IMG/VR virus record: IMGVR_UViG_3300049491_000674
Reading direction: 5' to 3' (one strand)
DNA from: an uncultured virus (IMG/VR IMGVR_UViG_3300049491_000674)
Taxonomy: Duplodnaviria > Heunggongvirae > Uroviricota > Caudoviricetes
Length of the DNA stretch: 64,000 nucleotides
Shown here: piece by piece, positions 1 to 64,000 of the stretch
How the letters are laid out: each line of letters begins with the position of its first letter
Position numbering within the stretch: the first letter of the stretch is position 1
The notes under the pieces: generated by a model
The model's database searches: none
The model's input: only the letters and a program-made list of their open reading frames with translations
Told to the model about the DNA's origin: nothing
Made by a program: the position numbers and the translations under genes

Positions 1-108
1 CCGTACGCCTCTTCGAGCTGACCGCTCGCCACCTCGCAAGTGGTCGCGACCGCTTCAAGGGTGACGGCCCGCCACCTGGCAGGTGACCGTACGCCTCTTC
101 GAGCTGAC
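1..108 (+). repeat. 22-bp direct repeat CCGTACGCCTCTTCGAGCTGAC at 1-22 and 87-108
   Basis: Exact copies in sequence. Confidence 0.9.
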
Positions 109-620
109 AGCCGGTCACTCGCGAGAGCCGTGCTGTCGGCGCCGAGGTCGCTCGTGGGCCACCCACCGTGACCCCGTCCGACCGTGCGGTCGTGACGTCG
201 CTCCGCGGGGGCGGCCGACGGCCCCTTCGAGGTGGTCCGGTCGCGATCTGCTCGGGGCAAATCGACCTATCCGAAATATTTTTCGAAGTCTTTTCAAGCA
301 CTTGAGCACCTCGGCGTCGCGACCGGGTCGCGAGCGACCAAGGGGAAACGTCGTCGCGCCGAGCTGGGATGGCCCCGGCGAAGCCGCCGACAGGAACCAT
401 CCAAGAGAGAGAAAGAGAGAACACCATGTCCAATGTCACCACCATCACGCAGCAGTCCCCTTCGTCCAACCCCGCGGCTCCGGCCGCACAGCCCGACAGC
501 GCCGCCGCGCTGACGGAGTTCATCACCGGTCTGCCCGAACGCCTCGGCATCGGCCAGTCCGTCCCGGTGCGCGTGCGGCGGCACATGGGCAACCTGCACC
601 TGGCGCCGATCGACGCGATT
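1..620. other. GC-rich segment compositionally distinct from the rest (host DNA or chimeric contig end)
   Basis: Visibly much higher GC; lacks the phage promoter motifs; two opposite-strand ORFs collide near 620. Confidence 0.55.
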
Positions 621-641
621 GAGTCCCACCTTCGTCCGTGA
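426..641 (+). CDS. hypothetical protein, probably truncated at junction
   Basis: AG-rich leader, ATG, high-GC3 codons until ~620. Confidence 0.45.
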   Translation: MSNVTTITQQSPSSNPAAPAAQPDSAAALTEFITGLPERLGIGQSVPVRVRRHMGNLHLAPIDAIESHLRP

Positions 642-1008
642 AGTACCTAACCAGCTCTCCTGTGGCAGGCTTGAGTTCCTCCGCCCAGATTCGGGCCGCC
701 TCTTTACCCCCGTTGATCCAAGCAGCCTCGTCCGAAGTGGTGTCGGGCTGAAATCCCGCGGCAGCTTTCAAGAACCAATGGAACTTGTTCGCCAAGTCCT
801 TGATCTTCTTAGCTCCCGGAGGGGTCTTGGCTAGGTCAAACCGAAAGGTATCTTTGAACCACTTCTGGGCTTCGTCTGCTGCTTTCGCGGAGAAGTTAGC
901 GAAAAGCTTGGTCATTTTGGCCGCAAGCTCATCTTCGATCCCGGCTAGAATGAACCGAAGGGCAACCTTTTCAGCTACTCGCTCAATCACACCAAGCCCA
1001 TCTGACAA
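523..1008 (-). CDS. hypothetical protein with RVAxK/VALRF N-terminal motif; C-terminus lost at ~620
   Basis: Protein-like to YFTDEGG, then low-quality tail within GC-rich block. Confidence 0.55.
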   Translation of the reverse strand: MSDGLGVIERVAEKVALRFILAGIEDELAAKMTKLFANFSAKAADEAQKWFKDTFRFDLAKTPPGAKKIKDLANKFHWFLKAAAGFQPDTTSDEAAWINGGKEAARIWAEELKPATGELVRYFTDEGGTQSRRSAPGAGCPCAAARAPGRTGRCRGVRADR

Positions 1009-1020
1009 GAAGAAGATAGC

Positions 1021-1049
1021 TTTTGATCAGGTCTGACCTCGTGTCTAGT
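1021..1049 (+). promoter_or_regulatory. class I promoter TTTTGATC-N15/16-CTAGT (representative of 16 copies)
   Basis: Recurrent bipartite motif, usually 6-12 nt upstream of an ATG. Confidence 0.8.
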
Positions 1050-1055
1050 GGTGCC

Positions 1056-1376
1056 ATGGACACAATGAACGCCGAAGAGATTTGTAGGCAGCACGCCTTG
1101 AAGGTCAAAACCCAAGAGGGTAGAGAAAAGCTCCGAGAGGCTGTCCCGGCTTTGGCGATTCGAGTCTTCGCCCTCAGGCAGAAGAACTATCCTGGGTGCG
1201 GATTCCACTACGGTTTGGTGAAGACTGTGGGAGGTCTTCTCTATCGTCTGAACAACTTCGACGAGTCGTACAAATGGCTCGACCTTCTCGTTGACAAGAT
1301 CCTCTACGAAGAGCTGGTCGATGACGTGACCAAGGCGGAAGCACACCTTGACGTTCCACCTTTGCGGAGTGCTTAG
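1056..1376 (+). CDS. hypothetical protein
   Basis: ORF directly after class I promoter. Confidence 0.7.
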   Translation: MDTMNAEEICRQHALKVKTQEGREKLREAVPALAIRVFALRQKNYPGCGFHYGLVKTVGGLLYRLNNFDESYKWLDLLVDKILYEELVDDVTKAEAHLDVPPLRSA

Positions 1377-1724
1377 ATGATGGACCCCATCGTGGCTAAA
1401 GTCGTTCAGCGTGTCTCTGCCGAGAAGAAGATAGCGCCAGTGGACTGGGTGATGGATGAAGTGATCACCCAAAGGCACAAGGGTGAGATTCTCCAGAAAC
1501 GTATCGCTGTCTACCTCAAAGAGGTCGTTCGACTGAGTCAGGCAATCCACGAGGATGTCGAAGAAGCCTACATCCACGCCAAGAAGAACGTTGATGCTGG
1601 GGAGGATGTTACCCGAGAGCATCTCCTGAAGGCCGTAGAGAAAGCTGTAGGTGAGTCGTTTGGTCTGGACCCCCTAGGAAAGCAACTAGCTCGGGCGATT
1701 GCTCTAGGTGAAAATGTGTTCTGA
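1377..1724 (+). CDS. hypothetical protein
   Basis: ORF abutting upstream TAG; helical composition. Confidence 0.7.
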   Translation: MMDPIVAKVVQRVSAEKKIAPVDWVMDEVITQRHKGEILQKRIAVYLKEVVRLSQAIHEDVEEAYIHAKKNVDAGEDVTREHLLKAVEKAVGESFGLDPLGKQLARAIALGENVF

Positions 1725-1725
1725 C

Positions 1726-1959
1726 CTACTCTGATACGCGCCTTTTTGGGGCCTTGACGCCCATTCCTTTGGCTGGCTTTAGGCCAAGCTTGGCGAGAGC
1801 CGCACAGAACATCGCTCCGATGAACTCGCAGTGGACTTTGGCTTCGTCGGGGTCATCTGAGCGGGCAAGGGTAAAGCTCTGCTGCTCCACGGTGAATACC
1901 GTTCGGTAAGTTTTCCCGCTCCGTGTGACCTTCACGAACCATGTTGGGGGGTCAGACAT
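1726..1959 (-). CDS. hypothetical protein
   Basis: ATG after GGTGTA motif at 1970-1975. Confidence 0.6.
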   Translation of the reverse strand: MSDPPTWFVKVTRSGKTYRTVFTVEQQSFTLARSDDPDEAKVHCEFIGAMFCAALAKLGLKPAKGMGVKAPKRRVSE

Positions 1960-1996
1960 TCTACCGAGGTACACCGGTTCGGTGTATATGGGGGAC

Positions 1997-2275
1997 ATGA
2001 AACACCCCTTTGGCCACATGACCGCTGCTGTTATGAAGGCACAAGCAGCCAAGGTCCTCGCTGAACGCGAAATCGCGGAGAATGCTGCTCTTTTTGAAGA
2101 GGTCAGACCCCTTCTTGTGCAGATCCAAAACCTCGCAGATCATGGTGGTACCATGATCTCCATTCAATTTGGGATGCTTGAGAACCCTCAAAAAATCCGT
2201 TCTTTTTTGGAGAGTGAGTTGAAGTACGTCGTCACAGACAAGACGGATTCGACGTGGGAAATCAACTGGGGTTAA
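1997..2275 (+). CDS. hypothetical protein
   Basis: ATG after GGTGTA motif at 1981. Confidence 0.65.
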   Translation: MKHPFGHMTAAVMKAQAAKVLAEREIAENAALFEEVRPLLVQIQNLADHGGTMISIQFGMLENPQKIRSFLESELKYVVTDKTDSTWEINWG

Positions 2276-2315
2276 AACGTGATTTGATCCTAGGGGTCTT
2301 CGGTCTAGTAGGAGG

Positions 2316-2780
2316 ATGAACCCCAGCGAGTACCTCAGCACCTACCAGGACCAACTCGGCTACGCTCAGAGGAATCATCTGAAGTGGTCGATGGAGGATC
2401 GTCAGCACGGAAAGCGTTTGGCGATCGGGATGCTTCAAGTGGGAGTCGACCCGACTTTCGGCAAAACGCTTCCCGGGGGATTCATGGCTTTTTGTCTGAC
2501 GGACCACCGGGAGACGCTGTCTGTTGTCACCCGTCGGGGACAGCAGAAACTTGTGCAGGTGGGGGACGAGTACTTGGCCAAGCACCCGAAGGAGCCTCAG
2601 TTGATGCCTACGACGGCGAAGCCTTTTGAGCTGAAACTGTTTGGTAACGACGAAGCCGTGTACGCGAAGTATTACGCAACGCTGGAAGAAGCGTTGTCGG
2701 AACAGGGCCTTTTCGAGGCAGTTCAGCCTCTCAAGTTTGATGAAATCGTGCAAGAGTTCAACTTCACATTCGTAGGCTAA
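2316..2780 (+). CDS. hypothetical protein
   Basis: Class I promoter plus AGGAGG. Confidence 0.75.
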   Translation: MNPSEYLSTYQDQLGYAQRNHLKWSMEDRQHGKRLAIGMLQVGVDPTFGKTLPGGFMAFCLTDHRETLSVVTRRGQQKLVQVGDEYLAKHPKEPQLMPTTAKPFELKLFGNDEAVYAKYYATLEEALSEQGLFEAVQPLKFDEIVQEFNFTFVG

Positions 2781-2846
2781 CTATGCGTATTACCGCTAGC
2801 ACCATTTCGGGTAACTTGGGCTTTATGCTCGACAAGGGGGAGTAAG

Positions 2847-3476
2847 ATGCCCGTTCCAATCACCTACATCCCGAATTTCCTCCCGACCCCTAACGAATTC
2901 GAGATCCTTCTTCGGGACACGCTAGAATGGGAACGTCGTTCTGATGCCCCTCGATGCGAGTATTACTGCAACGACTTTCCCGAGGCGTACACCTACGGTC
3001 GTGGTGCTGGAGTCCGCACATACGAGCCACGCCCCTGGACGCCAGCCATCCGAGAGATCCGAGATCGCCTCGAATCACACACGAAGTCGAAGTTCGAGGT
3101 ATGCTTCTTGAATCGGTACTTGGACCAAAGTGATCACCTGGGGTGGCATGCTGACGATTCACCTGAGATGGACGACGCCCGCCCCATTGCGATCATCTCT
3201 TTGGGGGTCGAACGAGACATCATGTTTCGCCAGATCCTCAGCCCCACCTGTTCGTGTTGTAGGGCTAAACGGGATGAATCTCATAAGATGAGCTGCTATG
3301 TCCGTGACTCATGGAAGACCAACTTCACCCAGATCGAGAAACAGAAGCTAGGGCACGGCAGCCTCTGCCTGATGGCCCCAGGGATGCAAGACACTTGGCA
3401 GCATCGTATCCCGAAGGCGGGTTTTCAGTGCGGGGAGCGGATCAGCCTGACGTTTCGAGGCTACATTCAGCCATGA
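2847..3476 (+). CDS. AlkB-family 2OG-Fe(II) dioxygenase
   Basis: LNRY..HLGWHADD (HxD), WQHRIPK, RISLTFR motifs. Confidence 0.88.
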   Translation: MPVPITYIPNFLPTPNEFEILLRDTLEWERRSDAPRCEYYCNDFPEAYTYGRGAGVRTYEPRPWTPAIREIRDRLESHTKSKFEVCFLNRYLDQSDHLGWHADDSPEMDDARPIAIISLGVERDIMFRQILSPTCSCCRAKRDESHKMSCYVRDSWKTNFTQIEKQKLGHGSLCLMAPGMQDTWQHRIPKAGFQCGERISLTFRGYIQP

Positions 3477-3493
3477 TTGGTGTACAGGGATCA

Positions 3494-3653
3494 CGCACCA
3501 CGGTGTCTACCCGTACTTCCAGCAAAAGACATTCGCAACGTGATATGCGGAGATTTTTGCTGTGTCGTGGGGGTAGGCGTCTCTAACTAATAACCAGAGG
3601 GAGTTTGTGGTGCGACTCTTCTTGTCCCTCCCCGTCGGGAGATAGACGGGGAC
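3494..3653 (+). ncRNA. structured leader or small RNA candidate
   Basis: Nested stems CGCACCAC/GTGGTGCG, GTCTACCC/GGGTAGGC, CAGCAAAA/TTTTGCTG after GGTGTA motif. Confidence 0.45.
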
Positions 3654-3659
3654 CTTCAA

Positions 3660-3953
3660 ATGAAAAACATCGACTACTGGGAGGCCCTAATTCTGAAGCT
3701 TGAGACAGAGTTCGTACTTAGGACCTCTGTCTTTGAAGGTGAGGTTAAGGGCAGGCCCAACGTCAAAGGTCTGAGCAGAGAAGTGCGAAGCAAGCTCATC
3801 TCTGCGTATGAGAAGCGTTCAAGGCAAGACCGAATTAACGCGAAGAGGGTCGCGAAATTGCCCCTGCGTATAATGTACGCCAAAGATCGGATCGCAGCTT
3901 TGCGTAAAATCACCGTGTTCGACCACCTTCGAAATGGTGGACTGCCCATCTAG
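3660..3953 (+). CDS. hypothetical protein with C-terminal TVFDHL motif
   Basis: ORF; shared C-terminal motif variant. Confidence 0.65.
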   Translation: MKNIDYWEALILKLETEFVLRTSVFEGEVKGRPNVKGLSREVRSKLISAYEKRSRQDRINAKRVAKLPLRIMYAKDRIAALRKITVFDHLRNGGLPI

Positions 3954-4019
3954 GACAAGTCCCTGTGGGGGAATCGACCGACGATTTTTGATCGGTACCC
4001 CTCAAAGACTAGTACCCTC

Positions 4020-4160
4020 ATGTGCAACAACCTGAGCGTCGTGAATCACTGTGGTGGCTGCGTTGCCTACGTCGTGAACGTGGGAAGCGAAGGCCGCTCC
4101 GAGTGCCGTGAGCCTGCCCGTAACCGCCAAGGCCGTCTGGCCTGCGTTGGAGCGTTATGA
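4020..4160 (+). CDS. small Cys-rich hypothetical protein (ends TTA-TGA)
   Basis: ATG 6 nt after class I promoter; overlaps next ATG. Confidence 0.5.
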   Translation: MCNNLSVVNHCGGCVAYVVNVGSEGRSECREPARNRQGRLACVGAL

Positions 4161-4602
4161 AAGTCGACGTCAAAAGCTTTGGTCTTGGTCTCACCCTGGC
4201 CAAGAAAAACCCCCACCAAACCGCGTACTTCCACATCACCGATACCCTCCCCAACGATGTCAAGAAGAGCGTGTTGAACTTGGCCGCCGTGATCATCGAT
4301 AACGGCTGGACCAAAGATGCGGCTGCCCGCACTGCGGAAGGGGATTCCGTCCTGGTTTTTGATCCAAAGGCTTGTTGCTTCTGTGCCCTTGGGGCTCTGC
4401 AAGTCTCTTTTGAAATGCACGAGATCGATCTGACGGACTCGGAGGGAGGGTCCAGCAATGAGTGGTTGCAGCTTTGTAGCCTGTTGGGCAAAAACCTTCC
4501 AACGAAGAGAGAGCAATGGGGCTTAGCCTCTACAACGATCTCCCGACGACCACGAAGGAAGACGTGATCCGTGTGTTTCGAGTAACAGGAGACCAGCTAT
4601 GA
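4157..4602 (+). CDS. hypothetical protein, frameshifted near 4490-4520
   Basis: CFCALGAL domain continues in another frame as LSLYNDLPTTTKEDVIRVF to an ATGA overlap. Confidence 0.6.
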
Positions 4603-4802
4603 AGATGCGCATTAGGCTTTGGGTTGAGTGCAGACCTTCTTGGGAGGCTGAGGGCCTCCCTTTGGACTCTGAGATTGAGGTGACAGGCGAACTGCTTCTG
4701 TCCATCTCGGAGCGATGGGATCTTCAGATCTTGAACTACCCCGACGCAAGAAAATTGCTCTGTGTTGCCCCACTCGGGCGAGGCTTCCGCCAGCGAGGGT
4801 AA
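4599..4802 (+). CDS. hypothetical protein
   Basis: GGAG RBS, ATGA coupling. Confidence 0.6.
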   Translation: MKMRIRLWVECRPSWEAEGLPLDSEIEVTGELLLSISERWDLQILNYPDARKLLCVAPLGRGFRQRG

Positions 4803-4803
4803 A

Positions 4804-4953
4804 ATGGTCGCTCCCTCTAAGGTGCCCTGCCCCTGCTGTGAGGAAGACACCTGTCTACCAAATGAAAAGGTTTGCTTCCTTTGCCAAGGAACCGAGTGTC
4901 CTGTCTTTGGGGCGTGTCGTCGAGCCCCCGAACCAGAGGACGACGATGCCTGA
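4804..4953 (+). CDS. small Cys-rich (Zn-ribbon-like) protein
   Basis: CPCC..CFLC..C..C pattern, packed between genes. Confidence 0.5.
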   Translation: MVAPSKVPCPCCEEDTCLPNEKVCFLCQGTECPVFGACRRAPEPEDDDA

Positions 4954-5188
4954 ACCAAAAGAAAAGACGCTCTACGCCATCTTCAACGTGTTGGACGGCA
5001 CCTTGTTGCCTCTGCTTACGGACAAGGGGAAAGTCTTTCCTCAGGTGCACTACACCCAAAAAGAGGCCGATGAGACGTGCGCAGCTGTCAACGAGCTGTT
5101 TAAGGGCAACCTCATCCTCCACGACCTTTTGGCGAAACAAGATCTAGGGGACAAAGCCTGGATCGTTCAGCCCTACAAGTCCGGGTAA
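4946..5188 (+). CDS. hypothetical protein
   Basis: GAGGA RBS. Confidence 0.6.
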   Translation: MPEPKEKTLYAIFNVLDGTLLPLLTDKGKVFPQVHYTQKEADETCAAVNELFKGNLILHDLLAKQDLGDKAWIVQPYKSG

Positions 5189-5230
5189 GAACCTGTTTTT
5201 GATCGTGGCCGTGGTCTATCTAGTAGGGAC

Positions 5231-5602
5231 ATGACCACCACATCGTTCCTCACGGCTGAGTACCAGACCATCCGCACTGCGGTGGGTACGCACCGTAAGC
5301 AGATCGAAAGGGCCTGCGATGTGCTCGACGCAGCCATCGCAGCTGCCAATATCCCGGTGGTCAACGGCTTCTACGCAGTCGACCTTCAGAAGGAAGGTTG
5401 GCGGTACCCGTCTATTGACCAAGCTCAACGAGAGCTGGAAGCTCTTCGAGACGACAACGGCTTCTACTGGGCGGAAAGCCGCCTCACGGACCTGGAGAGG
5501 CTTTTGGGCCTTGGGTGGGCGACGCAGACGCTCATCCCCTTCGAAGGGACGATTCCGGACGCCCACCCAGTGGTCAAGGACTTCTTGACCATGGCGGCCT
5601 TA
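5231..5602 (+). CDS. hypothetical protein (TTA end)
   Basis: Class I promoter; TTA 5600-5602 coincides with TAA of convergent gene. Confidence 0.7.
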
Positions 5603-6004
5603 GGTCGTGGCCTTGCTCTGACGAATTTCCGTAGAAACATACACGGAAAACTTCATCTGTTTTGCGATCAGGTGGAGGTCACGGACTCGTGTTCGGTGAA
5701 AAACACGTCCATCTGGAAGACGCAACTCGAAACGACCATCTGTGCCAACCTTGATGGTCGCTTTCAAGTTGAGGGGCAGGGCCCGTCGGGAAGACGGGGC
5801 AGCCGAAACGGGGGCATCCGTTACCAGCTCTTGGTAGAGGTCTTCCTTCGCCAAAGCCTTGAGGTCTTGGGTCAGTTGCTCCAGGATGGTTGCCGTTGCC
5901 TTCGTGGGGGGATTCCCCAAGATCTTGCGGAGAAGATCCTTGCGGACGGAGGAGTACAGAGCGGGGAGATGTTGAAGAATCGTCTGTTCGGGTTTTGACG
6001 CCAT
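5600..6004 (-). CDS. hypothetical protein
   Basis: ATG after GGTGTA motif. Confidence 0.65.
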   Translation of the reverse strand: MASKPEQTILQHLPALYSSVRKDLLRKILGNPPTKATATILEQLTQDLKALAKEDLYQELVTDAPVSAAPSSRRALPLNLKATIKVGTDGRFELRLPDGRVFHRTRVRDLHLIAKQMKFSVYVSTEIRQSKATT

Positions 6005-6084
6005 GATCCTAAGTACACCGAGATTAGCCATTATCGACTAAAAATCTGAAGGGCACTGAAAACGGTGTATCTAGATCAAGCAAA

Positions 6085-6513
6085 ATGCCTTCACCTGACG
6101 AATCGCCTGACCATCTGAACCTAGAAGAGGACTGGGATCACCTCCGCAAGGACTGCATCAACATCCCCCGGATGACTGATGATCAACTACGGGAGTTCAT
6201 TCAAGGCTACCTAGGCGGGAAGTACTTCACGTCTGAGAACATCCGCCCGGAAGACAAGATGCTCATGCTTAGTCTGATCTTCCTACCCGTGGCGCTTGGG
6301 GCATTCTCGGTATACAAGCCAGACTCGATCCGGGAAGATCTGGGGATTCTCTACGAGGAGTACAGCAAAGCACTCCCTCGGTCATGTAACGGGTACCCCA
6401 GCTTTTTTTCGGTACGGATCATGCATCGTCTTGACTGGAAGAAAGCATTGCAGGTCATCGTTGCGGAAGAAGAACGTCGGAAGACGCTCGTGATCCCGGC
6501 AGACGAACTCTAA
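6085..6513 (+). CDS. hypothetical protein
   Basis: ATG after GGTGTA motif. Confidence 0.75.
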   Translation: MPSPDESPDHLNLEEDWDHLRKDCINIPRMTDDQLREFIQGYLGGKYFTSENIRPEDKMLMLSLIFLPVALGAFSVYKPDSIREDLGILYEEYSKALPRSCNGYPSFFSVRIMHRLDWKKALQVIVAEEERRKTLVIPADEL

Positions 6514-7616
6514 GCATCATCATCCAGGAGACGCTCGAAAGTGGTTCGTCTTGGTGGCTCAGGTTCCACAGCAAGGTCCTTTCGGAATCCAGTTAGCGGA
6601 CGGGTAGTGAAAGGCTCTACCAGGGAAGCATTGGTACTCGGGTTATACACACGAGCCTGAAGGAGCATGTCATGCAGCAGCTCGCTGTATCCCTCGCCTG
6701 CTGTATCGACATAAAAGTTCGATGCTACGATAATGCTTTGGGTGTTGTGTCCGCCAGTCTGTTGTTCAGAGGTGAGTACCCCAAAAAGAGACCCCTCAAA
6801 TTCAAACAGCACTCCAACCGGAAAAACGCGTAGAATGGGTGGACCGAAGTGTATCCGGTATGTGTACTCAAGACGGATTACAGATCTGATCCGGTAGCGA
6901 TCAAGGGTGAGACGTGTTTGACTGCCGATGAGGTCGAGATCGAAAGTCGTACCCTGTGCAGAAGTTACCATCCCAAACAGGTGCGTGCCTATGGTGTTGT
7001 CTACACAGACTACGTTGTCGCCGTTTGAGGCAGTCCAACGGCTTTCGTTTACGCTGATGGGCGGGGCACCTGCAACAAGTTGGTCGTAATGGTAGGGGTA
7101 TGATTGGTTGTCTTGATTAACCCACCCTACCCGAAATCCGGACCTTTCCTCCCCAAGGTCTACTCGCGTGAGAGTACCTTCCGTTGTGAAAGCACCGGGA
7201 AGAAGGTGGGGTATCTCCAAAAAGATGACGCCTGCCCGGAACACCTCCATTGGGAGTAGGGTGAGTTCTGTGTCGAAGTCTAGCTCGATGCCTTCGTCGC
7301 TGATGTCCGTGATCTGAAATGGTCTTGTCGCGTTGGCGTTTGGGTCGTAGAAAATCCCAGTGGCTCCCACAACAGGCACCAGATGAAGGGTCTGATCCTC
7401 CAGATTCTGAGGGCGAAACAAAGCAAGGAACTCGGTTATCGAGTATCTGTAATTCCTGACTCCTTGTATGCTGGTCACCTGAACCACCGGAACAAGAGGG
7501 GACTGTTCATCCAAAGAGACGGATAGAATTACCCACACCTCATCATCAAACAAGTCCCTTGGCAAGCACCGCGTTCCAGGAAAGACCCAATCAGGACTTC
7601 CATCAGAGTGTGGCAT
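6510..7616 (-). CDS. hypothetical protein with C-terminal RTTFERLLDDD motif
   Basis: 368-aa ORF. Confidence 0.75.
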   Translation of the reverse strand: MPHSDGSPDWVFPGTRCLPRDLFDDEVWVILSVSLDEQSPLVPVVQVTSIQGVRNYRYSITEFLALFRPQNLEDQTLHLVPVVGATGIFYDPNANATRPFQITDISDEGIELDFDTELTLLPMEVFRAGVIFLEIPHLLPGAFTTEGTLTRVDLGEERSGFRVGWVNQDNQSYPYHYDQLVAGAPPISVNESRWTASNGDNVVCVDNTIGTHLFGMVTSAQGTTFDLDLIGSQTRLTLDRYRIRSVIRLEYTYRIHFGPPILRVFPVGVLFEFEGSLFGVLTSEQQTGGHNTQSIIVASNFYVDTAGEGYSELLHDMLLQARVYNPSTNASLVEPFTTRPLTGFRKDLAVEPEPPRRTTFERLLDDDA

Positions 7617-8818
7617 CAGATGAAGTCCTCTCCAGTCAAGCGTTTGAAGGTAGAGACTCGAACAACCCTACTCCAATTCCCACCGTTCATTTCGATGGCC
7701 CTGATGCCGCGTTTATTCCCAGTAGCGTCTTCAACTGTGACTGTCCCGAGGTCTAGGTTCACCTCTACCACTTTGTATGTGTCGGCGTAAACCCCAACCA
7801 CGTTCTCCCACTCTTCGCCAACGGAGCAAGGTGGCTTTACGTGAACTACTTTTTTGGAGGTGTCCTCCAAAGGCCGAAAGAAGTGGTTGAAATCGGAGTA
7901 GGTCATGACGCCGGGGTTGTCATCCGTGCTACGGTAGTGCACCGCACCCGCTCTTGGATTCAACGGGTGCGAAAAATGAGTCACCCTGACAATCCCCCCA
8001 TCAAGACGATTAGCCCACATACTATTAGGGGCAGGTAGGGGATCCAACGAGGGTGGGGGCGCATGGGCAGGTTGTAGTGTGTTCCGGATTTCTTCCACCG
8101 GCAGTCGACGCATAAAGTAGACGCTACTTCTAGACAAGTGGTTCAGCCATTGCTCAATCGGCAGATCTAGAAAAGTGTTGATCTGATTTTGGGGGCTGTT
8201 ATTTGCGAGGGTCAGCAAAATAGCCGTTATGGATTGGGGGTGGATGAAAACACTTCTAGCGAGCGGACGTGGCGCTGCCTGGTTCCACGACGACACTTCT
8301 GTTCGAGCTGCATTGACGCTGGCGACTACGTCTCCCACATCGAATGGGACGGGAAGGTAGGAGGCTCGGCATCTGAGGCAAGTATAGGCAAAGCCCGAGC
8401 CCACAATCTCCGTTCGTGTTTCAGGGTGGGTACAGAAAATACATGTAGCCGAGGTTGTTTGAAGAACCTCTATGTCTACATTTAGGTTGGTGATGAATTC
8501 CCCCTGCACATTAGATGGCATGTGCACTGGACAGAACACCGCTCTTACGGAGGGCACAACAAAGGCCGAGGTGTGCCTACAGCCTTGAGAGGCGCATGGA
8601 TGGGGGGATAGAAACGGTGCTGACTGAAAGACACACTGAGATATGAAGCGAGTGGGGTTCCAGTTAAAACGTTGCCCTCTTGCTGTGGTCAACGTTACGA
8701 CATTGCCTGGGGGACGACCTTCAACAAGATTCGAGTTGGCGACAACCCCTTCGATTCTCCCCCCTGTGGGGGGTGTCGTTGACCAAACTTCACCAAAGAG
8801 TGGATGGGATTGAGGCAA
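7616..8818 (-). CDS. hypothetical Zn-finger-containing protein with C-terminal STFKRLTGED motif
   Basis: 400-aa ORF with CxxC pairs. Confidence 0.75.
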   Translation of the reverse strand: MPQSHPLFGEVWSTTPPTGGRIEGVVANSNLVEGRPPGNVVTLTTARGQRFNWNPTRFISQCVFQSAPFLSPHPCASQGCRHTSAFVVPSVRAVFCPVHMPSNVQGEFITNLNVDIEVLQTTSATCIFCTHPETRTEIVGSGFAYTCLRCRASYLPVPFDVGDVVASVNAARTEVSSWNQAAPRPLARSVFIHPQSITAILLTLANNSPQNQINTFLDLPIEQWLNHLSRSSVYFMRRLPVEEIRNTLQPAHAPPPSLDPLPAPNSMWANRLDGGIVRVTHFSHPLNPRAGAVHYRSTDDNPGVMTYSDFNHFFRPLEDTSKKVVHVKPPCSVGEEWENVVGVYADTYKVVEVNLDLGTVTVEDATGNKRGIRAIEMNGGNWSRVVRVSTFKRLTGEDFI

Positions 8819-8848
8819 GGGATCTTCCTATGATACTGCTACACCAGA

Positions 8849-9250
8849 ATGGACCAAGCAACAGCAGCTCATCTACTCGCAAGACTTGGAGTACACCACG
8901 CTGACCTATTGCGGGTTAAAAGTACACCATTCCCTGAGTCGGCCACTCTTTTGGGAGACCTTAAGGCTCGTGTCCGTTCCAACTGGAAGAGACTGGCTTT
9001 TGAACTGCACCCCGATCGCACTGGAAACGATTCAGCTAAAACAGCCGAGTTCCAGATGTTGACGCGTCTTCGAGACGACTTCGAGAAACTGACCGTCTCA
9101 GCGACGCCGCCGCCCAGACCCTCTGGGTTTACGGTCGGGTTTGTTCGGGCTGTCAAGGTCCAGGGTCCCGTCAGTTACTCGACAGATCCCTTCAACCAGC
9201 CCTCTCGGACTATCAACGCCCATTATTTCGTGACTATGCGGCCCCTGTAG
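8849..9250 (+). CDS. J-domain (DnaJ-like) protein
   Basis: WKRLAFELHPDRTG..AEFQML (HPD motif). Confidence 0.7.
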   Translation: MDQATAAHLLARLGVHHADLLRVKSTPFPESATLLGDLKARVRSNWKRLAFELHPDRTGNDSAKTAEFQMLTRLRDDFEKLTVSATPPPRPSGFTVGFVRAVKVQGPVSYSTDPFNQPSRTINAHYFVTMRPL

Positions 9251-9655
9251 GTCGTCATCTAGGAGCTTTTCCCAGGTAGTGGTGCGGAGGATGTTTCTTT
9301 GGGGCTTCGGTTGCTCGTACGAGGACAGGAGTGAGGCAGAGGGGTATCCGTTACGCATTTGGGCTACGATGTCCCTGTGGACCTGAATGGCTTCTTCCCA
9401 AGAAGATACTCGAATTTGGTCGTCTACAGCCCCTTCTGCCCATGTCTCAAAAAGCAAAGGAGGACCAACCCCGTGTTGGTGGTTGATCCCTAGAAACACA
9501 GTAGAGATTCGAATGGCCGGATCCGTGAACTCGGTGATCGCAACGTGCCGCTTCTCGAAGTCGTTTAGAAACAAGGCCCACTGGGCAAGGTCTTTAGCCA
9601 GAATAGGCTCCCCGTCCTCATCCAAAATGAAGTGGTCTTTTATGCTAAACGGCAT
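9248..9655 (-). CDS. hypothetical protein ending TTWEKLLDDD (expected stop reads CTA)
   Basis: ISTVFLGINH..PLLFET phage-type protein; GGTGTA motif upstream. Confidence 0.7.
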
Positions 9656-9660
9656 GTTCT

Positions 9661-9672
9661 GGTGTATACACC
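9661..9672. promoter_or_regulatory. class II promoter motif GGTGTA; palindromic bidirectional copy GGTGTATACACC (representative of >25)
   Basis: Lies between divergent ATGs at 9655 and 9679. Confidence 0.75.
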
Positions 9673-9678
9673 TCACAT

Positions 9679-10011
9679 ATGGCCGACGACGAGAAGAAGG
9701 GGGATTGCAGCACGGGGGATGAACTACAGGCTGGCCCGGAGCTACCTGGCGGTTTTCGCCCATTCGTGAGACACACCTCAGACCACACCATTCAAACGGG
9801 CGTCATGAAAAAGATCGAGGAGGGTGAGCCCATATACGATAACGCCATGTATCTTAAGCCCCTTGATGGGAACCGATTCGAGGTGGTGAGTGAGCTTCGA
9901 AAAGACGCTGAGGCCACGACCAAAAGCGGTCCGGCTAAGGTCAACACCAAGGCATACCGTGACAACTGGGATGGAATCTTTGGAAAGAAGACCGCGGTCG
10001 GGCAAGCATGA
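9679..10011 (+). CDS. hypothetical protein
   Basis: ORF ending YRDNWDGIFGKK. Confidence 0.7.
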   Translation: MADDEKKGDCSTGDELQAGPELPGGFRPFVRHTSDHTIQTGVMKKIEEGEPIYDNAMYLKPLDGNRFEVVSELRKDAEATTKSGPAKVNTKAYRDNWDGIFGKKTAVGQA

Positions 10012-10211
10012 AAACGATGACTGCCGCTAAGCTCTTGGAGCAGCTCCTTATGGCTCGCATCAAGCACGGAGACAAGCTCGATACGATGTTGGTTGTCGTT
10101 GCCACAGGGCATAAGATGGACCCCTGGTATGAGAACCAGATCGAGGTTGCTGACGTGAAGGACCTCGCGGGTGAGGGATGCTTCTACATCGGCCGTGACC
10201 ACGACACCTGA
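10008..10211 (+). CDS. hypothetical protein
   Basis: ATGA coupling. Confidence 0.6.
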   Translation: MKTMTAAKLLEQLLMARIKHGDKLDTMLVVVATGHKMDPWYENQIEVADVKDLAGEGCFYIGRDHDT

Positions 10212-10497
10212 AGCTCTGGCGTTTCTCCAGGAGAAAAGGGCCCCCGCCCCTCTCTTGGACTTCGTTCGCTGGGCAGGGCATCGTCTAGAGCCTCATACTG
10301 AAGACCCCGAGGCATTCTTTATCGCGTATCAGCTTGCTCTGGCAGACCTTGCTCAAGGTCGAGCTGGGCTTCGAGGTAGTCTCGTAGGTAAACCACCTAG
10401 ATTCTACCTGCCCTTTACCGCTGCCGCGGACCTCGTTGCCCTTGCCTTTCATGGGGAAGCATTGGCTTCGGGGGTTCGAGCTGTACGCTCCGGGTTA
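10195..10497 (+). CDS. hypothetical protein (TTA end; TAA two codons later)
   Basis: ORF; start uncertain. Confidence 0.55.
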
Positions 10498-10509
10498 AAG
10501 TAAACAATA

Positions 10510-10985
10510 ACAGCATTGACGGCAATAGGCCGAAATTGGGGCAAACTCAGGCGTTTTCTAGCCCTGCTGCAACAAATCGATTGGTGTGTGCGAAGAGGGT
10601 ACGTTTCGGCCCCAAGCCTTGGAAAACAAGGCCATATTGCCCGCCCAAAGGTTTTAACATAAAACCACCCGGGAGCCTGTTGCAAGAACGGTGTTCGAAA
10701 ATCCCGTGTGAGGGTGGCAAAACCAAGGTTCGAGCTAGGTTTGCCTGTGCCTTCGAGGTGGGGGTATTGCGGTTTAGCTACAAGGTCCTTTACGTATGTT
10801 TCGGGTAATAACGTAGAGAACCGTAGAGAACACTAGCACCGCAGGGGAATTACCCTTGCGCCATGTCGTTAAACTTGGGCATAACCCGGGCATAATACGC
10901 CAGCAGGCAAGAACGTAGTTCGAAAATCCCTACGAACCTTACCGGGAAGGGGCCGTACTTTTGCGTAGAGTAGCAAAAGAAAATC
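10510..10985 (+). ncRNA. large structured non-coding RNA candidate
   Basis: ~470 nt without credible ORF; many stems; twice-repeated GCAAGAACG..GTTCGAAAATCCC; strand inferred from loop sequences. Confidence 0.45.
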
Positions 10986-10990
10986 CGTTG

Positions 10991-11061
10991 TGCTTCCGGC
11001 TGGACTCGAACCAGCACCAACAGGGAAAGCCCGTTGCCTCGACCACTTCGGCTTCGGAAGC
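10991..11061 (-). tRNA. atypical tRNA-like gene (5-nt loop CTTTC; Glu- or Lys-like, undetermined)
   Basis: GCTTCCG/CGGAAGC acceptor, D arm, GCTGG-TTCGAGT-CCAGC T arm. Confidence 0.7.
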
Positions 11062-11133
11062 GTTGCTGTTGCTCGGCACAAGAAGAACCATTGGGTTGCG
11101 GAAGTCCTTGTAGCTTAAGCTAAACAAGAACCC

Positions 11134-11559
11134 ATGAAGGTAACTAACATCTCCACATACAACCTGTACCTTCACGACCTGAGGGTCACTCACGCTTCTC
11201 AGGTCGAAGGGAGGCCAGGTGAGGACCGGTATCTGGGGCCGGGAGCTTCTGTTTATCTACCGAATACTACCGAAGTGGTTCGGTCCGCATACAAGGGGGA
11301 CCTTCGGAAGTGGCGAGACAACGGCCTTATTGACCTGGAGGATGAGCTTGTCCTACAAGCCAACGCTACTCCTGGGGACACTGTCGTATTGACCCATAAC
11401 TTTGGACTACCCCCTTCGGTCTATGTCTTGAAGCAGGTTGGTCCGAACTGGGTGGATGCTACAGGCACCGTGGATATCTCACACAACGCTCTGTTCACAA
11501 CAACCACGATTGTGAACACGCTTCTTGTGTCCCAAACCCTTCTTATCCGGTTGGTCTTA
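11134..11559 (+). CDS. putative virion structural protein (TTA end)
   Basis: Beta-rich; TTA 1 nt before next ATG. Confidence 0.65.
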
Positions 11560-11560
11560 G

Positions 11561-12400
11561 ATGTCTGCGGTACAAAACGATGGTTTTGGGACTATCTTTG
11601 CGGTAGGAGCAACACCTTCAAGCCCTTCGGGTGGGGCGTACGGGGGTGGTGCATCAGAGACGGTCGTGTATCGAGCTGGAGAGCCCAGTCCAACGGGGCA
11701 CATCTTCTCTAGCTTTACTGCGGCATATGCGGCAAGGCAACAGATTCAAGGGCCCGCAGTTATCGAGTTCGACGACTCTCTTGAGACCTGTTTTATCTAC
11801 GACAGCGAAGGGGATCCGTACGATCTCAACGATACAACGCTCAAGGGATATAAACCACAAGGCTTCTGTGGACGAACCAACGTCTACCTAGAAGAGGGTG
11901 CAAAGTTCAGGCACTTCCGTGAAGCCCGTGACCTGAACTTGTATACCTACAGCAGCCAGCCAGTCGTGACGATCCAAAACGACTCGGATGCAATCCGACT
12001 GGTCAATGCGATGCTGGAAATTGACGCCAATGGAGAGTGGTTCTCGCTCATCTCCTCAGTTCTAGCGGTCTCGATGTTTCAGGGGTCTTCTTTTAGCGAT
12101 GACGGGGCTTTGCTCCTCAACGTTGACGCGGGTTCCGCTGTGTATATGACCCTAGATGACGTGAATACCAACCTCCAGAGTGGTACTGTCGGAGGGGATG
12201 GGATTCTGCTGCTTGTTTGCGGAGCAGATGCTCAGTTTGCAGTGCAGCCCATCGCAAACTTCAACGTGTCGTTTTCAGCTGAGGCCACCAAAATCGGGTT
12301 TTCTCCAAGCGACTACGGGCACTGGCCAGAGCCCCCAAACTCAACCGCAGACGCACTCAACAAACTTGCGGCTCGTGTGTACGCCCTAGAGAATCCGTGA
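11561..12400 (+). CDS. putative virion fibre/decoration protein (DGFGxIF N-terminus)
   Basis: Termini paralogous with 12697 gene. Confidence 0.65.
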   Translation: MSAVQNDGFGTIFAVGATPSSPSGGAYGGGASETVVYRAGEPSPTGHIFSSFTAAYAARQQIQGPAVIEFDDSLETCFIYDSEGDPYDLNDTTLKGYKPQGFCGRTNVYLEEGAKFRHFREARDLNLYTYSSQPVVTIQNDSDAIRLVNAMLEIDANGEWFSLISSVLAVSMFQGSSFSDDGALLLNVDAGSAVYMTLDDVNTNLQSGTVGGDGILLLVCGADAQFAVQPIANFNVSFSAEATKIGFSPSDYGHWPEPPNSTADALNKLAARVYALENP

Positions 12401-12404
12401 CGCC

Positions 12405-12653
12405 ATGCCTCTAAAAATAGACCGTAAACGAACTCTGCATCGCATGGTTGATGGGGTATTGACGCCATGCCGTATGTCCGAACTGAATGCGGGAGATGTT
12501 GTCACGTTGATCATGCCAGACGGGCATCAGACCACGTTTACCATCTCTTATCAGATCAAGATGACCGCAGATGCTCGGAAAAAGATGCGGGAACAACTGA
12601 AAAAGCAACGCCCAAAGCGCCCTCGTATACGACCTGAACCCCCAAAACCATAA
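12405..12653 (+). CDS. small basic hypothetical protein
   Basis: Packed ORF. Confidence 0.55.
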   Translation: MPLKIDRKRTLHRMVDGVLTPCRMSELNAGDVVTLIMPDGHQTTFTISYQIKMTADARKKMREQLKKQRPKRPRIRPEPPKP

Positions 12654-12696
12654 TCTGCGCTGCCTTCTCACAACCTCTTTATCATCTTGGTGTGGT

Positions 12697-14295
12697 ATGA
12701 CTGACGTCAGACACGACGGCTTTGGTTCGATCTTCGCAGTAGGTGCCACACCCACTGATCCCACTGGAGGGGCGTACGGTGGAGGCGGTGGAGGCTCAGG
12801 TAACGTTGTGGTCTGGGCGCCTTCCACCTACAGCTACCCAGATCCTCTGCCTCAAGGATGGCATCGAGATTTTTTGGTGGCTGTAGATGCGGTCAACAAC
12901 CTGACGGCTCCTTCCGCTATCCTTCAAACGATGGCAGATCCCCAAGAAGATGAAGTGATGCTTCCTGGTGGGACTTGGACGTTCAATAAGCCCACGACCA
13001 TCGCGGGTAGGGCTGTAGACTCAGGGACGGACACAGGTTTCAGAGCATACCAACAACTCCTGTACTTCTACACGGAGGGGGACTCGGCCAACCCTTGTAA
13101 GATCAATGGGTGTGTTGGCCTGAAGGATCTCTACTTCCGGTCGAACGAGAATGGATCCAACGTTCAGACGACACAGGATTTCCAGACAGTTAACCCCACT
13201 GTGTTGGTTGACGTAAATGTCACCGAGCTGACTGGGGTTGCGCTGAACAAGTTGGTCTACATTGATGGGGCAGGTTACTACCGCGTCATCAGCATTGACG
13301 GGACTCTGCTCTCATTGCGAAACGAAGGGTTCAACGGTAACGCAGGAGCTGGGGTCACGATCACAGCAGGTACAACGGTGTACCCAGACAACGCCGTTTT
13401 CTATATGTCTGATGGTAACTCGATCGAGTTCACGTTGGACAACACGGATTTCCACTTCGGGAATTATAGGTTCGGAACGTTCCACGTTGACCGAGCTGAT
13501 GATTGGGGGTCTTTGTCCGTCTACCTTACCAACGGAGCAGCTACACGTTGGTACGCATGGCGTGTTGACGGGTCTGTGGTCTTCACGACGGATGGTTCGG
13601 GCTGCTGGATTGGGTCATCTGCCTTCTTTGGTGAAGGGTATGTGGCGACCTACCCGATGGCGGGCTGCCAAATTCGAACCTACCAGCCAGTCATCAACCA
13701 ATGGGATCAGTACCAGCCCTACATCCCGTATCTACCAGACTCGCCCAACGACTGGCCAGATGGGCCTCCGGCAGCATACCACGAGGCTCTTGATCAGCTT
13801 GCTCGAAGGTTTTTCCGCCCGAGTCTGGCTCAGGTCACACTGAGTGCCCCCCAGATCACTAACTTGGCGACCAATGATGCAGTCCAGTTTGACACCTTTC
13901 TTGCCTCTACAAACGATGGGTTTTTCAACTGGATCAATCTTCAGCCTAATGGTCAAGTCCAACTTTGGTTTGGGGACAATTTGAACCGAGGGCGAAGCAG
14001 TTTCAAACTCGTTGGGAACTTGGGTAGTTTGTATGATGGGGCTATTGCCATACAATGGTGGGATGTGACAAACAACCGAGGGGTTGGAAATGTCACAGGG
14101 AATGTCGGGTCGGGTGTCCCTGGGGACGCGGTGGCAATCATCCCCTTTGAATACAACACTCCTCTAAATACCTACACTGTCTTTCAGTTGAGAATGGTAT
14201 TCACAGTAGGGGTGACACACATCGGAGAAAACACCTCTGGCGGTTTCATCCTACCTACCGCAACCGTAGAGCAACTTGGGAGTCCCCGTCTATGA
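12697..14295 (+). CDS. putative virion fibre/decoration protein (DGFGxIF N-terminus)
   Basis: 532 aa, beta-rich; shares WPxxPP..ALDxLAxR motif with 11561 gene. Confidence 0.7.
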   Translation: MTDVRHDGFGSIFAVGATPTDPTGGAYGGGGGGSGNVVVWAPSTYSYPDPLPQGWHRDFLVAVDAVNNLTAPSAILQTMADPQEDEVMLPGGTWTFNKPTTIAGRAVDSGTDTGFRAYQQLLYFYTEGDSANPCKINGCVGLKDLYFRSNENGSNVQTTQDFQTVNPTVLVDVNVTELTGVALNKLVYIDGAGYYRVISIDGTLLSLRNEGFNGNAGAGVTITAGTTVYPDNAVFYMSDGNSIEFTLDNTDFHFGNYRFGTFHVDRADDWGSLSVYLTNGAATRWYAWRVDGSVVFTTDGSGCWIGSSAFFGEGYVATYPMAGCQIRTYQPVINQWDQYQPYIPYLPDSPNDWPDGPPAAYHEALDQLARRFFRPSLAQVTLSAPQITNLATNDAVQFDTFLASTNDGFFNWINLQPNGQVQLWFGDNLNRGRSSFKLVGNLGSLYDGAIAIQWWDVTNNRGVGNVTGNVGSGVPGDAVAIIPFEYNTPLNTYTVFQLRMVFTVGVTHIGENTSGGFILPTATVEQLGSPRL

Positions 14296-14501
14296 GCACA
14301 CCATTCATTTACGTAAACGGGGATAAGACCAAATCTCCCGTCAAACCCTCTGAGCAAAAGCCAGGGACTCTGCTAGTCTTCGTCGACAAGATGGGACGTG
14401 AAACCCCCTTCAATGCAGGTAAGCTTATCGTTGCAGACCCTGCGAAGCGTCTTGCTACGTGGAAGAAGCGTTTGAAGGATAACACCCCTGAGGGGGCGTT
14501 A
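14292..14501 (+). CDS. hypothetical protein (TTA end; standard stop 14528)
   Basis: ATGA coupling. Confidence 0.6.
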
Positions 14502-14524
14502 TCCCCCTCAGACTGGCTGGGTAG

Positions 14525-15697
14525 ATGACTCCGCCCAACTTCCACTACCTGACCCAACGTGTTGCTAGCCGATACATCTGGGCTCTCGCTAGCCAAAAGT
14601 TGCCTGGCCTGATCGACGAAGCCCTAAAAGAGGTTAAAGCGGAGAAGTACCCCGAGGCTTTTGAGGCTTTCGACAAATTCTTGAAGGCACTCGGAATATT
14701 CGGCACGATCAGTGGGGATGGGCTTCGTGTTGTTAGCGAGTGGGCCCACAACATGAACTCGGAACAACGAGATGCCTACAACAGATGGCTTTCGGAGTTC
14801 AGCTCCATCCGGGAACGTCTTCGTCGTACCGTTGACCCACGTACCAAAAGTGAAGTACCTCGGATGGGGGACATTGAGTGGGATCTTGGCTCTGTTCGCC
14901 ACGACTTCATCGAATGGGTGGAGCCGTTCTTCCGTGATGAGGACGACGAATTTACCCACGGGCCCTTCAAGATCATCCTCACTGAAGATGCCCGAGATGG
15001 CTTGGAAGAGTCCATGAAGACTTTGGACTTGGCCTCCGCCAAGATCAGGTCCTCAAAATTCGACAAAGTGCTCTACGGCAAGGTGTTCGTCACCCGTGGG
15101 GTCAAGGACAACAAGGCTGGATCCTATGTCCCAGCCCGAGACAGCATCAACCTAAGCCTCTATGCGATACCTGACCGAGACAGCGTGATGACGCTGATCC
15201 ACGAATTCGGGCATCGATACCACACAAGATTCCTCGACCACGAGGCTAGGCAGAAGTTCATCCGGCTTTCGGAAGAAGGGGACTATGAGGTCTTCTACTT
15301 CAACCTCGGGGAGCGGAAGAAGCTTGCGGACGAGTACATCGCTCTTTTGCTGAAACACCGTATTGGGGAGTTTCCGACCAAGGCGCTATCGGATGAAGGC
15401 GAGCGGTGGTTCCACAACTACCCTAGGGACGAGTGGAAGACGAAGGTGGTCCCATTCATCCGCAAGTTCAGGGACGATGCGGATGACACGGTGGAGGAGC
15501 AGCTCCGTGAGGCCCTTGGGAAGTTTTGGCTTGGCGGTAATGTTGAGGTGGAGTCCAACAAAGACCACCGCACGCCCCTGTACGCCTCTCCCTACGGGTC
15601 TACGAATTGGACGGAGAACTTCGCCGAGTGTTTCCTGCACTACATTATTGGGAAAGCATTGCCTCCGCCACTCCAGAAGTTCATGGACTCCCTCTGA
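14525..15697 (+). CDS. zincin-like metallopeptidase domain protein
   Basis: TLIHEFGHRYH (HExxH) and SPYG..ENFAECF third-ligand motif. Confidence 0.7.
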   Translation: MTPPNFHYLTQRVASRYIWALASQKLPGLIDEALKEVKAEKYPEAFEAFDKFLKALGIFGTISGDGLRVVSEWAHNMNSEQRDAYNRWLSEFSSIRERLRRTVDPRTKSEVPRMGDIEWDLGSVRHDFIEWVEPFFRDEDDEFTHGPFKIILTEDARDGLEESMKTLDLASAKIRSSKFDKVLYGKVFVTRGVKDNKAGSYVPARDSINLSLYAIPDRDSVMTLIHEFGHRYHTRFLDHEARQKFIRLSEEGDYEVFYFNLGERKKLADEYIALLLKHRIGEFPTKALSDEGERWFHNYPRDEWKTKVVPFIRKFRDDADDTVEEQLREALGKFWLGGNVEVESNKDHRTPLYASPYGSTNWTENFAECFLHYIIGKALPPPLQKFMDSL

Positions 15698-15707
15698 CCG
15701 AGGGTTA

Positions 15708-16235
15708 TTACCAACACAGCTTCAGTTTGAACATCCCCAAGAGGTTACGTTTCGCCTCTTCACTAAGGGGCTGAAGCTGTTTTCCTTGGGGCGATTTCAA
15801 CCCCGGGTGACGGTTTGCCCACGGGGGGCCTGTAACCATGAGACTCAAGCTGGGTACACGGAGAGGGCGAACGTAGTGCCATCCGTTGGGCTCCACCATC
15901 TCATAGGAGGACCCTGCGGCTAGAATGACCGTGGCGGCCTCTTGTGGGTCTTCGGCGGAAGTCCCGTACCCCACTCCCATCTCGTACGTACCGAAGACGA
16001 TCTCGATGGCACTAGGCCAGGGATGAGGGTGGTAGAGGGCCTTCTCGCACGGGGCGATCCAGTGGAGATACAACCGATGCCCTGGATGCGTTTCGTCGAT
16101 TGGCCTCCAAAGCCGTTGGACTCTGGGTGGCTCGTAGTCGACATCCAACGAATGCCAGCCATCGGAGTCCCGCAAAAGCTCTGGGAGTCGAGCCTTGGCC
16201 TCCTGGAGGATGGTGAGGTAGGTTCCTTTATCCAT
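15708..16235 (-). CDS. cupin-fold protein (cysteine-dioxygenase-like)
   Basis: RLYLH..YHPHPW..GTYEM..WHYVRP pattern. Confidence 0.6.
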   Translation of the reverse strand: MDKGTYLTILQEAKARLPELLRDSDGWHSLDVDYEPPRVQRLWRPIDETHPGHRLYLHWIAPCEKALYHPHPWPSAIEIVFGTYEMGVGYGTSAEDPQEAATVILAAGSSYEMVEPNGWHYVRPLRVPSLSLMVTGPPWANRHPGLKSPQGKQLQPLSEEAKRNLLGMFKLKLCW

Positions 16236-16237
16236 AG

Positions 16238-16327
16238 CGCCTCCGAGGGGACTCGAACCCCTGATGTGGGCCTTACGACCCAGCACGGTTTAGAGCCGTG
16301 TCCCTTCAACCATTCGGGCACGGAGGC
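16238..16327 (-). tRNA. tRNA with CUA anticodon (amber suppressor), long variable arm, G73 (Ser-like), no encoded CCA
   Basis: GCCTCCG/CGGAGGC acceptor; CACGG-CTCTAAA-CCGTG anticodon arm; AGGGG-TTCGAGT-CCCCT T arm. Confidence 0.9.
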
Positions 16328-16333
16328 AAAAAC

Positions 16334-16669
16334 TAAGGCTACCGACGCATGATCTTGAATGACCATCTCCGTCAGGATGAAGTTGCGCATCAGCTTGGGA
16401 GCCCACCCCTGCCGAAGTGCGAGACGGATCAGTCTGTCAACAACAGGCTTTCCCACGGGATCCAACTCAGGAAGCTTGTCCCGTCGGAATGCGGCCACGA
16501 AGACATGGCCTGGGTTTTCTTCGGGTTCGACCGTAACCACCAAGGTATCACGAATGGTCTCCCTAGACCCTTCCTTTGCAGGGAGCTGTCGACCTTCATC
16601 TCGAACCATGAATCGGTACGAGATCCCATCTACGCTAATAAGGCGGCTCCCCTTTTTGGGCATCGTCAT
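16334..16669 (-). CDS. hypothetical protein (TTA end 6 nt before tRNA)
   Basis: MPKKGSRLISVDG..IRLALRQGWAP; GGTGTA motif upstream. Confidence 0.7.
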
Positions 16670-17070
16670 GCAGCATCTATACACCGAAGAGCAAGAGGTA
16701 GATGGGAAAGAATTTTGCGGCAATCTGGCCCAAAGGCCACAGCAGTCAATTCATTGTCCCGATCCGGTTCAAAGAATGGGGCAAAGGCGTACCCTAGCTT
16801 CTCTGCCTTCTCTGTGAGTCGGTGCAGACTCCCTTCGTCCCGAGCTGCAAGTAGAGCCAGCGTGTTGGAATTCGTATACCAATGCAAGTCCAACTTTGGG
16901 TGAGTGGCTGCAAACTCCCTCAGGGCATGAGCTGCCTGCACTGCCTGTTGTCCAGGAGACAGGTCCCCTCGTGTGACCAAAAACAGCTTGGAGTTGGGCG
17001 GAAGGGGAGGGGGAAGGTCATCGTAGAGACAACCCCCTCCGTTACGACAATCTGAATGGCAGGTACCCAT
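16666..17070 (-). CDS. peptidyl-tRNA hydrolase 2 (Pth2)-like protein
   Basis: KLFLVTRGDLSPGQQAVQAAHA..FFEPD..ELTAVAFGP..LSHLPL. Confidence 0.8.
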   Translation of the reverse strand: MGTCHSDCRNGGGCLYDDLPPPLPPNSKLFLVTRGDLSPGQQAVQAAHALREFAATHPKLDLHWYTNSNTLALLAARDEGSLHRLTEKAEKLGYAFAPFFEPDRDNELTAVAFGPDCRKILSHLPLALRCIDAA

Positions 17071-17867
17071 CACACACCTTCTTTCAAGATATCTTCTCGG
17101 ATGAGAACGAGCTTGAGCCCTTCGCGTCTCCAGACTTTAGTGGCAACGACAACATTGTCGTCATCATCGTCTGTCTCGTAGGTGTGGATAGTTCCATCAG
17201 CTTCAAATGTTGGAGCTTTAGATTCTGAAGTAATGTATTGCACCGAATCTGGCAGCTCCAAAAGGGGCCACCCAGACATGGGGTCTGAGAAGTCGTAGAA
17301 GCGAAAGTCGTACGAAGCGCCCCAGTAACAACCGTCCACCACGAGCAACTTCGAGTCTGCGTGGAAAGTATAGGATGCCCAACAAAAGCCGTCGCCATCA
17401 TGGGCTTCTTCGGGCAGGTAATCCCGACGAAGCCCCGTATCTAGCTCGATCACGGTCTGGCCTTGGTAGTCCTCCCCACAGATGAGATACGAGTGCCCGT
17501 TGGGGTGGTCTTCCACGAACAGAAACGGGAAGGCTCCGTAGTTACGGTTCACGATTGCGATGGGGGTATCGGATCCCATCGCATAGACCTTTCCTTGGGC
17601 ATACGCCCAAGTATTGGGTCCAGTCTCATACCTCGATGTGACAAGCTTGAACTTGCCGGAAGGACTCAAATGCTCTCGACGTGAGTCAGGCTTCTCGTTC
17701 ACGAATCGAGCGTCGATCCGGGCACGATTGTACGCCTGAAACAGCTTTAGATCGACGAGCTTTCGAAGTCGACGTAGCTCTGCGTACCCTCCTTCAACAG
17801 AGGAGGGGTCGAAATCGACGTACGCTTGCAACTCGGGAGTCATCCCGGGAAAGTCGATCTTGGACAT
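17070..17867 (-). CDS. hypothetical protein
   Basis: 265-aa ORF with TGATG coupling. Confidence 0.75.
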   Translation of the reverse strand: MSKIDFPGMTPELQAYVDFDPSSVEGGYAELRRLRKLVDLKLFQAYNRARIDARFVNEKPDSRREHLSPSGKFKLVTSRYETGPNTWAYAQGKVYAMGSDTPIAIVNRNYGAFPFLFVEDHPNGHSYLICGEDYQGQTVIELDTGLRRDYLPEEAHDGDGFCWASYTFHADSKLLVVDGCYWGASYDFRFYDFSDPMSGWPLLELPDSVQYITSESKAPTFEADGTIHTYETDDDDDNVVVATKVWRREGLKLVLIREDILKEGV

Positions 17868-18136
17868 CACTCTGCCTCTTCCAGGGGGGTCTCTTCGACG
17901 CTAAGAAATGCGTTCGCTTCTTTGATCAGGGCGTAACGCTGACAGTCTGGTTTGTGGTTGGGCTCTTCACCTTTACATGTCGGGCATTCCGACGTGCTGC
18001 CCTTGTAGCAGTGGCACCCTCGGCCACAGTAGTTGTCCACCATAACCCATTCGTACTCCTCGGCGATACACAGGAGATCCCGCATGATGTCGAGGGTCGT
18101 TCGGGGTTCGACGGGGAGGGCATCGTACGCAGGCAT
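17867..18136 (-). CDS. Cys/His-rich hypothetical protein
   Basis: CPTC..H..C motif. Confidence 0.65.
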   Translation of the reverse strand: MPAYDALPVEPRTTLDIMRDLLCIAEEYEWVMVDNYCGRGCHCYKGSTSECPTCKGEEPNHKPDCQRYALIKEANAFLSVEETPLEEAE

Positions 18137-18528
18137 CACTCTGCCGCCCCTTTCAGTTTCTCGTGGCGAGCACGAGACTCCTCAGGCGTGAGCTTCTGAC
18201 GAACAGGGGCAGGAATTGCCCCTGCCGGATCCTCCAACCAGGCCACGATTGCCGGATTAACCGAGTAGTACGTGGACGCAAAACCGGGAATGTGGCTGCC
18301 CAGAAACTGGGTGAGAATGCGGGCATCGGGCTTGTTGTGCTGCACCATGGACCCGTCGGGCATCGTCTGCGTTCGGGTGGAACGCTCGATACGACGGTAC
18401 GGGAATCCACGGACAAAGCCCCACGCAAGGTTTCCGTAACGCTCCCCTGCCTGGGAGCGGATCGCCTTGAAAATCGCCTTCACAGACGCCTTTTGGGCGT
18501 CGTCCAACTGCTTGTAATTCTCGAACAT
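18136..18528 (-). CDS. hypothetical protein (LAWGFVRGFPYRRIE)
   Basis: Strong AAGGAG RBS; first gene of Pth2-like operon. Confidence 0.75.
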   Translation of the reverse strand: MFENYKQLDDAQKASVKAIFKAIRSQAGERYGNLAWGFVRGFPYRRIERSTRTQTMPDGSMVQHNKPDARILTQFLGSHIPGFASTYYSVNPAIVAWLEDPAGAIPAPVRQKLTPEESRARHEKLKGAAE

Positions 18529-18587
18529 GGTGTATCTCCTTGGTTATGAACTCTACTGACTCGGGTTGAAAAGAGACAGGAGTCCCA

Positions 18588-18647
18588 AGGAGGACCACGG
18601 GCGAGATGGCGGGGCAGCTACAGGAAGGGCATCGAGTATTTCGTCAC
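18588..18647 (-). promoter_or_regulatory. leader ORF MTKYSMPFL-UAG-LPRHLARGPP (putative readthrough-gated arrest peptide)
   Basis: GTG 13 nt after GGTGTA; in-frame TAG 18618-18620; RGPP 18588-18599. Confidence 0.55.
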
Positions 18648-18692
18648 AGTGGTTGAAGTATACACCAGTTCGGTGCAGGTCAATCGATTTTT

Positions 18693-19433
18693 TCAGACTT
18701 CGATCGTCAGGTCCGACTTGAACGCTGAATTCGGCTCCCCCGGAGCGCCCTGGGCATAGCCGAAAGGGTTACAGACGACGCGTGTTCCACCCGCTTTGTA
18801 ATCACAGGAGGAGTGCGTGTGCCCGTGGATCCACAGGGCAGCCTCGTAGGCTTCGACGATGGGGCTCACGTCGTGCAGAAAGTACTGGTTGAGGGGCGAT
18901 CCCTCATACACAGGGTGAATACTTTGAGGGTGAGGGAGATGGTGGGTGACCACGATATCCCCTGCTTGAATGACCCTATCCAAGAACTTGGCCGATTCTT
19001 TCGCGGCAGTGGGGATCGCATCATAGCTATCCCGGATGAGTTTGAAGTCTGCCAGACACCCATCCATCGCTTTGCGGACCCCATCGTGGGGGAACCAAAG
19101 AGTACACCCAACGAATCGCTTGTCCTCGATTTCGACCGTCTCCTGTTCCAACACGTGTAGATTGTCCCACGTAGCTGCCGCTCGACGCGCTTCCCCCAAG
19201 GCAGCAACCCACGTCCCCCCGTACGCCTCATGGTTGCCCAGCACGTACACGACAGGTTTGCCAACCGCTGCTTCACAGATCGTACCCAAAGCTCGGTACA
19301 TACCTTTGAAAGAAGAAAGATCCCCTGCGACCACCAACACATCGAAGGGAGCTGTGGTGAGTTCCAGAGCCAACGAAGCTCCGCCGTCTCGCTGAAACTC
19401 AAAGTGTAGGTCTGATACGGCTCGAATCTTCAT
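18693..19433 (-). CDS. calcineurin-like metallophosphoesterase
   Basis: SDLH, AGD, GNHE, THH, HGHTH motifs. Confidence 0.9.
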   Translation of the reverse strand: MKIRAVSDLHFEFQRDGGASLALELTTAPFDVLVVAGDLSSFKGMYRALGTICEAAVGKPVVYVLGNHEAYGGTWVAALGEARRAAATWDNLHVLEQETVEIEDKRFVGCTLWFPHDGVRKAMDGCLADFKLIRDSYDAIPTAAKESAKFLDRVIQAGDIVVTHHLPHPQSIHPVYEGSPLNQYFLHDVSPIVEAYEAALWIHGHTHSSCDYKAGGTRVVCNPFGYAQGAPGEPNSAFKSDLTIEV

Positions 19434-19442
19434 GTTTCATCC

Positions 19443-19798
19443 TCAATGGGGGCCAAGGGATAGGGCCTTCGACTTTAGTGGCTTGGTGGCGAGCTTGGAT
19501 TTCAGCTGTCTGGAGGCCACTTCAGCCTGACTCTTGGAAGAGCCAATCAACCGGTAGAGGTCTTCGGGGCTGAACCCGGGGTGGGTGGTACCCGTCGCGT
19601 GAAAGACCTCAGCGTTTTTGTGGCAGTCAGGGCAAAGGGCGATACCGTTCTCTGCCACGTACCCTATCGGTAATATGGTGGGCATCAAGCTGAGCCTTCT
19701 TCCCGCAGACCCGACATTTGTTCTGGTCCCGTTTGAATACATCATCACGGAAGCTCATTCTGACGGCTGCTTTTTTCGAAATCATGTTGTTGGCTCAT
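19443..19798 (-). pseudogene. HNH endonuclease, frameshifted
   Basis: VFKRDQNKCRVC..LDAHHITDR and YVAENGIALCPDCH lie in different frames. Confidence 0.65.
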
Positions 19799-20288
19799 AG
19801 GCGAACGGCCGCGAAACTCGCTCAACCAGATGAATCGTGGGGGTGACCCCCAGCGACCACAGGTGGGTTTCGAACGGAGAGGTGTGCTCAAAACGGTCTT
19901 CCCAGACCTCCACCTCAGTTGCCTTCGTCTCACGAACGAGCTGTGTGAAGTGGCTGAGCTTCGACTCCAAGGTGCTTGCCCCATCCCCTGCATAGATCCG
20001 ACGGTCGAAGCGTAGCCTCTGGGACGCAAGAAGCGTGTCGATACGGTCCCGCAACTTCACAGGGCGGCCCGTCATCATCACGGAGAAGGTGTCGGGAGAT
20101 TGCCCGTGTTGACGGGCAGCTTCTACAACATCTGACGCCCACCATTCAGCCCCAGGGACTTCCGGGACGTAAGGCGGGGACAAGGACTCCGGTCGACCCC
20201 AAAAGCCCGTCCAGGGCCACCAGTCGGGGCGCATAGGGGACGCGAAAAGGGTTCCATCGAAGTCGAAGACAGTGAGTCGAGGGGTCAT
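19782..20288 (-). CDS. HAD-family phosphatase (Swiss-Army-knife RNA-repair type)
   Basis: FDFDGTLFASP, MMTGR, K, VWEDR motifs. Confidence 0.8.
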   Translation of the reverse strand: MTPRLTVFDFDGTLFASPMRPDWWPWTGFWGRPESLSPPYVPEVPGAEWWASDVVEAARQHGQSPDTFSVMMTGRPVKLRDRIDTLLASQRLRFDRRIYAGDGASTLESKLSHFTQLVRETKATEVEVWEDRFEHTSPFETHLWSLGVTPTIHLVERVSRPFAYEPTT

Positions 20289-20301
20289 GTTGATCCGAGG
20301 G

Positions 20302-20724
20302 TCAGCCGAGGGGGTCTTTACTCATGAGCCTGGTCCAGAGGGTTGGTTCAGGGTGCCCCACAACCCCTAGCGTTGCTTGCGTGAAGAATAGGAAAAGCCC
20401 CGACGTCGTACACCGAGCTGAAGCAAACGCCCAACGAACTGTTTTGATGCCAAACTTGAGATTCCAACCGGGCATATCAAAATTACACCCCGGTTGGATC
20501 CAAGGGGCAGCCTCTGCGTTGCTCGCGTAGACCTTCCGAAAGATCTGTTGTACATCTGCTATGGCCCACTTTTCCTCCTGCGTTTTTCCCGCACGAAAAA
20601 GGTGAGCATGGGTCCTACCTACACGCAGTATCTCAACGGTTGGGTGGGAGAATGGGACCCCGCTTGGCTCTTGCAGCCACATCCCTGGGTACAAGGATAG
20701 GGGGATGTCGGAGTCCCGAACCAT
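20302..20724 (-). CDS. hypothetical protein with C-terminal PTLWTRLMSKD motif
   Basis: GGTGTA motif upstream. Confidence 0.65.
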   Translation of the reverse strand: MVRDSDIPLSLYPGMWLQEPSGVPFSHPTVEILRVGRTHAHLFRAGKTQEEKWAIADVQQIFRKVYASNAEAAPWIQPGCNFDMPGWNLKFGIKTVRWAFASARCTTSGLFLFFTQATLGVVGHPEPTLWTRLMSKDPLG

Positions 20725-20742
20725 CCCCCCTAGTACACCGGG

Positions 20743-20877
20743 TCAGGGCTTCTTCTCGGAGAGCTTCTGGTACTCCTCGTAGGAGACCCAGGGCAGGTTG
20801 TTGTTGTCCCGATCGGTCAACCACTCCATGTACTCGGCGTACTCGGGCGTGTCTTCGAGGGCGATGTCGTGTTCCAT
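20743..20877 (-). CDS. small acidic hypothetical protein
   Basis: Protein-like short ORF. Confidence 0.5.
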   Translation of the reverse strand: MEHDIALEDTPEYAEYMEWLTDRDNNNLPWVSYEEYQKLSEKKP

Positions 20878-20937
20878 GCTCGTACTAGGCTCTTCCTGGC
20901 CCCGATCAAAAAGATTTGGTGTATCGAGGATCTCGTC

Positions 20938-21759
20938 ATGCCGAAATTTCGGATTCCCGTGTCCATTTTCAGCGAAGGCCCCCCTCAAGAGGCTTGGGAG
21001 TTCTTTGATCCCAACACAGCCGTGCTCGTATTGCCGTCAGCCCCTTCGTGGGCGCCCCCATGGGCAAGGAGTTACAGCTCTACTGAAACTATAATTGGTG
21101 CGCTGGGAGGAACGTATCGAGTTGAAGTTAAGCATGGGGGTCAATACTCGACAAGTGCACAGATTCGCCCCCTAGCTTTGAAGCGAGTCCCCGTGGGCAG
21201 TTTGGTGGCCATTCGTGTGCCGTACCGCCGAACGCGCCCCTGCATCAATTTCGGGTCTACCTTGCACATGGTAGCAAGACGTTCACACAACATGAGCTGG
21301 TCATCCAGCTGGGAGGTTGGCTGTCAATTCCAATGTCCTCAAACATTGGAATTCAGTCAGGGTGTACCAACCTGCGTTAAATGTAAAGCTGATGTGAGAC
21401 TGGACGAGGATGGGTTTTACTGGGAGACGTTTGTCATTCAGAACTACGAAGTCCGAGCCAAAACGAAAAAGGCCCAAGCTAAAGCGGCAAGGGCGGCTGC
21501 TGAACTTCGAAATCGTCCGACGGTGTACGAGAAGCTTCTCGACGACTTTTTCTTTGAGGTGCCCCCTCAGCCTGCCGTCGTTCCGTTCTCACTCGACCCC
21601 GACACCATTGATGAGACGGAAGACATCCGACTCGCACGTGAAGCTAAGCAAGCTTCGGCCAAACAAGCCTCAGTGGCACACGAAGCGGCACGGAGGGAGA
21701 TCACAACCTACCATCAGGCTCGCCGTCATCGTGCCCGTATGTCTCGGTACGAACGCTGA
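20938..21759 (+). CDS. hypothetical protein with PTVYEKLLDD motif
   Basis: GGTGTA motif upstream; CxxC pairs. Confidence 0.65.
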   Translation: MPKFRIPVSIFSEGPPQEAWEFFDPNTAVLVLPSAPSWAPPWARSYSSTETIIGALGGTYRVEVKHGGQYSTSAQIRPLALKRVPVGSLVAIRVPYRRTRPCINFGSTLHMVARRSHNMSWSSSWEVGCQFQCPQTLEFSQGVPTCVKCKADVRLDEDGFYWETFVIQNYEVRAKTKKAQAKAARAAAELRNRPTVYEKLLDDFFFEVPPQPAVVPFSLDPDTIDETEDIRLAREAKQASAKQASVAHEAARREITTYHQARRHRARMSRYER

Positions 21760-21760
21760 G

Positions 21761-22054
21761 TCACCCTTGCCGTGAAGGGGGCTTCAGCGGCTTCTTGAGT
21801 GTATCAAGAGGGGACGCGATGAGGCTTTTGTCTTTCACTTGGATCCGTTTGAGGGGAGGTTGTTCACCCTTATCCAAACGATGTGCAACGAAAACGCTGT
21901 TAACCCAAGCGCGTTGTTTCACAGAAAGGCTGACTTGCCGCCCTGTGGCCAACTGGTCAAACATCGCCTGAAAGGCACTTTGCTCGGACGTAGACAGTTT
22001 CCCCACGGGGAGACTCAAAAGGGCGCGAATCACATGGAGATCAGTCGGAGGCAT
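21761..22054 (-). CDS. hypothetical protein
   Basis: GGTGTA motif upstream; LSVKQRAWV. Confidence 0.65.
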   Translation of the reverse strand: MPPTDLHVIRALLSLPVGKLSTSEQSAFQAMFDQLATGRQVSLSVKQRAWVNSVFVAHRLDKGEQPPLKRIQVKDKSLIASPLDTLKKPLKPPSRQG

Positions 22055-22112
22055 ATCCCCCCATACACCGACTTCAGAAGACAGCACGAACTAGCTGGTG
22101 TATGTAGGGGGT

Positions 22113-22418
22113 ATGACCTGGTCTTCTGGCCTCGTGGAACGCCTCTCTAGAGGGGAAACGGTAGCCTTTCGCCCTCACGGGAATTCCATGACCCCCATCA
22201 TCAAGAGTGGGCAGCTTGTTACGGTGGAGCCGGTGCTCGATCCTTCGGGAGTTACCGTCGGAGAGGCAGTGCTCTGTAAGGTCAGAGGCCGTATCATGCT
22301 ACACAAGGTCACGGCGATCCGTGGGGGCCAGGTGCAAATCAGCAACAACCACGGCCACGTTAACGGCTGGACCAAAGTAGAGAATGTTTTTGGACGCCTC
22401 ATTAAGGTAGAACCATGA
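22113..22418 (+). CDS. S24/S26 peptidase-like protein
   Basis: PHGNSMTPIIKSGQ..MLHKV. Confidence 0.7.
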   Translation: MTWSSGLVERLSRGETVAFRPHGNSMTPIIKSGQLVTVEPVLDPSGVTVGEAVLCKVRGRIMLHKVTAIRGGQVQISNNHGHVNGWTKVENVFGRLIKVEP

Positions 22419-22654
22419 GCAACGAACTGCCCCCATTTGTCGCCCGTATCGGAAAGTACCTCCACGTCTCAGGTGACGAGTACATGGTGGTCTGTCTCAC
22501 ACGACACGGGCAGACAGCAGAGAAGATGATCGTCTACACTCATCGAGCCATGGAGTACTACGTGCTCCCAGAGACGACTTTTTTCGCGGAGGTTGAGTGG
22601 CCCGATGGGACCACTAAGCCTATGTTCGTCCAGGTAGACGCTCCGAAGGGCTTA
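22415..22654 (+). CDS. hypothetical protein (TTA end shared with convergent TAA)
   Basis: GKYLHVSGDEY..EKMIVY..F..VEWPDG..PMF, DUF1653-like pattern. Confidence 0.65.
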
Positions 22655-22834
22655 GAACTTCAGCTTGTCGATCGCCTTCTGGATCGAGTTGTTGTGGGCG
22701 GACGCACCGCAGTTACAGGGGGCGTAACTCTCTGGGTCGTTTTCGACGTTGCAACTCCTAGAGTGTTCCCTTTGGGTCCCCTCCAGGATGATGCGAGCCT
22801 CGGTCATTTTGACGATGAGCTGTTCGTTGGTCAT
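22652..22834 (-). CDS. small hypothetical protein (H..C..CNCG)
   Basis: ATGA coupling. Confidence 0.6.
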   Translation of the reverse strand: MTNEQLIVKMTEARIILEGTQREHSRSCNVENDPESYAPCNCGASAHNNSIQKAIDKLKF

Positions 22835-23100
22835 GGGTCCTGTTGCGGTGTGACGATCGTACCCGCCACTGTCTTCTTGCCGATGAGCATCTGTCGGATC
22901 TGTTTCTGGTCAACGGTGACCTCGATGACTCGCATCGCGATCATGCATTGATTGTACTTAGCTTGGGCTGCTTCGACTGCTTCCTCGAAGCCTTCAGCGT
23001 TCCCGTCAACCGCGTCCTCTTCCCAGCACACAAGGGCCTCGGGGGCGTGCTCGCCCTCGTAGGACTCTTTTCGTTGCCCAAACAAGATGTAGAGTTTCAT
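22831..23100 (-). CDS. hypothetical protein
   Basis: GGAG RBS. Confidence 0.7.
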   Translation of the reverse strand: MKLYILFGQRKESYEGEHAPEALVCWEEDAVDGNAEGFEEAVEAAQAKYNQCMIAMRVIEVTVDQKQIRQMLIGKKTVAGTIVTPQQDP

Positions 23101-23116
23101 GGCATTCTCCAGCGGT

Positions 23117-23413
23117 TAAAAACCGCTCCCAGGCACCGTACTGAAACTTGTACACCACGTTCGACTCGCGAAGCTCCACCTTGTCCCAGAAGCCCTCGGG
23201 GGTCTCGATGCCCATCTTGGTGAGCTGCGTTCGAAGACGGTCTGTGTTGAGCTTATCCTGAGACATCGGATCGTGCATGGCGGACCAGATGACCGTGTCC
23301 TCGTCGTCCGTCTCGAAGACCGTCAGGAAGAACTCTTTGAGTGGATGATCCCAGCCGCCCATAACTTCGACCTCACGAGCCCCCATAGGGGCCGTAAATT
23401 TCACTTGAGACAT
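23117..23413 (-). CDS. hypothetical protein (TTA end)
   Basis: TTA followed by RBS of next gene. Confidence 0.7.
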
Positions 23414-23574
23414 CAGCCGATCTCCTTCTTGCAAGCCTTCTTACCGGCTTGCCTAACCTTTGTTTCAGCAGCTTTTTCCTGCGCGTTACAAGAACGACGA
23501 GGAGCATGCCCGTGTCGAACTGACGTCAGTTTTGCTTGGTGGGTCTGACCCTGAGCTTTCATCCCGGTCTGCAT
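23413..23574 (-). CDS. small basic protein
   Basis: Class I promoter; TGATG coupling. Confidence 0.6.
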   Translation of the reverse strand: MQTGMKAQGQTHQAKLTSVRHGHAPRRSCNAQEKAAETKVRQAGKKACKKEIG

Positions 23575-23603
23575 GGGCTAACTAGACCAGACCCCTTCTC
23601 GGA

Positions 23604-23879
23604 TCAAAAGAAATCTTTTGCTTGGATTAGGCCGCTTACCGCAAAAGTGTCTCCTGGGATAAGTCGGTAATGCCTCAAACCCACAGAACGAACAAAAATG
23701 TTGTCGAGGTAGATGTCAATTCCGTCCAACTCTACCTGCTTAGTAGGGATGTAGGTGTAGTTTGGAGGGTTACTCACAACGATCTTTTCGGACACGCTCA
23801 CCCCTTTCAGAGTAAACACCAAGTACGTGAGGGGTGCGGGTCCTCGCAGAAGAGCCCAGTCATCCTCAAAGTCATCCAT
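23604..23879 (-). CDS. hypothetical protein
   Basis: GGTGTA motif upstream. Confidence 0.55.
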   Translation of the reverse strand: MDDFEDDWALLRGPAPLTYLVFTLKGVSVSEKIVVSNPPNYTYIPTKQVELDGIDIYLDNIFVRSVGLRHYRLIPGDTFAVSGLIQAKDFF

Positions 23880-23931
23880 TTACGCTTCCTATCCTACACC
23901 AGCAGGGTAGCTCGGTGTAGGATCTAACGTT

Positions 23932-24438
23932 ATGCCGCGACGAGAGTACCTATTCACCAACATGGTCTTGGGCAACCCGCGTCTTAGGTACTTCGTTGAA
24001 GGGTTGCAGCACGATGCGGGGGTGACCTCGTATGAACTGTCTGAGTCAGAGAGAAACCCATTCGTCTTTCGAGCGGTCGTTCAAGTTGGCCCGGAGGGGC
24101 TTGAAAACAAGGGTTTGGAGAGGGAGTTGTCCCCCTTTGAGAATGTCTACTTGCCTTTCCCTGTGCCCCCTCCTCAGTTCTTCGAAGTTTCGTACGTCAC
24201 TACGGGGTGGGCCCATCCTATCCGACCGTTCCCCTCGGTTGGTACGTGGGTCACAGATGGTGGAGGTGAGTTGTTTCAGATTCTTCGGATCGACCCAGCC
24301 GACAACTTCGTGTTGGTTCTCACTGAAGACGGGGAGCGGGTAAAACGCCACCCAGATTGGCTGAGGAGGACGATGACGATTCCCACCCCAGGGGCATTCA
24401 AGATCTGGCGTCAGATGGGACGATCCAAAGCGTTTTTA
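23932..24438 (+). CDS. hypothetical protein (TTA end; TGA two codons later)
   Basis: GGTGTA motif upstream. Confidence 0.6.
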
Positions 24439-24677
24439 CCTTGAACAACGCTCGGAACAAACGGCAGTAGGTGCTTCTTCGCGTACTGCCGCCCAGCAAT
24501 TTCGGCGTCTTCTGGCTTCCCCCAACGTTGATCCTCGACACAGACGAGCTTCCAGTAGAAGCCCTCTGCGTTTTTTCGTTTGGTCGCTTCGTAAACTTTG
24601 ACCCCAAAAAGCCTCGTCAGCTTTGTTTCGCGTACGATGGCTCCCGCTCGTCCTACGGTGACAACCCGGATGGACAT
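24411..24677 (-). CDS. hypothetical protein
   Basis: TGATG coupling. Confidence 0.6.
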   Translation of the reverse strand: MSIRVVTVGRAGAIVRETKLTRLFGVKVYEATKRKNAEGFYWKLVCVEDQRWGKPEDAEIAGRQYAKKHLLPFVPSVVQGKNALDRPI

Positions 24678-25072
24678 CAGTCTTCGATGGTGATGCCTGC
24701 CAAAGGCTGCTTCCCGAGTGGGGTTACCTCATCGAAGCAAATCTCAAGTCCCCCCTTGGGGTTCTTCTTCCACGCCACAGCGTGTTCGAGGACTCGACGA
24801 AGATCGTACGCCACCCGAGCGTAATCCGAGACCTTCGGGTTCCCGATGGAGAAAGATGCCCCAGGCATGAAGTCCCAGAACGCTTTTTTCGCTGAGTACA
24901 TAAAGGTGCGGAAGACTCCGAACTTGATGTCGTCTTCCGGCGTCCAGTAGGCTTCACGCAAGACCTCTTCGACGATCTCTGTCTGCCCGATCAGCGTTCG
25001 GGCGTAGAGGTCAAGGGCCGCTTGAATGACACGAGCCTGGGGTTCGTTCAGATGCAGGGTGATCTTCTTCAT
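24677..25072 (-). CDS. hypothetical protein
   Basis: Class I promoter. Confidence 0.7.
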   Translation of the reverse strand: MKKITLHLNEPQARVIQAALDLYARTLIGQTEIVEEVLREAYWTPEDDIKFGVFRTFMYSAKKAFWDFMPGASFSIGNPKVSDYARVAYDLRRVLEHAVAWKKNPKGGLEICFDEVTPLGKQPLAGITIED

Positions 25073-25108
25073 TTCTGGTACTAGCTGGGTACAGACACGG
25101 ATCAAAAA

Positions 25109-25147
25109 CAAAAGGGCCGACCGTGGGTTCCACGATCAGCCCTTTTG
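25109..25147 (-). terminator. intrinsic terminator-like hairpin
   Basis: CAAAAGGGC..GCCCTTTTG inverted repeat with T-rich tail on minus strand. Confidence 0.6.
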
Positions 25148-25162
25148 AGGGTGAAGAATCCT

Positions 25163-25255
25163 TCACCCCTTCTTTTTCGCTGCGGGCTTCTTTGCCGGAG
25201 CGGCCTTCTTCGTGGGAGCAGCAGCCTTTTTCGCTGCGGGCTTCTTGGTTGCCAT
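25163..25255 (-). CDS. 30-aa histone H1-like peptide MATKKPAAKKAAAPTKKAAPAKKPAAKKKG
   Basis: Perfect AAGGAGGT RBS; K/A/P repeats. Confidence 0.75.
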   Translation of the reverse strand: MATKKPAAKKAAAPTKKAAPAKKPAAKKKG

Positions 25256-25260
25256 ACGTG

Positions 25261-25467
25261 TCACCTCCTTTCGGATTCAGGGACTAGAGCACGAGTTATA
25301 CACCGGTTTTCCACAATCTTCTGACAAGAACGATGCAATCCGGCCCAAATTCTACGGCCGTCACCCGGGATGAGTATGGCTTGGTCACACTTGGAGCGCC
25401 CACAGGCTATACACGTAAGCTCGGGGTCATCGTCATCGACGACCGGTAGGGTGATCGAGTTACTCAT
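25261..25467 (-). CDS. small Cys-containing hypothetical protein
   Basis: CIAC..HRSC. Confidence 0.55.
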   Translation of the reverse strand: MSNSITLPVVDDDDPELTCIACGRSKCDQAILIPGDGRRIWAGLHRSCQKIVENRCITRALVPESERR

Positions 25468-25810
25468 ATGCCCGTACCAGTTTATCTCTTAGTACCAGGG
25501 TGTCGCAGATCAGAGCTTCAAGTCCGTGCCTCTCATCGAACCACTGGCAGTTTGTCTTACCCTCAATCCAAATGCGTTGCTCCCGACAAATTCTAGCAAA
25601 CTTTCGCCCGAGGTCTCGTGGGCACCCAGCAAGACGTCCAATGATGTCGGCGTCTGTTCCGAAGAAGCCCCCCAACAAAAGAAATCTAACAGCGAAGACG
25701 TCCTCGTCTACAAAGATGCTGTCGGAGATCATCTTGTCGACCAGCTCCCAGATGAACTTCTTATTCAACTCGACGTCGGGATCGTCGTACTTGAACCCCA
25801 GTCGATTCAT
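25460..25810 (-). CDS. hypothetical protein
   Basis: ATGA coupling. Confidence 0.65.
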   Translation of the reverse strand: MNRLGFKYDDPDVELNKKFIWELVDKMISDSIFVDEDVFAVRFLLLGGFFGTDADIIGRLAGCPRDLGRKFARICREQRIWIEGKTNCQWFDERHGLEALICDTLVLRDKLVRAYE

Positions 25811-26592
25811 TCAAACACTCGTGCCAACTCAAAGTGCATACCGTCAGAACGCGCAAAATGGCCGCCCCAGTAAAAGCCGTTCTGGTTTGCCAGTTCAACG
25901 AGCCGTCTGACCGAACCAGGCTTACCCACAAGGGCCGGAGTAGTTCCCAATGCGTTCTGGAGTGCATTGATGTCGAACGCTGTAGCCAAAGCGTGGTTGC
26001 TCAGATAGGTGCGTGACCCACGAACAAATCGGGGGGCCCATGTACCTGCAAACGACGTGACAAACGGGAGTAGCATGGCGTCCTCCCAGTCTTGCCAGAG
26101 GCTCTTCAACTGAGCAGCACCTCTGCGGTGAAACGCCACTACCCCAGACGCAGGAGCACCAATCTTTCCCCTTAGTTGGGGGATCTCCACCTGCACGATG
26201 TTGTGTTTGGCCCAGTCGTCCGTGATGCGAATTGCCTCTGGGCTACCTGGTATCGCAGCGGGAACGTACGAGAACTTACCAAAAAGTTGCTCTCGCTCTA
26301 CTGCGGTGATGGGATCGAAATCAGGTTTAGGGGGCCAGTTTGGACCATCCTCACCCGTCGAGTCATCCTGTGCCCCAGGAAAGCCAAGTTGAAGGGCAGC
26401 AGCATATGTTTTGGGCCCCAAAGTTCCGTCTGGGGTCAATCCGTTAGACCGTTGAAAGCTTTTGGTGGCGTCCTCCACCTCAACGCTAAAGACCCCATCC
26501 ACTTCGAGCCAGTAATAGTAGGCCCCCACCAAGAAGGTTTCCCAAGCCCGTACGTCATCCCCACTATCACCCAGTCGAAGTGTCCGCATCAT
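25807..26592 (-). CDS. endolysin: peptidoglycan-binding domain plus M15 peptidase
   Basis: LRLGDSGDDV..FQRSNGLTPDGTLGPKT; SNHALATAFDIN; WGG..DGMHFE. Confidence 0.85.
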   Translation of the reverse strand: MMRTLRLGDSGDDVRAWETFLVGAYYYWLEVDGVFSVEVEDATKSFQRSNGLTPDGTLGPKTYAAALQLGFPGAQDDSTGEDGPNWPPKPDFDPITAVEREQLFGKFSYVPAAIPGSPEAIRITDDWAKHNIVQVEIPQLRGKIGAPASGVVAFHRRGAAQLKSLWQDWEDAMLLPFVTSFAGTWAPRFVRGSRTYLSNHALATAFDINALQNALGTTPALVGKPGSVRRLVELANQNGFYWGGHFARSDGMHFELARVFE

Positions 26593-26600
26593 TCGTCTCC

Positions 26601-27044
26601 TTAGCCAATGTCATCGTTTGCCGTGAGCTGACTCCAAACAGAGTTTTCACCGTCTTCGGAGTTTAGGGGCTCTTCGAATGCATCTGGCGGACGCCATGGG
26701 TCTTGTTCCTTGGCCCGCAAAAGACGCCAGTCGCGGTGTGTTACAACCGCGTATACACCATCTTTGGTAGGCCAAACGATGAAATCTGGGTGTCCTACAT
26801 CTTCGGATGGGTCCAACTCAACACACGCAAGGAAAAAGACCCAAGACCCATTCCCAAGTTTCACAAAGTCTGGGTTAAGGCCCTCTGGTTTCAACAGATG
26901 CCCAAGGTCTTTCTCCTGCATGTACGTGCGGAAAAGCTTGGCGGCATCCGTAGACTTACCCTCAGACTTGAGGAGTACAATCGCCCGTCGTTGGGACAGG
27001 ATGATCGTCTCCAGAGCCGCCAAGATCTCTTCCTGGGTACGCAT
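26601..27044 (-). CDS. hypothetical protein with C-terminal SVWSQLTANDD motif
   Basis: TGATG coupling. Confidence 0.7.
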   Translation of the reverse strand: MRTQEEILAALETIILSQRRAIVLLKSEGKSTDAAKLFRTYMQEKDLGHLLKPEGLNPDFVKLGNGSWVFFLACVELDPSEDVGHPDFIVWPTKDGVYAVVTHRDWRLLRAKEQDPWRPPDAFEEPLNSEDGENSVWSQLTANDDIG

Positions 27045-27463
27045 CAGATGAGCTTGTCCCCATGGCGATAGGGGCGTGATGTGTTGAATGCCATTTTGAC
27101 GGCTACAGCTCTGGCAGGGTCTACCCCGAAGTACTCGGCTTTGTCGAGTGCTCTGATGATCTCGTCTGCGATTTCTTCCTCTGCACTGGTGAGTACGGGA
27201 AGACCCCTTTCGGACATCTTTGCTGCCTTATCGCACGGCTTGTGCAAAGCCCCCTTACGAGCTGCTTCCCAGAATTCTGAGGTCTCACCGTGTTGGTTTG
27301 CCGTAAAAACAGCGGCACGAACGACTTGCATAGGGGGGCTTTCCCACTGCTCAGAGCTGATCCCTTCCGGGGGATCGCGAAACCCTTTTGCCTTGCTATT
27401 GTCGGTGAGCGCTTTTTGAATGCGGCGGAGAACGTCGAGGTCGTCAGGGGAAAAGTCTTCCAT
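27044..27463 (-). CDS. hypothetical protein (MazG-like C-terminus)
   Basis: EEEIADEIIRALD..KMAFNTSRPYRHG resembles MazG-type NTP pyrophosphatases. Confidence 0.6.
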   Translation of the reverse strand: MEDFSPDDLDVLRRIQKALTDNSKAKGFRDPPEGISSEQWESPPMQVVRAAVFTANQHGETSEFWEAARKGALHKPCDKAAKMSERGLPVLTSAEEEIADEIIRALDKAEYFGVDPARAVAVKMAFNTSRPYRHGDKLI

Positions 27464-27481
27464 GTCACCGCCCTACACCGA

Positions 27482-28147
27482 TCACCTGAACGGATCCTCG
27501 CTGATTTCGATTTCCCCCAACCGCTCCAAAGCGGTCCGGACAGGAACAGGGTTCTGACGGGTAGAGAGTGGGCGTGATGATGCGACAACTTCTAGTGGGG
27601 TACTTTGGTGTGCCGGGATGTAGTCGACAGGGTTTTCTTGCCCGATCGAGTAGACTGGGGTACTTCTTCCGATTTGCCCCACACGACCAACCACACGACC
27701 ATCGCTGGGGCCTGATGCGACTCGTCCTGCGAATGGTTCTCTGACGGGCAGCCCATGATCAACGCGAAAACGACTCTCTCTGTTGGGTCTTGCCGTAGGG
27801 TAGTCAGGGAACTCTGGTGCGTCGAATGAGATACCCAGTGACTCTTCCACGAAGGGTATCTCCTCGACGAGGACTGAATCCTCAGGGTAGGTGGCGTTGT
27901 ACTTCGTGAGAATAGCCTGTGCCCCAGCTAGTTCCGCCTGACCCGCAGGGGAGAGAAAGAGGGACATGTCGATCATTGGTAGAGCATCACCGTTACCATT
28001 GGCACGGCGTAGCTGCGTAACCGGTGTACCTTCTCTGAGCTGGAGGGTGTTCAACAACCCTGCATCACACCCACAAGCATCCGTCGGTCCATCGGAGCTG
28101 TAGATTGGACGTCGACAAGCGGTACAGGCCCCCAACTTTTTCGGCAT
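27482..28147 (-). CDS. hypothetical protein with C-terminal RTALERLGE motif
   Basis: GGTGTA motif; N-terminal CxxC..CGC. Confidence 0.65.
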   Translation of the reverse strand: MPKKLGACTACRRPIYSSDGPTDACGCDAGLLNTLQLREGTPVTQLRRANGNGDALPMIDMSLFLSPAGQAELAGAQAILTKYNATYPEDSVLVEEIPFVEESLGISFDAPEFPDYPTARPNRESRFRVDHGLPVREPFAGRVASGPSDGRVVGRVGQIGRSTPVYSIGQENPVDYIPAHQSTPLEVVASSRPLSTRQNPVPVRTALERLGEIEISEDPFR

Positions 28148-28251
28148 ACCCCCGGTATACACCTACAAATCATAGGTGTGCAAGCAATCCGACTCGTGTT
28201 TTCTCGGCGTTTTTCGTGGAAGTCTCTCTAACTATCGAGTTCTAAAGAGAA

Positions 28252-28608
28252 ATGCGGCTGAGTAGAAAAGACATCGTTCCGCTTAAAGACCCTCAGTGGG
28301 AGGCATGGTCGAAGCCTCTTTTTGAGTTTCTTGCGGAACCTCGCTCTTGGGTTGCATTGAAGGCTTGGCGGCCCCAGGTCCGGCTAGATGGGTGGCGACT
28401 TCGCAATTGTGTCGCTTACCTAGAGGAGAAAGGGCACATCAAGCACTACACAGACAAGAAGAAGCTGTATTGGGTACAGACTATCGTTCTTTCTGTGCAC
28501 CTCCCACAGACTGACCCTGAAGAACTTGCTCAACTGATGCTTCCAGATGAGCAGGACTCAGAGCAAGAAGAGGGGTTTGAAGAAGAAGACGACGAGCAAT
28601 TTGAGTAA
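28252..28608 (+). CDS. hypothetical protein with acidic tail
   Basis: ORF; overlaps convergent gene by 128 nt. Confidence 0.55.
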   Translation: MRLSRKDIVPLKDPQWEAWSKPLFEFLAEPRSWVALKAWRPQVRLDGWRLRNCVAYLEEKGHIKHYTDKKKLYWVQTIVLSVHLPQTDPEELAQLMLPDEQDSEQEEGFEEEDDEQFE

Positions 28609-29692
28609 CTTGCCCACGTTCTTTGGGGGGTATGGAGAAGAGTTCGAACAGCCGCATCTGGTCAACGGGGGGTTTCTGAAGAGCCCCCACGAAGCAGCGT
28701 TCGAAGTTCAAATCCTCAGCGTGTTGCAGAAGAATGGTCCGAAGAGTTCCCATCTCGGCAGGAGTGAGGAATCCCACGGGGGTCTTCATACCCCAACCAA
28801 GATCCACCAGGTCGAGGACGAGATGGATCTCTTTGTCCGGTAGGGTTCGAGCCAAGGCGGCAGCGAATCCAGGTTCCTCTTGAAGCATTTCACGAAGAAC
28901 TTCGCTGAGCCCCAGGCCACTGAGAAGCTTGACGCTATTTCGAGGGTGCGGCCCCTCAAGGATGTCTTCCACGAGGATTTTCCGTATGGCATCCCATGGC
29001 ATCTCTTTCAGCTTGGGGGCGTTGGCCTGGATGCTGGCCTCCACCTCAGAGGAGATCTGGAATCCGTACTTCGAGACGAACTTCACAGCCCGAAGCATTC
29101 GGGTGGGGTCGTCGGAGAAGGTCTTGTCAGGGTTCGCGGGAGTTCGAAGAACTCGTGCTTCCAAGTCTCGTCGTCCTGAACCAAGGAGGTCGAGGATTGC
29201 AGCCTTGTGCGGCCCATGTTCGAGATCAGCAATCCGCCAAAGCAGGGTGTTGAAGGTGAACTCCCGTCGGACGAGGTCTTCCTGGATGGTAGCAGGGGCC
29301 ACCATGTGCGGCTTGTACCCCTTACCGTCAGCACCACCGTACGACTCCTTCCGAGCGTTGGCGAACTCGATCACTTCCCCCTTCATCTCGAAGCCCCCGA
29401 TTTCCCAAGGCTCGGAAATGGTCAGGATTGCTACCCCGTACTGATTGGTGGTGAGATTGGTACGAGCCTGAATGGCCTTGGCCACCTTGGTGGCGAACCA
29501 AGCAGAGTCCTTCCCTTCTCCCAGCGTCACGGAGTCGACCACGATGTCGATGTCCTTGATCAACTGCCCGAGAATGAAGTTACGAACCGCTCCGCCGACA
29601 ACGTAAACGTGTTCGGCCACCCCCAAGCTACGGGCGATTTCGGCAAGGAACTGCATGAGGGCGATGCTTCGCCCGTGGGCTTCTTGGGTCAT
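28481..29692 (-). CDS. CCA-adding enzyme / poly(A) polymerase family nucleotidyltransferase
   Basis: VVGGAVRN..KDIDIVV, EDLVRREFTFN, FSDDPTRMLRAVKF. Confidence 0.88.
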   Translation of the reverse strand: MTQEAHGRSIALMQFLAEIARSLGVAEHVYVVGGAVRNFILGQLIKDIDIVVDSVTLGEGKDSAWFATKVAKAIQARTNLTTNQYGVAILTISEPWEIGGFEMKGEVIEFANARKESYGGADGKGYKPHMVAPATIQEDLVRREFTFNTLLWRIADLEHGPHKAAILDLLGSGRRDLEARVLRTPANPDKTFSDDPTRMLRAVKFVSKYGFQISSEVEASIQANAPKLKEMPWDAIRKILVEDILEGPHPRNSVKLLSGLGLSEVLREMLQEEPGFAAALARTLPDKEIHLVLDLVDLGWGMKTPVGFLTPAEMGTLRTILLQHAEDLNFERCFVGALQKPPVDQMRLFELFSIPPKERGQVTQIARRLLLQTPLLALSPAHLEASVEQVLQGQSVGGAQKER

Positions 29693-29729
29693 GTTGGGCC
29701 TACTAGAGGTACACCATGACCCGATCAAA

Positions 29730-30807
29730 TCAGTCGAGGATGAAAATATCGTCACCAGGATGATACCGCTTCACTTCGGGGATCACCTTGGACTTCAACT
29801 CTGCTTCAGCCTCGTGTGCTGTCTCGAAAAACTTGGTCTCCGGACGGTCTTGTTTCAGGGAGTCGCCCGTCCAATCGTACACCCGCATCTCCCCGCGAGA
29901 ATTCGGGGCCAGGAACGTGATGTAAAAGGCTTCTTGGGGCTTGTCCGTTCGTCCTTATAGACGTAGGGATTCTTCCCTTTGCCCTTTGGGTCTTTGCGGA
30001 TTTTCTCTATCCCCTTCGCGAACAACTCAGCTTCTTTGGTGGTTAGGTCTTGAAGCTGTTTTTCCGTCAGATGCTTCAGGGCTTTGGCAGCCTCCGGAGA
30101 GAGAGATCCTTTTCGGTGACCCCTTTGCGGAATCTCGACGCTACCCGTTCCGCTGTGCAAGAGCCAGAGCACCCACAACCGCAACCGCAGTTCTTTGCTG
30201 TTTTCATAAGTGGGAAGTCTCCTTGGCCGCATTTGACCGCAAGACGAACGAACGCTCGGTACGCGGCCTTTTTACTGAGCGCCAAATCGAAAGGGAATGT
30301 CACGCTCAATTTCTCATCCCCTGCGTCACCTCCCCACAAGACCATTTCACCCACCCCCCATTCAAGCTGAGGGATGTTCTGATCGGCAGGGATCTCTATC
30401 CCCGCCTCGGAGTCCCCCGTGGGCTTCTTATATGACAAGGTGACGTGGGGCTTGTACTCAGGGTATTTCTTATCGTAGTTGACCCCTTCCGCATCAAAAG
30501 CTGCCGTCAGGGCATTCCGAAGGGCCAGAAGGGGGGCACTCTCAACACGGGCGATGATGGGGATCCCCGAGTCCTTGTTGACGGGGAAACTGGTCACCAG
30601 TTGGGTTTTGACGGTGAAGGGCTTGGTGTTGGATGTCACCTCGTAAGCCACCTCAATCGCTCGGGTGACGGCCTCAATCGGCAGCTCCTTCCCAAGATAG
30701 AGAATGGTGATGTGTGCCTCACCTGGTGGGACCTTCTCCCCCTCTACTTTCAGAGAGCTAAGAAGTCTTGCGATATCATGAGGTACTTTGACACCCAAAA
30801 AAGCCAT
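29730..30807 (-). CDS. 2H phosphoesterase (2'-5' RNA ligase family) with frameshifted C-terminal extension
   Basis: HITI and PHVTL motifs; coding continues in other frames near 30110 and 29950. Confidence 0.75.
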
Positions 30808-30808
30808 T

Positions 30809-31447
30809 TCACGATCCCATGTACTGTTTGAGGGTCTTGACCCGTTGTTCTGGAGACTTTGGTTTCCCCTGCAAGGCTTGTCGAATTCGCTCGCGGTGTT
30901 CAGATGATTTGGGTTTCCCCTTAAGTCTCTGTCCTACGGCCTCCCCAAATCCGTCTGGCATCTTAATACCCTTTCTGGACGCTGAAATCCTCTCCCGAGT
31001 CTCAACGGGGAGGACCCTCCCTTCCGCTCTCCACTGTGCCCATCTTTGGGTGGCGGCAGCACTAACTTTGGCTCGATGTTCGGCACTGATGGTCTTACCC
31101 TTATGGTAAGACCCGATCTTCAGCCGACTTGTGACACTTACCGCATGATGAAGACTACCGTGCCCCCCATCTGAGGCATTGGTAAGAGGACAGCCCCTAG
31201 AACGAAAGAAGGCGATCCAGTACCGTTCGGCTTCTTCCCAAAAATCGATGGGGACTCTCTGAATTAGTTCTACTCTAGGAATAAGCCCGAGTTGAACCAG
31301 AGATGCAATCCAGTTGGCCTTGTGGCTCGATTTTTTCTCAGACTTGTGACGTTGAAGACGCTCTAGCAACGATTTGGTAGTCCACCCAACGTAGCGAATT
31401 TCCTCCGTACGTGGATCTATCAAAATGTACATGGAGCCGAACGCCAT
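30809..31447 (-). CDS. GIY-YIG homing endonuclease with NUMOD3 repeats
   Basis: MYILIDPRTEEIRYVGWT..ERLQRH; GKxKSxEHRxxI repeats. Confidence 0.8.
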   Translation of the reverse strand: MAFGSMYILIDPRTEEIRYVGWTTKSLLERLQRHKSEKKSSHKANWIASLVQLGLIPRVELIQRVPIDFWEEAERYWIAFFRSRGCPLTNASDGGHGSLHHAVSVTSRLKIGSYHKGKTISAEHRAKVSAAATQRWAQWRAEGRVLPVETRERISASRKGIKMPDGFGEAVGQRLKGKPKSSEHRERIRQALQGKPKSPEQRVKTLKQYMGS

Positions 31448-31481
31448 ACCTTACCTTTTCTACCGATGAAATCGTACGTGC

Positions 31482-32291
31482 ATGGCCCTCTCGCTGCCCC
31501 CAGACCATGGTCCCGCTCGGGATGAGGCGATTTTGGCCTATATCCAGGCCAAAGAATACACCGCAGAGCTAAGTCCTGTCACCTCTAGTTACAACGGGCA
31601 TTCAGCAACGTTCTGGGTGTTTCAAGATGCTCTGAAGATCGAGGGTGTACGCGTCAATGTCTCGGCTCGGCTTCAACAAACGATCGCGGACATGCTCGGT
31701 TGTTCATTGATGACCGCTAAAATCGCTGATCTTGCTTGGATGCAAAGGGGGTGTACGATAACGCCCTGTACCAAACAAATCACATCGGCCACGTCTGCCA
31801 TGATCGACAACTCTGGTCGAATTGACGCAGCCATCAGCCGGTTGGCGGCACCTCCGGTTGGGATCATCCAAACGGTTGGAAAGCACTGGTTGATCGACAA
31901 CGATCTGGCTATCAAGTCTGGGAAAGCCGAAAACTACGGCTGGCACTTCGAAGGCTCAAATTTTCAGGGCCTCACAGGAGAAGTCAACGCGAGCCTACAG
32001 AAAGACTCGAAGGGGCAGTACGTTCGGCTCATTCAAGGTCGGGGTTGGGCGCACGACATCGATCACGTGGACTACAGCCAGATTTGCGTCCTCATGGCTC
32101 AATCGGTCGTCGTAGACGGGGCTGAGATGGAGTTGGCTGCCGTGTTGACCAACCCAGAGCTGGCTCCGTTGGGAAGTCACCAAGGGAAGATGTCGGTCCT
32201 ACGTCAGCCGGGCGTACCTCAGGCGCAACTTGTTGAAATGTTGCTCCCTCCCATCAACATCGTCGTTGAGAGCGACAGCTATCAGGTGTTA
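31482..32291 (+). CDS. hypothetical protein (TTA end)
   Basis: 269 codons; TTA 2 nt before next GTG. Confidence 0.75.
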
Positions 32292-32293
32292 CC

Positions 32294-32542
32294 GTGGAGA
32301 AAGAATTCCTTCGGCTTTTGGAAGCGGTTCGGGCAATCAGTCCTGAAGCCTCGGTCGAGTTCTTTCAGGGACCTGAGACTCATGAGTGGCTGATTAAGGT
32401 TGCCGTTCGAGATGTCATTCTCGTAAAGACAGATGTGGGGCCTTTGGGCAAAGTGACGCACGAAGCGGCCAAGAAGATCGAAGGGATGTCTCAGCGCATT
32501 CTCATGGCCGTTCGGCCAACGGATCCACCACCTTCCCGCTTA
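32294..32542 (+). CDS. hypothetical protein (TTA end)
   Basis: TTA precedes next GGTGTA motif. Confidence 0.6.
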
Positions 32543-32574
32543 CAAGTCCTACCTAGCTGGTGTATGTTGTGTCG

Positions 32575-33153
32575 GTGGTAGACTTCATCCTTGAGTACAA
32601 AACGGCTTTGTTCTTTCTGTGTGTCATCCTTGGGGGCATAGCAATCTGTTGGATACTCTACACGGCAGTGGTGCACTACGCGTCAGATCACGACGCTCAT
32701 ATCCGAGATCGTGTTCGGGAAGTTCTTCAAGAAGAGTCTTCCCTCCGAGCCCTTCTAGAAAGTTCAGCCCAGATAGCTTGGGCAGCAGAGTCCCAAAGGG
32801 TCTCGGACGAGATTGAAGGACTAGAAGTTCGTTACTTGGATCGGCGGAGAGAACAAGAACGGGCACTCGCCTCACAGTATGCTGAGCATCAGCGAGCCCT
32901 AAGTAAGACCACAGAAGAACACAGAGCACTTATTTCGGCTGAGCTGAAAGAGCTGGTCACTACAGCAAAAACCTCAGGCGTGCCTATTCAGGTCATCGTC
33001 ACATCGAAGAAGGAGGCTGACTTGCTTCGTGAGGTGATGGGCCCTTTGACGATCAAGGTATCCAAGAAAGTACCTAAACAGCCAGACGTTGGGCCTGTAG
33101 CTGGGGCTACAGCACTAGAAAGATTGGCAGAAGATGACATCGAAATCGGATGA
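32575..33153 (+). CDS. membrane-anchored coiled-coil protein with C-terminal TALERLAEDD motif
   Basis: Hydrophobic N-terminal helix; start uncertain. Confidence 0.65.
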   Translation: MVDFILEYKTALFFLCVILGGIAICWILYTAVVHYASDHDAHIRDRVREVLQEESSLRALLESSAQIAWAAESQRVSDEIEGLEVRYLDRRREQERALASQYAEHQRALSKTTEEHRALISAELKELVTTAKTSGVPIQVIVTSKKEADLLREVMGPLTIKVSKKVPKQPDVGPVAGATALERLAEDDIEIG

Positions 33154-33619
33154 TGAACTCAAAGCCTCGTGGGAAATCCTACGCGGACCTCTCCCTGAGT
33201 TGGCTGATCCTGCTACCTTGTTCCCTGACAGGAATGCTGGAGACTTTGTCCTTGGTACCCACACAGGAAGGATCATTCTACGGATCACCAAAGAGGGTAA
33301 AGTCCAGCTCGGGCCGGGGGTAGACCTTGATGAAGCTTCCGAACTGTTTTGGACTAACCTCGCGCTAAAGCGAGTGGGGATGGAAGAGCGGCTCCTACAT
33401 CTTGGTCTCTTGGAGCAAGTCCTCATCCAAGCGGGTACCGCAGACCTAGCGTATGAGACAGCTCAGGTGCGGGCTCACTCACCGGGGGCAACGGAACATG
33501 ACCGTCTCATGGAGGAGTTGGCGCAACGCAGTCTTGAAATAGTCGTACACAACCTCGTGGAGTTTGCTCGTGGTTTGGTTCAACGGCCAGCTCCAAGTCG
33601 TTCTGAAGAAGACGTCTGA
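33134..33619 (+). CDS. hypothetical protein
   Basis: ORF. Confidence 0.7.
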   Translation: MTSKSDDELKASWEILRGPLPELADPATLFPDRNAGDFVLGTHTGRIILRITKEGKVQLGPGVDLDEASELFWTNLALKRVGMEERLLHLGLLEQVLIQAGTADLAYETAQVRAHSPGATEHDRLMEELAQRSLEIVVHNLVEFARGLVQRPAPSRSEEDV

Positions 33620-33628
33620 AGTACTTGG

Positions 33629-34234
33629 TCATGGTTTTTTCTTGGTGCCTAGCTCATAGAACTGAGTTATCCACGGATCAATCTCGTAGAACATACCCCA
33701 AGTGCAGATATCCAAGACCAGCACGTCTTTCCACTGATCTGCCTTGTCCATTCCAAACCAAATGCGTCGTCGCTCCCGCCACTGTTTTTGGGAGATGTTT
33801 TCTGGCCGATCGGTCTGGTTCTGGTAGTGGTAGTCTCGAAGCCGCGGGTCACTCGCTAGGAAGTCCAAGACTCCAGGCATGGACCAGTTGTCACTGTATG
33901 GGATGATGTAGATCCCACCTTCGAACTGACGGAAGCCAACACGCACGTCAAAGTTGTACAGACTTCGTTCCGGAGACGTGCTGTTGGCCTTGTACTCTCG
34001 ATGTATGACTCGACGAGCTGTGTTGTGAAGAGCACTTTGCATGCTCCTGCCTTTTTCCGCACACATCTTCTCGTAGTACGCTCGGTCTTCGTCCTCTATG
34101 GGGACAAATTTAGCGTACGTCTGTCGAAGAACGTTCTGCACGTTCACCGTAGCTTGAAGGCGAATGTCGTGCACCACAGGCCATAGCTGAGAGGCCCGTT
34201 TGAGTTTGTACGCCGTCCAGATTTTGGTGCTCAT
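33629..34234 (-). CDS. hypothetical protein (MSTKI..DYHYQNQTDRPE..W..R..W)
   Basis: ORF, ATGA coupling. Confidence 0.75.
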   Translation of the reverse strand: MSTKIWTAYKLKRASQLWPVVHDIRLQATVNVQNVLRQTYAKFVPIEDEDRAYYEKMCAEKGRSMQSALHNTARRVIHREYKANSTSPERSLYNFDVRVGFRQFEGGIYIIPYSDNWSMPGVLDFLASDPRLRDYHYQNQTDRPENISQKQWRERRRIWFGMDKADQWKDVLVLDICTWGMFYEIDPWITQFYELGTKKKP

Positions 34235-34401
34235 TTGTCTTCCGGCCTAAGATGGCCCTCGTCAACGAGGCGTTCCCAAAATGTTATCTTGTGGGGGGTA
34301 AGTCGAAGGCGATGAACTATCGTGTGGTTCATCGCTGCTCCCGATACGCGAACCTCTTCTTCAGGTACGCGAACCTCTTCTTCAGATTTGGTGACCGGCA
34401 T
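34231..34401 (-). CDS. small protein with TFWERLVDE motif and 21-nt tandem duplication (34345-34385)
   Basis: GGTGTA motif; EEEVRV twice. Confidence 0.55.
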   Translation of the reverse strand: MPVTKSEEEVRVPEEEVRVSGAAMNHTIVHRLRLTPHKITFWERLVDEGHLRPEDK

Positions 34402-34510
34402 TTTTCCAGGTATACACCGGCCATTCAAGATCCGAATCTTGATTTTTTGATCCAAGCTCCTGAGCGTCTAGTACCCGGGATACCGTTTTTCCCTGGTGTA
34501 TGGAGCCCAC

Positions 34511-35983
34511 ATGCCCGCGTCCCATTGGTTCGAGGTCTCGAAAGATGGCCTCGCAAAGATCATGTCTCGGAAGTCACCTGCATTCGCCTTGTTTGAGCTG
34601 GTGCAGAATGCTTGGGACACTTCCGCCACGGAGGTGAACATCAAGATCGAGGCCGTGAGGGGGCAGGCTCTGGTCAGCCTCTACATCGAGGACGATGACC
34701 CGACGGGATTCTCGGACCTCGCTCACGCATTCACGCTCTTCGCCGAGTCCAAGAAGAAGGGGGACCCCACGACACGGGGCCGATTCAACCTGGGAGAGAA
34801 GCTGGTTCTGGCCATGTGCCAGTCGGCGGAGATCACCTCCACGACTGGACGTGTCACGTTCGACGCAAATGGTCGACACCAAAGTCGAATCAAACGCGAA
34901 GGATCGTCCTTCCACGGGTATCTTCGGATGACCCGAGAGCAGGTGGGGGAGATGCTCCATGCTGCCAGCCTGCTACTCCCGCCGATCCCTACAACCTTGA
35001 ATGGGATTCGGCTCACCAACGCAGCTCCCATCAAGACTTTCGAGGTGACGTTGCCAACGGAGATGTCAGATGCGGAGGGGTTCATCCGTCGTACGGCTAG
35101 GAAAACCAAGGTACGTGTCTACGCCTGTTCATCTGGGCAACCGTCTCGGATCTACGAGATGGGTATCCCGGTCGTGGAGACGGATGACCCATGGTCAGTC
35201 GAAGTTATGCAGAAGATTCCCATCAACATGGATCGGGACAACGTGCCCCCCGCCTACCTGAGGGAACTACGTGTGGCTGTGGTTAACGCCATGAAGGATC
35301 AGATCACAAAAGACAACGCAGCAACGACCATGGTCCAGGAAGCTCTTGGGGATTCTCGGATCGATCCTCAGGCAGTGGCGCACATCCTTGACCATCAGTT
35401 CGGGTCGAAACGAGCGGTATTTGACCCGCGAGATCAAGAGGCAAACGCGGCTGCTGTTGCCCATGGGTACACGGTCATTCCCGGTTCTGCGTACAGCAAA
35501 AGCCAATGGTCGAACATCCGTTCCGCAGAAGCATTGGTTTCCAGCGGTAAGCTCTTCCCCACACCCAAGCCGTATTCAGACGACCCTAACGCAAGGCTCG
35601 CCAAAGTCATCCCCGAAGAGAAATGGACCCCTGGGATGCGAGAGACTGCCGAGTATGCCCGAGACCTCGCTTGGAGGCTCATCAGCAAGGACATCCGTAT
35701 TGTCATGGAGGTCGAACCCATGGCTAGCTATGGGGCTAACTACGGGCACCAAACGCTTACCTTCAATGTCGGTCGTCTTGGGCGTGACTGGTTCAACCAC
35801 GGCGTCACCCTAGACGTGAATGACTTGATCCTTCACGAGCTGGGTCACGAATTCGAATCGAACCACTTGAGTGCTGGCTACCACAAGGCTCTCACAAGGT
35901 TGGGGGCGAAGTTGGCTCAACTTGTCCTTTCGGAACCAACTTTTTTCACTGACCGTGGGATGAAAAGCAACAAACTGACCTGA
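34511..35983 (+). CDS. GHKL (HATPase_c) ATPase with C-terminal HExxH
   Basis: ELVQNAWD, EDDDPTGF, RGRFNLGEK; LILHELGH. Confidence 0.8.
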   Translation: MPASHWFEVSKDGLAKIMSRKSPAFALFELVQNAWDTSATEVNIKIEAVRGQALVSLYIEDDDPTGFSDLAHAFTLFAESKKKGDPTTRGRFNLGEKLVLAMCQSAEITSTTGRVTFDANGRHQSRIKREGSSFHGYLRMTREQVGEMLHAASLLLPPIPTTLNGIRLTNAAPIKTFEVTLPTEMSDAEGFIRRTARKTKVRVYACSSGQPSRIYEMGIPVVETDDPWSVEVMQKIPINMDRDNVPPAYLRELRVAVVNAMKDQITKDNAATTMVQEALGDSRIDPQAVAHILDHQFGSKRAVFDPRDQEANAAAVAHGYTVIPGSAYSKSQWSNIRSAEALVSSGKLFPTPKPYSDDPNARLAKVIPEEKWTPGMRETAEYARDLAWRLISKDIRIVMEVEPMASYGANYGHQTLTFNVGRLGRDWFNHGVTLDVNDLILHELGHEFESNHLSAGYHKALTRLGAKLAQLVLSEPTFFTDRGMKSNKLT

Positions 35984-36023
35984 TAGGTTAAGTCGACCCC
36001 CAAGAACGGTGTATAGGGACAAC

Positions 36024-37409
36024 ATGAAGATCGAACTCACCATCAAGACGGATTACATGCCCAACTGGGGTTCCTGGGAAGGGATCCGTGAGCTGATCCA
36101 GAATGGTCGAGATGCTGAAGTGGAGCAAGGTGCCCCGTTGTTGGTGAAGCATCGGCCGGAAACGAACACCTTGATCCTTGAGAATGAGGGGACAACTCTT
36201 TCTCATGAGGCGCTTCTTCTTGGGCACACGTCAAAGTTGGATCGACCTGACCTCATTGGGAAATTTGGGGAGGGGTTGAAGCTTGGGATTTTGGCTCTTG
36301 TCCGTAAGGGACACAAGATTCGCATCCGTTCTGGGTCGGAGGTCTGGGTTCCGAGCATTCAAAAAAGCGGCCGATTCAACGCGGATGTCCTTGTTTTCGA
36401 CATTCAGAAAGGGCGAAAAAACGAACCTCGTGTTGCTGTCGAGGTCTCAGGAGTCTCTACTGAGGAGTGGGCCAAGCTGAAGTCCCTTTTTCTTTTTCTG
36501 CCCGGTTCTATCAAGCCGGAGGAACAGATCACCACGATCACAGTGGGTTCCTTGTTGGTGGGTGAGCGCTTCAAGGGGAAGATCTACGTAAAGGGGATCT
36601 ACGTCTCCGAAGATTCCAAGCTCTCGTATGGGTACGATTTTCGTGAAGCGGATATCGATCGCGATCGTCGAATGATCTCGTCTTTTGAGCTTGAGTACCA
36701 GACCCAACGGATCTGGCGTGAAGCTCTCAACCAGCACCCAGAAATGGTCCACGCCTTTGGAGCGCTTCTCAACCAAGAAGCGGCTGATGTTGAAGGGGTG
36801 AGTAGCTACAACGTGGATCAGATCCCCGAGGCAGCCCGCACAGCCTTGGTGAGTGCTTTCCGCACCGAGCATGGTGAGGGGGCTCTGCCTGTCTCCAATA
36901 CCACTGAGGCCACCGAGATTGAGCACATGGGAGGCACAGGCGTTGTTGCTCCTCGTGCACTTCGTCTCGTCTTGGAGCAAGAGCTGGGTAATGTAAGTGA
37001 GAACCGATTCAGGCTACGTCAAGAGGTCACCCGGAAGTACGGGTTTGATGATCTGACGCACACCGAGAAGTCGAACGTTCTTCATGGGATCGCCTACATC
37101 AATGGAGTCGAACCTCTCTCTTGGGGCGATATCGAGGTGGTCGATTTCCGAGACAAGAGCCTTTGTGGTATGTTCAAGGACGATCGGATTCTGCTGGCCA
37201 AGAAAATCTTGGTCGACCGAGCCCTTACGATGAAGACCCAAATCCACGAAGTCGCGTATCGCGTAGGCTTCGGCGGGGAGAAGTCTCACGGGGCAAACGT
37301 GGAGCGTATCTGGTCTGGGATTGCGACGAGCATGGAGTCGACCATCGAGCGCCTAGAGGCTCCCCCGGCCCTACGAAGGCTTACCTCGGGGTTGGATCTC
37401 GGTTTTTGA
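36024..37409 (+). CDS. GHKL (HATPase_c) ATPase with degenerate HExxH
   Basis: RELIQNGRD, LLGHTSK, IGKFGEGLKLG; IHEVAY. Confidence 0.8.
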   Translation: MKIELTIKTDYMPNWGSWEGIRELIQNGRDAEVEQGAPLLVKHRPETNTLILENEGTTLSHEALLLGHTSKLDRPDLIGKFGEGLKLGILALVRKGHKIRIRSGSEVWVPSIQKSGRFNADVLVFDIQKGRKNEPRVAVEVSGVSTEEWAKLKSLFLFLPGSIKPEEQITTITVGSLLVGERFKGKIYVKGIYVSEDSKLSYGYDFREADIDRDRRMISSFELEYQTQRIWREALNQHPEMVHAFGALLNQEAADVEGVSSYNVDQIPEAARTALVSAFRTEHGEGALPVSNTTEATEIEHMGGTGVVAPRALRLVLEQELGNVSENRFRLRQEVTRKYGFDDLTHTEKSNVLHGIAYINGVEPLSWGDIEVVDFRDKSLCGMFKDDRILLAKKILVDRALTMKTQIHEVAYRVGFGGEKSHGANVERIWSGIATSMESTIERLEAPPALRRLTSGLDLGF

Positions 37410-37437
37410 TCAGATCCAGTTCCCGCTTAGTAGGTGC

Positions 37438-37614
37438 ATGCCGACGTCTGAACTCTTCGAACTCGTGTCTCTACAGGACGATGAGTTTGTCTCATTCTCT
37501 CCCCAGGACAACCTCGCGGTTACCAAAAAGGGCGATTGGTACCTCCGAAGCCAAGAGGGGCACGTTTTCTACGACAACAAGTGGGAACCCAAGTACATTT
37601 GGTGTCGGGCTTAG
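37438..37614 (+). CDS. small hypothetical protein
   Basis: ATG 6 nt after class I promoter variant. Confidence 0.55.
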   Translation: MPTSELFELVSLQDDEFVSFSPQDNLAVTKKGDWYLRSQEGHVFYDNKWEPKYIWCRA

Positions 37615-37634
37615 TCTCGACGGAAAGAATTACG

Positions 37635-37841
37635 ATGTCAAAGCAACTCTCAGGGGACGAGCATATGGGGAAGTTCGTCTACTGTGCCCAACACATGGCT
37701 CCTCACTCAACAGGTTGGTGTACTGTTTCCGTCGAGCAAAAAGTGTCCCTCACTGCTACCGACCTCGATACTGCCCAGATCGAGTGTCGAGCCAAAAACC
37801 TACCCCTTCACGCGGATCTCACGAAAGCCACCAAGACATGA
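37635..37841 (+). CDS. hypothetical protein (YCAQHMAPHSTGWCTV)
   Basis: ORF, ATGA coupling. Confidence 0.6.
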   Translation: MSKQLSGDEHMGKFVYCAQHMAPHSTGWCTVSVEQKVSLTATDLDTAQIECRAKNLPLHADLTKATKT

Positions 37842-38147
37842 AGTACTTTGGTCTACACACCCATCGATTCAAGGACAACCCTGAGGAGAAGCGTTTCGCT
37901 AAAGCGTGGAGCAAGCAAAACGAGGAGGGGAAGACCCTCGCCTATTCCCTCGATCCTGATGGCGGTGGGCGGGGACAGCCGGTCAAACGGTCGACGTGGG
38001 AGCACACAGTGGCCGCGACCGTCATTGTGGCTCGGATCTTCCGTGGGTCAGTTTTTCCTCCATGAACTCGGATACGAACGAGCGGACAACTTGTCGGAAG
38101 AGTTCATGGAAAAGCTCATCGAGATGGGTTGGAGACGCCCCAAGTGA
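37838..38147 (+). CDS. hypothetical protein, frameshifted near 38025
   Basis: VAATVI then WLGSSVGQFFL in another frame. Confidence 0.6.
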
Positions 38148-38662
38148 AAAAGGTGGTGGGTATCGGGGTGGAGACAACCGACCTGAGAAGCATCACCCGA
38201 GGCAGCGGTAAGATCCGAACCACTGTCAAGTTCTACGGGGACGACGGGTGGCCAAAAGACACTTGGCTTGTTCTCGGGGAGTGTCACATTCGTCCTGTCC
38301 GAGATCACTTTGATGGTCGTTGGACGCTGTCTGCGTACCTTCCCGATGGTGTGACGGACTTCGAGCACGACTCTGCTTACGCCATCAAACTCCCGTTGAC
38401 GGGGCTCACCTTTGAGAACGTCGCATACGGGGACACTACGCTCTTTGCGTGGGTTACCGTGTACGAGCCCGAGGACTTTCGTGTGCCTGACCCTGGGTAC
38501 AATCCTATGCAGCACCCTGAAGCTCAACGCTGCGTGTCTTGTAAAAGGGACAATCATCTGATCGTCCCGGAAGGGTTTTTCCTCCCACCCGCTAATCTGA
38601 CTCTGTTCGAGAAGGTTCGAGGTCGAAGAATCCAAATCACGATCGGGCCTAACCAAGACTAG
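38144..38662 (+). CDS. hypothetical protein
   Basis: GTGA coupling. Confidence 0.65.
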   Translation: MKKVVGIGVETTDLRSITRGSGKIRTTVKFYGDDGWPKDTWLVLGECHIRPVRDHFDGRWTLSAYLPDGVTDFEHDSAYAIKLPLTGLTFENVAYGDTTLFAWVTVYEPEDFRVPDPGYNPMQHPEAQRCVSCKRDNHLIVPEGFFLPPANLTLFEKVRGRRIQITIGPNQD

Positions 38663-38701
38663 TTCACCTATGGGGAAGCCTTCTTGGATGGAGGCTTCCC
38701 C

Positions 38702-39445
38702 ATGCTCATCACGATCCTGAATAAATCCAAGGTCATCACCAATGCAGAAGCTCAGTTGATGACGAGTGCATGCAGTACTCAGCTTACTCGTGATGTGGCT
38801 CCAGCCTGGGGCATGTTGCCGATGGAGGTACGATTCATCGACAAGGGGGTGGCTCCCGTGGGCTCAATCCCCATCGTACTTTTTGATGATGCTGATCAGG
38901 CAGGAGCTTTGGGGTACCACTCAGACGGCCCAAACGGGCTTCCTTACGGTCGTGTATTTACGAAGCCTACGATGGAGTCTGGGGCAAAGACGGTCACTGG
39001 ACCCGGTTCGGTTGCCTCTGTTCTCTCCCACGAGGTCATTGAGCTGTTCCTCGACCCAGAGTGCAATCGATGGGCAGATGGCCTAGATGGGCGTTCTTAC
39101 GCCTTCGAGGGATGCGATCCAGTAGAAGCTGACTACTACGACGTCTTGGTGGGCTCCACCAAGGTCTGCGTGTCCAACTTCGTACTCCCAGCGTGGTTTG
39201 ACCAGAATCCCCCTAAGGGGGCTAAGTTCGACTTCCTCGGGAAGCTGAAGAAACCATTTACGATGACGGCTGGGGGGTACGTGGTGACCCGAACGTTCGG
39301 TAAAGAGAAGAGCACCTTCGCACGGCTCCAACTCCAGTTCGGGAAAAAGTACCCTGAATGGAAGAAGGCTGGGAAGGCTGCTGCGGCAGCCCGGACGGCT
39401 AAACGCGACCAACGAACGAAGAAATGGGCTGCCACCAAGGAGTGA
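38702..39445 (+). CDS. putative metallopeptidase-like protein
   Basis: GALGYH..SHEVIELFLDP..EGCDPVE..SNFVLPAWF. Confidence 0.6.
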   Translation: MLITILNKSKVITNAEAQLMTSACSTQLTRDVAPAWGMLPMEVRFIDKGVAPVGSIPIVLFDDADQAGALGYHSDGPNGLPYGRVFTKPTMESGAKTVTGPGSVASVLSHEVIELFLDPECNRWADGLDGRSYAFEGCDPVEADYYDVLVGSTKVCVSNFVLPAWFDQNPPKGAKFDFLGKLKKPFTMTAGGYVVTRTFGKEKSTFARLQLQFGKKYPEWKKAGKAAAAARTAKRDQRTKKWAATKE

Positions 39446-39463
39446 TCGGTGTAAGCGGTCCTG

Positions 39464-40213
39464 ATGCCTCTGGACCTATCCTTCCCAGTAGGGACTCTGG
39501 ATGAACGAGTTGAGTTCAGAGGGAACCTTGCAAGCCTCCAAGCACACCCAGAAGTAGCTAGCGTTGTAAGGCAGGCTTTTCTGCGGGGTCAAGTAGTTGT
39601 CCGTGTCTTTCTCCGTGAGGAGAATAGGACACCAACCGACTCATGGCTCAGTTGGTTGTTGAATCAATACAGGCACGAACAGGAACATGTTCAGCCACCT
39701 TCCCGCCCCGACTTCCAAGCCTTGATTCAACAGGCCATCGGTAGCACTGAAGGTCGAAGTAGGTTGGCCCAGGTGATGTCTAATCCAATTCGACGGGGGT
39801 GGGACTACCAAAGCATTGGGCGCCGCATGATCCTGGTTGACCAGCTCCCGCCAGGAGCCCCCACTTACTACCAAGACGAAGCCTTGATTGGTTGGGACGG
39901 GAATGGGAGTCCCGTCCCCGCACAAGAAAAGATTGTTCCGAGTTGGCTCCAACCTGAACGTCTAGGCCCTTTGACGGGTCATTGGGTATACAACAAACAA
40001 CAGCAAGAGTACGCCAAGATTGTCTCCCACGAGTATTTGGATGGTAAGTGGCGAATCAGAATCAGGCTAGGGATCCCTGTTGAAACCAAAGCCTTCCAGT
40101 TGTCTGCCTTTGAATGGCACGACCTGTCGGACTTTGATGGTTGGGAGCTATGTGCTGAGCCAGTACCATCGAAGACGATCTGGGAACGCCTACTTCAAAA
40201 CGATGTCCTCTGA
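39464..40213 (+). CDS. hypothetical protein with C-terminal KTIWERLLQND motif
   Basis: GGTGTA motif upstream. Confidence 0.7.
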   Translation: MPLDLSFPVGTLDERVEFRGNLASLQAHPEVASVVRQAFLRGQVVVRVFLREENRTPTDSWLSWLLNQYRHEQEHVQPPSRPDFQALIQQAIGSTEGRSRLAQVMSNPIRRGWDYQSIGRRMILVDQLPPGAPTYYQDEALIGWDGNGSPVPAQEKIVPSWLQPERLGPLTGHWVYNKQQQEYAKIVSHEYLDGKWRIRIRLGIPVETKAFQLSAFEWHDLSDFDGWELCAEPVPSKTIWERLLQNDVL

Positions 40214-40328
40214 CGATTTATTTGGTCTTCTCTTGATTCCGGTGTATAGACCGGACCTCTCGCCCGATTGGTGGTCTCGACCACAGGGCAAAACTTGGCG
40301 ATCCCTCGGGACCGCATGGAGGAAAATC

Positions 40329-42056
40329 ATGGCATCGAAGGACCTGTTCTCGTCGAAGAAGACCTCGGCTTTTGCTCCGGCAACGGACACGAAAAATGCC
40401 GCAGGTGGTGTGGCCTACAAGCGAGCGGATGAGGAAGCCCTCGCACAGTTCGCGGTCACGGGCTGCTTCAACAACACATTCTACGCTTCGTCTGCTGACC
40501 AGCTCACGAAGGTGAAGGAGCTGTTGGGCAACGTGTCCCCGGCAACGATCGGTACGTTGGCTGTGTACTCGCGTACGCACGGGCACATGAAGGACATGCC
40601 CACGTTCTTCGTTGGGTACCTTTCGGGGCTTCTGGCCAAGGCGGCTGAAGCGGAAGAGGTGGCTCGGAAGGTAAAGAGCCCAGACATTCAGGTGAAGGCT
40701 GACGCGGTTCGTGCGTTGTCTGAGATTCTGTGGGACGTTTTTCCACGGGTCATCGACAACGGCAAGATGCTGCGGAATTATGTCCAGATGATCCGATCGG
40801 GAGAGACTGGACGAAAGTCCTTTGGCTCAAGCCCGAAGCGGCTTGTTAGAGCGTGGTTCGATACACGTGACGACACGAGCATCTTCTTCAATTCGACAGG
40901 CAACAGCCCGTCGATGGCGGACGTGATCAAGCTTGTTCGTCCGGTGCCCATGACCGAGGAACGGGCAGCCCTTTACGGCTGGCTCCTGGGTAAGGAGAAG
41001 GGTAAGTTTGGCGACAAGGAGTTCGTTGTTGCTGATGCTGCCCCGGTCTGCATCAAGGAGTACGAGGCGTTTCGAAAGAACCCGAAGATCGGGGAGATAC
41101 CGAAGGCTCCTTACGAGATGATCGAAGGACTCGATCTGTCTGTGTCCCAGTGGAAGGAGTTGGCTGTTCGATCCACCTGGAACCAGATCCGCCAGCACCT
41201 CAACACCTTTCTTCGGAAGGGCGTCTTCACGAGTTCGATGGGTCAGTGGGACTCTGCTGTGATCAAGGCGATCGTGTCCAAGATCACGGACGAGGCCGAG
41301 ATCAAGAAGGCTAAGGCGATGCCCTACCAGCTCATGGTTGCCTACAAGCACATGGGCCCGGAGATGCCGGTGGAGATCACCAACGCGATCCAGGATGCGA
41401 TGGAAATCGCAGTGGCCAACGTTCCTGTCATTGATGGGATCGTGGCTGTTTTCCCAGACGCGTCGGGGTCGATGCACTCTCCTGTTACGGGTCAGCGAAT
41501 CAACCCAAAGACCAAGAAGCTGGAGACTCATACCAGCAAGGTGCAGTGCGTCGATGTGGCTGCCCTGGTTGCTGCTTGCGTTCTTCGTCGTAACCCGAAG
41601 GCTCTGATCATCCCATTCGTGGAGAAGGCTCTCACGGACGTGATCTTGAATCCAAAGGACTCGATCATGACCAACGCGATGCGTCTTTCGTCCCTCCCTT
41701 GTGGTGGGACGAACTGTTCGGCGCCCATGGCAGCACTGAACAGCCGAGGGGTGGCTGCCGACCTCGTGTGGTACATCTCCGACTACGAGTCGTGGGTGGA
41801 CACCCCTAACCACAACCACTTCGGAGGCTCTTCGACGGAAACTCTTCGTCAGTGGGAGATCCTCAAAGGTCGTAACTCGAAGGCCAAGCTCGTCTGCATG
41901 GACATTACCCCCAACACGACCACGCAGGCCAAGACCCGTGATGGGATCATCAACGTTGGCGGATTCTCCGACAGCGTCTTCACGGTCGTCCAGAAGTTCT
42001 GGGAAGGTGACGGCGGGATGACCTGGATGGAGCACATCCAGCAGATGGTAGGATGA
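40329..42056 (+). CDS. Ro60 / TROVE-domain RNA-binding protein
   Basis: NAAGGVAY, GCFNNTFY, GHMKDMP, VIDNGKMLRN, vWA DASGSM, GGTNCS, SDYESW, VGGFSD. Confidence 0.92.
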   Translation: MASKDLFSSKKTSAFAPATDTKNAAGGVAYKRADEEALAQFAVTGCFNNTFYASSADQLTKVKELLGNVSPATIGTLAVYSRTHGHMKDMPTFFVGYLSGLLAKAAEAEEVARKVKSPDIQVKADAVRALSEILWDVFPRVIDNGKMLRNYVQMIRSGETGRKSFGSSPKRLVRAWFDTRDDTSIFFNSTGNSPSMADVIKLVRPVPMTEERAALYGWLLGKEKGKFGDKEFVVADAAPVCIKEYEAFRKNPKIGEIPKAPYEMIEGLDLSVSQWKELAVRSTWNQIRQHLNTFLRKGVFTSSMGQWDSAVIKAIVSKITDEAEIKKAKAMPYQLMVAYKHMGPEMPVEITNAIQDAMEIAVANVPVIDGIVAVFPDASGSMHSPVTGQRINPKTKKLETHTSKVQCVDVAALVAACVLRRNPKALIIPFVEKALTDVILNPKDSIMTNAMRLSSLPCGGTNCSAPMAALNSRGVAADLVWYISDYESWVDTPNHNHFGGSSTETLRQWEILKGRNSKAKLVCMDITPNTTTQAKTRDGIINVGGFSDSVFTVVQKFWEGDGGMTWMEHIQQMVG

Positions 42057-42060
42057 TCGA

Positions 42061-42094
42061 AAAAGTGAGGGTGCCTTCAAGTATCCTCACTTTT
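42061..42094 (+). terminator. terminator-like hairpin after TROVE gene
   Basis: AAAAGTGAGGGTGC..GTATCCTCACTTTT. Confidence 0.55.
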
Positions 42095-42188
42095 GCTATT
42101 GACTACGCTTATCTTTCCCTTACAACATGAAGTACACCCAGAGAGATGTTCTCGCTGGGTAATCTCAACCAGGGCATCGACCCAAACA

Positions 42189-42349
42189 AGACTCAACCAC
42201 CCCCTTTGCTGTCCCTCCAGACAGATGCCGGTTTGGTCTACATTTAAACAACGCCATGATTTGGTATTAAAGCCTAAGCCCTTCGGGGAACCCCCAGACT
42301 CAACCACCCCCTTTGCTGTCCCTCCAGACAGATGCCGGTTTGGTCTACA
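42189..42349 (+). repeat. 54-bp direct repeat (42189-42242; 42296-42349)
   Basis: Exact copies. Confidence 0.9.
42220..42320 (+). ncRNA. Y-RNA-like candidate
   Basis: GACAG/CTGTC and GGTTTGGTCT/AGACTCAACC terminal pairing; 101 nt; adjacent to Ro60. Confidence 0.55.
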
Positions 42350-42424
42350 CTACTGAAATAGTACACCCCTGATTACAACCCCTAGCCCACGATGTTGTGT
42401 TCATTCCCGTGGCACAAGACTTTA

Positions 42425-42458
42425 GCTAAGCCCCAATTGGAGATGGTTGGGGCTTAGC
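42425..42458 (+). terminator. terminator-like hairpin
   Basis: GCTAAGCCCCAA..TTGGGGCTTAGC. Confidence 0.6.
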
Positions 42459-42484
42459 CCATTTTGTGGTGTATACAGGGTCCC

Positions 42485-43579
42485 ATGTTTGATTGGACCC
42501 AGTACACAGGCAACATCAAGTGGCTCTCGTCCCGAACGTTCTTCATGACCAGGCACGGATCTCATGCCTACGGCACGAACCTGCCCACGTCGGACCTTGA
42601 TCTGCGGGGTATCTTCGTTGCCCCAAAGGAGTACTACCTCGGGTTTACCCAGGTCGTCGAACAGGTCACCTGCAAAGAGCCAGACCTTGTTGTGTTCGAT
42701 GTGCAGAAGTTCTTCAAACTTGCCGCTGATGCAAACCCGAATGCCCTAGAGCTTATCTTTACGGACCCTTCGGACCATCAGATCGTAACTCCTCAAGCTG
42801 TGATTTTGTTGGAGAATCGACATCTGTTCTTGAGCCGTAAAGCAAAGTACACCTTCTCTGGGTATGCCCATTCCCAGATGAGGCGTATCTTGACCCACCG
42901 TCGGTGGCTACTTGATCCCCCCAAGAAACCCCCAACAAGGGAAGACTTCGGGCTCCCTCAACGAACGGAAATTCCGGCAGATCAACTGGCGGCGGCTCGT
43001 GCTGCCGTACTCAAGCAAATCGATCGTTGGGGGTTCAAGGATCTTGAGGACATTGATCCGGCAACTCGACAGAGGCTGATGGATCGGTTTGAGACCAGTC
43101 TCTTGGAAATGACCCGGTGGACGTTCACGGATCGTGAAGAGAAACAGTGGGTGGCGGCTGCCGACTTCCTTGGGTTCTCAACGAACTTCATTGAGGTCCT
43201 GGACAAGGAGCGACGATATGAATCCACCCTAAGAAACTGGGCACAGTTCAACACGTGGGAGCGTGAACGTAACCCCGCTCGTGCTGCCATTGAAAAGAAG
43301 TTTGGGTATGACTGCAAACACGGGATGCACCTTGTTCGTTTGTCTCGTCGCTGCCTAGATCTTCTCAAGACTGCGGACCTTCAAGTTCGTTGTGATGATG
43401 CCGAAGAACTGCTGGAGATCCGGAATGGGGGGTGGCCTTTTGAGCAGCTGCACGAGTGGTTCAATGCGCAAGCTGCTTTGATCGACGAAGCCGAAAAGAC
43501 GTCCCCACTGCCACGAGCGGTTGACCAGGCAAAACTCGACAAACTTTGCGTTACGATCGTGGAGTCAATGCTGAAGTTA
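42485..43579 (+). CDS. Pol-beta superfamily nucleotidyltransferase (YcgL/RlaP-like; TTA end)
   Basis: HGSHAYGTN..SDLDLRG, ANPNALE, GYDCKHGMHLVRL, LLEIRNG. Confidence 0.85.
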
Positions 43580-43704
43580 AGAATCCCTTTGTCCCCTGGC
43601 CTTCAGCAGGATGCTATGTGCTGAGGCGATACAGCTAGAGTGTGAGCCCCGAAACAAGCAAAACAAATCACACACTTATGCGCTATCTTCAGTAGGAACT
43701 TCGG

Positions 43705-44298
43705 ATGGCGGCAGACCTCACCACAATAGTACAGACGGTAGTCTCGGGTGTTGCGGCAGGAGCAGCTTCTGGGGCTACCTCAATTCTTGCTTGGGCCAGA
43801 GACATACGGAAGCGTCTTGGCGTCTTGGAGGAGAAAGTTGGCTCTTCAGAGGAGCCAAAAACTGGCCTTCACCAAACAGTATGGGCGGCCGAAGAAACTC
43901 TGAAGAGACTATCTCGAAAAATAGAGTCCTGGGAAGACGACCCACCAGATTGGGCCAAACGTCTCATTTCCAGGTCCAGGACATCTTCGACGATGGGTCT
44001 GGAACACTTGACGGAAGTAGAAGGGCGTGTGGATCAGAAGATCCGCACGTTCAACGAACGTGTCAAAGGCGTCGAAGAGGAACTAAATGAAACGATCAGT
44101 CGGCTCCGCAAAGTCGAACAGGAACTCGGAGGCTTCGAGAATGCTGTGTCTAGGGAGGAGTACGAACGTGACGCACGTGCGAAAGCTGCTGACCTGCATC
44201 GAATTCGAGAGAATTTGGCTGCCGCTAACGGGATGCTGCGGGGAGTGATGGCAGCTATGGGCATCGCGGACGAAAAAAAAGACCCTCGGACTAGGTGA
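43705..44298 (+). CDS. coiled-coil protein with hydrophobic N-terminus
   Basis: ORF composition. Confidence 0.7.
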   Translation: MAADLTTIVQTVVSGVAAGAASGATSILAWARDIRKRLGVLEEKVGSSEEPKTGLHQTVWAAEETLKRLSRKIESWEDDPPDWAKRLISRSRTSSTMGLEHLTEVEGRVDQKIRTFNERVKGVEEELNETISRLRKVEQELGGFENAVSREEYERDARAKAADLHRIRENLAAANGMLRGVMAAMGIADEKKDPRTR

Positions 44299-44305
44299 GA
44301 GAGAC

Positions 44306-44494
44306 ATGGAACTCGAACTCGATGCCCTCCATGATCTGGCATCCGAAACGGATGAGATGCGAGATCTGACCCAAAAGATCCACAAGGAAGTTCAGAGAAC
44401 ACCCCCCAAAACCTCCATGGTGGTGCGGAAGGTGTTGACCCCCCTAGGCATTTCTACTCTGACCCCTCGCATCAAAATCGCCCAGGGCACTTTA
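44306..44494 (+). CDS. hypothetical protein (TTATG overlap with next gene)
   Basis: TTA 44492-44494. Confidence 0.6.
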
Positions 44495-44919
44495 TGCAGG
44501 CCGATGTGAATAAGATACACGGAGGTCTTTGGCAAGGCTCTCGTCCGAAACCAGGTTTGAGTGGGTTCTCCATGATCATCCTGTGTGCAAAGGAGCATCA
44601 GCCTCCGGTTGAGAGGTTTCCGGGTACCAAGATCGTTCACGCCCCCAACGACGACGACTTCACACGGCTCCCTACCAGAGAAGAGCTTTTGATTGCCATC
44701 CAGGCAGCACGTCTGGCTGTACCCGTCCTAGAAAATGGAGGCAAAGTGCTTTCGACCTGCTGGATGGGGTGGAATCGTTCGGGCCTCGTCTCTGCCATTA
44801 CTCTGCATCTGTGGCTTGGAGTAGACGGACGAAAAGCTATTCAGATGGTTCGGGAAGGACGTCGAAAGGCGTTGAAAAACCCAGGATTCTTGTCTGTACT
44901 AGAGAAGCTTCCGGGTTAG
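44494..44919 (+). CDS. dual-specificity / tyrosine phosphatase family protein
   Basis: CX5R motif TCWMGWNRSG; LWQGS; LKNPGF. Confidence 0.8.
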   Translation: MQADVNKIHGGLWQGSRPKPGLSGFSMIILCAKEHQPPVERFPGTKIVHAPNDDDFTRLPTREELLIAIQAARLAVPVLENGGKVLSTCWMGWNRSGLVSAITLHLWLGVDGRKAIQMVREGRRKALKNPGFLSVLEKLPG

Positions 44920-45080
44920 ATAGCCTCAGAGCGGTCGAGGCGGCAGCTCTGACAGAGGTTCCGGGGGGTCTTGTCCCCGTTGATGGCTGCCCGGTATGGG
45001 TCGGGAGCCAAGGTGACCTCGTCCTTGGTCTTACAGATCTCGCAGAAGGGGGTTTTCTCGGCTTGGTTTTTGACGGACAT
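44916..45080 (-). CDS. small Zn-ribbon protein
   Basis: CEIC..PDPY..LCQSC; TGATG coupling. Confidence 0.6.
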   Translation of the reverse strand: MSVKNQAEKTPFCEICKTKDEVTLAPDPYRAAINGDKTPRNLCQSCRLDRSEAI

Positions 45081-45256
45081 CAGTACTCCCCCGCCCGGTA
45101 GGCCGCCTGCTTGTTGCGGCTGCCGCCCCGGGGGGTGTTCCGGTGTTTCATGATCTTACCCCCTCCCCAGCCATGACGCTGCATCAGCGCAATCACGATG
45201 GGGTTGCGAGCCTGAGGGGCTTTGATGGTGAACTTGATGGGGGTTTTGGCGGACAT
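45080..45256 (-). CDS. small basic protein
   Basis: Class I promoter upstream. Confidence 0.6.
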   Translation of the reverse strand: MSAKTPIKFTIKAPQARNPIVIALMQRHGWGGGKIMKHRNTPRGGSRNKQAAYRAGEY

Positions 45257-45309
45257 GACACAACTAGATCGTCCCCATACACCGATCAAAAAGAAAATCG
45301 AGCGGAGGT

Positions 45310-45837
45310 TAACGCCAGAACCAAGTTCAACGCCTTGAGCCCCTTTTCATGAAATGGTGTGATGTCGACCCCCGACATCATCTCGGCAAAAGCCTTTTCA
45401 TGCCATTCTTCGTGTGGGAGAATTCGTTGGAAAACGTCTCGGATGTCCGCCGGAGCATCAAGGTCAAACGCGATCTCTCGGATCCGATGGAGACGCATGT
45501 TTTCCGCATGAAATCCAGCGGCAACGGCCTTCTCAAACGAGTCGACGGCAGGAAGGACTTCTTTCCAGTACCGTTGCTCGGCTGAGGCGTTCTTTTCGGG
45601 GGTGATGCCTCTGGCGTCGAGGAGTTCCTTCATCCACGTGCCGTGAAGGGCCTCTTGCATCAGAATCTTCGCGATGTCTTGCCACTGCTTTGGAGTCATG
45701 TCTGACCCGAAACGAATGAGCAGCTCAGACAACAGATGCACGGCTGCAAGCTCCCCCACATACTGCCGCTTAAGCCAAGCGGTGAGTTTCTGCGGGTTGC
45801 TCTTGGTCGCTTTCCACCACGCATGAGTCGTTTGCAT
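45310..45837 (-). CDS. ferritin-like diiron protein (TTA end)
   Basis: GE..QEALH..AE..HEEWH ExxH pairs. Confidence 0.75.
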
Positions 45838-45903
45838 GATCCCCCTATACACCCGTTTGCCTTATTTTCAAGGGGGTGACGTGAGGGCAGAGATCAAGAA
45901 AGG

Positions 45904-46689
45904 TAACGCAAATTCTTTAGTTGGGACCCATAGGTCCCAAGTCTCATCCCAAGCCATGTACTCCGGAGTAAAGAAAGCGTACCCACCCTGTCTCCAGCCA
46001 GACCCCCATGAGTTCTTCACGAGGAACTTACCGTCAATATACCCTACGACGATCATGGCATGACCTCCAGCCGTCGCCCCTTTCGGGGTATCCACAGTCC
46101 AAGGTCCGCTGAAGTCCATGAAGGGGTGATCGATGAGGGTCCCAAAGACGACCGGCTTCATGGCTCGCAGTGCGGCAACGATGTCGTTGATTCTCTCTTC
46201 CCCATTGGAAGTGATGCGGTAGTAGCTGTGGATCTTGTGTCCGAGAGCTGCCCGCTGGGCCAACATACTCGGGGAAACGAAGACCTTATTCTCTTCGTAG
46301 GGCCACACCGACTCTTCCGGGATACCGAAGCGAGTCAAAACCTCAAAGCAAGACCTGATGTACGTGCCCTCATCCTCACCAAGAGTCCCATCCAGAGTTC
46401 GAGCCATCGCGTAGACAAAAAGCCGACTGAGCTGAGGGACAGGTCGTGCTTCTCTGCCCTCCACTTCAGCTCGAAAGCTCTCTTCGATGTTCGAGACAAT
46501 CTCGACCGCATCTGCTGTCGCATTCCCAGCACACGCAGAGAGATTAGCCTGATGGGTCTCAGTGCAAAACGGTCGAAGGTCTACGTCTCCGATCGCCAAA
46601 CGTGTCGGGGCTACCTTGAGTAGCTCCTTGACGTTTAGGTCCGTTTCCCCTTGTGTTAGATCTCTCTTGTAGCCAAACGCTTGGGTCAT
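45904..46689 (-). CDS. C1 (papain-like) cysteine peptidase (TTA end)
   Basis: HQANLSACAGNA, LSRLFVY, GGHAMIVVGY, VKNSWGSGW. Confidence 0.88.
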
Positions 46690-46758
46690 CGCCTTCCACA
46701 AAGCATAGGAAGACCACCACGCCCGTTAAACCTCTTGTCATTTGATGGGGGTAGTACC

Positions 46759-47109
46759 ATGGGACGATTGCGGGTTTTTCTTCTTTTGTTGGTCTTCGGC
46801 ATTCTGCCGGTCCTTGGCACTGGCTGCCATAAAGGCCGGGAAGCCCCTAGCCCGAACCCCCCACAGCCACCCGACACCGAAATGTGTGGTGCGATGTGTG
46901 AGCACCTGGGCCCAAAAGGGCTCAACTGTGAAGAGGGTAAGGATTACTACGACTCGGACATTGCGGGGCCAAAGGGTGCCCCAAACGCCACTTGCGAGTA
47001 CTTCTGTCAAACACAACAAAAAAAGGGTGTTTTCATCAATCCTCGGTGTGTGGCGCAGGTGCCCACCTGCCCAAAAATCGAAGAGTGGAGGAAGAAGCAG
47101 TGCCCTTGA
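46759..47109 (+). CDS. Cys-rich lipoprotein
   Basis: Signal peptide ending LGTGC. Confidence 0.65.
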   Translation: MGRLRVFLLLLVFGILPVLGTGCHKGREAPSPNPPQPPDTEMCGAMCEHLGPKGLNCEEGKDYYDSDIAGPKGAPNATCEYFCQTQQKKGVFINPRCVAQVPTCPKIEEWRKKQCP

Positions 47110-47531
47110 GCCTCGTTCAAAGGGTAGCTGTTCGATTTGCGGCCGAAAGGATAGCCTACTCGGCTGTGGTCCTTGATGAGGCTAGTCATCGGGCTCTTCT
47201 TGCGTGGTGGCCAGAAGCCACCAACACCCCTCTTTTGGCAAAGCACTTTGCCCACCATATGACCATCCAGTTGGGCCCAAAACAAGCGGATCTTGAAGCT
47301 CTACCTTTGGGGGAAAAGGTCAAGCTCAAGGTTGTCGGTTGGGCAGCCGATGAAAAGGGCCAGGCGGTTGCTGTCGATTGCTCGGTAAAGTCCACCCGGG
47401 CCCACCCCCACATCACCGTTGCCTGTAGTACAACAGGTAAGCCCATGTACTCTAACGAGTTGCTGTCTAAAGGGGTCACAAGGGTCTCTGGGCCTACCCT
47501 CATCGGGACGGTTGAAGCGGTAAGGAGCTGA
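47100..47531 (+). CDS. 2H phosphoesterase (tRNA-ligase CPDase-like)
   Basis: YSAVVLD, AHHMTI, PHITVA, SNELL. Confidence 0.75.
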   Translation: MPLSLVQRVAVRFAAERIAYSAVVLDEASHRALLAWWPEATNTPLLAKHFAHHMTIQLGPKQADLEALPLGEKVKLKVVGWAADEKGQAVAVDCSVKSTRAHPHITVACSTTGKPMYSNELLSKGVTRVSGPTLIGTVEAVRS

Positions 47532-47533
47532 CG

Positions 47534-49273
47534 ATGCCCGTATCCCCTATCTGTCTCGTTAAAGATGGTGCCGGACCTTTCGTGTCGACGCCCAACGGCG
47601 TTAACGTAACCGCCAGCAACACGATTTCGATCAAACTCAACGACATTACGGGTGTTGCTGATTGGTACCTTCAAGTTACTGGTACGGATGAGACTTCGAC
47701 GAACCCGACTCTGACGGGTGTGAATATCATCACCAGTTTGGTGGCTTCCCCCGGAACGGTTGTCACGTTTACGATGGCGGCAGGAGCTGGGCGAGCATTC
47801 CTCTTTAAGTCCATTGTCACAGGTCCAGGCGGCCCGGTAGAGACTTCGTTTGCGATCTATGTCCTCACGGTCCACGGCTTTAGGGTAGGGGCCACAGGGG
47901 AGGAAAGAGAGGGGAACACAAATTTTGGTTGGGCATCGACCCTCAACCCTCTCATCCGCACTGGAGCTGGGGTCATCAGATTTGACGACTCTCTTACGTC
48001 CCCCAGCACAGGATCGGCAACTACCCAACAGATTATCGATTACCTCAAGGGGATTACCCAGACGGGTGGGGACCTGATTATCTTCACCCCCGCAGCTCCC
48101 CACATGGGGAATGTTTTTGGGGACTGGGCTGAGCTGTGTTCGTATATCGGTACACTACCTGATGGGAGTAACCCTAAAATCAGGTTTACAGCAAACTTCA
48201 CGATCCCCTCGGTGGGGATGCCCCCCACTGGGTGGCCGCAAGGAAAAGGCACCTGGGAGTCAAATAGCCTCAACACAGGAGCGATTGTAGTCGACATCCC
48301 CGATGGGGTGAAAATCGACATGTTGATGGGGATCAATAACGGCCTCGGGGTCAACATACACCCGTCTTCTGAGTACGGTGTCTTCAATTGGTCTGAGTTT
48401 GCCCCTGGGATGGACCCTTGGATTCTAGCAGTTGGGCAAGGGGCCCATCTTGCGAACCAGGGTACCAAAGCAGCAATCATCTCACCTGGGATACCGTTCA
48501 CCCAGACCTATGTGGTGATTGCCTTCAATCAGGCGACGAATGCAATCCCGCCTCCCAATACTGCCCCTTGGGTCAAGCTTTCCAACACAGACGTTGCGAT
48601 CTTGTCCCAAGTCGTATGTGGACCATTTGGAGGCGGACAAGACGGCTGGATTGTTGGTACAGGCTCCAGTCTGATTTACATCAACGGAGCGGATTCTCCG
48701 GACCCTTTCATTACTCCTGGGCCTTTTGTGGCGCACTACCCTGCTGGATGGGTGGGGCCAGCTCCTTCGAAAGTTCAGGGGTCCGCCGCTCGAAACATCA
48801 ACTACGATGATACCCTGGCTCTGCCTGCAACGGGGGCAACCAACACCCAGGAAATCATTGACTTTCTGAAGTCAGGGGTTGGAGCGGGTCGACCCCCAAT
48901 CACAACTACCATCTACGGAGAGTATAGTTCCGCTGATGTGCCTGGTTTGTTGGACGCCCCTTTCCCCATCACGACAGCAGGAACCATCACAGGGTTGAGG
49001 ATTTTCCGCCGTCGTCCCGGATCTGGAATTATCGGAACAAGAGTGAACGTGAAGCTGAATGGGGTCAGTCTGTTCGTTGCTGCCCCACCCCCACCTGAAG
49101 TGTTCCCTATCGATGGGGCCTATGCTTCTTCCAGTGCCTTGACTTCGACTCCGGTAGTTCCTGGGGATCGTGTAGAGTTTTACCTGGAATCTGTCGAGTC
49201 TTTCTCAGCGGGACCCACCCCTCAGGAAGATGGCCCTGAAGGGTTGACCGTTTACCTAGACCTCGGCCCCTTA
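47534..49273 (+). CDS. putative virion structural protein (TTA end)
   Basis: G/T/P-rich; internal repeat IxF/YDDxL..TG..QxIIDxLK. Confidence 0.7.
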
Positions 49274-49293
49274 ACTGAGTACAAGGACACGAA

Positions 49294-50388
49294 ATGCCTG
49301 GCACTGTTATCCCATCGACTCCTAAAGCTCAGCTTGGCACACGTCACCAGTTCACTTGGAGTGATGTAGCACCTGAGATCGGGGCGTTTTGCTTCAATGC
49401 TGGAAATCCTTTCCCTGGGCCACCCGAGCTTCAGGGGGCAGGAGTGGTCGTTCGAGGGCGATCTTTCACCAACCCTGGGGTAGCTGACATCACCATCCCA
49501 GCAGGACCTGGGGTTTCGTTTGACTTGTTCCGGGGGTCGGACAGCACCTCCGCCACAGTCACCTTTGGCCCAGGTGTGTACTCAGTCAACGATATCGTAA
49601 CAGGGATCAACGGCTCACTCCCAGCTTGGTCCGCCCCTAGTTTTGCATACGCTTCCCCTGTTGGGGGTGGGGCTCTTATGCTGGTGGACAAGAAACCAGT
49701 CGGGGATGCAAGCATCGAAGTACGTTTGGATCTTACTTCGTCCGTTACCAGAGAAGATGCAGCTGCATTTACTGGATTTTCATGGGGTACTCGTTCGACG
49801 GCGAATACCGCAAAGACAACTCAGTCGGTGATGGATCGGGAATTCTCTGGGTACTTGTTCAAAGGGGACGTCTCAAACGAATATCAAATCCCAGCAGGGT
49901 CCGATTCAGTTAGTGTTTTGACCCGGGTGAGCACGAGACAGGGTGTTTCCCCCGTCATGCTGTTGTTTTGGTCAGATGGGGCAACACCCTTTAACGGAGG
50001 GGCACCAACCTTCGTGTTGCCTGCAACCACGACAGTTCCAGCTATCTACACGCTCTTCGACTTTGGCCTACAGGAATTCGAAATGATTCCGGTGAAAGAA
50101 GTTGAAAGTGGGGCTTACCCACTAGAGGACGCCAGTTCGTTCATACTGTTTCCATTCAAGAGCATGCCGGGGTACTACATCGACCCTACTCCCCCAAACA
50201 ACATCTCTGAGATTTGGGTCAACTCCTCGCTTACGTTGGTGCCTCCCCCAGGCATGACTCGCCTTCGAGTCGGATTCGTTACATCTTCCGTGAATGCCAC
50301 GGATTACCCAACCCCTGCTTTGAGTGCCCCAGGGCTTCTTTCTAGGGTGCAGGTATTTGCGTGGGCATCACGAAAGGGAAACATCTAA
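49294..50388 (+). CDS. putative virion structural protein
   Basis: Beta-rich ORF in structural run. Confidence 0.65.
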   Translation: MPGTVIPSTPKAQLGTRHQFTWSDVAPEIGAFCFNAGNPFPGPPELQGAGVVVRGRSFTNPGVADITIPAGPGVSFDLFRGSDSTSATVTFGPGVYSVNDIVTGINGSLPAWSAPSFAYASPVGGGALMLVDKKPVGDASIEVRLDLTSSVTREDAAAFTGFSWGTRSTANTAKTTQSVMDREFSGYLFKGDVSNEYQIPAGSDSVSVLTRVSTRQGVSPVMLLFWSDGATPFNGGAPTFVLPATTTVPAIYTLFDFGLQEFEMIPVKEVESGAYPLEDASSFILFPFKSMPGYYIDPTPPNNISEIWVNSSLTLVPPPGMTRLRVGFVTSSVNATDYPTPALSAPGLLSRVQVFAWASRKGNI

Positions 50389-50391
50389 GTC

Positions 50392-51084
50392 ATGCCCGTT
50401 CGTAATCCCTCCCGGCCTGTTGTCCGTCTTGGTGGAGATGTTGCTAAGAACGTCCCTTCTTTGACGGTCACTGGTTTGCAGGGTCGCCCTGTTGTCGAAA
50501 CAACCCCGGTGTTGGGGGATTTTCTCGGGTGGACCGGATCTGAGTGGTCCCCTGTTGTAGGGCCATCTGGGTCTTTTTCGGCCGGAGGGGACCTAACCGG
50601 CACATCGTCCAATCAGACGGTCGTAGGTCTTCAAACGGTGCCCGTTTCAGCTGTGCCCCCAACGTTGGGTCAGGTGCTGACTTTTGATGGGGTCAACTGG
50701 GAAGGAGCTACTCCCGCTGGAAGTACAGCCACATCCATCGATGAACTCTATGGGTGTGTTGTAACCGTAGCAGTAGGGGATGCGGTCTACGTGTCCGCCC
50801 CAAGCACGGTAGACAAGGCGAATGCCAGCTCAGTCTCGACGGCTCCTGCCATTGGTATCGTTTCCTCGAAACCAAGCGGGACGACCGCTTACGTACGCGT
50901 CAGCGGTTCAATCTCTGGGTTTGTAGGGCTAACCACAGGACAGAAGTACTTTCTAAGCACAACCGCAGGTGTGGTCACTACGACCCCTGTGGACGCACCT
51001 GGAAATATAGCTCAAGTGATTGGGGTGGCGACAAGCACCACTACTTTGATGATCAACCCAGAATCTACTTTTGTTCTGATGTAA
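50392..51084 (+). CDS. putative virion decoration protein
   Basis: GGDL/V..VxGLQ..PxxGxxLxW/FxGxxW repeats; C-terminal domain like that of 51369 gene. Confidence 0.65.
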   Translation: MPVRNPSRPVVRLGGDVAKNVPSLTVTGLQGRPVVETTPVLGDFLGWTGSEWSPVVGPSGSFSAGGDLTGTSSNQTVVGLQTVPVSAVPPTLGQVLTFDGVNWEGATPAGSTATSIDELYGCVVTVAVGDAVYVSAPSTVDKANASSVSTAPAIGIVSSKPSGTTAYVRVSGSISGFVGLTTGQKYFLSTTAGVVTTTPVDAPGNIAQVIGVATSTTTLMINPESTFVLM

Positions 51085-51094
51085 GAGAAAAGAT

Positions 51095-51313
51095 ATGGCG
51101 AGATTTAAGTGGCTTGGCGAACCCACACGAGAAGGTTTGACCTACGGGGAGACCACACGGTTTGATGTCCCTACAAAAACAGGGTCCCAAACGCTACTCC
51201 CCATTTCACCTGCCACGTATTTTGCGATCGGCCAGGATATCGGACACGACATCAATTGCCCTCTGTGCATCACGGCTCTCAACGCAGACCCGAGGTTTGA
51301 GTTGATCCCTTAG
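51095..51313 (+). CDS. hypothetical protein
   Basis: Packed ORF. Confidence 0.6.
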   Translation: MARFKWLGEPTREGLTYGETTRFDVPTKTGSQTLLPISPATYFAIGQDIGHDINCPLCITALNADPRFELIP

Positions 51314-51368
51314 TTTATGAGCCTGCTAAATTTTCTGAGCCCCTTCCCAACCGATAAGGTGAACTAAC

Positions 51369-53969
51369 ATGGCCGCTCTCTCCGCAATTACTCTCCAGTC
51401 TGGCGTTTCCACTCGCGTTGGGAATGCCCAGGTTCTTCAGGTCGGAGCTGGAATCGACTCGAACGCTGCCGGGCTCCTGTCTGTTGCCGGTACGGGAGCA
51501 GTGGCGACTTCTCTTGCTGTTGGTACAGCCGCTGGAATCACTGCTATCACTATCGGCAACGCGACCGCGACGGTCACGTTTCCTGGCATCGTCTCTTTTA
51601 CGAGCACCACGGCTGCCCCAGACGTCAGTTTTGCTGGTGATGTCACCATCGGGGATAATGCTAATGACGACCTTACAGTTACGTCGTCCATTGTCGGTAG
51701 TTTGTCTTTCAAGAAGGAAGCGAATCACTCTGTATTGGTGGTTGCCACCACCACAAACGGAACCGCAGGTGGAAATCTTTCAATGGCGTCCGGGGCTGGA
51801 GCCACGGGTGTTGGTGTAGCTGGTGGGGTTGGTGGTTCAGTCACTGTGGTTGGTGGTAGTGGAGGCAATGGCCCTGCTGCTTCTGCCGCTGGAGCTGGTG
51901 GCTCAGTCACGCTTTCAAGCGGGTCTGCGGGCACCAATAACGGGGGTGGGTCTGCGGCAGGTGGAGATATCTCTCTGCTAACTGGGTCGGGGTCAACCGG
52001 GTCTGGTTCAACTGCTGGTGGTGCTGGCGGTAATGTTTCTGTCACAGCAGCCGGTGGTGCTCCTGGTGGTGCTACAGGTGCAGGTGGTACAGGTGGTGCT
52101 GTTAACATCGGGTCCGGGAAAGGTGGTGCAGCCGGGGGTGGGTCTGCGGCAGGTGGTACCTCTGGTGATATCACAAACACGACTGGAGCTGGTGGAGCTG
52201 GTGGTGCCACCGGTTTCGGCGGTGCTTCAGGAGGCATTTCAAACATCATTGGCAGCGGTGGCGTAGGAGGCACCGGAAAAGCTGGTGGTGATGGTGGTTC
52301 ATTCATCGCTCTCGCTGGTGCTGGTGGGAAGGCCGGAACCACCGGAACGGGTGGTGATGGTGGTTCCGTTGTCCTAACCACTGGTACTGGCGGAAATTCT
52401 CCTGCCGGTAATGGAGGTACTAGCGGAGCGCTTGCCCTCTCTACTGGTGTCAGCGGAGATGGTACCGCAACAGGACAAATTGCAGGCACACCTGGAAATA
52501 TCGTTATTCAGGTTGGGGCTGCTGGTGCCAGTGACACAACTGGACCCGCTGGTGGTTCAGTTACCATCAATGCTGGGGCTGGTTCTGCTGCTGCAAATGA
52601 CCTTGGTGCTGATGGTGGGGCTGTCCTCATCAACGGTGGTATCGGTGGTGCTGGCGGTTCCGGAGACCCCGGTGGTATCGGTGGTGCAGTCACGATTACC
52701 ACTGGTGCTGGTGGGGTTGGTGATGCTGGCTCTTCAAGCGGTATCCTGACAGTCAAGAGCGGTGTTGGTGGTAATGCTAACACTGCCGGTGGCGGAGACA
52801 GCGGTAACGTAGTCTTTGGTTCTGGTACTGCTGGAACCGGAACTTCCTCGTTGTCTGCTGGAAATTCTGGAAGCGTTTCAATTTCGTCCGGTTTGGGCCA
52901 GGATGGCGTCTCTCCTGGTGGCACCGGCAGTTTGGATCTCTTCACCGGTAATGGCGGAGTCCGTCTTGCTGGTGCTGGTGCTGGTGGTGCAGCAGGAAAC
53001 GTCAACATCTACGCTGGTGATCGTGGATCTTCGGCTGGTACCGATGGTGGCGGAACTGGAGCACAGGTTAACCTCACGGCAGGAGCCGGTGGGTTCCGTA
53101 ACACCTCTGGTACTGCTGGTACCGGTGGATCTCTCAACCTTATTGCTGGTGTTGGTGGAAACGGTCTTTCAGGTACCGCCGCAGGTGGTAATGGTGGTAA
53201 TGTCACCATTACTGCCGGTTTGGGTGGAACCCCGAACGTTTCTGGCCCTGGTAACGGTGGTGACGTCATCATCTCTGGTGGTCAAGGAGACGCTTTTGAT
53301 GACGGTGATGGTGGGGATGTCGTTCTAAACGCAGGCTTCGGTCCTGGCACAGGGGTTAACGGCAACGTTATCGTTGGCCAAGACGGAAACACTACTGAGT
53401 TCGTTCTCACGAGCCCCACTCAGCTCAACATCAACGGTGCGGCAACTACGAGCGTAGTCACTGGTACGGCTTTGAACGTCGTGACTGGGGGACCGGCTTC
53501 AAACGCTGACTCGTACCACACTCACGCCGGGATCGGCGGCACCCCAACAAGCGTTCAGCCTACGTACACGGCTGGGACAGGTGGTCTCACCAAGGGCCAT
53601 GTGGCTGCCCTCACGAATTCTACTGGCACCAAGGCGGTTAAAGCGAACGCCGCATCTGGTTCGGGTGGGCTTCAAAACCCCATTGGTTTGGCCTTTGCTG
53701 ACTATTCTGCGGCAGCTACGGCCAGTATCATCTCGTCGGGCGAAACCCCAGACATCACAGACAACACGGTTTGGGAGAGTTCAGCCTTCCCAGTTCAGGC
53801 CACGGATATCGGGAAACGGGTCTATCTTTCGGCTACGACCGCAGGCTGCCTCACTCTGACGGAACCCTCGGGGTCTGGTGACCGAGTTGTTCGTGTGGGT
53901 ATCGTCAGCAAGGGCGGTTCTGCCACGAGCCGTGTCTTCGTCCAAATCGGTGAAGGCGCAACGATTTGA
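51369..53969 (+). CDS. glycine-rich repeat virion fibre-like protein
   Basis: 866 aa with many GGx(V/I)x(I/L)xxGxGG repeats. Confidence 0.75.
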   Translation: MAALSAITLQSGVSTRVGNAQVLQVGAGIDSNAAGLLSVAGTGAVATSLAVGTAAGITAITIGNATATVTFPGIVSFTSTTAAPDVSFAGDVTIGDNANDDLTVTSSIVGSLSFKKEANHSVLVVATTTNGTAGGNLSMASGAGATGVGVAGGVGGSVTVVGGSGGNGPAASAAGAGGSVTLSSGSAGTNNGGGSAAGGDISLLTGSGSTGSGSTAGGAGGNVSVTAAGGAPGGATGAGGTGGAVNIGSGKGGAAGGGSAAGGTSGDITNTTGAGGAGGATGFGGASGGISNIIGSGGVGGTGKAGGDGGSFIALAGAGGKAGTTGTGGDGGSVVLTTGTGGNSPAGNGGTSGALALSTGVSGDGTATGQIAGTPGNIVIQVGAAGASDTTGPAGGSVTINAGAGSAAANDLGADGGAVLINGGIGGAGGSGDPGGIGGAVTITTGAGGVGDAGSSSGILTVKSGVGGNANTAGGGDSGNVVFGSGTAGTGTSSLSAGNSGSVSISSGLGQDGVSPGGTGSLDLFTGNGGVRLAGAGAGGAAGNVNIYAGDRGSSAGTDGGGTGAQVNLTAGAGGFRNTSGTAGTGGSLNLIAGVGGNGLSGTAAGGNGGNVTITAGLGGTPNVSGPGNGGDVIISGGQGDAFDDGDGGDVVLNAGFGPGTGVNGNVIVGQDGNTTEFVLTSPTQLNINGAATTSVVTGTALNVVTGGPASNADSYHTHAGIGGTPTSVQPTYTAGTGGLTKGHVAALTNSTGTKAVKANAASGSGGLQNPIGLAFADYSAAATASIISSGETPDITDNTVWESSAFPVQATDIGKRVYLSATTAGCLTLTEPSGSGDRVVRVGIVSKGGSATSRVFVQIGEGATI

Positions 53970-54017
53970 TTGATTTAGTTGCTCATGGTGCCCTATCCAG
54001 TGTAGAGATGGGGCACC

Positions 54018-54374
54018 ATGAAGAACAAAAAGCCTGTCGTGCCTCCGCCCGCCCCTGTCAGGAAGCAACCGGAGGCTGCCCCCAAGAAGATGGTTGTGCC
54101 GGTCGGTGGGGTTCGTCCTTTCCCGTCGCACGCCCAACAGACCCTCAAGGAAGCTCTCGGGCAGGTGGACCAAGCTCAGCGGGAGTTGGGAGCCAAGTCC
54201 ATGCTGGCACTTCAGGCTGACACGCAGATGCGGCAAGCAGCTCAAGCTCTGGAGTTGAAGCAAGAAGCCCTCATGGCTCTGTCCAAGAAGATCTTGAACG
54301 AGATGGGAGAGGATACGGTATCCCAGAGCTGGAACGTGGATTTCTCGACGTTCGAAGCTAAACGCGTCTTCTGA
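54018..54374 (+). CDS. hypothetical coiled-coil protein
   Basis: ORF. Confidence 0.7.
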   Translation: MKNKKPVVPPPAPVRKQPEAAPKKMVVPVGGVRPFPSHAQQTLKEALGQVDQAQRELGAKSMLALQADTQMRQAAQALELKQEALMALSKKILNEMGEDTVSQSWNVDFSTFEAKRVF

Positions 54375-54418
54375 GGCTTTTCTTTTTGATCCTGTACGAG
54401 GATCAACCTAGTAGAGGG

Positions 54419-54556
54419 GTTCGAAGGTTGAACAGGGGTCCTGGTTGGGGCTCTCTGAGGCAACCCGACCCTTTAGTAGCTGTTTGCCCAGCAAAACAGG
54501 GTCGGTGCAGAGAGTCGGGAAGTTTGAGTCTTCCCGCCCCTGTTCAGCCTTCGAAC
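54419..54556 (+). ncRNA. structured small RNA with 20-bp terminal stem and T-loop-like hairpin
   Basis: Class I promoter 54383-54412 with no ATG after it; nested stems. Confidence 0.7.
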
Positions 54557-54557
54557 G

Positions 54558-55160
54558 TAACTTGAACTGCTTAAACGCCTGCGAGCCCACAGCTCCGCGG
54601 GCGTTGCTGTTTTGGTAGTGCCCCGTTTGGGTGTATAGTTGGTTAACGGTCCCTTCCATCGTGTGGAATCGGATCTGGCCGATCCTCATCCCCGCGTAGA
54701 CCCGGATGGGGTGCTGCACGATGACTTCCAGCGTGTATTGTCCGTCGAACCCAGGATCCCCGTAGCCTGCCGTAGCGTGAATCTGAACGAAAAGACGGCC
54801 AATCGACGACTTCCCGTCCACGATGGGAACGTACTTGGTAGTCGAGATACGTTCGACCGTATGCATCAAGTACCCGATCCCAGGCTTCAAGACCCAACCG
54901 CGTTGTGGGTCGATCTTGGTTTTGAGTACCCTTGGTTCCTCACGTACGTCCAAAACTCTGGAGGTGGGTACGATGAATGTTCCGTCGTCGGGTTCAGAAA
55001 TTGCGTGATTGGTTGTCCAAGGAACGTAGACGCCTACCTCCTCTCCGAGAGTCAGGTCGTAGCTCGTAGGATTGAGCTGTTTCTCGCTCCAAGGGTCAAT
55101 TTTGATGTCTCCCGCTTCGATGGCAGCAGCGATTGAAGCGTCGGTCAAGATTCCAGGCAT
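54558..55160 (-). CDS. dcd: dCTP deaminase (TTA end)
   Basis: QLNPTSYDLTLG, DGKSSIGRL, TAGYGDPGFDGQYTLE, GMRIGQ. Confidence 0.9.
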
Positions 55161-55204
55161 GAGCCCCCATACACCACGAAAGCTCTTGTACGTGCGTATA
55201 AGTG

Positions 55205-56116
55205 ATGTCAGGCATCGGAACAGACGGTTTTGGCAGCTTGTTTCGCTTTGGCGAAGGTGCTGGAGGCGGAGGAGGCTCAATCGCCTGGTCCCCTTCTGGG
55301 GCCGGGACCGCTACGACGTGGGATGATGTTCGGGGTATTCTCGCTGATACGCGAAGCCCCATGGTCATCAACATGGTCGACTCTCAAGGCACCTACAACA
55401 TCACAGGCACCACGGACCTGAAGTTTTCTACCCTTGTTGCTGCCCCTGGGATCAACGCAAATGTCCAGGTTGCAGATGGGGCCCAGCTTGTAAACGGAGG
55501 GATCAACCAACTCGTTTCTGGGTTGTTCAATGGAGGGATGGCAGTCACATTCAACTCTACGGGAGGCTCGCCCAATCCGTTGTTTTGGGATTCACAGGCA
55601 GACCCAAGCCGCTTCGCTCCGTTCGCCTTTGGTGGGGGTGCTACCCTTCAAAACAACGGGACCGTACCAGTCATCAATGTGCGGACAAACCCAGATGGCC
55701 TACTTGTGTTCATCCTGGAAAATACAGCGGGTATCTTGACTGGTACCGGGCCGATCATCCACTTGGAAGATGGAGCGGTTTTGTTTCTCTCCTGGGGAAA
55801 TAACGGGGCTTCGATGTCCTTTGACCCCGGCTTCGTGACGGCAGATAACCCGGCATCCAATACCATTGGAATCCTCTCAGTTGGGGGCTTCGACTTTGAT
55901 CGTATCTCCACTTGGGTGGGGGTTGCAGGGGCAACGGTCATCAACAACCCTTTGAGTATGGAGGGGGGCTCTGGACCTTCTGCTTACCGCCCATTTGGTG
56001 CGATCGGCCCCCTTGTTCGAGGGACGCACTACTGGGATGCAGACCTCGTACCCCCACGTCCAATTTTTTGGAATGGGTCATCCTTTGACGATGCACTTGG
56101 GGTTGGTCCTGTTTTA
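55205..56116 (+). CDS. putative virion protein (DGFGxLF N-terminus; TTATG overlap)
   Basis: Paralogous N-terminus; ends YWD..PIFWNGSSF. Confidence 0.7.
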
Positions 56117-56436
56117 TGCCTACATTCAAGACGATAGACAAGCTCAACCCCCCGTCTCTCACGGACGCCCCTGGGGCCATGGGAAGCGAAGTAAACGTAG
56201 CGGACTACGACGACATTACCGTTCAGTTTACGGGTGACTTTGGAGGGGCCGTCTTTGATGTGGTAGGAAGGGTTACTGACTCTGGAACTTACGTAAAACT
56301 CTTTCAGTGTCCTGGCCCAGGGCAATACCGAGTCCCCATCTCAACCATGTATATCTCCACTCAACTCGTCACGACAGGAAACCCTCCCAACCCAGGGGAT
56401 ATCACCGGTTGGGTCGGAGGTAGGTCGGCAAGCTAA
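56116..56436 (+). CDS. putative virion protein
   Basis: ORF; TAATG coupling. Confidence 0.65.
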   Translation: MPTFKTIDKLNPPSLTDAPGAMGSEVNVADYDDITVQFTGDFGGAVFDVVGRVTDSGTYVKLFQCPGPGQYRVPISTMYISTQLVTTGNPPNPGDITGWVGGRSAS

Positions 56437-56621
56437 TGACCCTACTCAATCTCAAAGAAGTCAAAGCTCTTTTGAACCCTATCTACCTCGATGCAGAGGA
56501 TCAGCCTTGTGCGTTGGAGGATGCTGTAGCGACTCGGGTGGGTAACCTTCGTCTTTGCCGCAAAGGTGGACCGTTGAAACAGCTCGTAAACGGTGTGTGG
56601 GTGGTCTTCAGAGGTCCCTGA
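56436..56621 (+). CDS. hypothetical protein
   Basis: TAATG coupling. Confidence 0.55.
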   Translation: MTLLNLKEVKALLNPIYLDAEDQPCALEDAVATRVGNLRLCRKGGPLKQLVNGVWVVFRGP

Positions 56622-56655
56622 CCCGAGCACCCTCCTCGTCATCAGAGAGCCGATC

Positions 56656-57202
56656 CTACACGTATCCGCCTTTACCTCTCAATTCTCGACGATGTTCAGC
56701 CCCGTTGCGGTTGATGTGATCGATAGCGAGAAATTGTATGTGTTTGTCCTTACAACACGCGCAAAAAGGCTCTATCCCTCCGCTGTAAATGCCTCAAGAC
56801 AGCAAGCTTTTTGGCCCATCTGCTAGCTCGGCTTCGCTGAGCATCTTTGTTCTCCGATAGAGCCGCCATGAGCGGGGGCTTGGCAGGCTCGTATATCCGG
56901 GTCGCTACGTGACCGTAGATGTAACGCTGCTTATTGCCGAATTTGTTGTAGTTCGGCAGGGTATTTCCGCAACCACAGCCACATAGGATCTGCTTGGCCG
57001 TGAGCACTCGCTGCGGGACATGTCCTTCTGGCTTCTTTTTCCCGTGCCCGAAGATGAAACGAAGAGTGACACCGTTTGCGTTCCATTCTTTGAGACTCCC
57101 CCCGCAGCCACACCCACAGAGAATGTCCCGTGCGCTTTTAAGCTTCCGTTTTCGCCAGTCTTCTAGGTACTGACGCCGGGCTTCAGGGTCTTTGTGTGGC
57201 AT
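56656..57202 (-). pseudogene. CGCGCG-repeat protein with frameshifted, truncated HNH domain
   Basis: Two LCGCGCG..GH repeats; +1 frame gives CACC..FLAIDHINRNG..HRR. Confidence 0.6.
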
Positions 57203-57245
57203 GTGCCTATCATACCCCCTACAGACTATCGTGTCAATTAACCCT

Positions 57246-57545
57246 TTACCCCCTGCAAAACCGGAGATTTGCTGCCAACCTGAACTCCCGTACGAAAGGT
57301 ATGCCGAACCACCTGTCATTCGAGTTGGACCGGAAACCACGAACCTTCCTTGGGGTCTCTCGCCCTACGTAGGTGAGCCCAGCCTCTTGCCCTAGGCGAA
57401 TGATTGTCGAAACGTGGATCCCCACTTCGTCGGCGATCTTTTCCGCGTCTTTGAATGAGAAGCTCGTTTCTTCGTTACCCAGCTTCTCGTCCACTAGTTG
57501 CAGCACTGCTGTAGCGGCAGAAGCAAGGAGCATCGTGGGGAGCAT
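57246..57545 (-). CDS. hypothetical protein, possible HTH
   Basis: Class I promoter; KIADEVGIHVSTIIR. Confidence 0.6.
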   Translation of the reverse strand: MLPTMLLASAATAVLQLVDEKLGNEETSFSFKDAEKIADEVGIHVSTIIRLGQEAGLTYVGRETPRKVRGFRSNSNDRWFGIPFVREFRLAANLRFCRG

Positions 57546-57633
57546 ACCCCTACTAGGTTTTGGGGGTAGCCGATCAAATCAGGAAGTCGAAGGCGATCTT
57601 TTTGATCCTTCGAGTCAGAGGTCTAGTGCCCCC

Positions 57634-57819
57634 ATGGACATCACCATCTCTTTCGAGACGCCCGTAGGGACCTTCGACTCGTACCTGCTGGCCTCTGCTG
57701 CGTGCGAGCGGTGCGACCTCGATCCGGTCGAGTGCATCATGGTCAAGAAGAGCCCCGTCAGCTTTGCCCAGCCTGTGTGGGAAATGAGCCGTGACGGAAT
57801 TCATGCAAGCCGGGTTTGA
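57634..57819 (+). CDS. small hypothetical protein
   Basis: Class I promoter. Confidence 0.6.
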   Translation: MDITISFETPVGTFDSYLLASAACERCDLDPVECIMVKKSPVSFAQPVWEMSRDGIHASRV

Positions 57820-57847
57820 TCAACGTCTTCAGAGGACTAGTACCCCC

Positions 57848-58054
57848 ATGAACATCGTGACCAAAGCAGCTCGCCGCGCCACCCGAGACGTTTCTGGTGG
57901 CGAGATCCACCTTGGGAAGCTCAAGACCCAAGGTCACCGCAAGGCCCGCCGTCACATGAAGTACGTGACTCGGATGGTCACCTCTGGGGGCTTCGATGCG
58001 GATGCCATCAACTTCAACCCCAACTTCACCGTCGACAGCCGGGATGTGAGCTGA
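57848..58054 (+). CDS. small basic protein
   Basis: Class I promoter. Confidence 0.65.
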   Translation: MNIVTKAARRATRDVSGGEIHLGKLKTQGHRKARRHMKYVTRMVTSGGFDADAINFNPNFTVDSRDVS

Positions 58055-58057
58055 GCC

Positions 58058-58666
58058 ATGGACACCACTACTTTCCCCCGAATGGTCGAAAAGCTCCCCG
58101 AGGGTCAGCTTGGGCTCGCCAAGGTGAAGCATGTCGAGGTCTCGGAGCAGGCTGCAAGCTTCAGTCAGATTCGAGCGGTAGTCACGGGAGGTCGAGAGCA
58201 GCCCATCAACGCGGGCACCTACGCACAGCTTCACGTGGGGCCCGTGCTCATGATGAGTGATACGCAGATGGAACGACGCTCCAACTACGAAGTCGTCCGT
58301 AAAGCCAAAGGACACGTCCTCATCGCAGGGTTGGTCCTCGGGATGATCCTGCACCCGATCTTGACCAAGGAAGAGGTCATACAGGTCACTGTGGTGGAGA
58401 AGTACGGGGATGTCATCAAGCTCGTGGGCCCGACCCTGCCCCACCAAGAAAAACTCAAGATCGTCGAGGCTGATGTGCTCGACTGGAAGCCCGAGAAGGG
58501 TACCCGATTCGACACGATCTACTTCGACATCTGGCCTGACATCACAGAGGAAAACCTAGACGACATGGCCGTGCTTCATCGTCGGTTCGCGCACTTCAAA
58601 CAGCCTGGGGGCTGGATGGATTCCTGGAACAAGGAACTGCTCACTTCGAGGTACCGTCGTCGGTGA
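58058..58666 (+). CDS. class I SAM-binding fold protein (methyltransferase / spermidine-synthase-like)
   Basis: MMSDT, VLIAGLVLG, VTVVEK, ADV, FDTIYFDIW. Confidence 0.75.
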   Translation: MDTTTFPRMVEKLPEGQLGLAKVKHVEVSEQAASFSQIRAVVTGGREQPINAGTYAQLHVGPVLMMSDTQMERRSNYEVVRKAKGHVLIAGLVLGMILHPILTKEEVIQVTVVEKYGDVIKLVGPTLPHQEKLKIVEADVLDWKPEKGTRFDTIYFDIWPDITEENLDDMAVLHRRFAHFKQPGGWMDSWNKELLTSRYRRR

Positions 58667-58728
58667 GCAAATCCTTCCTCGACAGTAGCTATTTTTTTGA
58701 TCGACCTGCATCAGAGCCTAGTACGAGA

Positions 58729-58914
58729 ATGGAATCCCTGAACCCTTCTCGTGGACGCCCTGTCGGGGTCATCGGCTTTGGCCGATTCACGCCCACCCAG
58801 GTTGAGGCGTTTCAGAAGGGGCAGCTCGATGAGGCCATCACTCGGGCGAAGATGGCCCGTAAGCCCGTCCTTAGCCAGGAGGAGATGTACGCAGCCCTCT
58901 TCGTTTCTGAGTAG
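58729..58914 (+). CDS. small hypothetical protein
   Basis: Class I promoter. Confidence 0.6.
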   Translation: MESLNPSRGRPVGVIGFGRFTPTQVEAFQKGQLDEAITRAKMARKPVLSQEEMYAALFVSE

Positions 58915-58935
58915 CTTACAGGGCCCTCCTGGCCG

Positions 58936-59271
58936 TCACGCCTGGGGCATCTTCTGAGCAACGCCTGTGGTCAATAGGGCGTAGATGAACAAGGTAGAGA
59001 GTGCGTCATCCGACAGGTCAGCCGGGAGGGTGATTTTTACCCTCCGGTTTTGGCTCAAGCCCTGGGTGATCAGGCCGATCGTCGCGTACAGAGAGGTGTG
59101 CCCGGTCTCGCGGGCCATTTCCTGGACCATTTCGATCGGCTGCCCACGATAAATGGCGGGTTCCGCACCACCCTGAGGGATCCAGATGGCGGAAGGAATG
59201 TGGCGAACGTTGGAGTCGAAAACCCGAGGAGGAGTGTTGATCATGACACCTTTGTGGGTGGAAAAATGCAT
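58936..59271 (-). CDS. hypothetical protein
   Basis: ORF. Confidence 0.6.
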   Translation of the reverse strand: MHFSTHKGVMINTPPRVFDSNVRHIPSAIWIPQGGAEPAIYRGQPIEMVQEMARETGHTSLYATIGLITQGLSQNRRVKITLPADLSDDALSTLFIYALLTTGVAQKMPQA

Positions 59272-59549
59272 GGGCCTAGTTTTCGCTGTGAGGGGTTCGT
59301 TTTCTTTACCGCCCTCCAAGCTGGAGCCTTTCCAGTGGATTCAACCGAAACTTCCTGTCGGGAGTCCTCAACGAAGCTGACCGAAGAGACCCTGTACTCT
59401 CCGACTACACTGAGAACCTCAGCTCTCCCGTTGAGAATCCGCTCAAGCTTGAAGTTTAGCCTGATGCGGTCTCCTTGCCTTAGAGGGGGTAGAGTCAGTT
59501 TCACCTTTGGGGCTGGAACTTCGAGAATGAGCAACGAAGCGAGATGCAT
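59241..59549 (-). CDS. hypothetical protein
   Basis: GGTGTA motif upstream. Confidence 0.6.
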   Translation of the reverse strand: MHLASLLILEVPAPKVKLTLPPLRQGDRIRLNFKLERILNGRAEVLSVVGEYRVSSVSFVEDSRQEVSVESTGKAPAWRAVKKTNPSQRKLGPCIFPPTKVS

Positions 59550-60218
59550 GTTCACCCTTACACCAGGCTAATCAACAAAGAGGTTGCAAACTGCTCTCAA
59601 AGCGGTGTACAGGGGGGTTGTTCATCCCTTCTCGTCCAGAAGGGTCTGGTTACAAGGCTCCTTGCTCCTTCGGGAGACAGAGAGACTTCCTCGAAGGAGG
59701 AGATTTTTCTGAAAAGCCCCGTGGTTTAGGTGGGTCGGACGACCGTAAGGTTGACCTAAGTGGTTTTTCCTCCGAGAGGGGAAGAATCGAAGGAAGCTTC
59801 AGGTGGGAAACCTGAAAGCCCCTCGAACGAGTAGGAACCAAGAACACGAAGGTCTTTCCCAGCTGTCTGGATCTTCCGACCCTCTTCTGAGGGACTCTTC
59901 CGAAGCCTAGAACAACTAAAACTACTCTCTTTCAGATCCTTCTCTTTCATTCTCAAACTCATACTTCTTTTAGTGATCGAAGCTTAACTGCAACGAGAGC
60001 TAGTAGAGCAGGTACAGCGGATAGAGTAGAGACGGCAGATAGCGCAGTAGCAAGTGGCTCTAGTGCACTAAAGACGTCGGATACACTGGATGTAGTGGGT
60101 CAAGAAAGAGCGCGAATGAGCTGAGAAGGCTTGTTTCTCGCTGTGAGAACCTGTAAGATGGGAGTCTCTTCTTGAGAGCCACCTGTACTCCTCTTTGAGT
60201 AGGTCGCCTTCCTGAGGG

Positions 60219-60662
60219 ATGGAGCTTCAAATGAAGAACGCAGTAGCCCTAACGACCTCCTCTGAGGTCGGGAAGGTCGTAGATTATGCGATTGAAACGA
60301 ATCGCATGGTGTGCCACCTCACAGGAGAGCTGGATGTCTGCAAGACCCATCTTCGTCGAGAGGGTGTGGAAAAAGCGGAGTTTTTGAAAACCTCCTCAGC
60401 AGAGATCTCTGGCCTCTTGGGGAAAGCCCAGATCATTCTCACGCGACCTCAGGTGAGAATCCGAAAAGGGGTTGACCTTCTAGCTGCGGAGGCGGCATTC
60501 CCTCCAGGAGTTTTTGACCTCCTCTTCGTGAAGAAGACAGTGGTGGAGCTAGCGCCAGATTTTGAGGATAAGCTTCGTTGTCTACCCCTGATTCAACAGC
60601 GGGCGATCCGAAATCTCATTCAATTCGCTGCGTCGACTCCTCGTGTCAACCTACCGAAGTAA
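60219..60662 (+). CDS. hypothetical protein
   Basis: ORF with RBS. Confidence 0.7.
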   Translation: MELQMKNAVALTTSSEVGKVVDYAIETNRMVCHLTGELDVCKTHLRREGVEKAEFLKTSSAEISGLLGKAQIILTRPQVRIRKGVDLLAAEAAFPPGVFDLLFVKKTVVELAPDFEDKLRCLPLIQQRAIRNLIQFAASTPRVNLPK

Positions 60663-61218
60663 CCCGCTCATGGTTTTGAAGTGGGAAGAAGGTGGCGATG
60701 TAGGCCCAAAGGATGGTGGAGTGGCTTTCTGTTCCCGAGGAGGATCCTACTTCAATGGCTCTATCCCAGAGCAACTTGGAGGTAGTTCGGTCACCCTCAG
60801 CCAGCTTTTTCACGGCATCAAACCAAAGACGGAGGGTCATAACGTGGACCGCTCCCTCGGGGCTCCCTTCAGGCAGCCTCTCTGTAATCCTTTGACTCTC
60901 ACGGTAAGTCCTCGTTGGGTCTGACCCATTTGCCCACGCCAACCAAGCCATCCCCACTGTCTCAAAAAGGTGGGCTTCCCAGTTCTCTTCAGATGGGACC
61001 CCATCCAGCACAAGAATAGGTTGACCCAAGATTTTCTGCATAGCGGCTCGGGACAAGGTGTCCTGCATCGAGGTAGGGCTCCCCATGACATCCAAAGCCT
61101 TTCTGACCGCGAGGAGGGCGTCCGTAACGCTGCCTCGCCCCTCTACCACACGGCCAGCTGCCTGCTGGGCAGCCATCTCAGCCATCAGTTCTTGTAGACC
61201 GTTGTCGTTGTTAGGCAT
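60646..61218 (-). CDS. hypothetical protein
   Basis: ORF. Confidence 0.65.
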   Translation of the reverse strand: MPNNDNGLQELMAEMAAQQAAGRVVEGRGSVTDALLAVRKALDVMGSPTSMQDTLSRAAMQKILGQPILVLDGVPSEENWEAHLFETVGMAWLAWANGSDPTRTYRESQRITERLPEGSPEGAVHVMTLRLWFDAVKKLAEGDRTTSKLLWDRAIEVGSSSGTESHSTILWAYIATFFPLQNHERVTSVG

Positions 61219-61484
61219 AGGCCGGAAAAGTATGTGGCCCCGACGGGCATCATCAGGGCCACATAAAAGGGGACCATGGCAAGTCCGTCCCGAGATCAAT
61301 ACACCGACATGAAAACCTTTGCAACGGAAGATAGCGTTTTTACAGCCGATTGTCCTCCCGCCCTTACTTCCTTGACATCAACCACGCAGTTCCTGTAGTT
61401 TTACCCTTTCGTTTTAGGTATTCTGGGCGGCACCCCAGGAATGTTTTTGATCCCTAAGACCCGTCAACTAGTACGGAGGCAACC

Positions 61485-62285
61485 ATGGCAAACCCGCTCA
61501 CCATTCCAAAGAACGATCACGAGATGGCCCGCGACTGGTCAAAGTTCATCGGCCAGACCCTTCGGGGCCGGAATCGTATCTCATTCAACTTCGAGGACGT
61601 CTTCCAGGACATCCTCTTGAAGCTCGTGACCTCAAAGGTCGTCGAGAAGTTTTGGGCGGGGGTGTCTGAACGCTCGCACCCTTTGACGGTGACGGCGGAT
61701 GAGGCCGCAAAAATGCTCGGCATTTCGTTGGGGGACTTCATCTCCTTTCAGATCGAGTCGAGCGATTCGTTGACTCCTGTCAACGGGAAGGGTCAACCGA
61801 TCCCAGATGGGTTGGGGTATTCGAGCCCTGCGGCCTTGTACCTCTTCGCGGATGTGATCGTCCTTGGGGCCTCGGTTGTTTTTGCTGGGCAAGGGGTTCA
61901 GCAGCTTCCGCCTCCGAAGGACCCCACGGTCTCCCAGTTTCGAGCGTACCTGTTGGTGGCGATCCACAACCACGTCTCGAACGTCTGTCGTCGTCACGCT
62001 CGTAAGTTCAACAAGGAGCACGCTCCTGATCACTTCGCTTGTTTTCGTACCTCTGAGGGCACGATCGAGTTCGAAGGTTCTCTTGTCGACGAGGGAGCAG
62101 CGGCGGACATAGAGAATGGGGCTGAGGCTGGCCTCATGCTGCGACGCACCCCTGGCATCATGACCAAGAAGTCGAAAGACGAGAAAACTGTCTTCGACCT
62201 CATTCACGAAGGTTACTCCATCGCAGAAGCAGCACGGGCGTGTCGTCTGACCCGTCATGAGCTGCGAGTGCTGACCCGCGAGTTA
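61485..62285 (+). CDS. sigma-70/ECF-like factor with insertion (TTA end)
   Basis: FEDVFQDILLKL, FRAYLLVAIHNHVSNVCRR, EGYSIAEAARAC; class I promoter. Confidence 0.55.
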
Positions 62286-62310
62286 TCCTTCGATAGCAGT
62301 TAGGTTGGTG

Positions 62311-63114
62311 ATGGATCACGTTGCCAGCCTACTGCACAAGGTATCGGGCCTCCGACGGAAGATTTGGTCGAGTCTTCCTTGGGGGTACCGTCTTGCCACG
62401 ATTTTCCTCGCTCTCGATAACTCAAGTATCGAGGCGTGGGGACGTCAGATGGGGGCTCTGATGCTCCAGTCTGGGGTGACAGACCTTCCCGACCCTGGTC
62501 CAAAGTGGAATCCAGCAAAGCCCAACCCCAAAGATCTTCCCCGGTATTATCTCAACGAGATGGCCAAGAAGGCGTACGGGATCGCGCTTAAGAGTTCGAA
62601 GAACCCTGAGGATGCTGGGGATGCGATGATGGATGTGGTGGTGGACTTTCTCAGTAAGTCCACCCTCAAGGCCATGCCTGCTAAGTCGGCTATCAGCTAT
62701 GTCTTGAAAGCTGTTGACTGGAAAGCGGGGGCTCTTCGGAAGAAGAATAAGGGGGATCGCAGCACTACGATTGACGACGACGGGGAGGAAACTACCCTTG
62801 ATCTCGTGGACGACGCGTTTACGTCCAACCCCTACTGGAATGAGAACCCCAGGCAGTTTCGCGAGTTGGCCGAAGCTTTCCCTGAGGATGTTTGGGATCG
62901 TGCTGTTGTCCCCGCTTTGAAGCGAGAGCACCCAGACATGCCTCTCTTTTTCGAACTTCTTGGGGATGGGTACAACGCCAAAGAGATCATTGAGGAGGGG
63001 ATGCTTCCCCACTTCGACGCCGCTGAGTATAAGACCCCTGTTCAGACGTGGAATGCCAAGGTGCAGAAGATCAAGATGGTCCTTCGTGACATCGCTCAGC
63101 GAGCGGACAACTTA
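62311..63114 (+). CDS. ECF sigma-like protein (TTA end shared with convergent TAA)
   Basis: AYGIALKSSKNPEDAGDAMMD, SYVLKAV, DGYNAKEI. Confidence 0.5.
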
Positions 63115-63366
63115 GACGGGTAGCTTTGTGAGCTTGAGCTTTTCGGTTCGGGAAAGCTTCTTGATTGCTGCTTCACGTCGAAGAGCGTCACCCTTGTCGG
63201 TGTAGTCCTCTATCAGCACGATGCTCCAAGGTCGGCCACACCTCGTGGCTTTGGCCCCACGGGTACCCTTCCCATTGTGGGCGGCAAGCCTGTCTTGTGG
63301 CTTAAGGGCAATCCCTGTGTATGTTCGGCCGGTACTAGGGCTATAGAGAAGGTAGACGAACCACAT
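63112..63366 (-). CDS. GIY-YIG nuclease (UPF0213/SLX1-like)
   Basis: WFVYLL..TYTGI..RLAAHN..GAKATR..RPW..ALRREAAIKKL. Confidence 0.88.
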   Translation of the reverse strand: MWFVYLLYSPSTGRTYTGIALKPQDRLAAHNGKGTRGAKATRCGRPWSIVLIEDYTDKGDALRREAAIKKLSRTEKLKLTKLPV

Positions 63367-63928
63367 GGCAGATAGCTTTCTTGCTCAACAGCTTCCAGCG
63401 TTTACGGCACCCGATCACCCATCGCATGTCTGCCATGAGCCTTTCACTTTTAAGCTCGGAGGTCAACCTTGGGCTGTTGCAGCGGGAGGCCCCTGGTTTG
63501 TTGCGGTGAAGGGGTTTAGCTCATTCTCCCTGATGCATGACCCCGCTGGCATCGTCGAGGCGTACCTCAACATGGCTCCTGTGAATGCCCTTGAGGTACC
63601 TACCCCACATCTGAAGGAGTGGGCCGGAGACTTCCCTTTGGACGGGAAGTTTGATGAGCAAAGCAGGAAGGGTTTGGTGCAGGGGGTCTTGGTTGATCGT
63701 CGAAAGCTGGCCTTTTTGGTCTCTCGTTACCCTTTCCCTAAGATCACTTTTTGGGACTCAACCTCTGCGGTGGGGGTGAGGTCCGTGACTCTTGAGTCCA
63801 GGGGGAAGTGGAGAGCTGTTCTTGCGGGTCTTGACGACAACGCTATCCCCCAAGACACCCCTTCCTACCAATACCGGGTTGAGGGATCTGATGCCTTTGA
63901 CCTGATGGCTTCGTTGCCCGAGGAGTAG
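63365..63928 (+). CDS. hypothetical protein
   Basis: 187-aa ORF. Confidence 0.65.
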   Translation: MADSFLAQQLPAFTAPDHPSHVCHEPFTFKLGGQPWAVAAGGPWFVAVKGFSSFSLMHDPAGIVEAYLNMAPVNALEVPTPHLKEWAGDFPLDGKFDEQSRKGLVQGVLVDRRKLAFLVSRYPFPKITFWDSTSAVGVRSVTLESRGKWRAVLAGLDDNAIPQDTPSYQYRVEGSDAFDLMASLPEE

Positions 63929-64000
63929 GGTCAGATCACCAACTGAGATCGCCTTCGAGTTTTTTCATCTTCAGCCTCGTGATGATGAATGGCCCGTAGG

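Follow-up and report, generated by a model that had tools for sequence, protein, structure and literature searches.

UUA as a probable additional stop codon in a phage lineage

Does the leucine triplet TTA mark the end of translation in the phage represented by the 64,000-nucleotide stretch analyzed here (the window)? The original prediction held that it does, on the grounds that TTA appeared to be missing from gene interiors and to stand at gene ends. UUA is a stop codon in the mitochondria of Thraustochytrium (NCBI table 23). The core of this reading is supported by the position of TTA, the ends of homologous proteins, stop codon interchange, independent contigs, and the tRNAs of a related phage. 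UUA has very probably ceased to encode leucine in this lineage. Alongside UGA and UAA, and UAG at a reduced share, it would mark where translation ends in roughly a fifth of the genes (21 of 101 in the window, 100 of 353 in the relative). The use of UUA as a stop has so far been published for mitochondria and plastids only; a literature search agreed in this respect with the earlier statement that no bacterial or phage example is known. The window phage is large, uncultured, and from fresh water.

Position of TTA along genes

Among 102 genes called with the standard code and with TTA scored neutrally (19,560 codons), 25 in-frame TTA were found, as opposed to 165 CTA and 359 TTG, two codons that had rightly been described as common inside genes. 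The ORFs of 866, 575, and 532 aa are indeed devoid of in-frame TTA. After inspection none of the 25 remained in a gene interior, as all of them are close to an ORF end, precede a better start, or coincide with the stop of a facing gene. Counting by relative gene position showed a concentration at ORF ends: 18 of the 25 lie at relative positions of at least 0.73 (P = 4e-6), and within ORFs of at least 200 aa the last tenth harbors 7 of 13 (P = 1e-4). The 14 longest ORFs (6,574 codons) contain six TTA, five of them at relative positions 0.89-0.98 and the sixth, at 40218, 5' of an ATG at 40329. The long ORFs would be chopped if CTA, ATA, TAT, TCA, or GTA were a stop, whereas they remain nearly intact if TTA is. 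In related phages with the standard code, TTA occurs at about 0.48 per 1000 interior codons, a rate that predicts some 9 interior TTA in the window; because the triplet is scarce in those relatives too, its interior depletion in the window alone is modest. The case is carried by the position of TTA, the ends of orthologs, and replication, rather than by depletion.

Replication was provided by G001, a related phage of 322,633 bp represented by an independent contig in a different public collection. Its 78,377 codons include 95 in-frame TTA, distributed over successive ORF tenths as 11, 1, 1, 3, 1, 2, 1, 3, 7, and 65; the excess in the last tenth (65/95) has a P of 2e-42, and of 9e-18 in a Fisher test against control phages, while CTA, ATA, and TTG are flat along the ORFs. 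A four-stop gene model outperformed the standard one (353 vs. 326 genes, summed score 18,986 vs. 18,266), and in the control phages it loses to the standard model. TTA ends 100 of the 353 genes, with next-gene spacing and tail lengths like those of true stops. All 13 seemingly interior TTA proved to be borders of two genes; at one such border, G003, G005, and G007 have orthologs that align in two distinct segments, which are in different frames in G007. In these three related phages, which have the same GC content, TTA use is even along the ORFs. The trait is patchy across related phages.

The tRNA complement of G001 was searched as well, as the original prediction had suggested. Its 39 tRNAs include four tRNA-Leu genes, with anticodons GAG, UAG, CAG, and CAA, and tRNA-Leu(UAA) was not found among them; for the window phage itself, the search covers 64 kb. 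In contrast, tRNA-Leu(UAA) is present in the controls G003 and G007, both of which use TTA evenly; in the G005 fragment, where TTA use is also even, no tRNAs were found. The window encodes a class-II tRNA with anticodon CUA, of the amber suppressor type (16237..16327, minus strand), whose tie to the TTA trait is uncertain, and G001 has a tRNA(CUA) of a different type. TAG accounts for 10-14% of stops, vs. 24-30% in related phages; it ends 10 window genes, and no window gene was found with an in-frame TAG.

Gene ends in the window and in orthologs

When TTA is counted as a fourth stop, the window resolves into 101 tidy genes (87% coding), of which 54 end in TGA, 21 in TTA, 16 in TAA, and 10 in TAG; the three standard stops are thus still in use, as had been stated. 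The effect of TTA follows gene orientation, on both strands alike. The base that follows the 21 terminal TTA is A in 5 cases, G in 6, C in 6, and T in 4. In 19 of the 21 genes, the tail past TTA has a lower coding score than the last codons of the same gene, and the mean tail score (-0.043 per codon, vs. 0.156 for genes) resembles that of tails after TGA or TAA. Eight of the 21 sites have a standard stop no more than 8 codons on, and for four of them the distance is at most 3 codons; taken one by one, these eight genes could still carry a leucine and a short tail.

Every TTA triplet listed in the original prediction is present in the sequence, and all but the one at 4155 end a called gene. The eight sites at which an ORF would otherwise overrun its neighbor were confirmed, and read-through tails of 31-137 codons, which would overlap neighboring genes, a tRNA, and a structured RNA, score as non-coding. 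At 5600-5602, the TTA of gene 5231..5602(+) doubles as the TAA stop of 5600-6031(-), a facing gene through which the standard code would run on for 131 codons (tail score 0.07, body 0.22). A single G separates the TTA of gene 11134..11559(+), at 11557-11559, from the ATG of the next gene (11561), with which a 50-codon tail scoring -0.08 would overlap by 149 nt. Gene 16334..16669(-) ends at TTA 16336-16334, 6 nt from the tRNA(CUA) gene (16237-16327), and its 137-codon tail, with a score of -0.13, would cross both this tRNA and the next gene. The 79-aa DUF1653 gene 22415..22654(+), whose Pfam domain spans residues 13-63, stops at TTA 22652-22654, which on the other strand is the TAA that closes the facing gene 22652-22834(-), and its 98-codon tail would overlap two minus-strand genes. 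For gene 23117..23434(-), with TTA at 23119-23117, the 36-codon tail scores -0.16 and the body 0.31. A conserved 269-aa gene, 31482..32291(+), ends at TTA 32289-32291, two bases before the GTG of the next gene at 32294 (TTA-CC-GTG). The last two sites belong to a 579-aa fiber-like gene, 47534..49273(+), with TTA at 49271-49273 and the next gene from 49294, and to the 200-aa dCTP deaminase gene (dcd), 54558..55160(-), whose TTA at 54560-54558 is followed by a structured RNA.

The predicted TTATG stop-start overlaps (gap of -1) were also found, at the ends of a small gene, 44306..44494(+) (TTA 44492-44494), and of a 304-aa gene, 55202..56116(+) (TTA 56114-56116). Nine of the other proposed terminal TTA stood. 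Two are weak sites if considered alone, namely those of 10171..10497(+) (TTA 10495-10497) and 23932..24438(+) (TTA 24436-24438), with TAA and TGA, respectively, two codons on. The remainder end a small gene, 14292..14501(+) (TTA 14499-14501), gene 32294..32542(+) (TTA 32540-32542), an RlaP-type nucleotidyltransferase gene, 42464..43579(+) (TTA 43577-43579), a ferritin-like/COQ7-like gene, 45310..45852(-) (TTA 45312-45310), a papain-family (Peptidase_C1) gene, 45904..46701(-) (TTA 45906-45904), a 266-aa gene, 61485..62285(+) (TTA 62283-62285, a site covered by an independent contig), and a 269-aa gene, 62305..63114(+), whose TTA at 63112-63114 doubles as the TAA stop of 63112-63366(-), a facing GIY-YIG gene. 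The triplet at 4155 is trivial: an in-frame TGA follows directly, and no called gene ends there. Two TTA-ended genes were absent from the earlier list, a DUF6197-like gene, 4157..4525(+) (TTA 4523-4525, 13-codon tail scoring non-coding), and 56786..57202(-) (TTA 56788-56786).

The comparison with homologs that the original prediction had proposed showed that their ends coincide with TTA. When queries were extended through the triplet, 0 of 14 ortholog alignments crossed it. For dCTP deaminase, all 17 IMG/VR relatives end at ..KQF(K/E..), the site of the window TTA, and the G007 alignment reaches residue 200 of 200, with TGA one codon further. The 269-aa protein of 31482..32291 has orthologs in G001, G002, G003, G005, and G007, none of the five alignments crosses TTA, and the G001 ortholog ends in TTA as well. 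The nucleotidyltransferase matches phrog_388 over residues 19-367 of 371, and its G007 ortholog aligns to residue 370. Peptidase_C1 orthologs end within 3-8 residues, with TAA in G001 and TGA in G003. In the case of the fiber-like protein, the G001 ortholog has TGA one residue beyond the aligned end, where 2 query residues remain before TTA; for 62305..63114, TAG comes after a 14-residue tail in the G007 ortholog, and TTA after 15 remaining residues in the window protein. For six proteins that the window and G001 share as orthologs, the same C-terminus is followed by TTA in one phage and by TGA, TAA, or TAG in the other, an interchange that had also been anticipated. The absence of TTA inside genes and its presence at the ends of related proteins indicate that it is most likely a fourth stop codon.

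Other readings of TTA

TTA is one base away from both TAA and TGA, and an error of sequencing, assembly, or base modification, or an altered window, might have created it. This is extremely improbable: chemical or assembly errors are blind to strand, whereas the effect tracks the coding strand of genes on both strands; over 43001-63000 (20 kb) the window is identical to contigs of its probable source run; contigs from two runs of a second study show 0 differences at 43577, 45904, and 62283, confirming TTA at these three sites; and the pattern is repeated in G001. Slippage of a hungry ribosome by +1 at UUA, with release at the overlapping TAA or TAG (T-TAA, T-TAG), would suit the 11 of 21 window sites and 49 of 100 G001 sites that read TTA-A or TTA-G. 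This mechanism, which the original prediction had entertained, is disfavored and very improbable. C or T comes next at 10 of 21 window sites, which agrees with the earlier estimate of about half, and at 51 of 100 G001 sites; at the TTA-C and TTA-T sites of the window, 3 to 279 codons pass before the +1 frame closes, TTA-A is the least common context in G001 (3/100), and the preceding codon is varied, with no slippery pattern. TTA might also still encode leucine in the usual way but be very seldom used, owing to a bldA-like scarcity of its tRNA, with genes running to the next standard stop and proteins bearing unconserved tails that overlap neighbors. The scarcity of TTA in every related phage fits this reading, as do the eight sites where a standard stop is at most 8 codons away and a short tail would be harmless. 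It is nevertheless strongly disfavored and improbable, as it accounts neither for TTA at exact homology ends and its swaps with TGA, TAA, and TAG, nor for 65 of 95 TTA in the last tenth in G001 vs. flat use in three phages of equal GC, and it requires the non-coding 31-137-codon tails that overlap genes, a tRNA, and a structured RNA.

A more serious alternative, although an unlikely one, is that UUA is unassigned, being read by neither a tRNA nor a release factor, and that stalled ribosomes are rescued or the protein is freed by hydrolysis, through an ArfB-like factor, through tmRNA, or through drop-off and the subsequent action of a peptidyl-tRNA hydrolase such as the phage PTH2. The positional and homology evidence fits it as well as it fits a true stop, and both the lack of tRNA-Leu(UAA) in G001 and the negative release factor searches (see below) are in line with it. 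A PTH2-family peptidyl-tRNA hydrolase is encoded at 16669-17073(-), next but one to tRNA(CUA), with an ortholog in G001; it is also found in G007, where TTA is an ordinary codon, and is therefore not specific to the trait. Stalls within intact mRNA are poor substrates of bacterial rescue systems, and tmRNA tagging destroys the product, which argues against such routes. Dependence on rescue for 21-28% of genes, structural ones included, would be hard to square with selection. Finally, TTA-ended genes are spaced like those with true stops, including the 1-nt TTATG overlaps, which suggests prompt and orderly termination.

Possible origin of the UUA stop and known systems

If UUA is a true stop, organelle precedent suggests that GC pressure may have driven the codon out of use, with loss of its tRNA, and that an RF2-type release factor, less strict at the second codon position (U-A/G/U-A), would then have captured it. 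Such a factor, probably the host's, is favored. No release factor was recognized among the 101 products of the window, PF00472 had no match in G001-G008 (records 9-100% complete by tool estimate), and PF03462 and PF03464 had none in G001 and G002. Since neither the window nor the 322 kb of G001 yielded a release factor gene, and since the trait is patchy, a host factor, to which about an even chance may be given if UUA is a stop, is likelier than an unrecognized phage product, which on the same premise is a tentative possibility. Should the factor be the host's, phages of 55-59% GC would reveal a change barely visible in the genes of their high-GC host. Among 50 bacterial loci that have one gene in common with the phage, none had a clear end-skew of TTA, and two short ones lean late, on 4 and 7 TTA.

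In organelles, UUA is reported to be a stop in labyrinthulean mitochondria and peDinoflagellate plastids, with a change of RF2 at Ser204, which in the former affects mtRF2a (PMC12574857). As in this lineage of phages, the labyrinthulean mitochondria described there lost only UUA as a leucine codon and use it beside the standard stops, UUG still being read by tRNA-Leu(CAA) (PMC12574857). G001 likewise has a tRNA-Leu(CAA) in the absence of tRNA-Leu(UAA). The same study describes UUA/UCA stops in peDinoflagellate plastids and UUA/UUG stops in the mitochondria of Marsupiomonadales and Pseudoscourfieldia, recognized by the codons at homolog stop sites and linked to changed bacterial-type RF2 or RF1, and there too UUA was captured from sense to stop (PMC12574857). 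Unlike in those cases as described, UUA alone is affected here: TCA (151 in-frame) and TTG (359) are common in window genes, and thus neither the UYA pattern of RF2 type nor the UUR pattern of RF1 type applies. The labyrinthulean organelle, as portrayed, involves a handful of genes and a known mtRF2a change, whereas the present case concerns hundreds of genes of a bacterial dsDNA phage for which no release factor was found.

crAss-like and Lak phages read TAG or TGA as an amino acid by means of phage suppressor tRNAs. The window resembles such phages in its genes mis-called under table 11, its phage-borne tRNA(CUA), and its lowered TAG share; in contrast to them, the direction is reversed, from sense codon to stop. 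Rare TTA codons serve control through bldA in Streptomyces, and high-GC Micrococcus luteus has unassigned codons. The very low frequency of UUA and the scarcity or absence of its tRNA under GC pressure are shared with these bacteria, and UUA rarity and tRNA loss under such pressure were likely the first step toward capture. When present in those systems, TTA is an interior leucine codon, whereas here it occurs at gene ends only and interchanges with stops.

TTA at the ends of genes

Among the 14 longest ORFs of the window (6,574 codons), there are 6 in-frame TTA, against 43 CTA and 115 TTG; five of these TTA codons lie at relative position 0.89-0.98, and the sixth is upstream of the likely true start. 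In the two remaining reading frames of these ORFs the triplet is frequent, and thus TTA as such is not avoided. With a gene caller trained on the codon usage of the window, in which TTA was scored as neutral, standard-code calling yielded 102 genes that total 19,560 codons, of which 25 are TTA. Eighteen are found at a relative position of at least 0.73, four within the first 18%, where alternative starts lie downstream, and three in mid-ORF, two of them coinciding with the stop of an opposing gene and the third in an ORF of 53 aa. None of the 25 holds up as interior, in line with the original prediction, in which intact genes showed no in-frame TTA.

When TTA was added to the standard stops (four-stop model), 101 genes separated by short spacings were obtained, representing 87% coding sequence and ending in TGA (54), TTA (21), TAA (16) or TAG (10). 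Using CTA, ATA, TAT, TCA or GTA as a stop breaks up long ORFs of the window; using TTA does not. The tails, i.e., the codons from TTA to the next standard stop, score -0.043 per codon and hence appear non-coding, versus 0.156 for genes, and their scores are lower than those of the gene's own last codons in 19 of the 21 cases, the two exceptions being tails of 1 and 2 codons. Tails of 31-137 codons would enter neighboring genes, a tRNA or a structured RNA. Under translation table 11, 17 of the 21 TTA-ended genes are overrun by 4 to 137 codons and the other four by 1 or 2, and the long tails among these produce spurious overlaps and mask small genes as well as an RNA gene. In three facing gene pairs, a single triplet serves as both stops, TTA being TAA on the other strand (5600-5602, 22652-22654 and 63112-63114).

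Comparisons with homologs place the gene ends at the TTA codons. The dCTP deaminase (dcd) product ends with ..AFKQFK followed by TTA, and in 17 of 17 IMG/VR relatives recovered the protein stops no more than a few residues from there (..KQFEKKT, ..RQFKS, ..KQFK or ..KQF before the stop), as had been anticipated for this gene. Six TTA-ended genes were extended past TTA to the next standard stop and compared with five related phage records; none of 14 alignments passed the TTA, and the stops of the relatives were 0-18 residues away. The match between the gene at 47534 and a related 48-kb record (G002) is N-terminal only and uninformative on the gene end. PHROG profiles for the RlaP-like nucleotidyltransferase and the peptidase genes likewise end at TTA, in agreement with what had been proposed for the nucleotidyltransferase and the C1 peptidase. 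An interchange of TTA with standard stops in a related phage had also been foreseen, and six pairs of orthologs between the window and G001, a 322-kb relative, end at the same point with TTA in one phage and TGA, TAA or TAG in the other; in one pair TTA is common to both.

Contigs of the run that is the probable source showed zero differences from window 43001-63000, and short contigs of a separate study, from two of its runs, showed none over the listed pieces, including the TTA codons at 43577, 45904 and 62283; this check rests on contigs, not reads, and rare variants are invisible to it. A sequencing or modification artefact is discounted because the TTA effect goes with the coding direction of each gene, whichever strand carries it.

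Recurrence in a related phage and patchy distribution

G001 is an IMG/VR contig of 322,633 bp (58.6% GC) that was reached through a fibre-like protein. Its 169 ORFs of at least 200 aa (78,377 codons) contain 95 TTA codons, distributed by tenths as 11, 1, 1, 3, 1, 2, 1, 3, 7 and 65, and the chance of at least 65 of 95 falling in the last tenth is 2e-42. CTA (1,253), ATA (435) and TTG (1,305) are flat along the same ORFs. The end-skew that the original prediction implied is thus present both in the window and in G001. The four-stop model gave 353 genes in G001 (TGA 146, TTA 100, TAA 56 and TAG 51) and outperformed the standard model on three measures: number of genes, coverage and summed score. 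TTA-ended genes and those with true stops are equal in spacing to the next gene, in tail lengths, and in the rate of chance in-frame neighbors. All 13 apparent interior TTA codons of G001 are borders between two genes; at the largest of these, the orthologs in three standard-code relatives, G003, G005 and G007, match as two pieces, which are in different frames in G007.

In these three relatives, taken as controls, TTA use is flat along ORFs (G003, 57.4% GC, 34 TTA; G005, 58.4%, 42; G007, 59.7%, 32), and the standard model does better than the four-stop model. Compared with the pooled controls (12/108), the share of TTA in the last tenth gave Fisher values of 9e-18 for G001 and 8e-4 for the window. 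Interior TTA codons were also found in other dcd-bearing phage loci and in 50 bacterial loci, of 53-65% GC. Leave-one-stop-out histograms are noisy because ORFs fuse, and they were used qualitatively only.

The dCTP deaminase of the window phage is 56% identical to that of G007 and 40.5% to that of G001, and its peptidyl-tRNA hydrolase (PTH2) 54% and 48.5%, respectively. Judging from these proteins, G001 is not a nearer relative of the window phage than the standard-code G007, so that the trait is patchy within the phage group. A search for further relatives with the trait that started from the peptidase gave no match. An alignment-based search of viral and metagenome contigs returned only G001 itself, plus a 7.4-kb contig (65% GC) that is uninformative in this respect. 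G002 (48 kb, 64.5% GC) has zero in-frame TTA and hence is unclassable. Five loci matched with a 269-aa protein were too short to class, and two of them proved standard at full length. No clear TTA end-skew was detected in the 50 bacterial loci, from Sorangium, other Myxococcota, Planctomycetota, Paenibacillus and others, that share the family of the gene at 17073-17870; two short ones (L115 and L127) lean late, on 4 and 7 TTA.

How UUA might terminate translation

As in table-23-like reassignments, no UUA is found at interior conserved leucine positions in the window or G001, and UUA stands where homologs have a termination codon. To our knowledge, natural code changes in bacteria and phages are all stop-to-sense, or replace one amino acid by another. 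In the non-subscription full-text literature, sense-to-stop changes were found for mitochondria and plastids only, in line with the earlier statement that no bacterial or phage case of UUA as a stop is known. If a phage lineage does use four stops, this would show codon capture to be possible in a large genome that relies on a bacterial translation system, and would hint at a new specificity in a release factor or in some other factor. The positional TTA statistic is cheap; applied to every viral and bacterial collection, it could reveal the hosts.

tRNA-Leu(UAA), which the original prediction had singled out along with release factors, is absent from the 39 tRNAs of G001, whose leucine anticodons are GAG, UAG, CAG and CAA (estimated completeness of this record, 68%), and present in G003 and G007. 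ARAGORN also detected a tmRNA in G003 (119344-119701) and in G007, both of which carry tRNA-Leu(UAA); none was detected in G001. Searches for a release factor, also part of the original prediction, were negative: no RF1/RF2/ArfB domain (PF00472) was found in eight related records, no PCRF or eRF1 domain (PF03462, PF03464) in G001 or G002, and no release factor among the window products. In organelles, UUA stops accompany a changed RF2 Ser204 (UUA, or UUA and UCA) or a changed RF1 (UUA and UUG) (PMC12574857). As TCA and TTG are common inside window genes, the best fit would be a factor of the RF2 type whose reading of the second codon position also extends to U. From the patchiness of the trait and the lack of a phage factor in these searches, we infer that this termination factor would be supplied by the host.

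Other explanations account for the data to different extents. If rare codons were simply avoided, in a bldA-like manner, the remaining TTA would be interior leucine codons located anywhere; in fact they are end-skewed in the window and G001, and flat only in the controls. Programmed +1 slippage at a hungry UUA into TAA or TAG, which the original prediction had entertained, is disfavored. TTA is followed by C or T at 10 of the 21 sites in the window, confirming the proportion of about one half first reported, and at 51 of 100 sites in G001, where TTA-A is the rarest context; furthermore, the preceding codons are varied, whereas +1 slippage wants a slippery one. Stalling and rescue at an unassigned UUA codon is a live rival to recognition by a release factor. 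PTH2 is not specific to the trait, as it is also found in G007. The phages might also be amber-recoded, with TAG read as an amino acid, possibly in connection with the TTA stop. Both TTA-stop genomes encode a tRNA with anticodon CUA, of different types, and TAG ends fewer genes in the window (10%) and G001 (14%) than in the controls (24-30%). The PTH2 gene of G001, which ends in TTA, contains one clear in-frame TAG, at a position where the window and G007 have Ala. No in-frame TAG was found in window genes, where a read-through screen gave off-frame shadow matches only, and TAG still ends 10 of the 101 genes. The tails of eight of these look non-coding, and the other two genes are in frame with the next; in G001, in-frame coding extensions are no commoner after TAG than after other stops. 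The two window cases, at 1023-1724 (TAG-ATG at 1374-1379) and 38129-39445 (7-codon spacer at 38663-38683), are possible read-through fusions given the tRNA(CUA) aboard, although two in ten is also the chance level.

In the window, the tRNA(CUA) (16237-16327, minus strand) is a class II tRNA of 91 nt, closest to tRNA-Tyr, and PTH2 (16666-17073, minus strand) is nearby. The corresponding region of G001 (305946-307877) harbors PTH2 and a class I tRNA(CUA) of 75 nt, and that of G007 (302161-302866) a tRNA(UCA) beside PTH2. Going by gene order, a suppressor-type tRNA and PTH2 look like a conserved module in the three related phages; it is not specific to the trait, since G007 has it with standard TTA use.

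It is conceivable, if rather doubtful, that UUA as a stop, far from being a passive leftover, serves as a weapon or reflects a far-reaching host trait. If it were a weapon, a phage-supplied, as yet unrecognized factor would make UUA a stop during infection, such that every host message with UUA would be cut short and TTA-free phage genes spared, amounting to host shut-off through a switch of genetic code. If it were a host trait, a whole uncultured, probably high-GC bacterial lineage would read UUA as a stop, which would be the first sense-to-stop code of a free-living organism, betrayed only by its lower-GC phages.

The phage and its RNA-related genes

The window (64 kb, 55% GC) has genes densely packed on both strands and 2 tRNAs. 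Pfam and PHROG matches identify it as a section of a large phage that has many RNA-repair genes; they include an endolysin (M15_4 and PG-binding domains), the dCTP deaminase, a Ro60-like protein, an RlaP nucleotidyltransferase, a CCA-adding enzyme, a LigT-like 2'-5' ligase, PTH2, GIY-YIG endonucleases and glycine-rich fibre-like proteins. No close cultured relative was found: megablast of the 866-aa gene against cultured phages gave nothing, and tblastn gave no match or distant matches only. A 44-mer of the window had no exact match in IMG/VR. The whole stretch is present in one freshwater-sediment run, probably its source, and parts of it occur in two freshwater runs of another study; none of the runs listed for it is an RNA dataset.

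The RNA-repair and tRNA-care set (18696-20288, 28484-31447, 40329-43576 and 47046-47528) includes a metallophosphoesterase, HAD_SAK_1, the CCA-adding enzyme, the LigT/2'-5' ligase, which also matches the Acb1 family, the Ro60-like protein, RlaP and a tRNA-ligase-CPD-like domain. Such a set suggests a contest with host defences that cleave tRNA or RNA. The 866-aa protein (51369-53966, plus strand) consists mostly of Gly/Ala/Ser/Thr-rich repeats and is probably a fibre; its gene has 14 TTA triplets in the +1 frame and, as initially noted, zero in frame.

The gene at 17073-17870 (minus strand) is the sole one near PTH2 that is common to the window and G001 yet absent from the controls. Its 266-aa product has no match in Pfam, PHROG or PDB sequences and belongs to a large unannotated family of 595 relatives, mostly of about 400 aa, including proteins 54-57% identical in Sorangium chromosomes; the first ~130 residues typical of the family are missing from the window copy. 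It was dropped as a candidate termination factor because the family is widespread in ordinary bacteria.

One base past the dcd TTA starts a strongly structured RNA (54385-54557, minus strand), followed by a terminator-like hairpin. Its predicted folding energy is -86.8 kcal/mol (z -8.7, with 0 of 200 shuffles as good), its two ends are joined by a long stem, and it has no Rfam match. As the phage encodes a Ro60-like protein (40329-42053), this RNA is a candidate Y-RNA-like partner of that protein.

Follow-up and report, generated by a model that had tools for sequence, protein, structure and literature searches.

The locus and its neighbours

The window (the whole stretch of 64,000 nucleotides, or 64 kb, that was analysed) belongs to the genome of a large phage, in which short genes are densely packed, and its nearest viral relatives are records of 250-440 kb. 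Its genes include those for an endolysin, a homing endonuclease, a dCTP deaminase, Ro60, RlaP and a tRNA nucleotidyltransferase, and it also carries a 2H-type RNA ligase family protein and two tRNAs. The stretch is contained in full in a freshwater-sediment run, which may be its source; runs X2, X12 and X13 overlap only parts of it, and a syntenic relative in an activated-sludge run differs at 74 letters, with 6 gaps, over 1138 nt. No RNA run was among the 13 runs listed, which has no bearing on expression. At 54419-54556 on the plus strand, fold, homologues and covariation point to a structured noncoding RNA of 138 nt. That this is a real RNA can be held with high confidence, and it is probably a mimic of the tRNA elbow. 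Directly upstream lies a gene for a 118-aa protein (54018-54374, plus strand) with no Pfam match. The dCTP deaminase gene (54408-55160, minus strand; PF22769, E 3e-36) is convergent with the RNA and, as the initial annotation overlooked, its frame continues for about 50 extra codons antisense across the whole RNA to a stop inside a promoter box. In most of 21 viral relatives the deaminase stops a few codons past its QFK end, in the related loci L135 and L137 it stops just before the 3' end of the RNA, and in X3 and X13 indels would truncate it at differing places within the 3' stem. The antisense extension is thus not a conserved protein.

The predicted promoter of the RNA (54386-54412, plus strand) consists of TTGATC (54386-54391) and CTAGT (54408-54412) with a T-run in front, and is not a sigma-70 consensus. 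Motifs of the form TTGAYM-N14/18-YTAGT number 17 in the window, while 30 mononucleotide shuffles gave 0.93 on average and 3 at most. In 12 of the 17 copies an ATG begins exactly at the seventh base past the TAGT box, which leaves no space for a ribosome binding site and suggests leaderless starts there. At the copy considered here this seventh base, G54419, opens the terminal stem, and from this geometry we infer that the RNA starts at G54419. The initial annotation had described a promoter followed by no ATG, and this description holds, both in the excess of the motif and in the 40 nt past the inferred start, which are free of ATG. In the X3 relative (one contig) both promoter boxes are identical and the spacer has four changes, and a motif of the TTGATC/CTAGT type also stands 5' of the copy in L135/L136, 14 nt further upstream than in the window. 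A gene at 61485-62303 (plus strand), itself preceded by a TTGATC/CTAGT promoter, may encode a sigma-factor-like protein, a lead taken from language-model features (Atlas feature score 0.91); the protein has no Pfam or PHROG match. In the related phage G004 (L215-L222) a variant promoter, TTGATC-N17-TTAG, was observed with an ATG at the same distance.

Fold of the RNA

The region 54410-54565 folds at -84.3 kcal/mol (z -7.31), and none of 200 shuffled sequences was equally stable. The element was also the most stable of 5554 sampled 138-nt segments on both strands, a ranking tilted towards it because the 23-nt step of the scan fell exactly on 54419. The stems and sequences listed in the initial annotation were all found in place. 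The terminal stem (54419-54438 with 54537-54556) has 20 bp, with a single U.G pair (54428-54547) and pair probabilities of 0.95-1.0. Its 5' strand (54419-54438) contains TGAA at 54429-54432 and its 3' strand (54537-54556) contains TTCA at 54543-54546. This TTCA lies at the position of the NCCA of a tRNA, yet it is paired and 10 more pairs follow it. The stem encloses a D-like loop (54439-54449) with the sequence TGGTT, its GG at 54443-54444, on a stem of 2-4 bp. The long central arm (54450-54515), at the position of the anticodon arm, is built of a 6-7 bp helix, an internal loop, an 8 bp helix, a loop E-type motif and an apical hairpin. The motif is an internal loop of AGTA opposite AAA (54475-54496; AGUA/GAA in relatives) capped by a 4-bp hairpin with a TTTGCC loop. 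It went unremarked in the initial annotation, together with its hairpin, and is presumably of the kind called loop E or bulged-G. The T-arm (54517-54535) carries a 7-nt T-loop, TTTGAGT. The T-loop-like hairpin proposed earlier is therefore present with the loop described, and its stem reads better as 6 bp (GGGAAG/CTTCCC) than as 7, a reading also favoured by a junction change in the X3 relative (one contig). Loop E, G18/G19, U54-A58 and G3.U70 are used here in their textbook sense. The orientation of the promoter, the T-loop and the motif places the RNA on the plus strand, and folding energy prefers the plus strand in seven of nine sequences (the window copy and eight relatives).

Relatives in other phages

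A first covariance model, for which the window copy was the only input, was used to search 80 metagenome loci fetched through the dCTP deaminase. It matched seven of them: L135 (= L136; 106 bits), L137 (99.5 bits), L138 (85.4 bits), L191 (48.6 bits) and L139 (= L140; 36.3 bits). A second model matched L139 (46.6 bits), L155 (36.3 bits) and G010 (35.7 bits), and a third added G008 (37.2 bits), each built without the sequence that it found; E-values from these models are rough. The copy in G014 is the same copy as L191. In total there are eight distinct relatives, all in large phages and with 48-75% identity to the window copy, four of them strong (L135, L137, L138, L191) and four weaker (L139, L155, G010, G008). 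A copy was found in three of 21 deaminase-bearing viral records, and in two of the eight among these that are rated at least 90% complete. The route to all of these relatives led through neighbouring dCTP deaminase genes, which biases the known range. The one-sequence model matched none of 50 records, three of which were matched by later models, so that a blank from these models carries little weight. There was no match in cultured phage records, in Myxococcus phage Mx1 or in G027, the nearest viral relative by shared genes (53% complete).

Searches by pattern added little. Degenerate patterns hit at least 116 viral loci and 23 genome loci, and among the matches listed only the G014 copy scored with the model. 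A descriptor search returned the window, L137 and G008 copies with four unrelated matches, against one match in shuffled DNA. An exact match to the T-arm in viral contigs (L001), five exact matches to the apical motif and 12 viral loci with the promoter and GNCGAA pattern were all unrelated, the first two sets being chance matches. An RNA with a T-arm and loop E motif in the tRNA arrays of G004 (16.9 bits) and G027 (below 8 bits), two related phages, was not counted as a member. This tRNA-shaped RNA (L244:1570-1740, minus strand, in G004; L225:17900-18060, minus strand, in G027) has a T-arm and a common 18-nt hairpin at the anticodon position, with the AGTA/GAA motif in G027, and its 5' GCGGATGC resembles the Y RNA motif.

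The surroundings of the copies differ. Gene order around the L135 copy is as in the window, with identities of 52% for the upstream protein, 67% for the deaminase and 75% for the RNA. In L137 and L138, and also in L135, a second conserved structured region of about 260 nt stands between the promoter and the copy. The copies in L139 and L191 directly follow a stop codon, and in L191 the next gene begins 8 nt past the copy. Beyond the deaminase used for selection, no common partner gene stood out among the window (64 kb), G008, G010 and G014.

Conservation and covariation

The pairing was examined in an alignment of the four closest sequences made by MAFFT without regard to structure. In this alignment 98.4% of cells are paired and 10 of 47 pairs have changed on both sides; none of 500 shuffles matches this pairing, and slid controls pair at 40-55%, a comparison in which the structure tested is favoured over the slides as it was derived from the same sequences. 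When L191 is included in a model-fitted alignment, 30 of 52 pairs have changed on both sides. These counts are based on four to five related sequences, and kinship alone can beat shuffles. They are nevertheless the compensatory changes in homologues by which the initial annotation had proposed that the RNA be checked, and together with the invariant bases of the T-loop they bear out its description of a tRNA-elbow-like noncoding RNA behind a promoter. Both-sided change is seen at five of 20 pairs of the terminal stem in the four close sequences (14 of 21 with L191), at three of six pairs of the basal helix of the central arm in the four close sequences, and at four of six pairs of the T-arm in the alignment with L191. 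Positions 11-13 of the terminal stem (U-A, G-C, A-U) are constant in all five sequences. Among the differences listed for the X3 relative (one contig) up to position 54536 are two one-sided changes that keep pairs and one loop change; G54467A breaks a pair.

The most constant part is the T-loop, which reads G-(T..[AG]A.T)-C, that is U54, purine 57, A58 and U60 closed by G-C, in all nine sequences; the 6-bp T-stem is present in eight. Positions 55-56 of the loop are variable (UU, UC, GU, CC), which indicates that the canonical contacts with G18/G19 are not strictly kept, and in L137 position 55 and the first G of the D-loop change together (one event). The D-like hairpin is found in the window, L135, L137 and L138, while L191, L139 and L385 (the G008 copy) have only an unpaired linker bearing GG, so that the D-like stem is weak or missing in three to four of nine. 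The long stem is present in eight of nine, the G010 copy being without it. The AGTA...[GA]AA loop is found in seven of nine and is missing from L139 and L155, which may be only analogous since they are without the arm as defined; the apical loop is invariant in the four close sequences only. A register of T-stem, 7 nt and YTCA, the last paired with TGAR, is kept in all of the five closest sequences, is off by one in L139 and is missing in L155, L241 and L385.

Comparison with known RNA families

The window copy and five loci of relatives were compared with Rfam 15 at relaxed thresholds without a family match. Neither RF02553 nor any other Y RNA model matched, and the identical search finds YrlA-like RNAs in L242; models of 6S RNA and SRP RNA gave no match up to E 10 in 601 nt. 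ARAGORN at default settings found no tRNA or tmRNA at the element and relaxed settings gave noise. The comparison with YrlA, tmRNA, SRP and 6S RNA proposed in the initial annotation thus leaves the RNA outside every catalogued family. It departs from the tRNA cloverleaf, with its 7-nt anticodon loop, 7/5 branch and CCA or free 3' end, in having a T-stem of 6 bp and its YTCA buried in a helix, without an anticodon loop of tRNA type. It resembles the allo-tRNAs, which have 8/4 or 9/3 acceptor branches (PMC5389517, in the part available), in being a non-canonical tRNA-shaped RNA of bacteria and phages, but differs from those described there in that its T-stem of 6 bp sits on a closed helix of 20 bp and it has neither anticodon loop nor CCA. 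No description of the RNA was found in the literature searched. In a catalogue of 10,006 candidate viral RNAs (PMC10690425) there was no match in seven supplementary files, and files 1 and 2 of that source may contain the family. Mimicry of tRNA is in itself a known kind, and as judged by sequence and predicted fold the present layout (D-like loop, long arm, T-arm) fails the tests for every named family.

Bacterial tRNA mimics of known role are, to our knowledge, few: tmRNA, Y RNAs and allo-tRNAs. The present RNA would add a family of different layout that is supported by covariation, is independent of Ro60 and has been found in large uncultured phages only. As it is short, self-contained and easily synthesised, its fold, processing and protein partner are open to direct test.

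Possible functions

The conserved four-part fold, the invariant T-loop bases, the lack of a free CCA end and the predicted promoter start on the stem together form the basis of the explanation that we tentatively prefer, namely that this is a trans-acting, uncharged mimic of the tRNA elbow that serves as a protein decoy. Where it is linked to a promoter (window, L135) the RNA would be made on its own, and in L137, L138, L139 and L191 it would be cut from a longer transcript at the stem of about 20 bp. Production as its own transcript or by release from a longer one would fit a trans-acting RNA, with a role for the stem in excision or protection. The T-loop may dock on the D-like loop at its GG, forming an elbow that caps a long, blunt helix resistant to nucleases, and a host protein that reads the elbow could then bind the RNA and be drawn off real tRNA, with the loop E arm offering a second binding surface. 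The most likely binder would be a tRNA-cutting or tRNA-sensing enzyme of defence or quality control. The RNA-repair and tRNA kit of the phage (Ro60, RlaP, tRNA nucleotidyltransferase, 2H-type RNA ligase and two tRNAs) was counted for this reading. Host defences that cut tRNA are known, such as Septu acting on tRNA-Tyr (PMC13096335, in the part available). If the decoy reading is true, it would represent RNA counter-defence against tRNA-cutting immunity. A bolder form of the idea, which must be regarded as speculative and unlikely, is an undescribed class of phage RNA decoy that combines a tRNA elbow and a loop E (sarcin-ricin-like) arm with a locked acceptor helix and so neutralises host defence ribonucleases directed against tRNA or the ribosome; in some phages it would form a cassette with another RNA lying upstream. 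This would be an RNA-based counter-defence against translation-targeting immunity.

The strongest rival, although we consider it unlikely, is that the RNA is the precursor of a matured tRNA-like adaptor. By analogy with YrlA of M. smegmatis, RNase III would cut the stem, RNase P and exonucleases would trim the product to an acceptor branch of 6+6 bp, and the enzyme of the phage would add CCA. The YTCA register and the phage's own CCA-adding enzyme are consistent with such a pathway, as is the G-C, A-U, A-U run in the stem, which matches the make-up of the proximal box of RNase III substrates as given in the available part of PMC1540722. A full RNase III site would also need distal-box pairs within an 11-bp helix and a fitting orientation. 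CCA is encoded in none of the nine sequences, the register is missing in L155, L241 and L385, and there is no anticodon loop of the tRNA type.

It is rather improbable that the element acts in cis, as a processing site, a protector of 3' ends or a transcription barrier for its neighbours, for example the convergent dCTP deaminase gene. Positions close to gene ends would suit such a role: a convergent gene ends 3-4 nt from the 3' end of the RNA in L135, L137 and L138, and the element lies 3-7 nt past a co-directional stop codon in L191 and L139. The orientation to the neighbour varies between loci, however, no U-tract follows the element in any of the nine (first 12 nt), and the T-loop and loop E arm would be superfluous. 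In the window the promoter's predicted start is the first base of the element, and a stand-alone promoter of this kind leaves nothing to regulate in cis.

Ro60 and Y RNAs

The Ro60 (TROVE) gene of the window (40332-42056, plus strand; PF25045, E 6e-15; phrog_850) lies 12.4 kb upstream of the RNA, for which the initial annotation had suggested a role as a second Ro60 partner. On a reading of this kind, which we find improbable, the RNA would be a Y RNA of the Yrn1 layout that binds the Ro60 of the phage or the host. According to the available part of Chen et al. 2014 (PMC4201824), Yrn1 of D. radiodurans has the canonical arm order and a 6-nt loop. The present RNA follows the order modelled there, with a long stem joining the 5' and 3' ends, a D-like loop, a stem-loop with a 6-nt apical loop at the anticodon position and a T-arm, and like Yrn1 it has no variable arm (PMC4201824). 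A T-arm with a tRNA-like T-loop, a Y RNA feature, is present in all nine sequences, Ro60 is encoded in the same genome, and an inner GUUGAA in the window, L135 and L137 is one base off GNCGAA. Against this, the central arm of about 66 nt with its loop E-type motif corresponds in Yrn1 to a 5-bp stem (PMC4201824, in the part available), and the RNA is without the bulged helix and the Ro60-binding motif and matches no Y RNA family in Rfam. YrlA, which is defined in the same source as available (PMC4201824) by a 5' GNCGAAN0-1G motif, by T before D and, in nearly all cases, by a position within 4 kb of Ro60, is likewise a tRNA elbow mimic of similar size that occurs in phages (RF02553; PMC4201824). 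Its consensus is permuted (V-T-acceptor-D), unlike the order D-like, long arm, T found here, and the RNA is without the GNCGAAUGC...CUAC 5' motif.

The near-match to GNCGAA on which the earlier suggestion drew does exist, with one mismatch, but is at the level of chance. Within the first 22 nt GNCGAAN0-1G is exact in none of the nine (mismatches 1, 2, 2, 2, 2, 3, 1, 3 and 2), a one-mismatch match to GNCGAA occurs by chance in 16% of 22-nt stretches (1865 of 11634), and the 5' TTCGAAGG of the window copy is not conserved among relatives. G008 and G010, both rated 100% complete and with distant copies, have no Ro60 gene; the positive control in D. radiodurans was found. A Ro60 of the host's own may still be present. 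None of 70 Ro60-bearing records (69 of 80 viral loci and Mx1; 17 rated at least 90% complete; mostly distant phages) had the RNA at E<0.001 among the candidates scored, and 61 Ro60 loci with flanks of up to 10 kb gave no match. The 138-nt RNA is thus probably not a partner of the phage Ro60.

Likelier partners on sequence grounds are the Y-type units beside Ro60 itself, to which the analysis points in this phage group more widely. One such unit (42220-42320, plus strand) lies directly behind the gene and carries a 54-nt exact repeat; at both its 5' and its 3' end it resembles the Rfam YrlA consensus. A second Y-type 5' motif begins at about 42327. The units behind the Ro60 of the window are below Rfam detection. 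A Y-type motif was present within 800 nt of Ro60 in 11 of 79 loci downstream and 10 of 79 upstream, compared with three in control stretches. Behind Ro60, at 42057-42420 (plus strand), a terminator-like hairpin is followed by tandem Y-type units made from the 54-nt exact repeat, and a sigma-70-like promoter (TTGACT-17-TACAAC) lies at about 42104-42132. The predicted fold of 42220-42320 is a long stem that includes a bulged helix. Y-type motifs of similar kind flank Ro60 in L055, L056, L091, L096, L125 and others. In G053 two tandem YrlA-like RNAs (L242:285-569, minus strand; 57.8 and 31.8 bits, below the Rfam gathering score) belong to a tRNA array that is separated from the Ro60 gene of that phage by about 20 kb.

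tmRNA and mobile elements

A further alternative, which is distinctly improbable, is a reduced tmRNA, a tRNA-like domain without the message that would titrate SmpB and so dampen host trans-translation. The RNA shares with the tRNA-like domain of tmRNA an acceptor-like helix, a weak and (nearly) stemless D-loop with GG, a long interrupted arm, a short linker before the T-arm, and the T-arm itself (four phage tmRNAs compared). It is, however, without tag reading frame, pseudoknots or a CCA end, its T-stem has 6 bp, and the TTCGAC of the D-loop and the GGAC of the linker, both present in all four of the phages' own tmRNAs, are absent. G3.U70, an identity element, is also absent, default ARAGORN finds nothing, and G008 and G010 already have full tmRNAs. 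The initial annotation had also raised a MITE-like DNA repeat, here one that would be bounded by terminal inverted repeats of 20 bp and have entered the dCTP deaminase gene at its end, and this is largely refuted: the 20-bp inverted ends and the lack of the usual deaminase stop would fit it, but the element is single-copy in the 64-kb window (at most one per record elsewhere), a target duplication was not found in the flanks, the ends differ in sequence while pairing is kept, including G.U, and the syntenic position is retained in L135.

Other structured regions

The region of about 260 nt noted above in L135 (1165-1415), L137 (923-1190) and L138 (6622-6885), on the minus strand in each, is 87-89% identical between them, has no Rfam match and is not in the window. 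A 4-codon frame, M-R-I-R-stop (AGG, ATA, CGA), opens it, and close to its end there is a hairpin that resembles a T-loop. Structured unannotated stretches also lie just upstream of the copies in G008 (L385:1640-1790, minus strand), with a 17-bp stem around about 50 nt, and in G010 (L241:1610-1715, minus strand). Within the window, positions 1-600 contain very stable GC-rich folds, second only to the element described here; a near-repeat of 32 nt lies at 1 and 87. A tRNA with a CUA anticodon and a long variable arm, resembling an amber suppressor, lies at 16237-16327 (minus strand); three promoter-linked genes of the window end in TAG, and a CUA tRNA was also seen near the Ro60 gene of L055.
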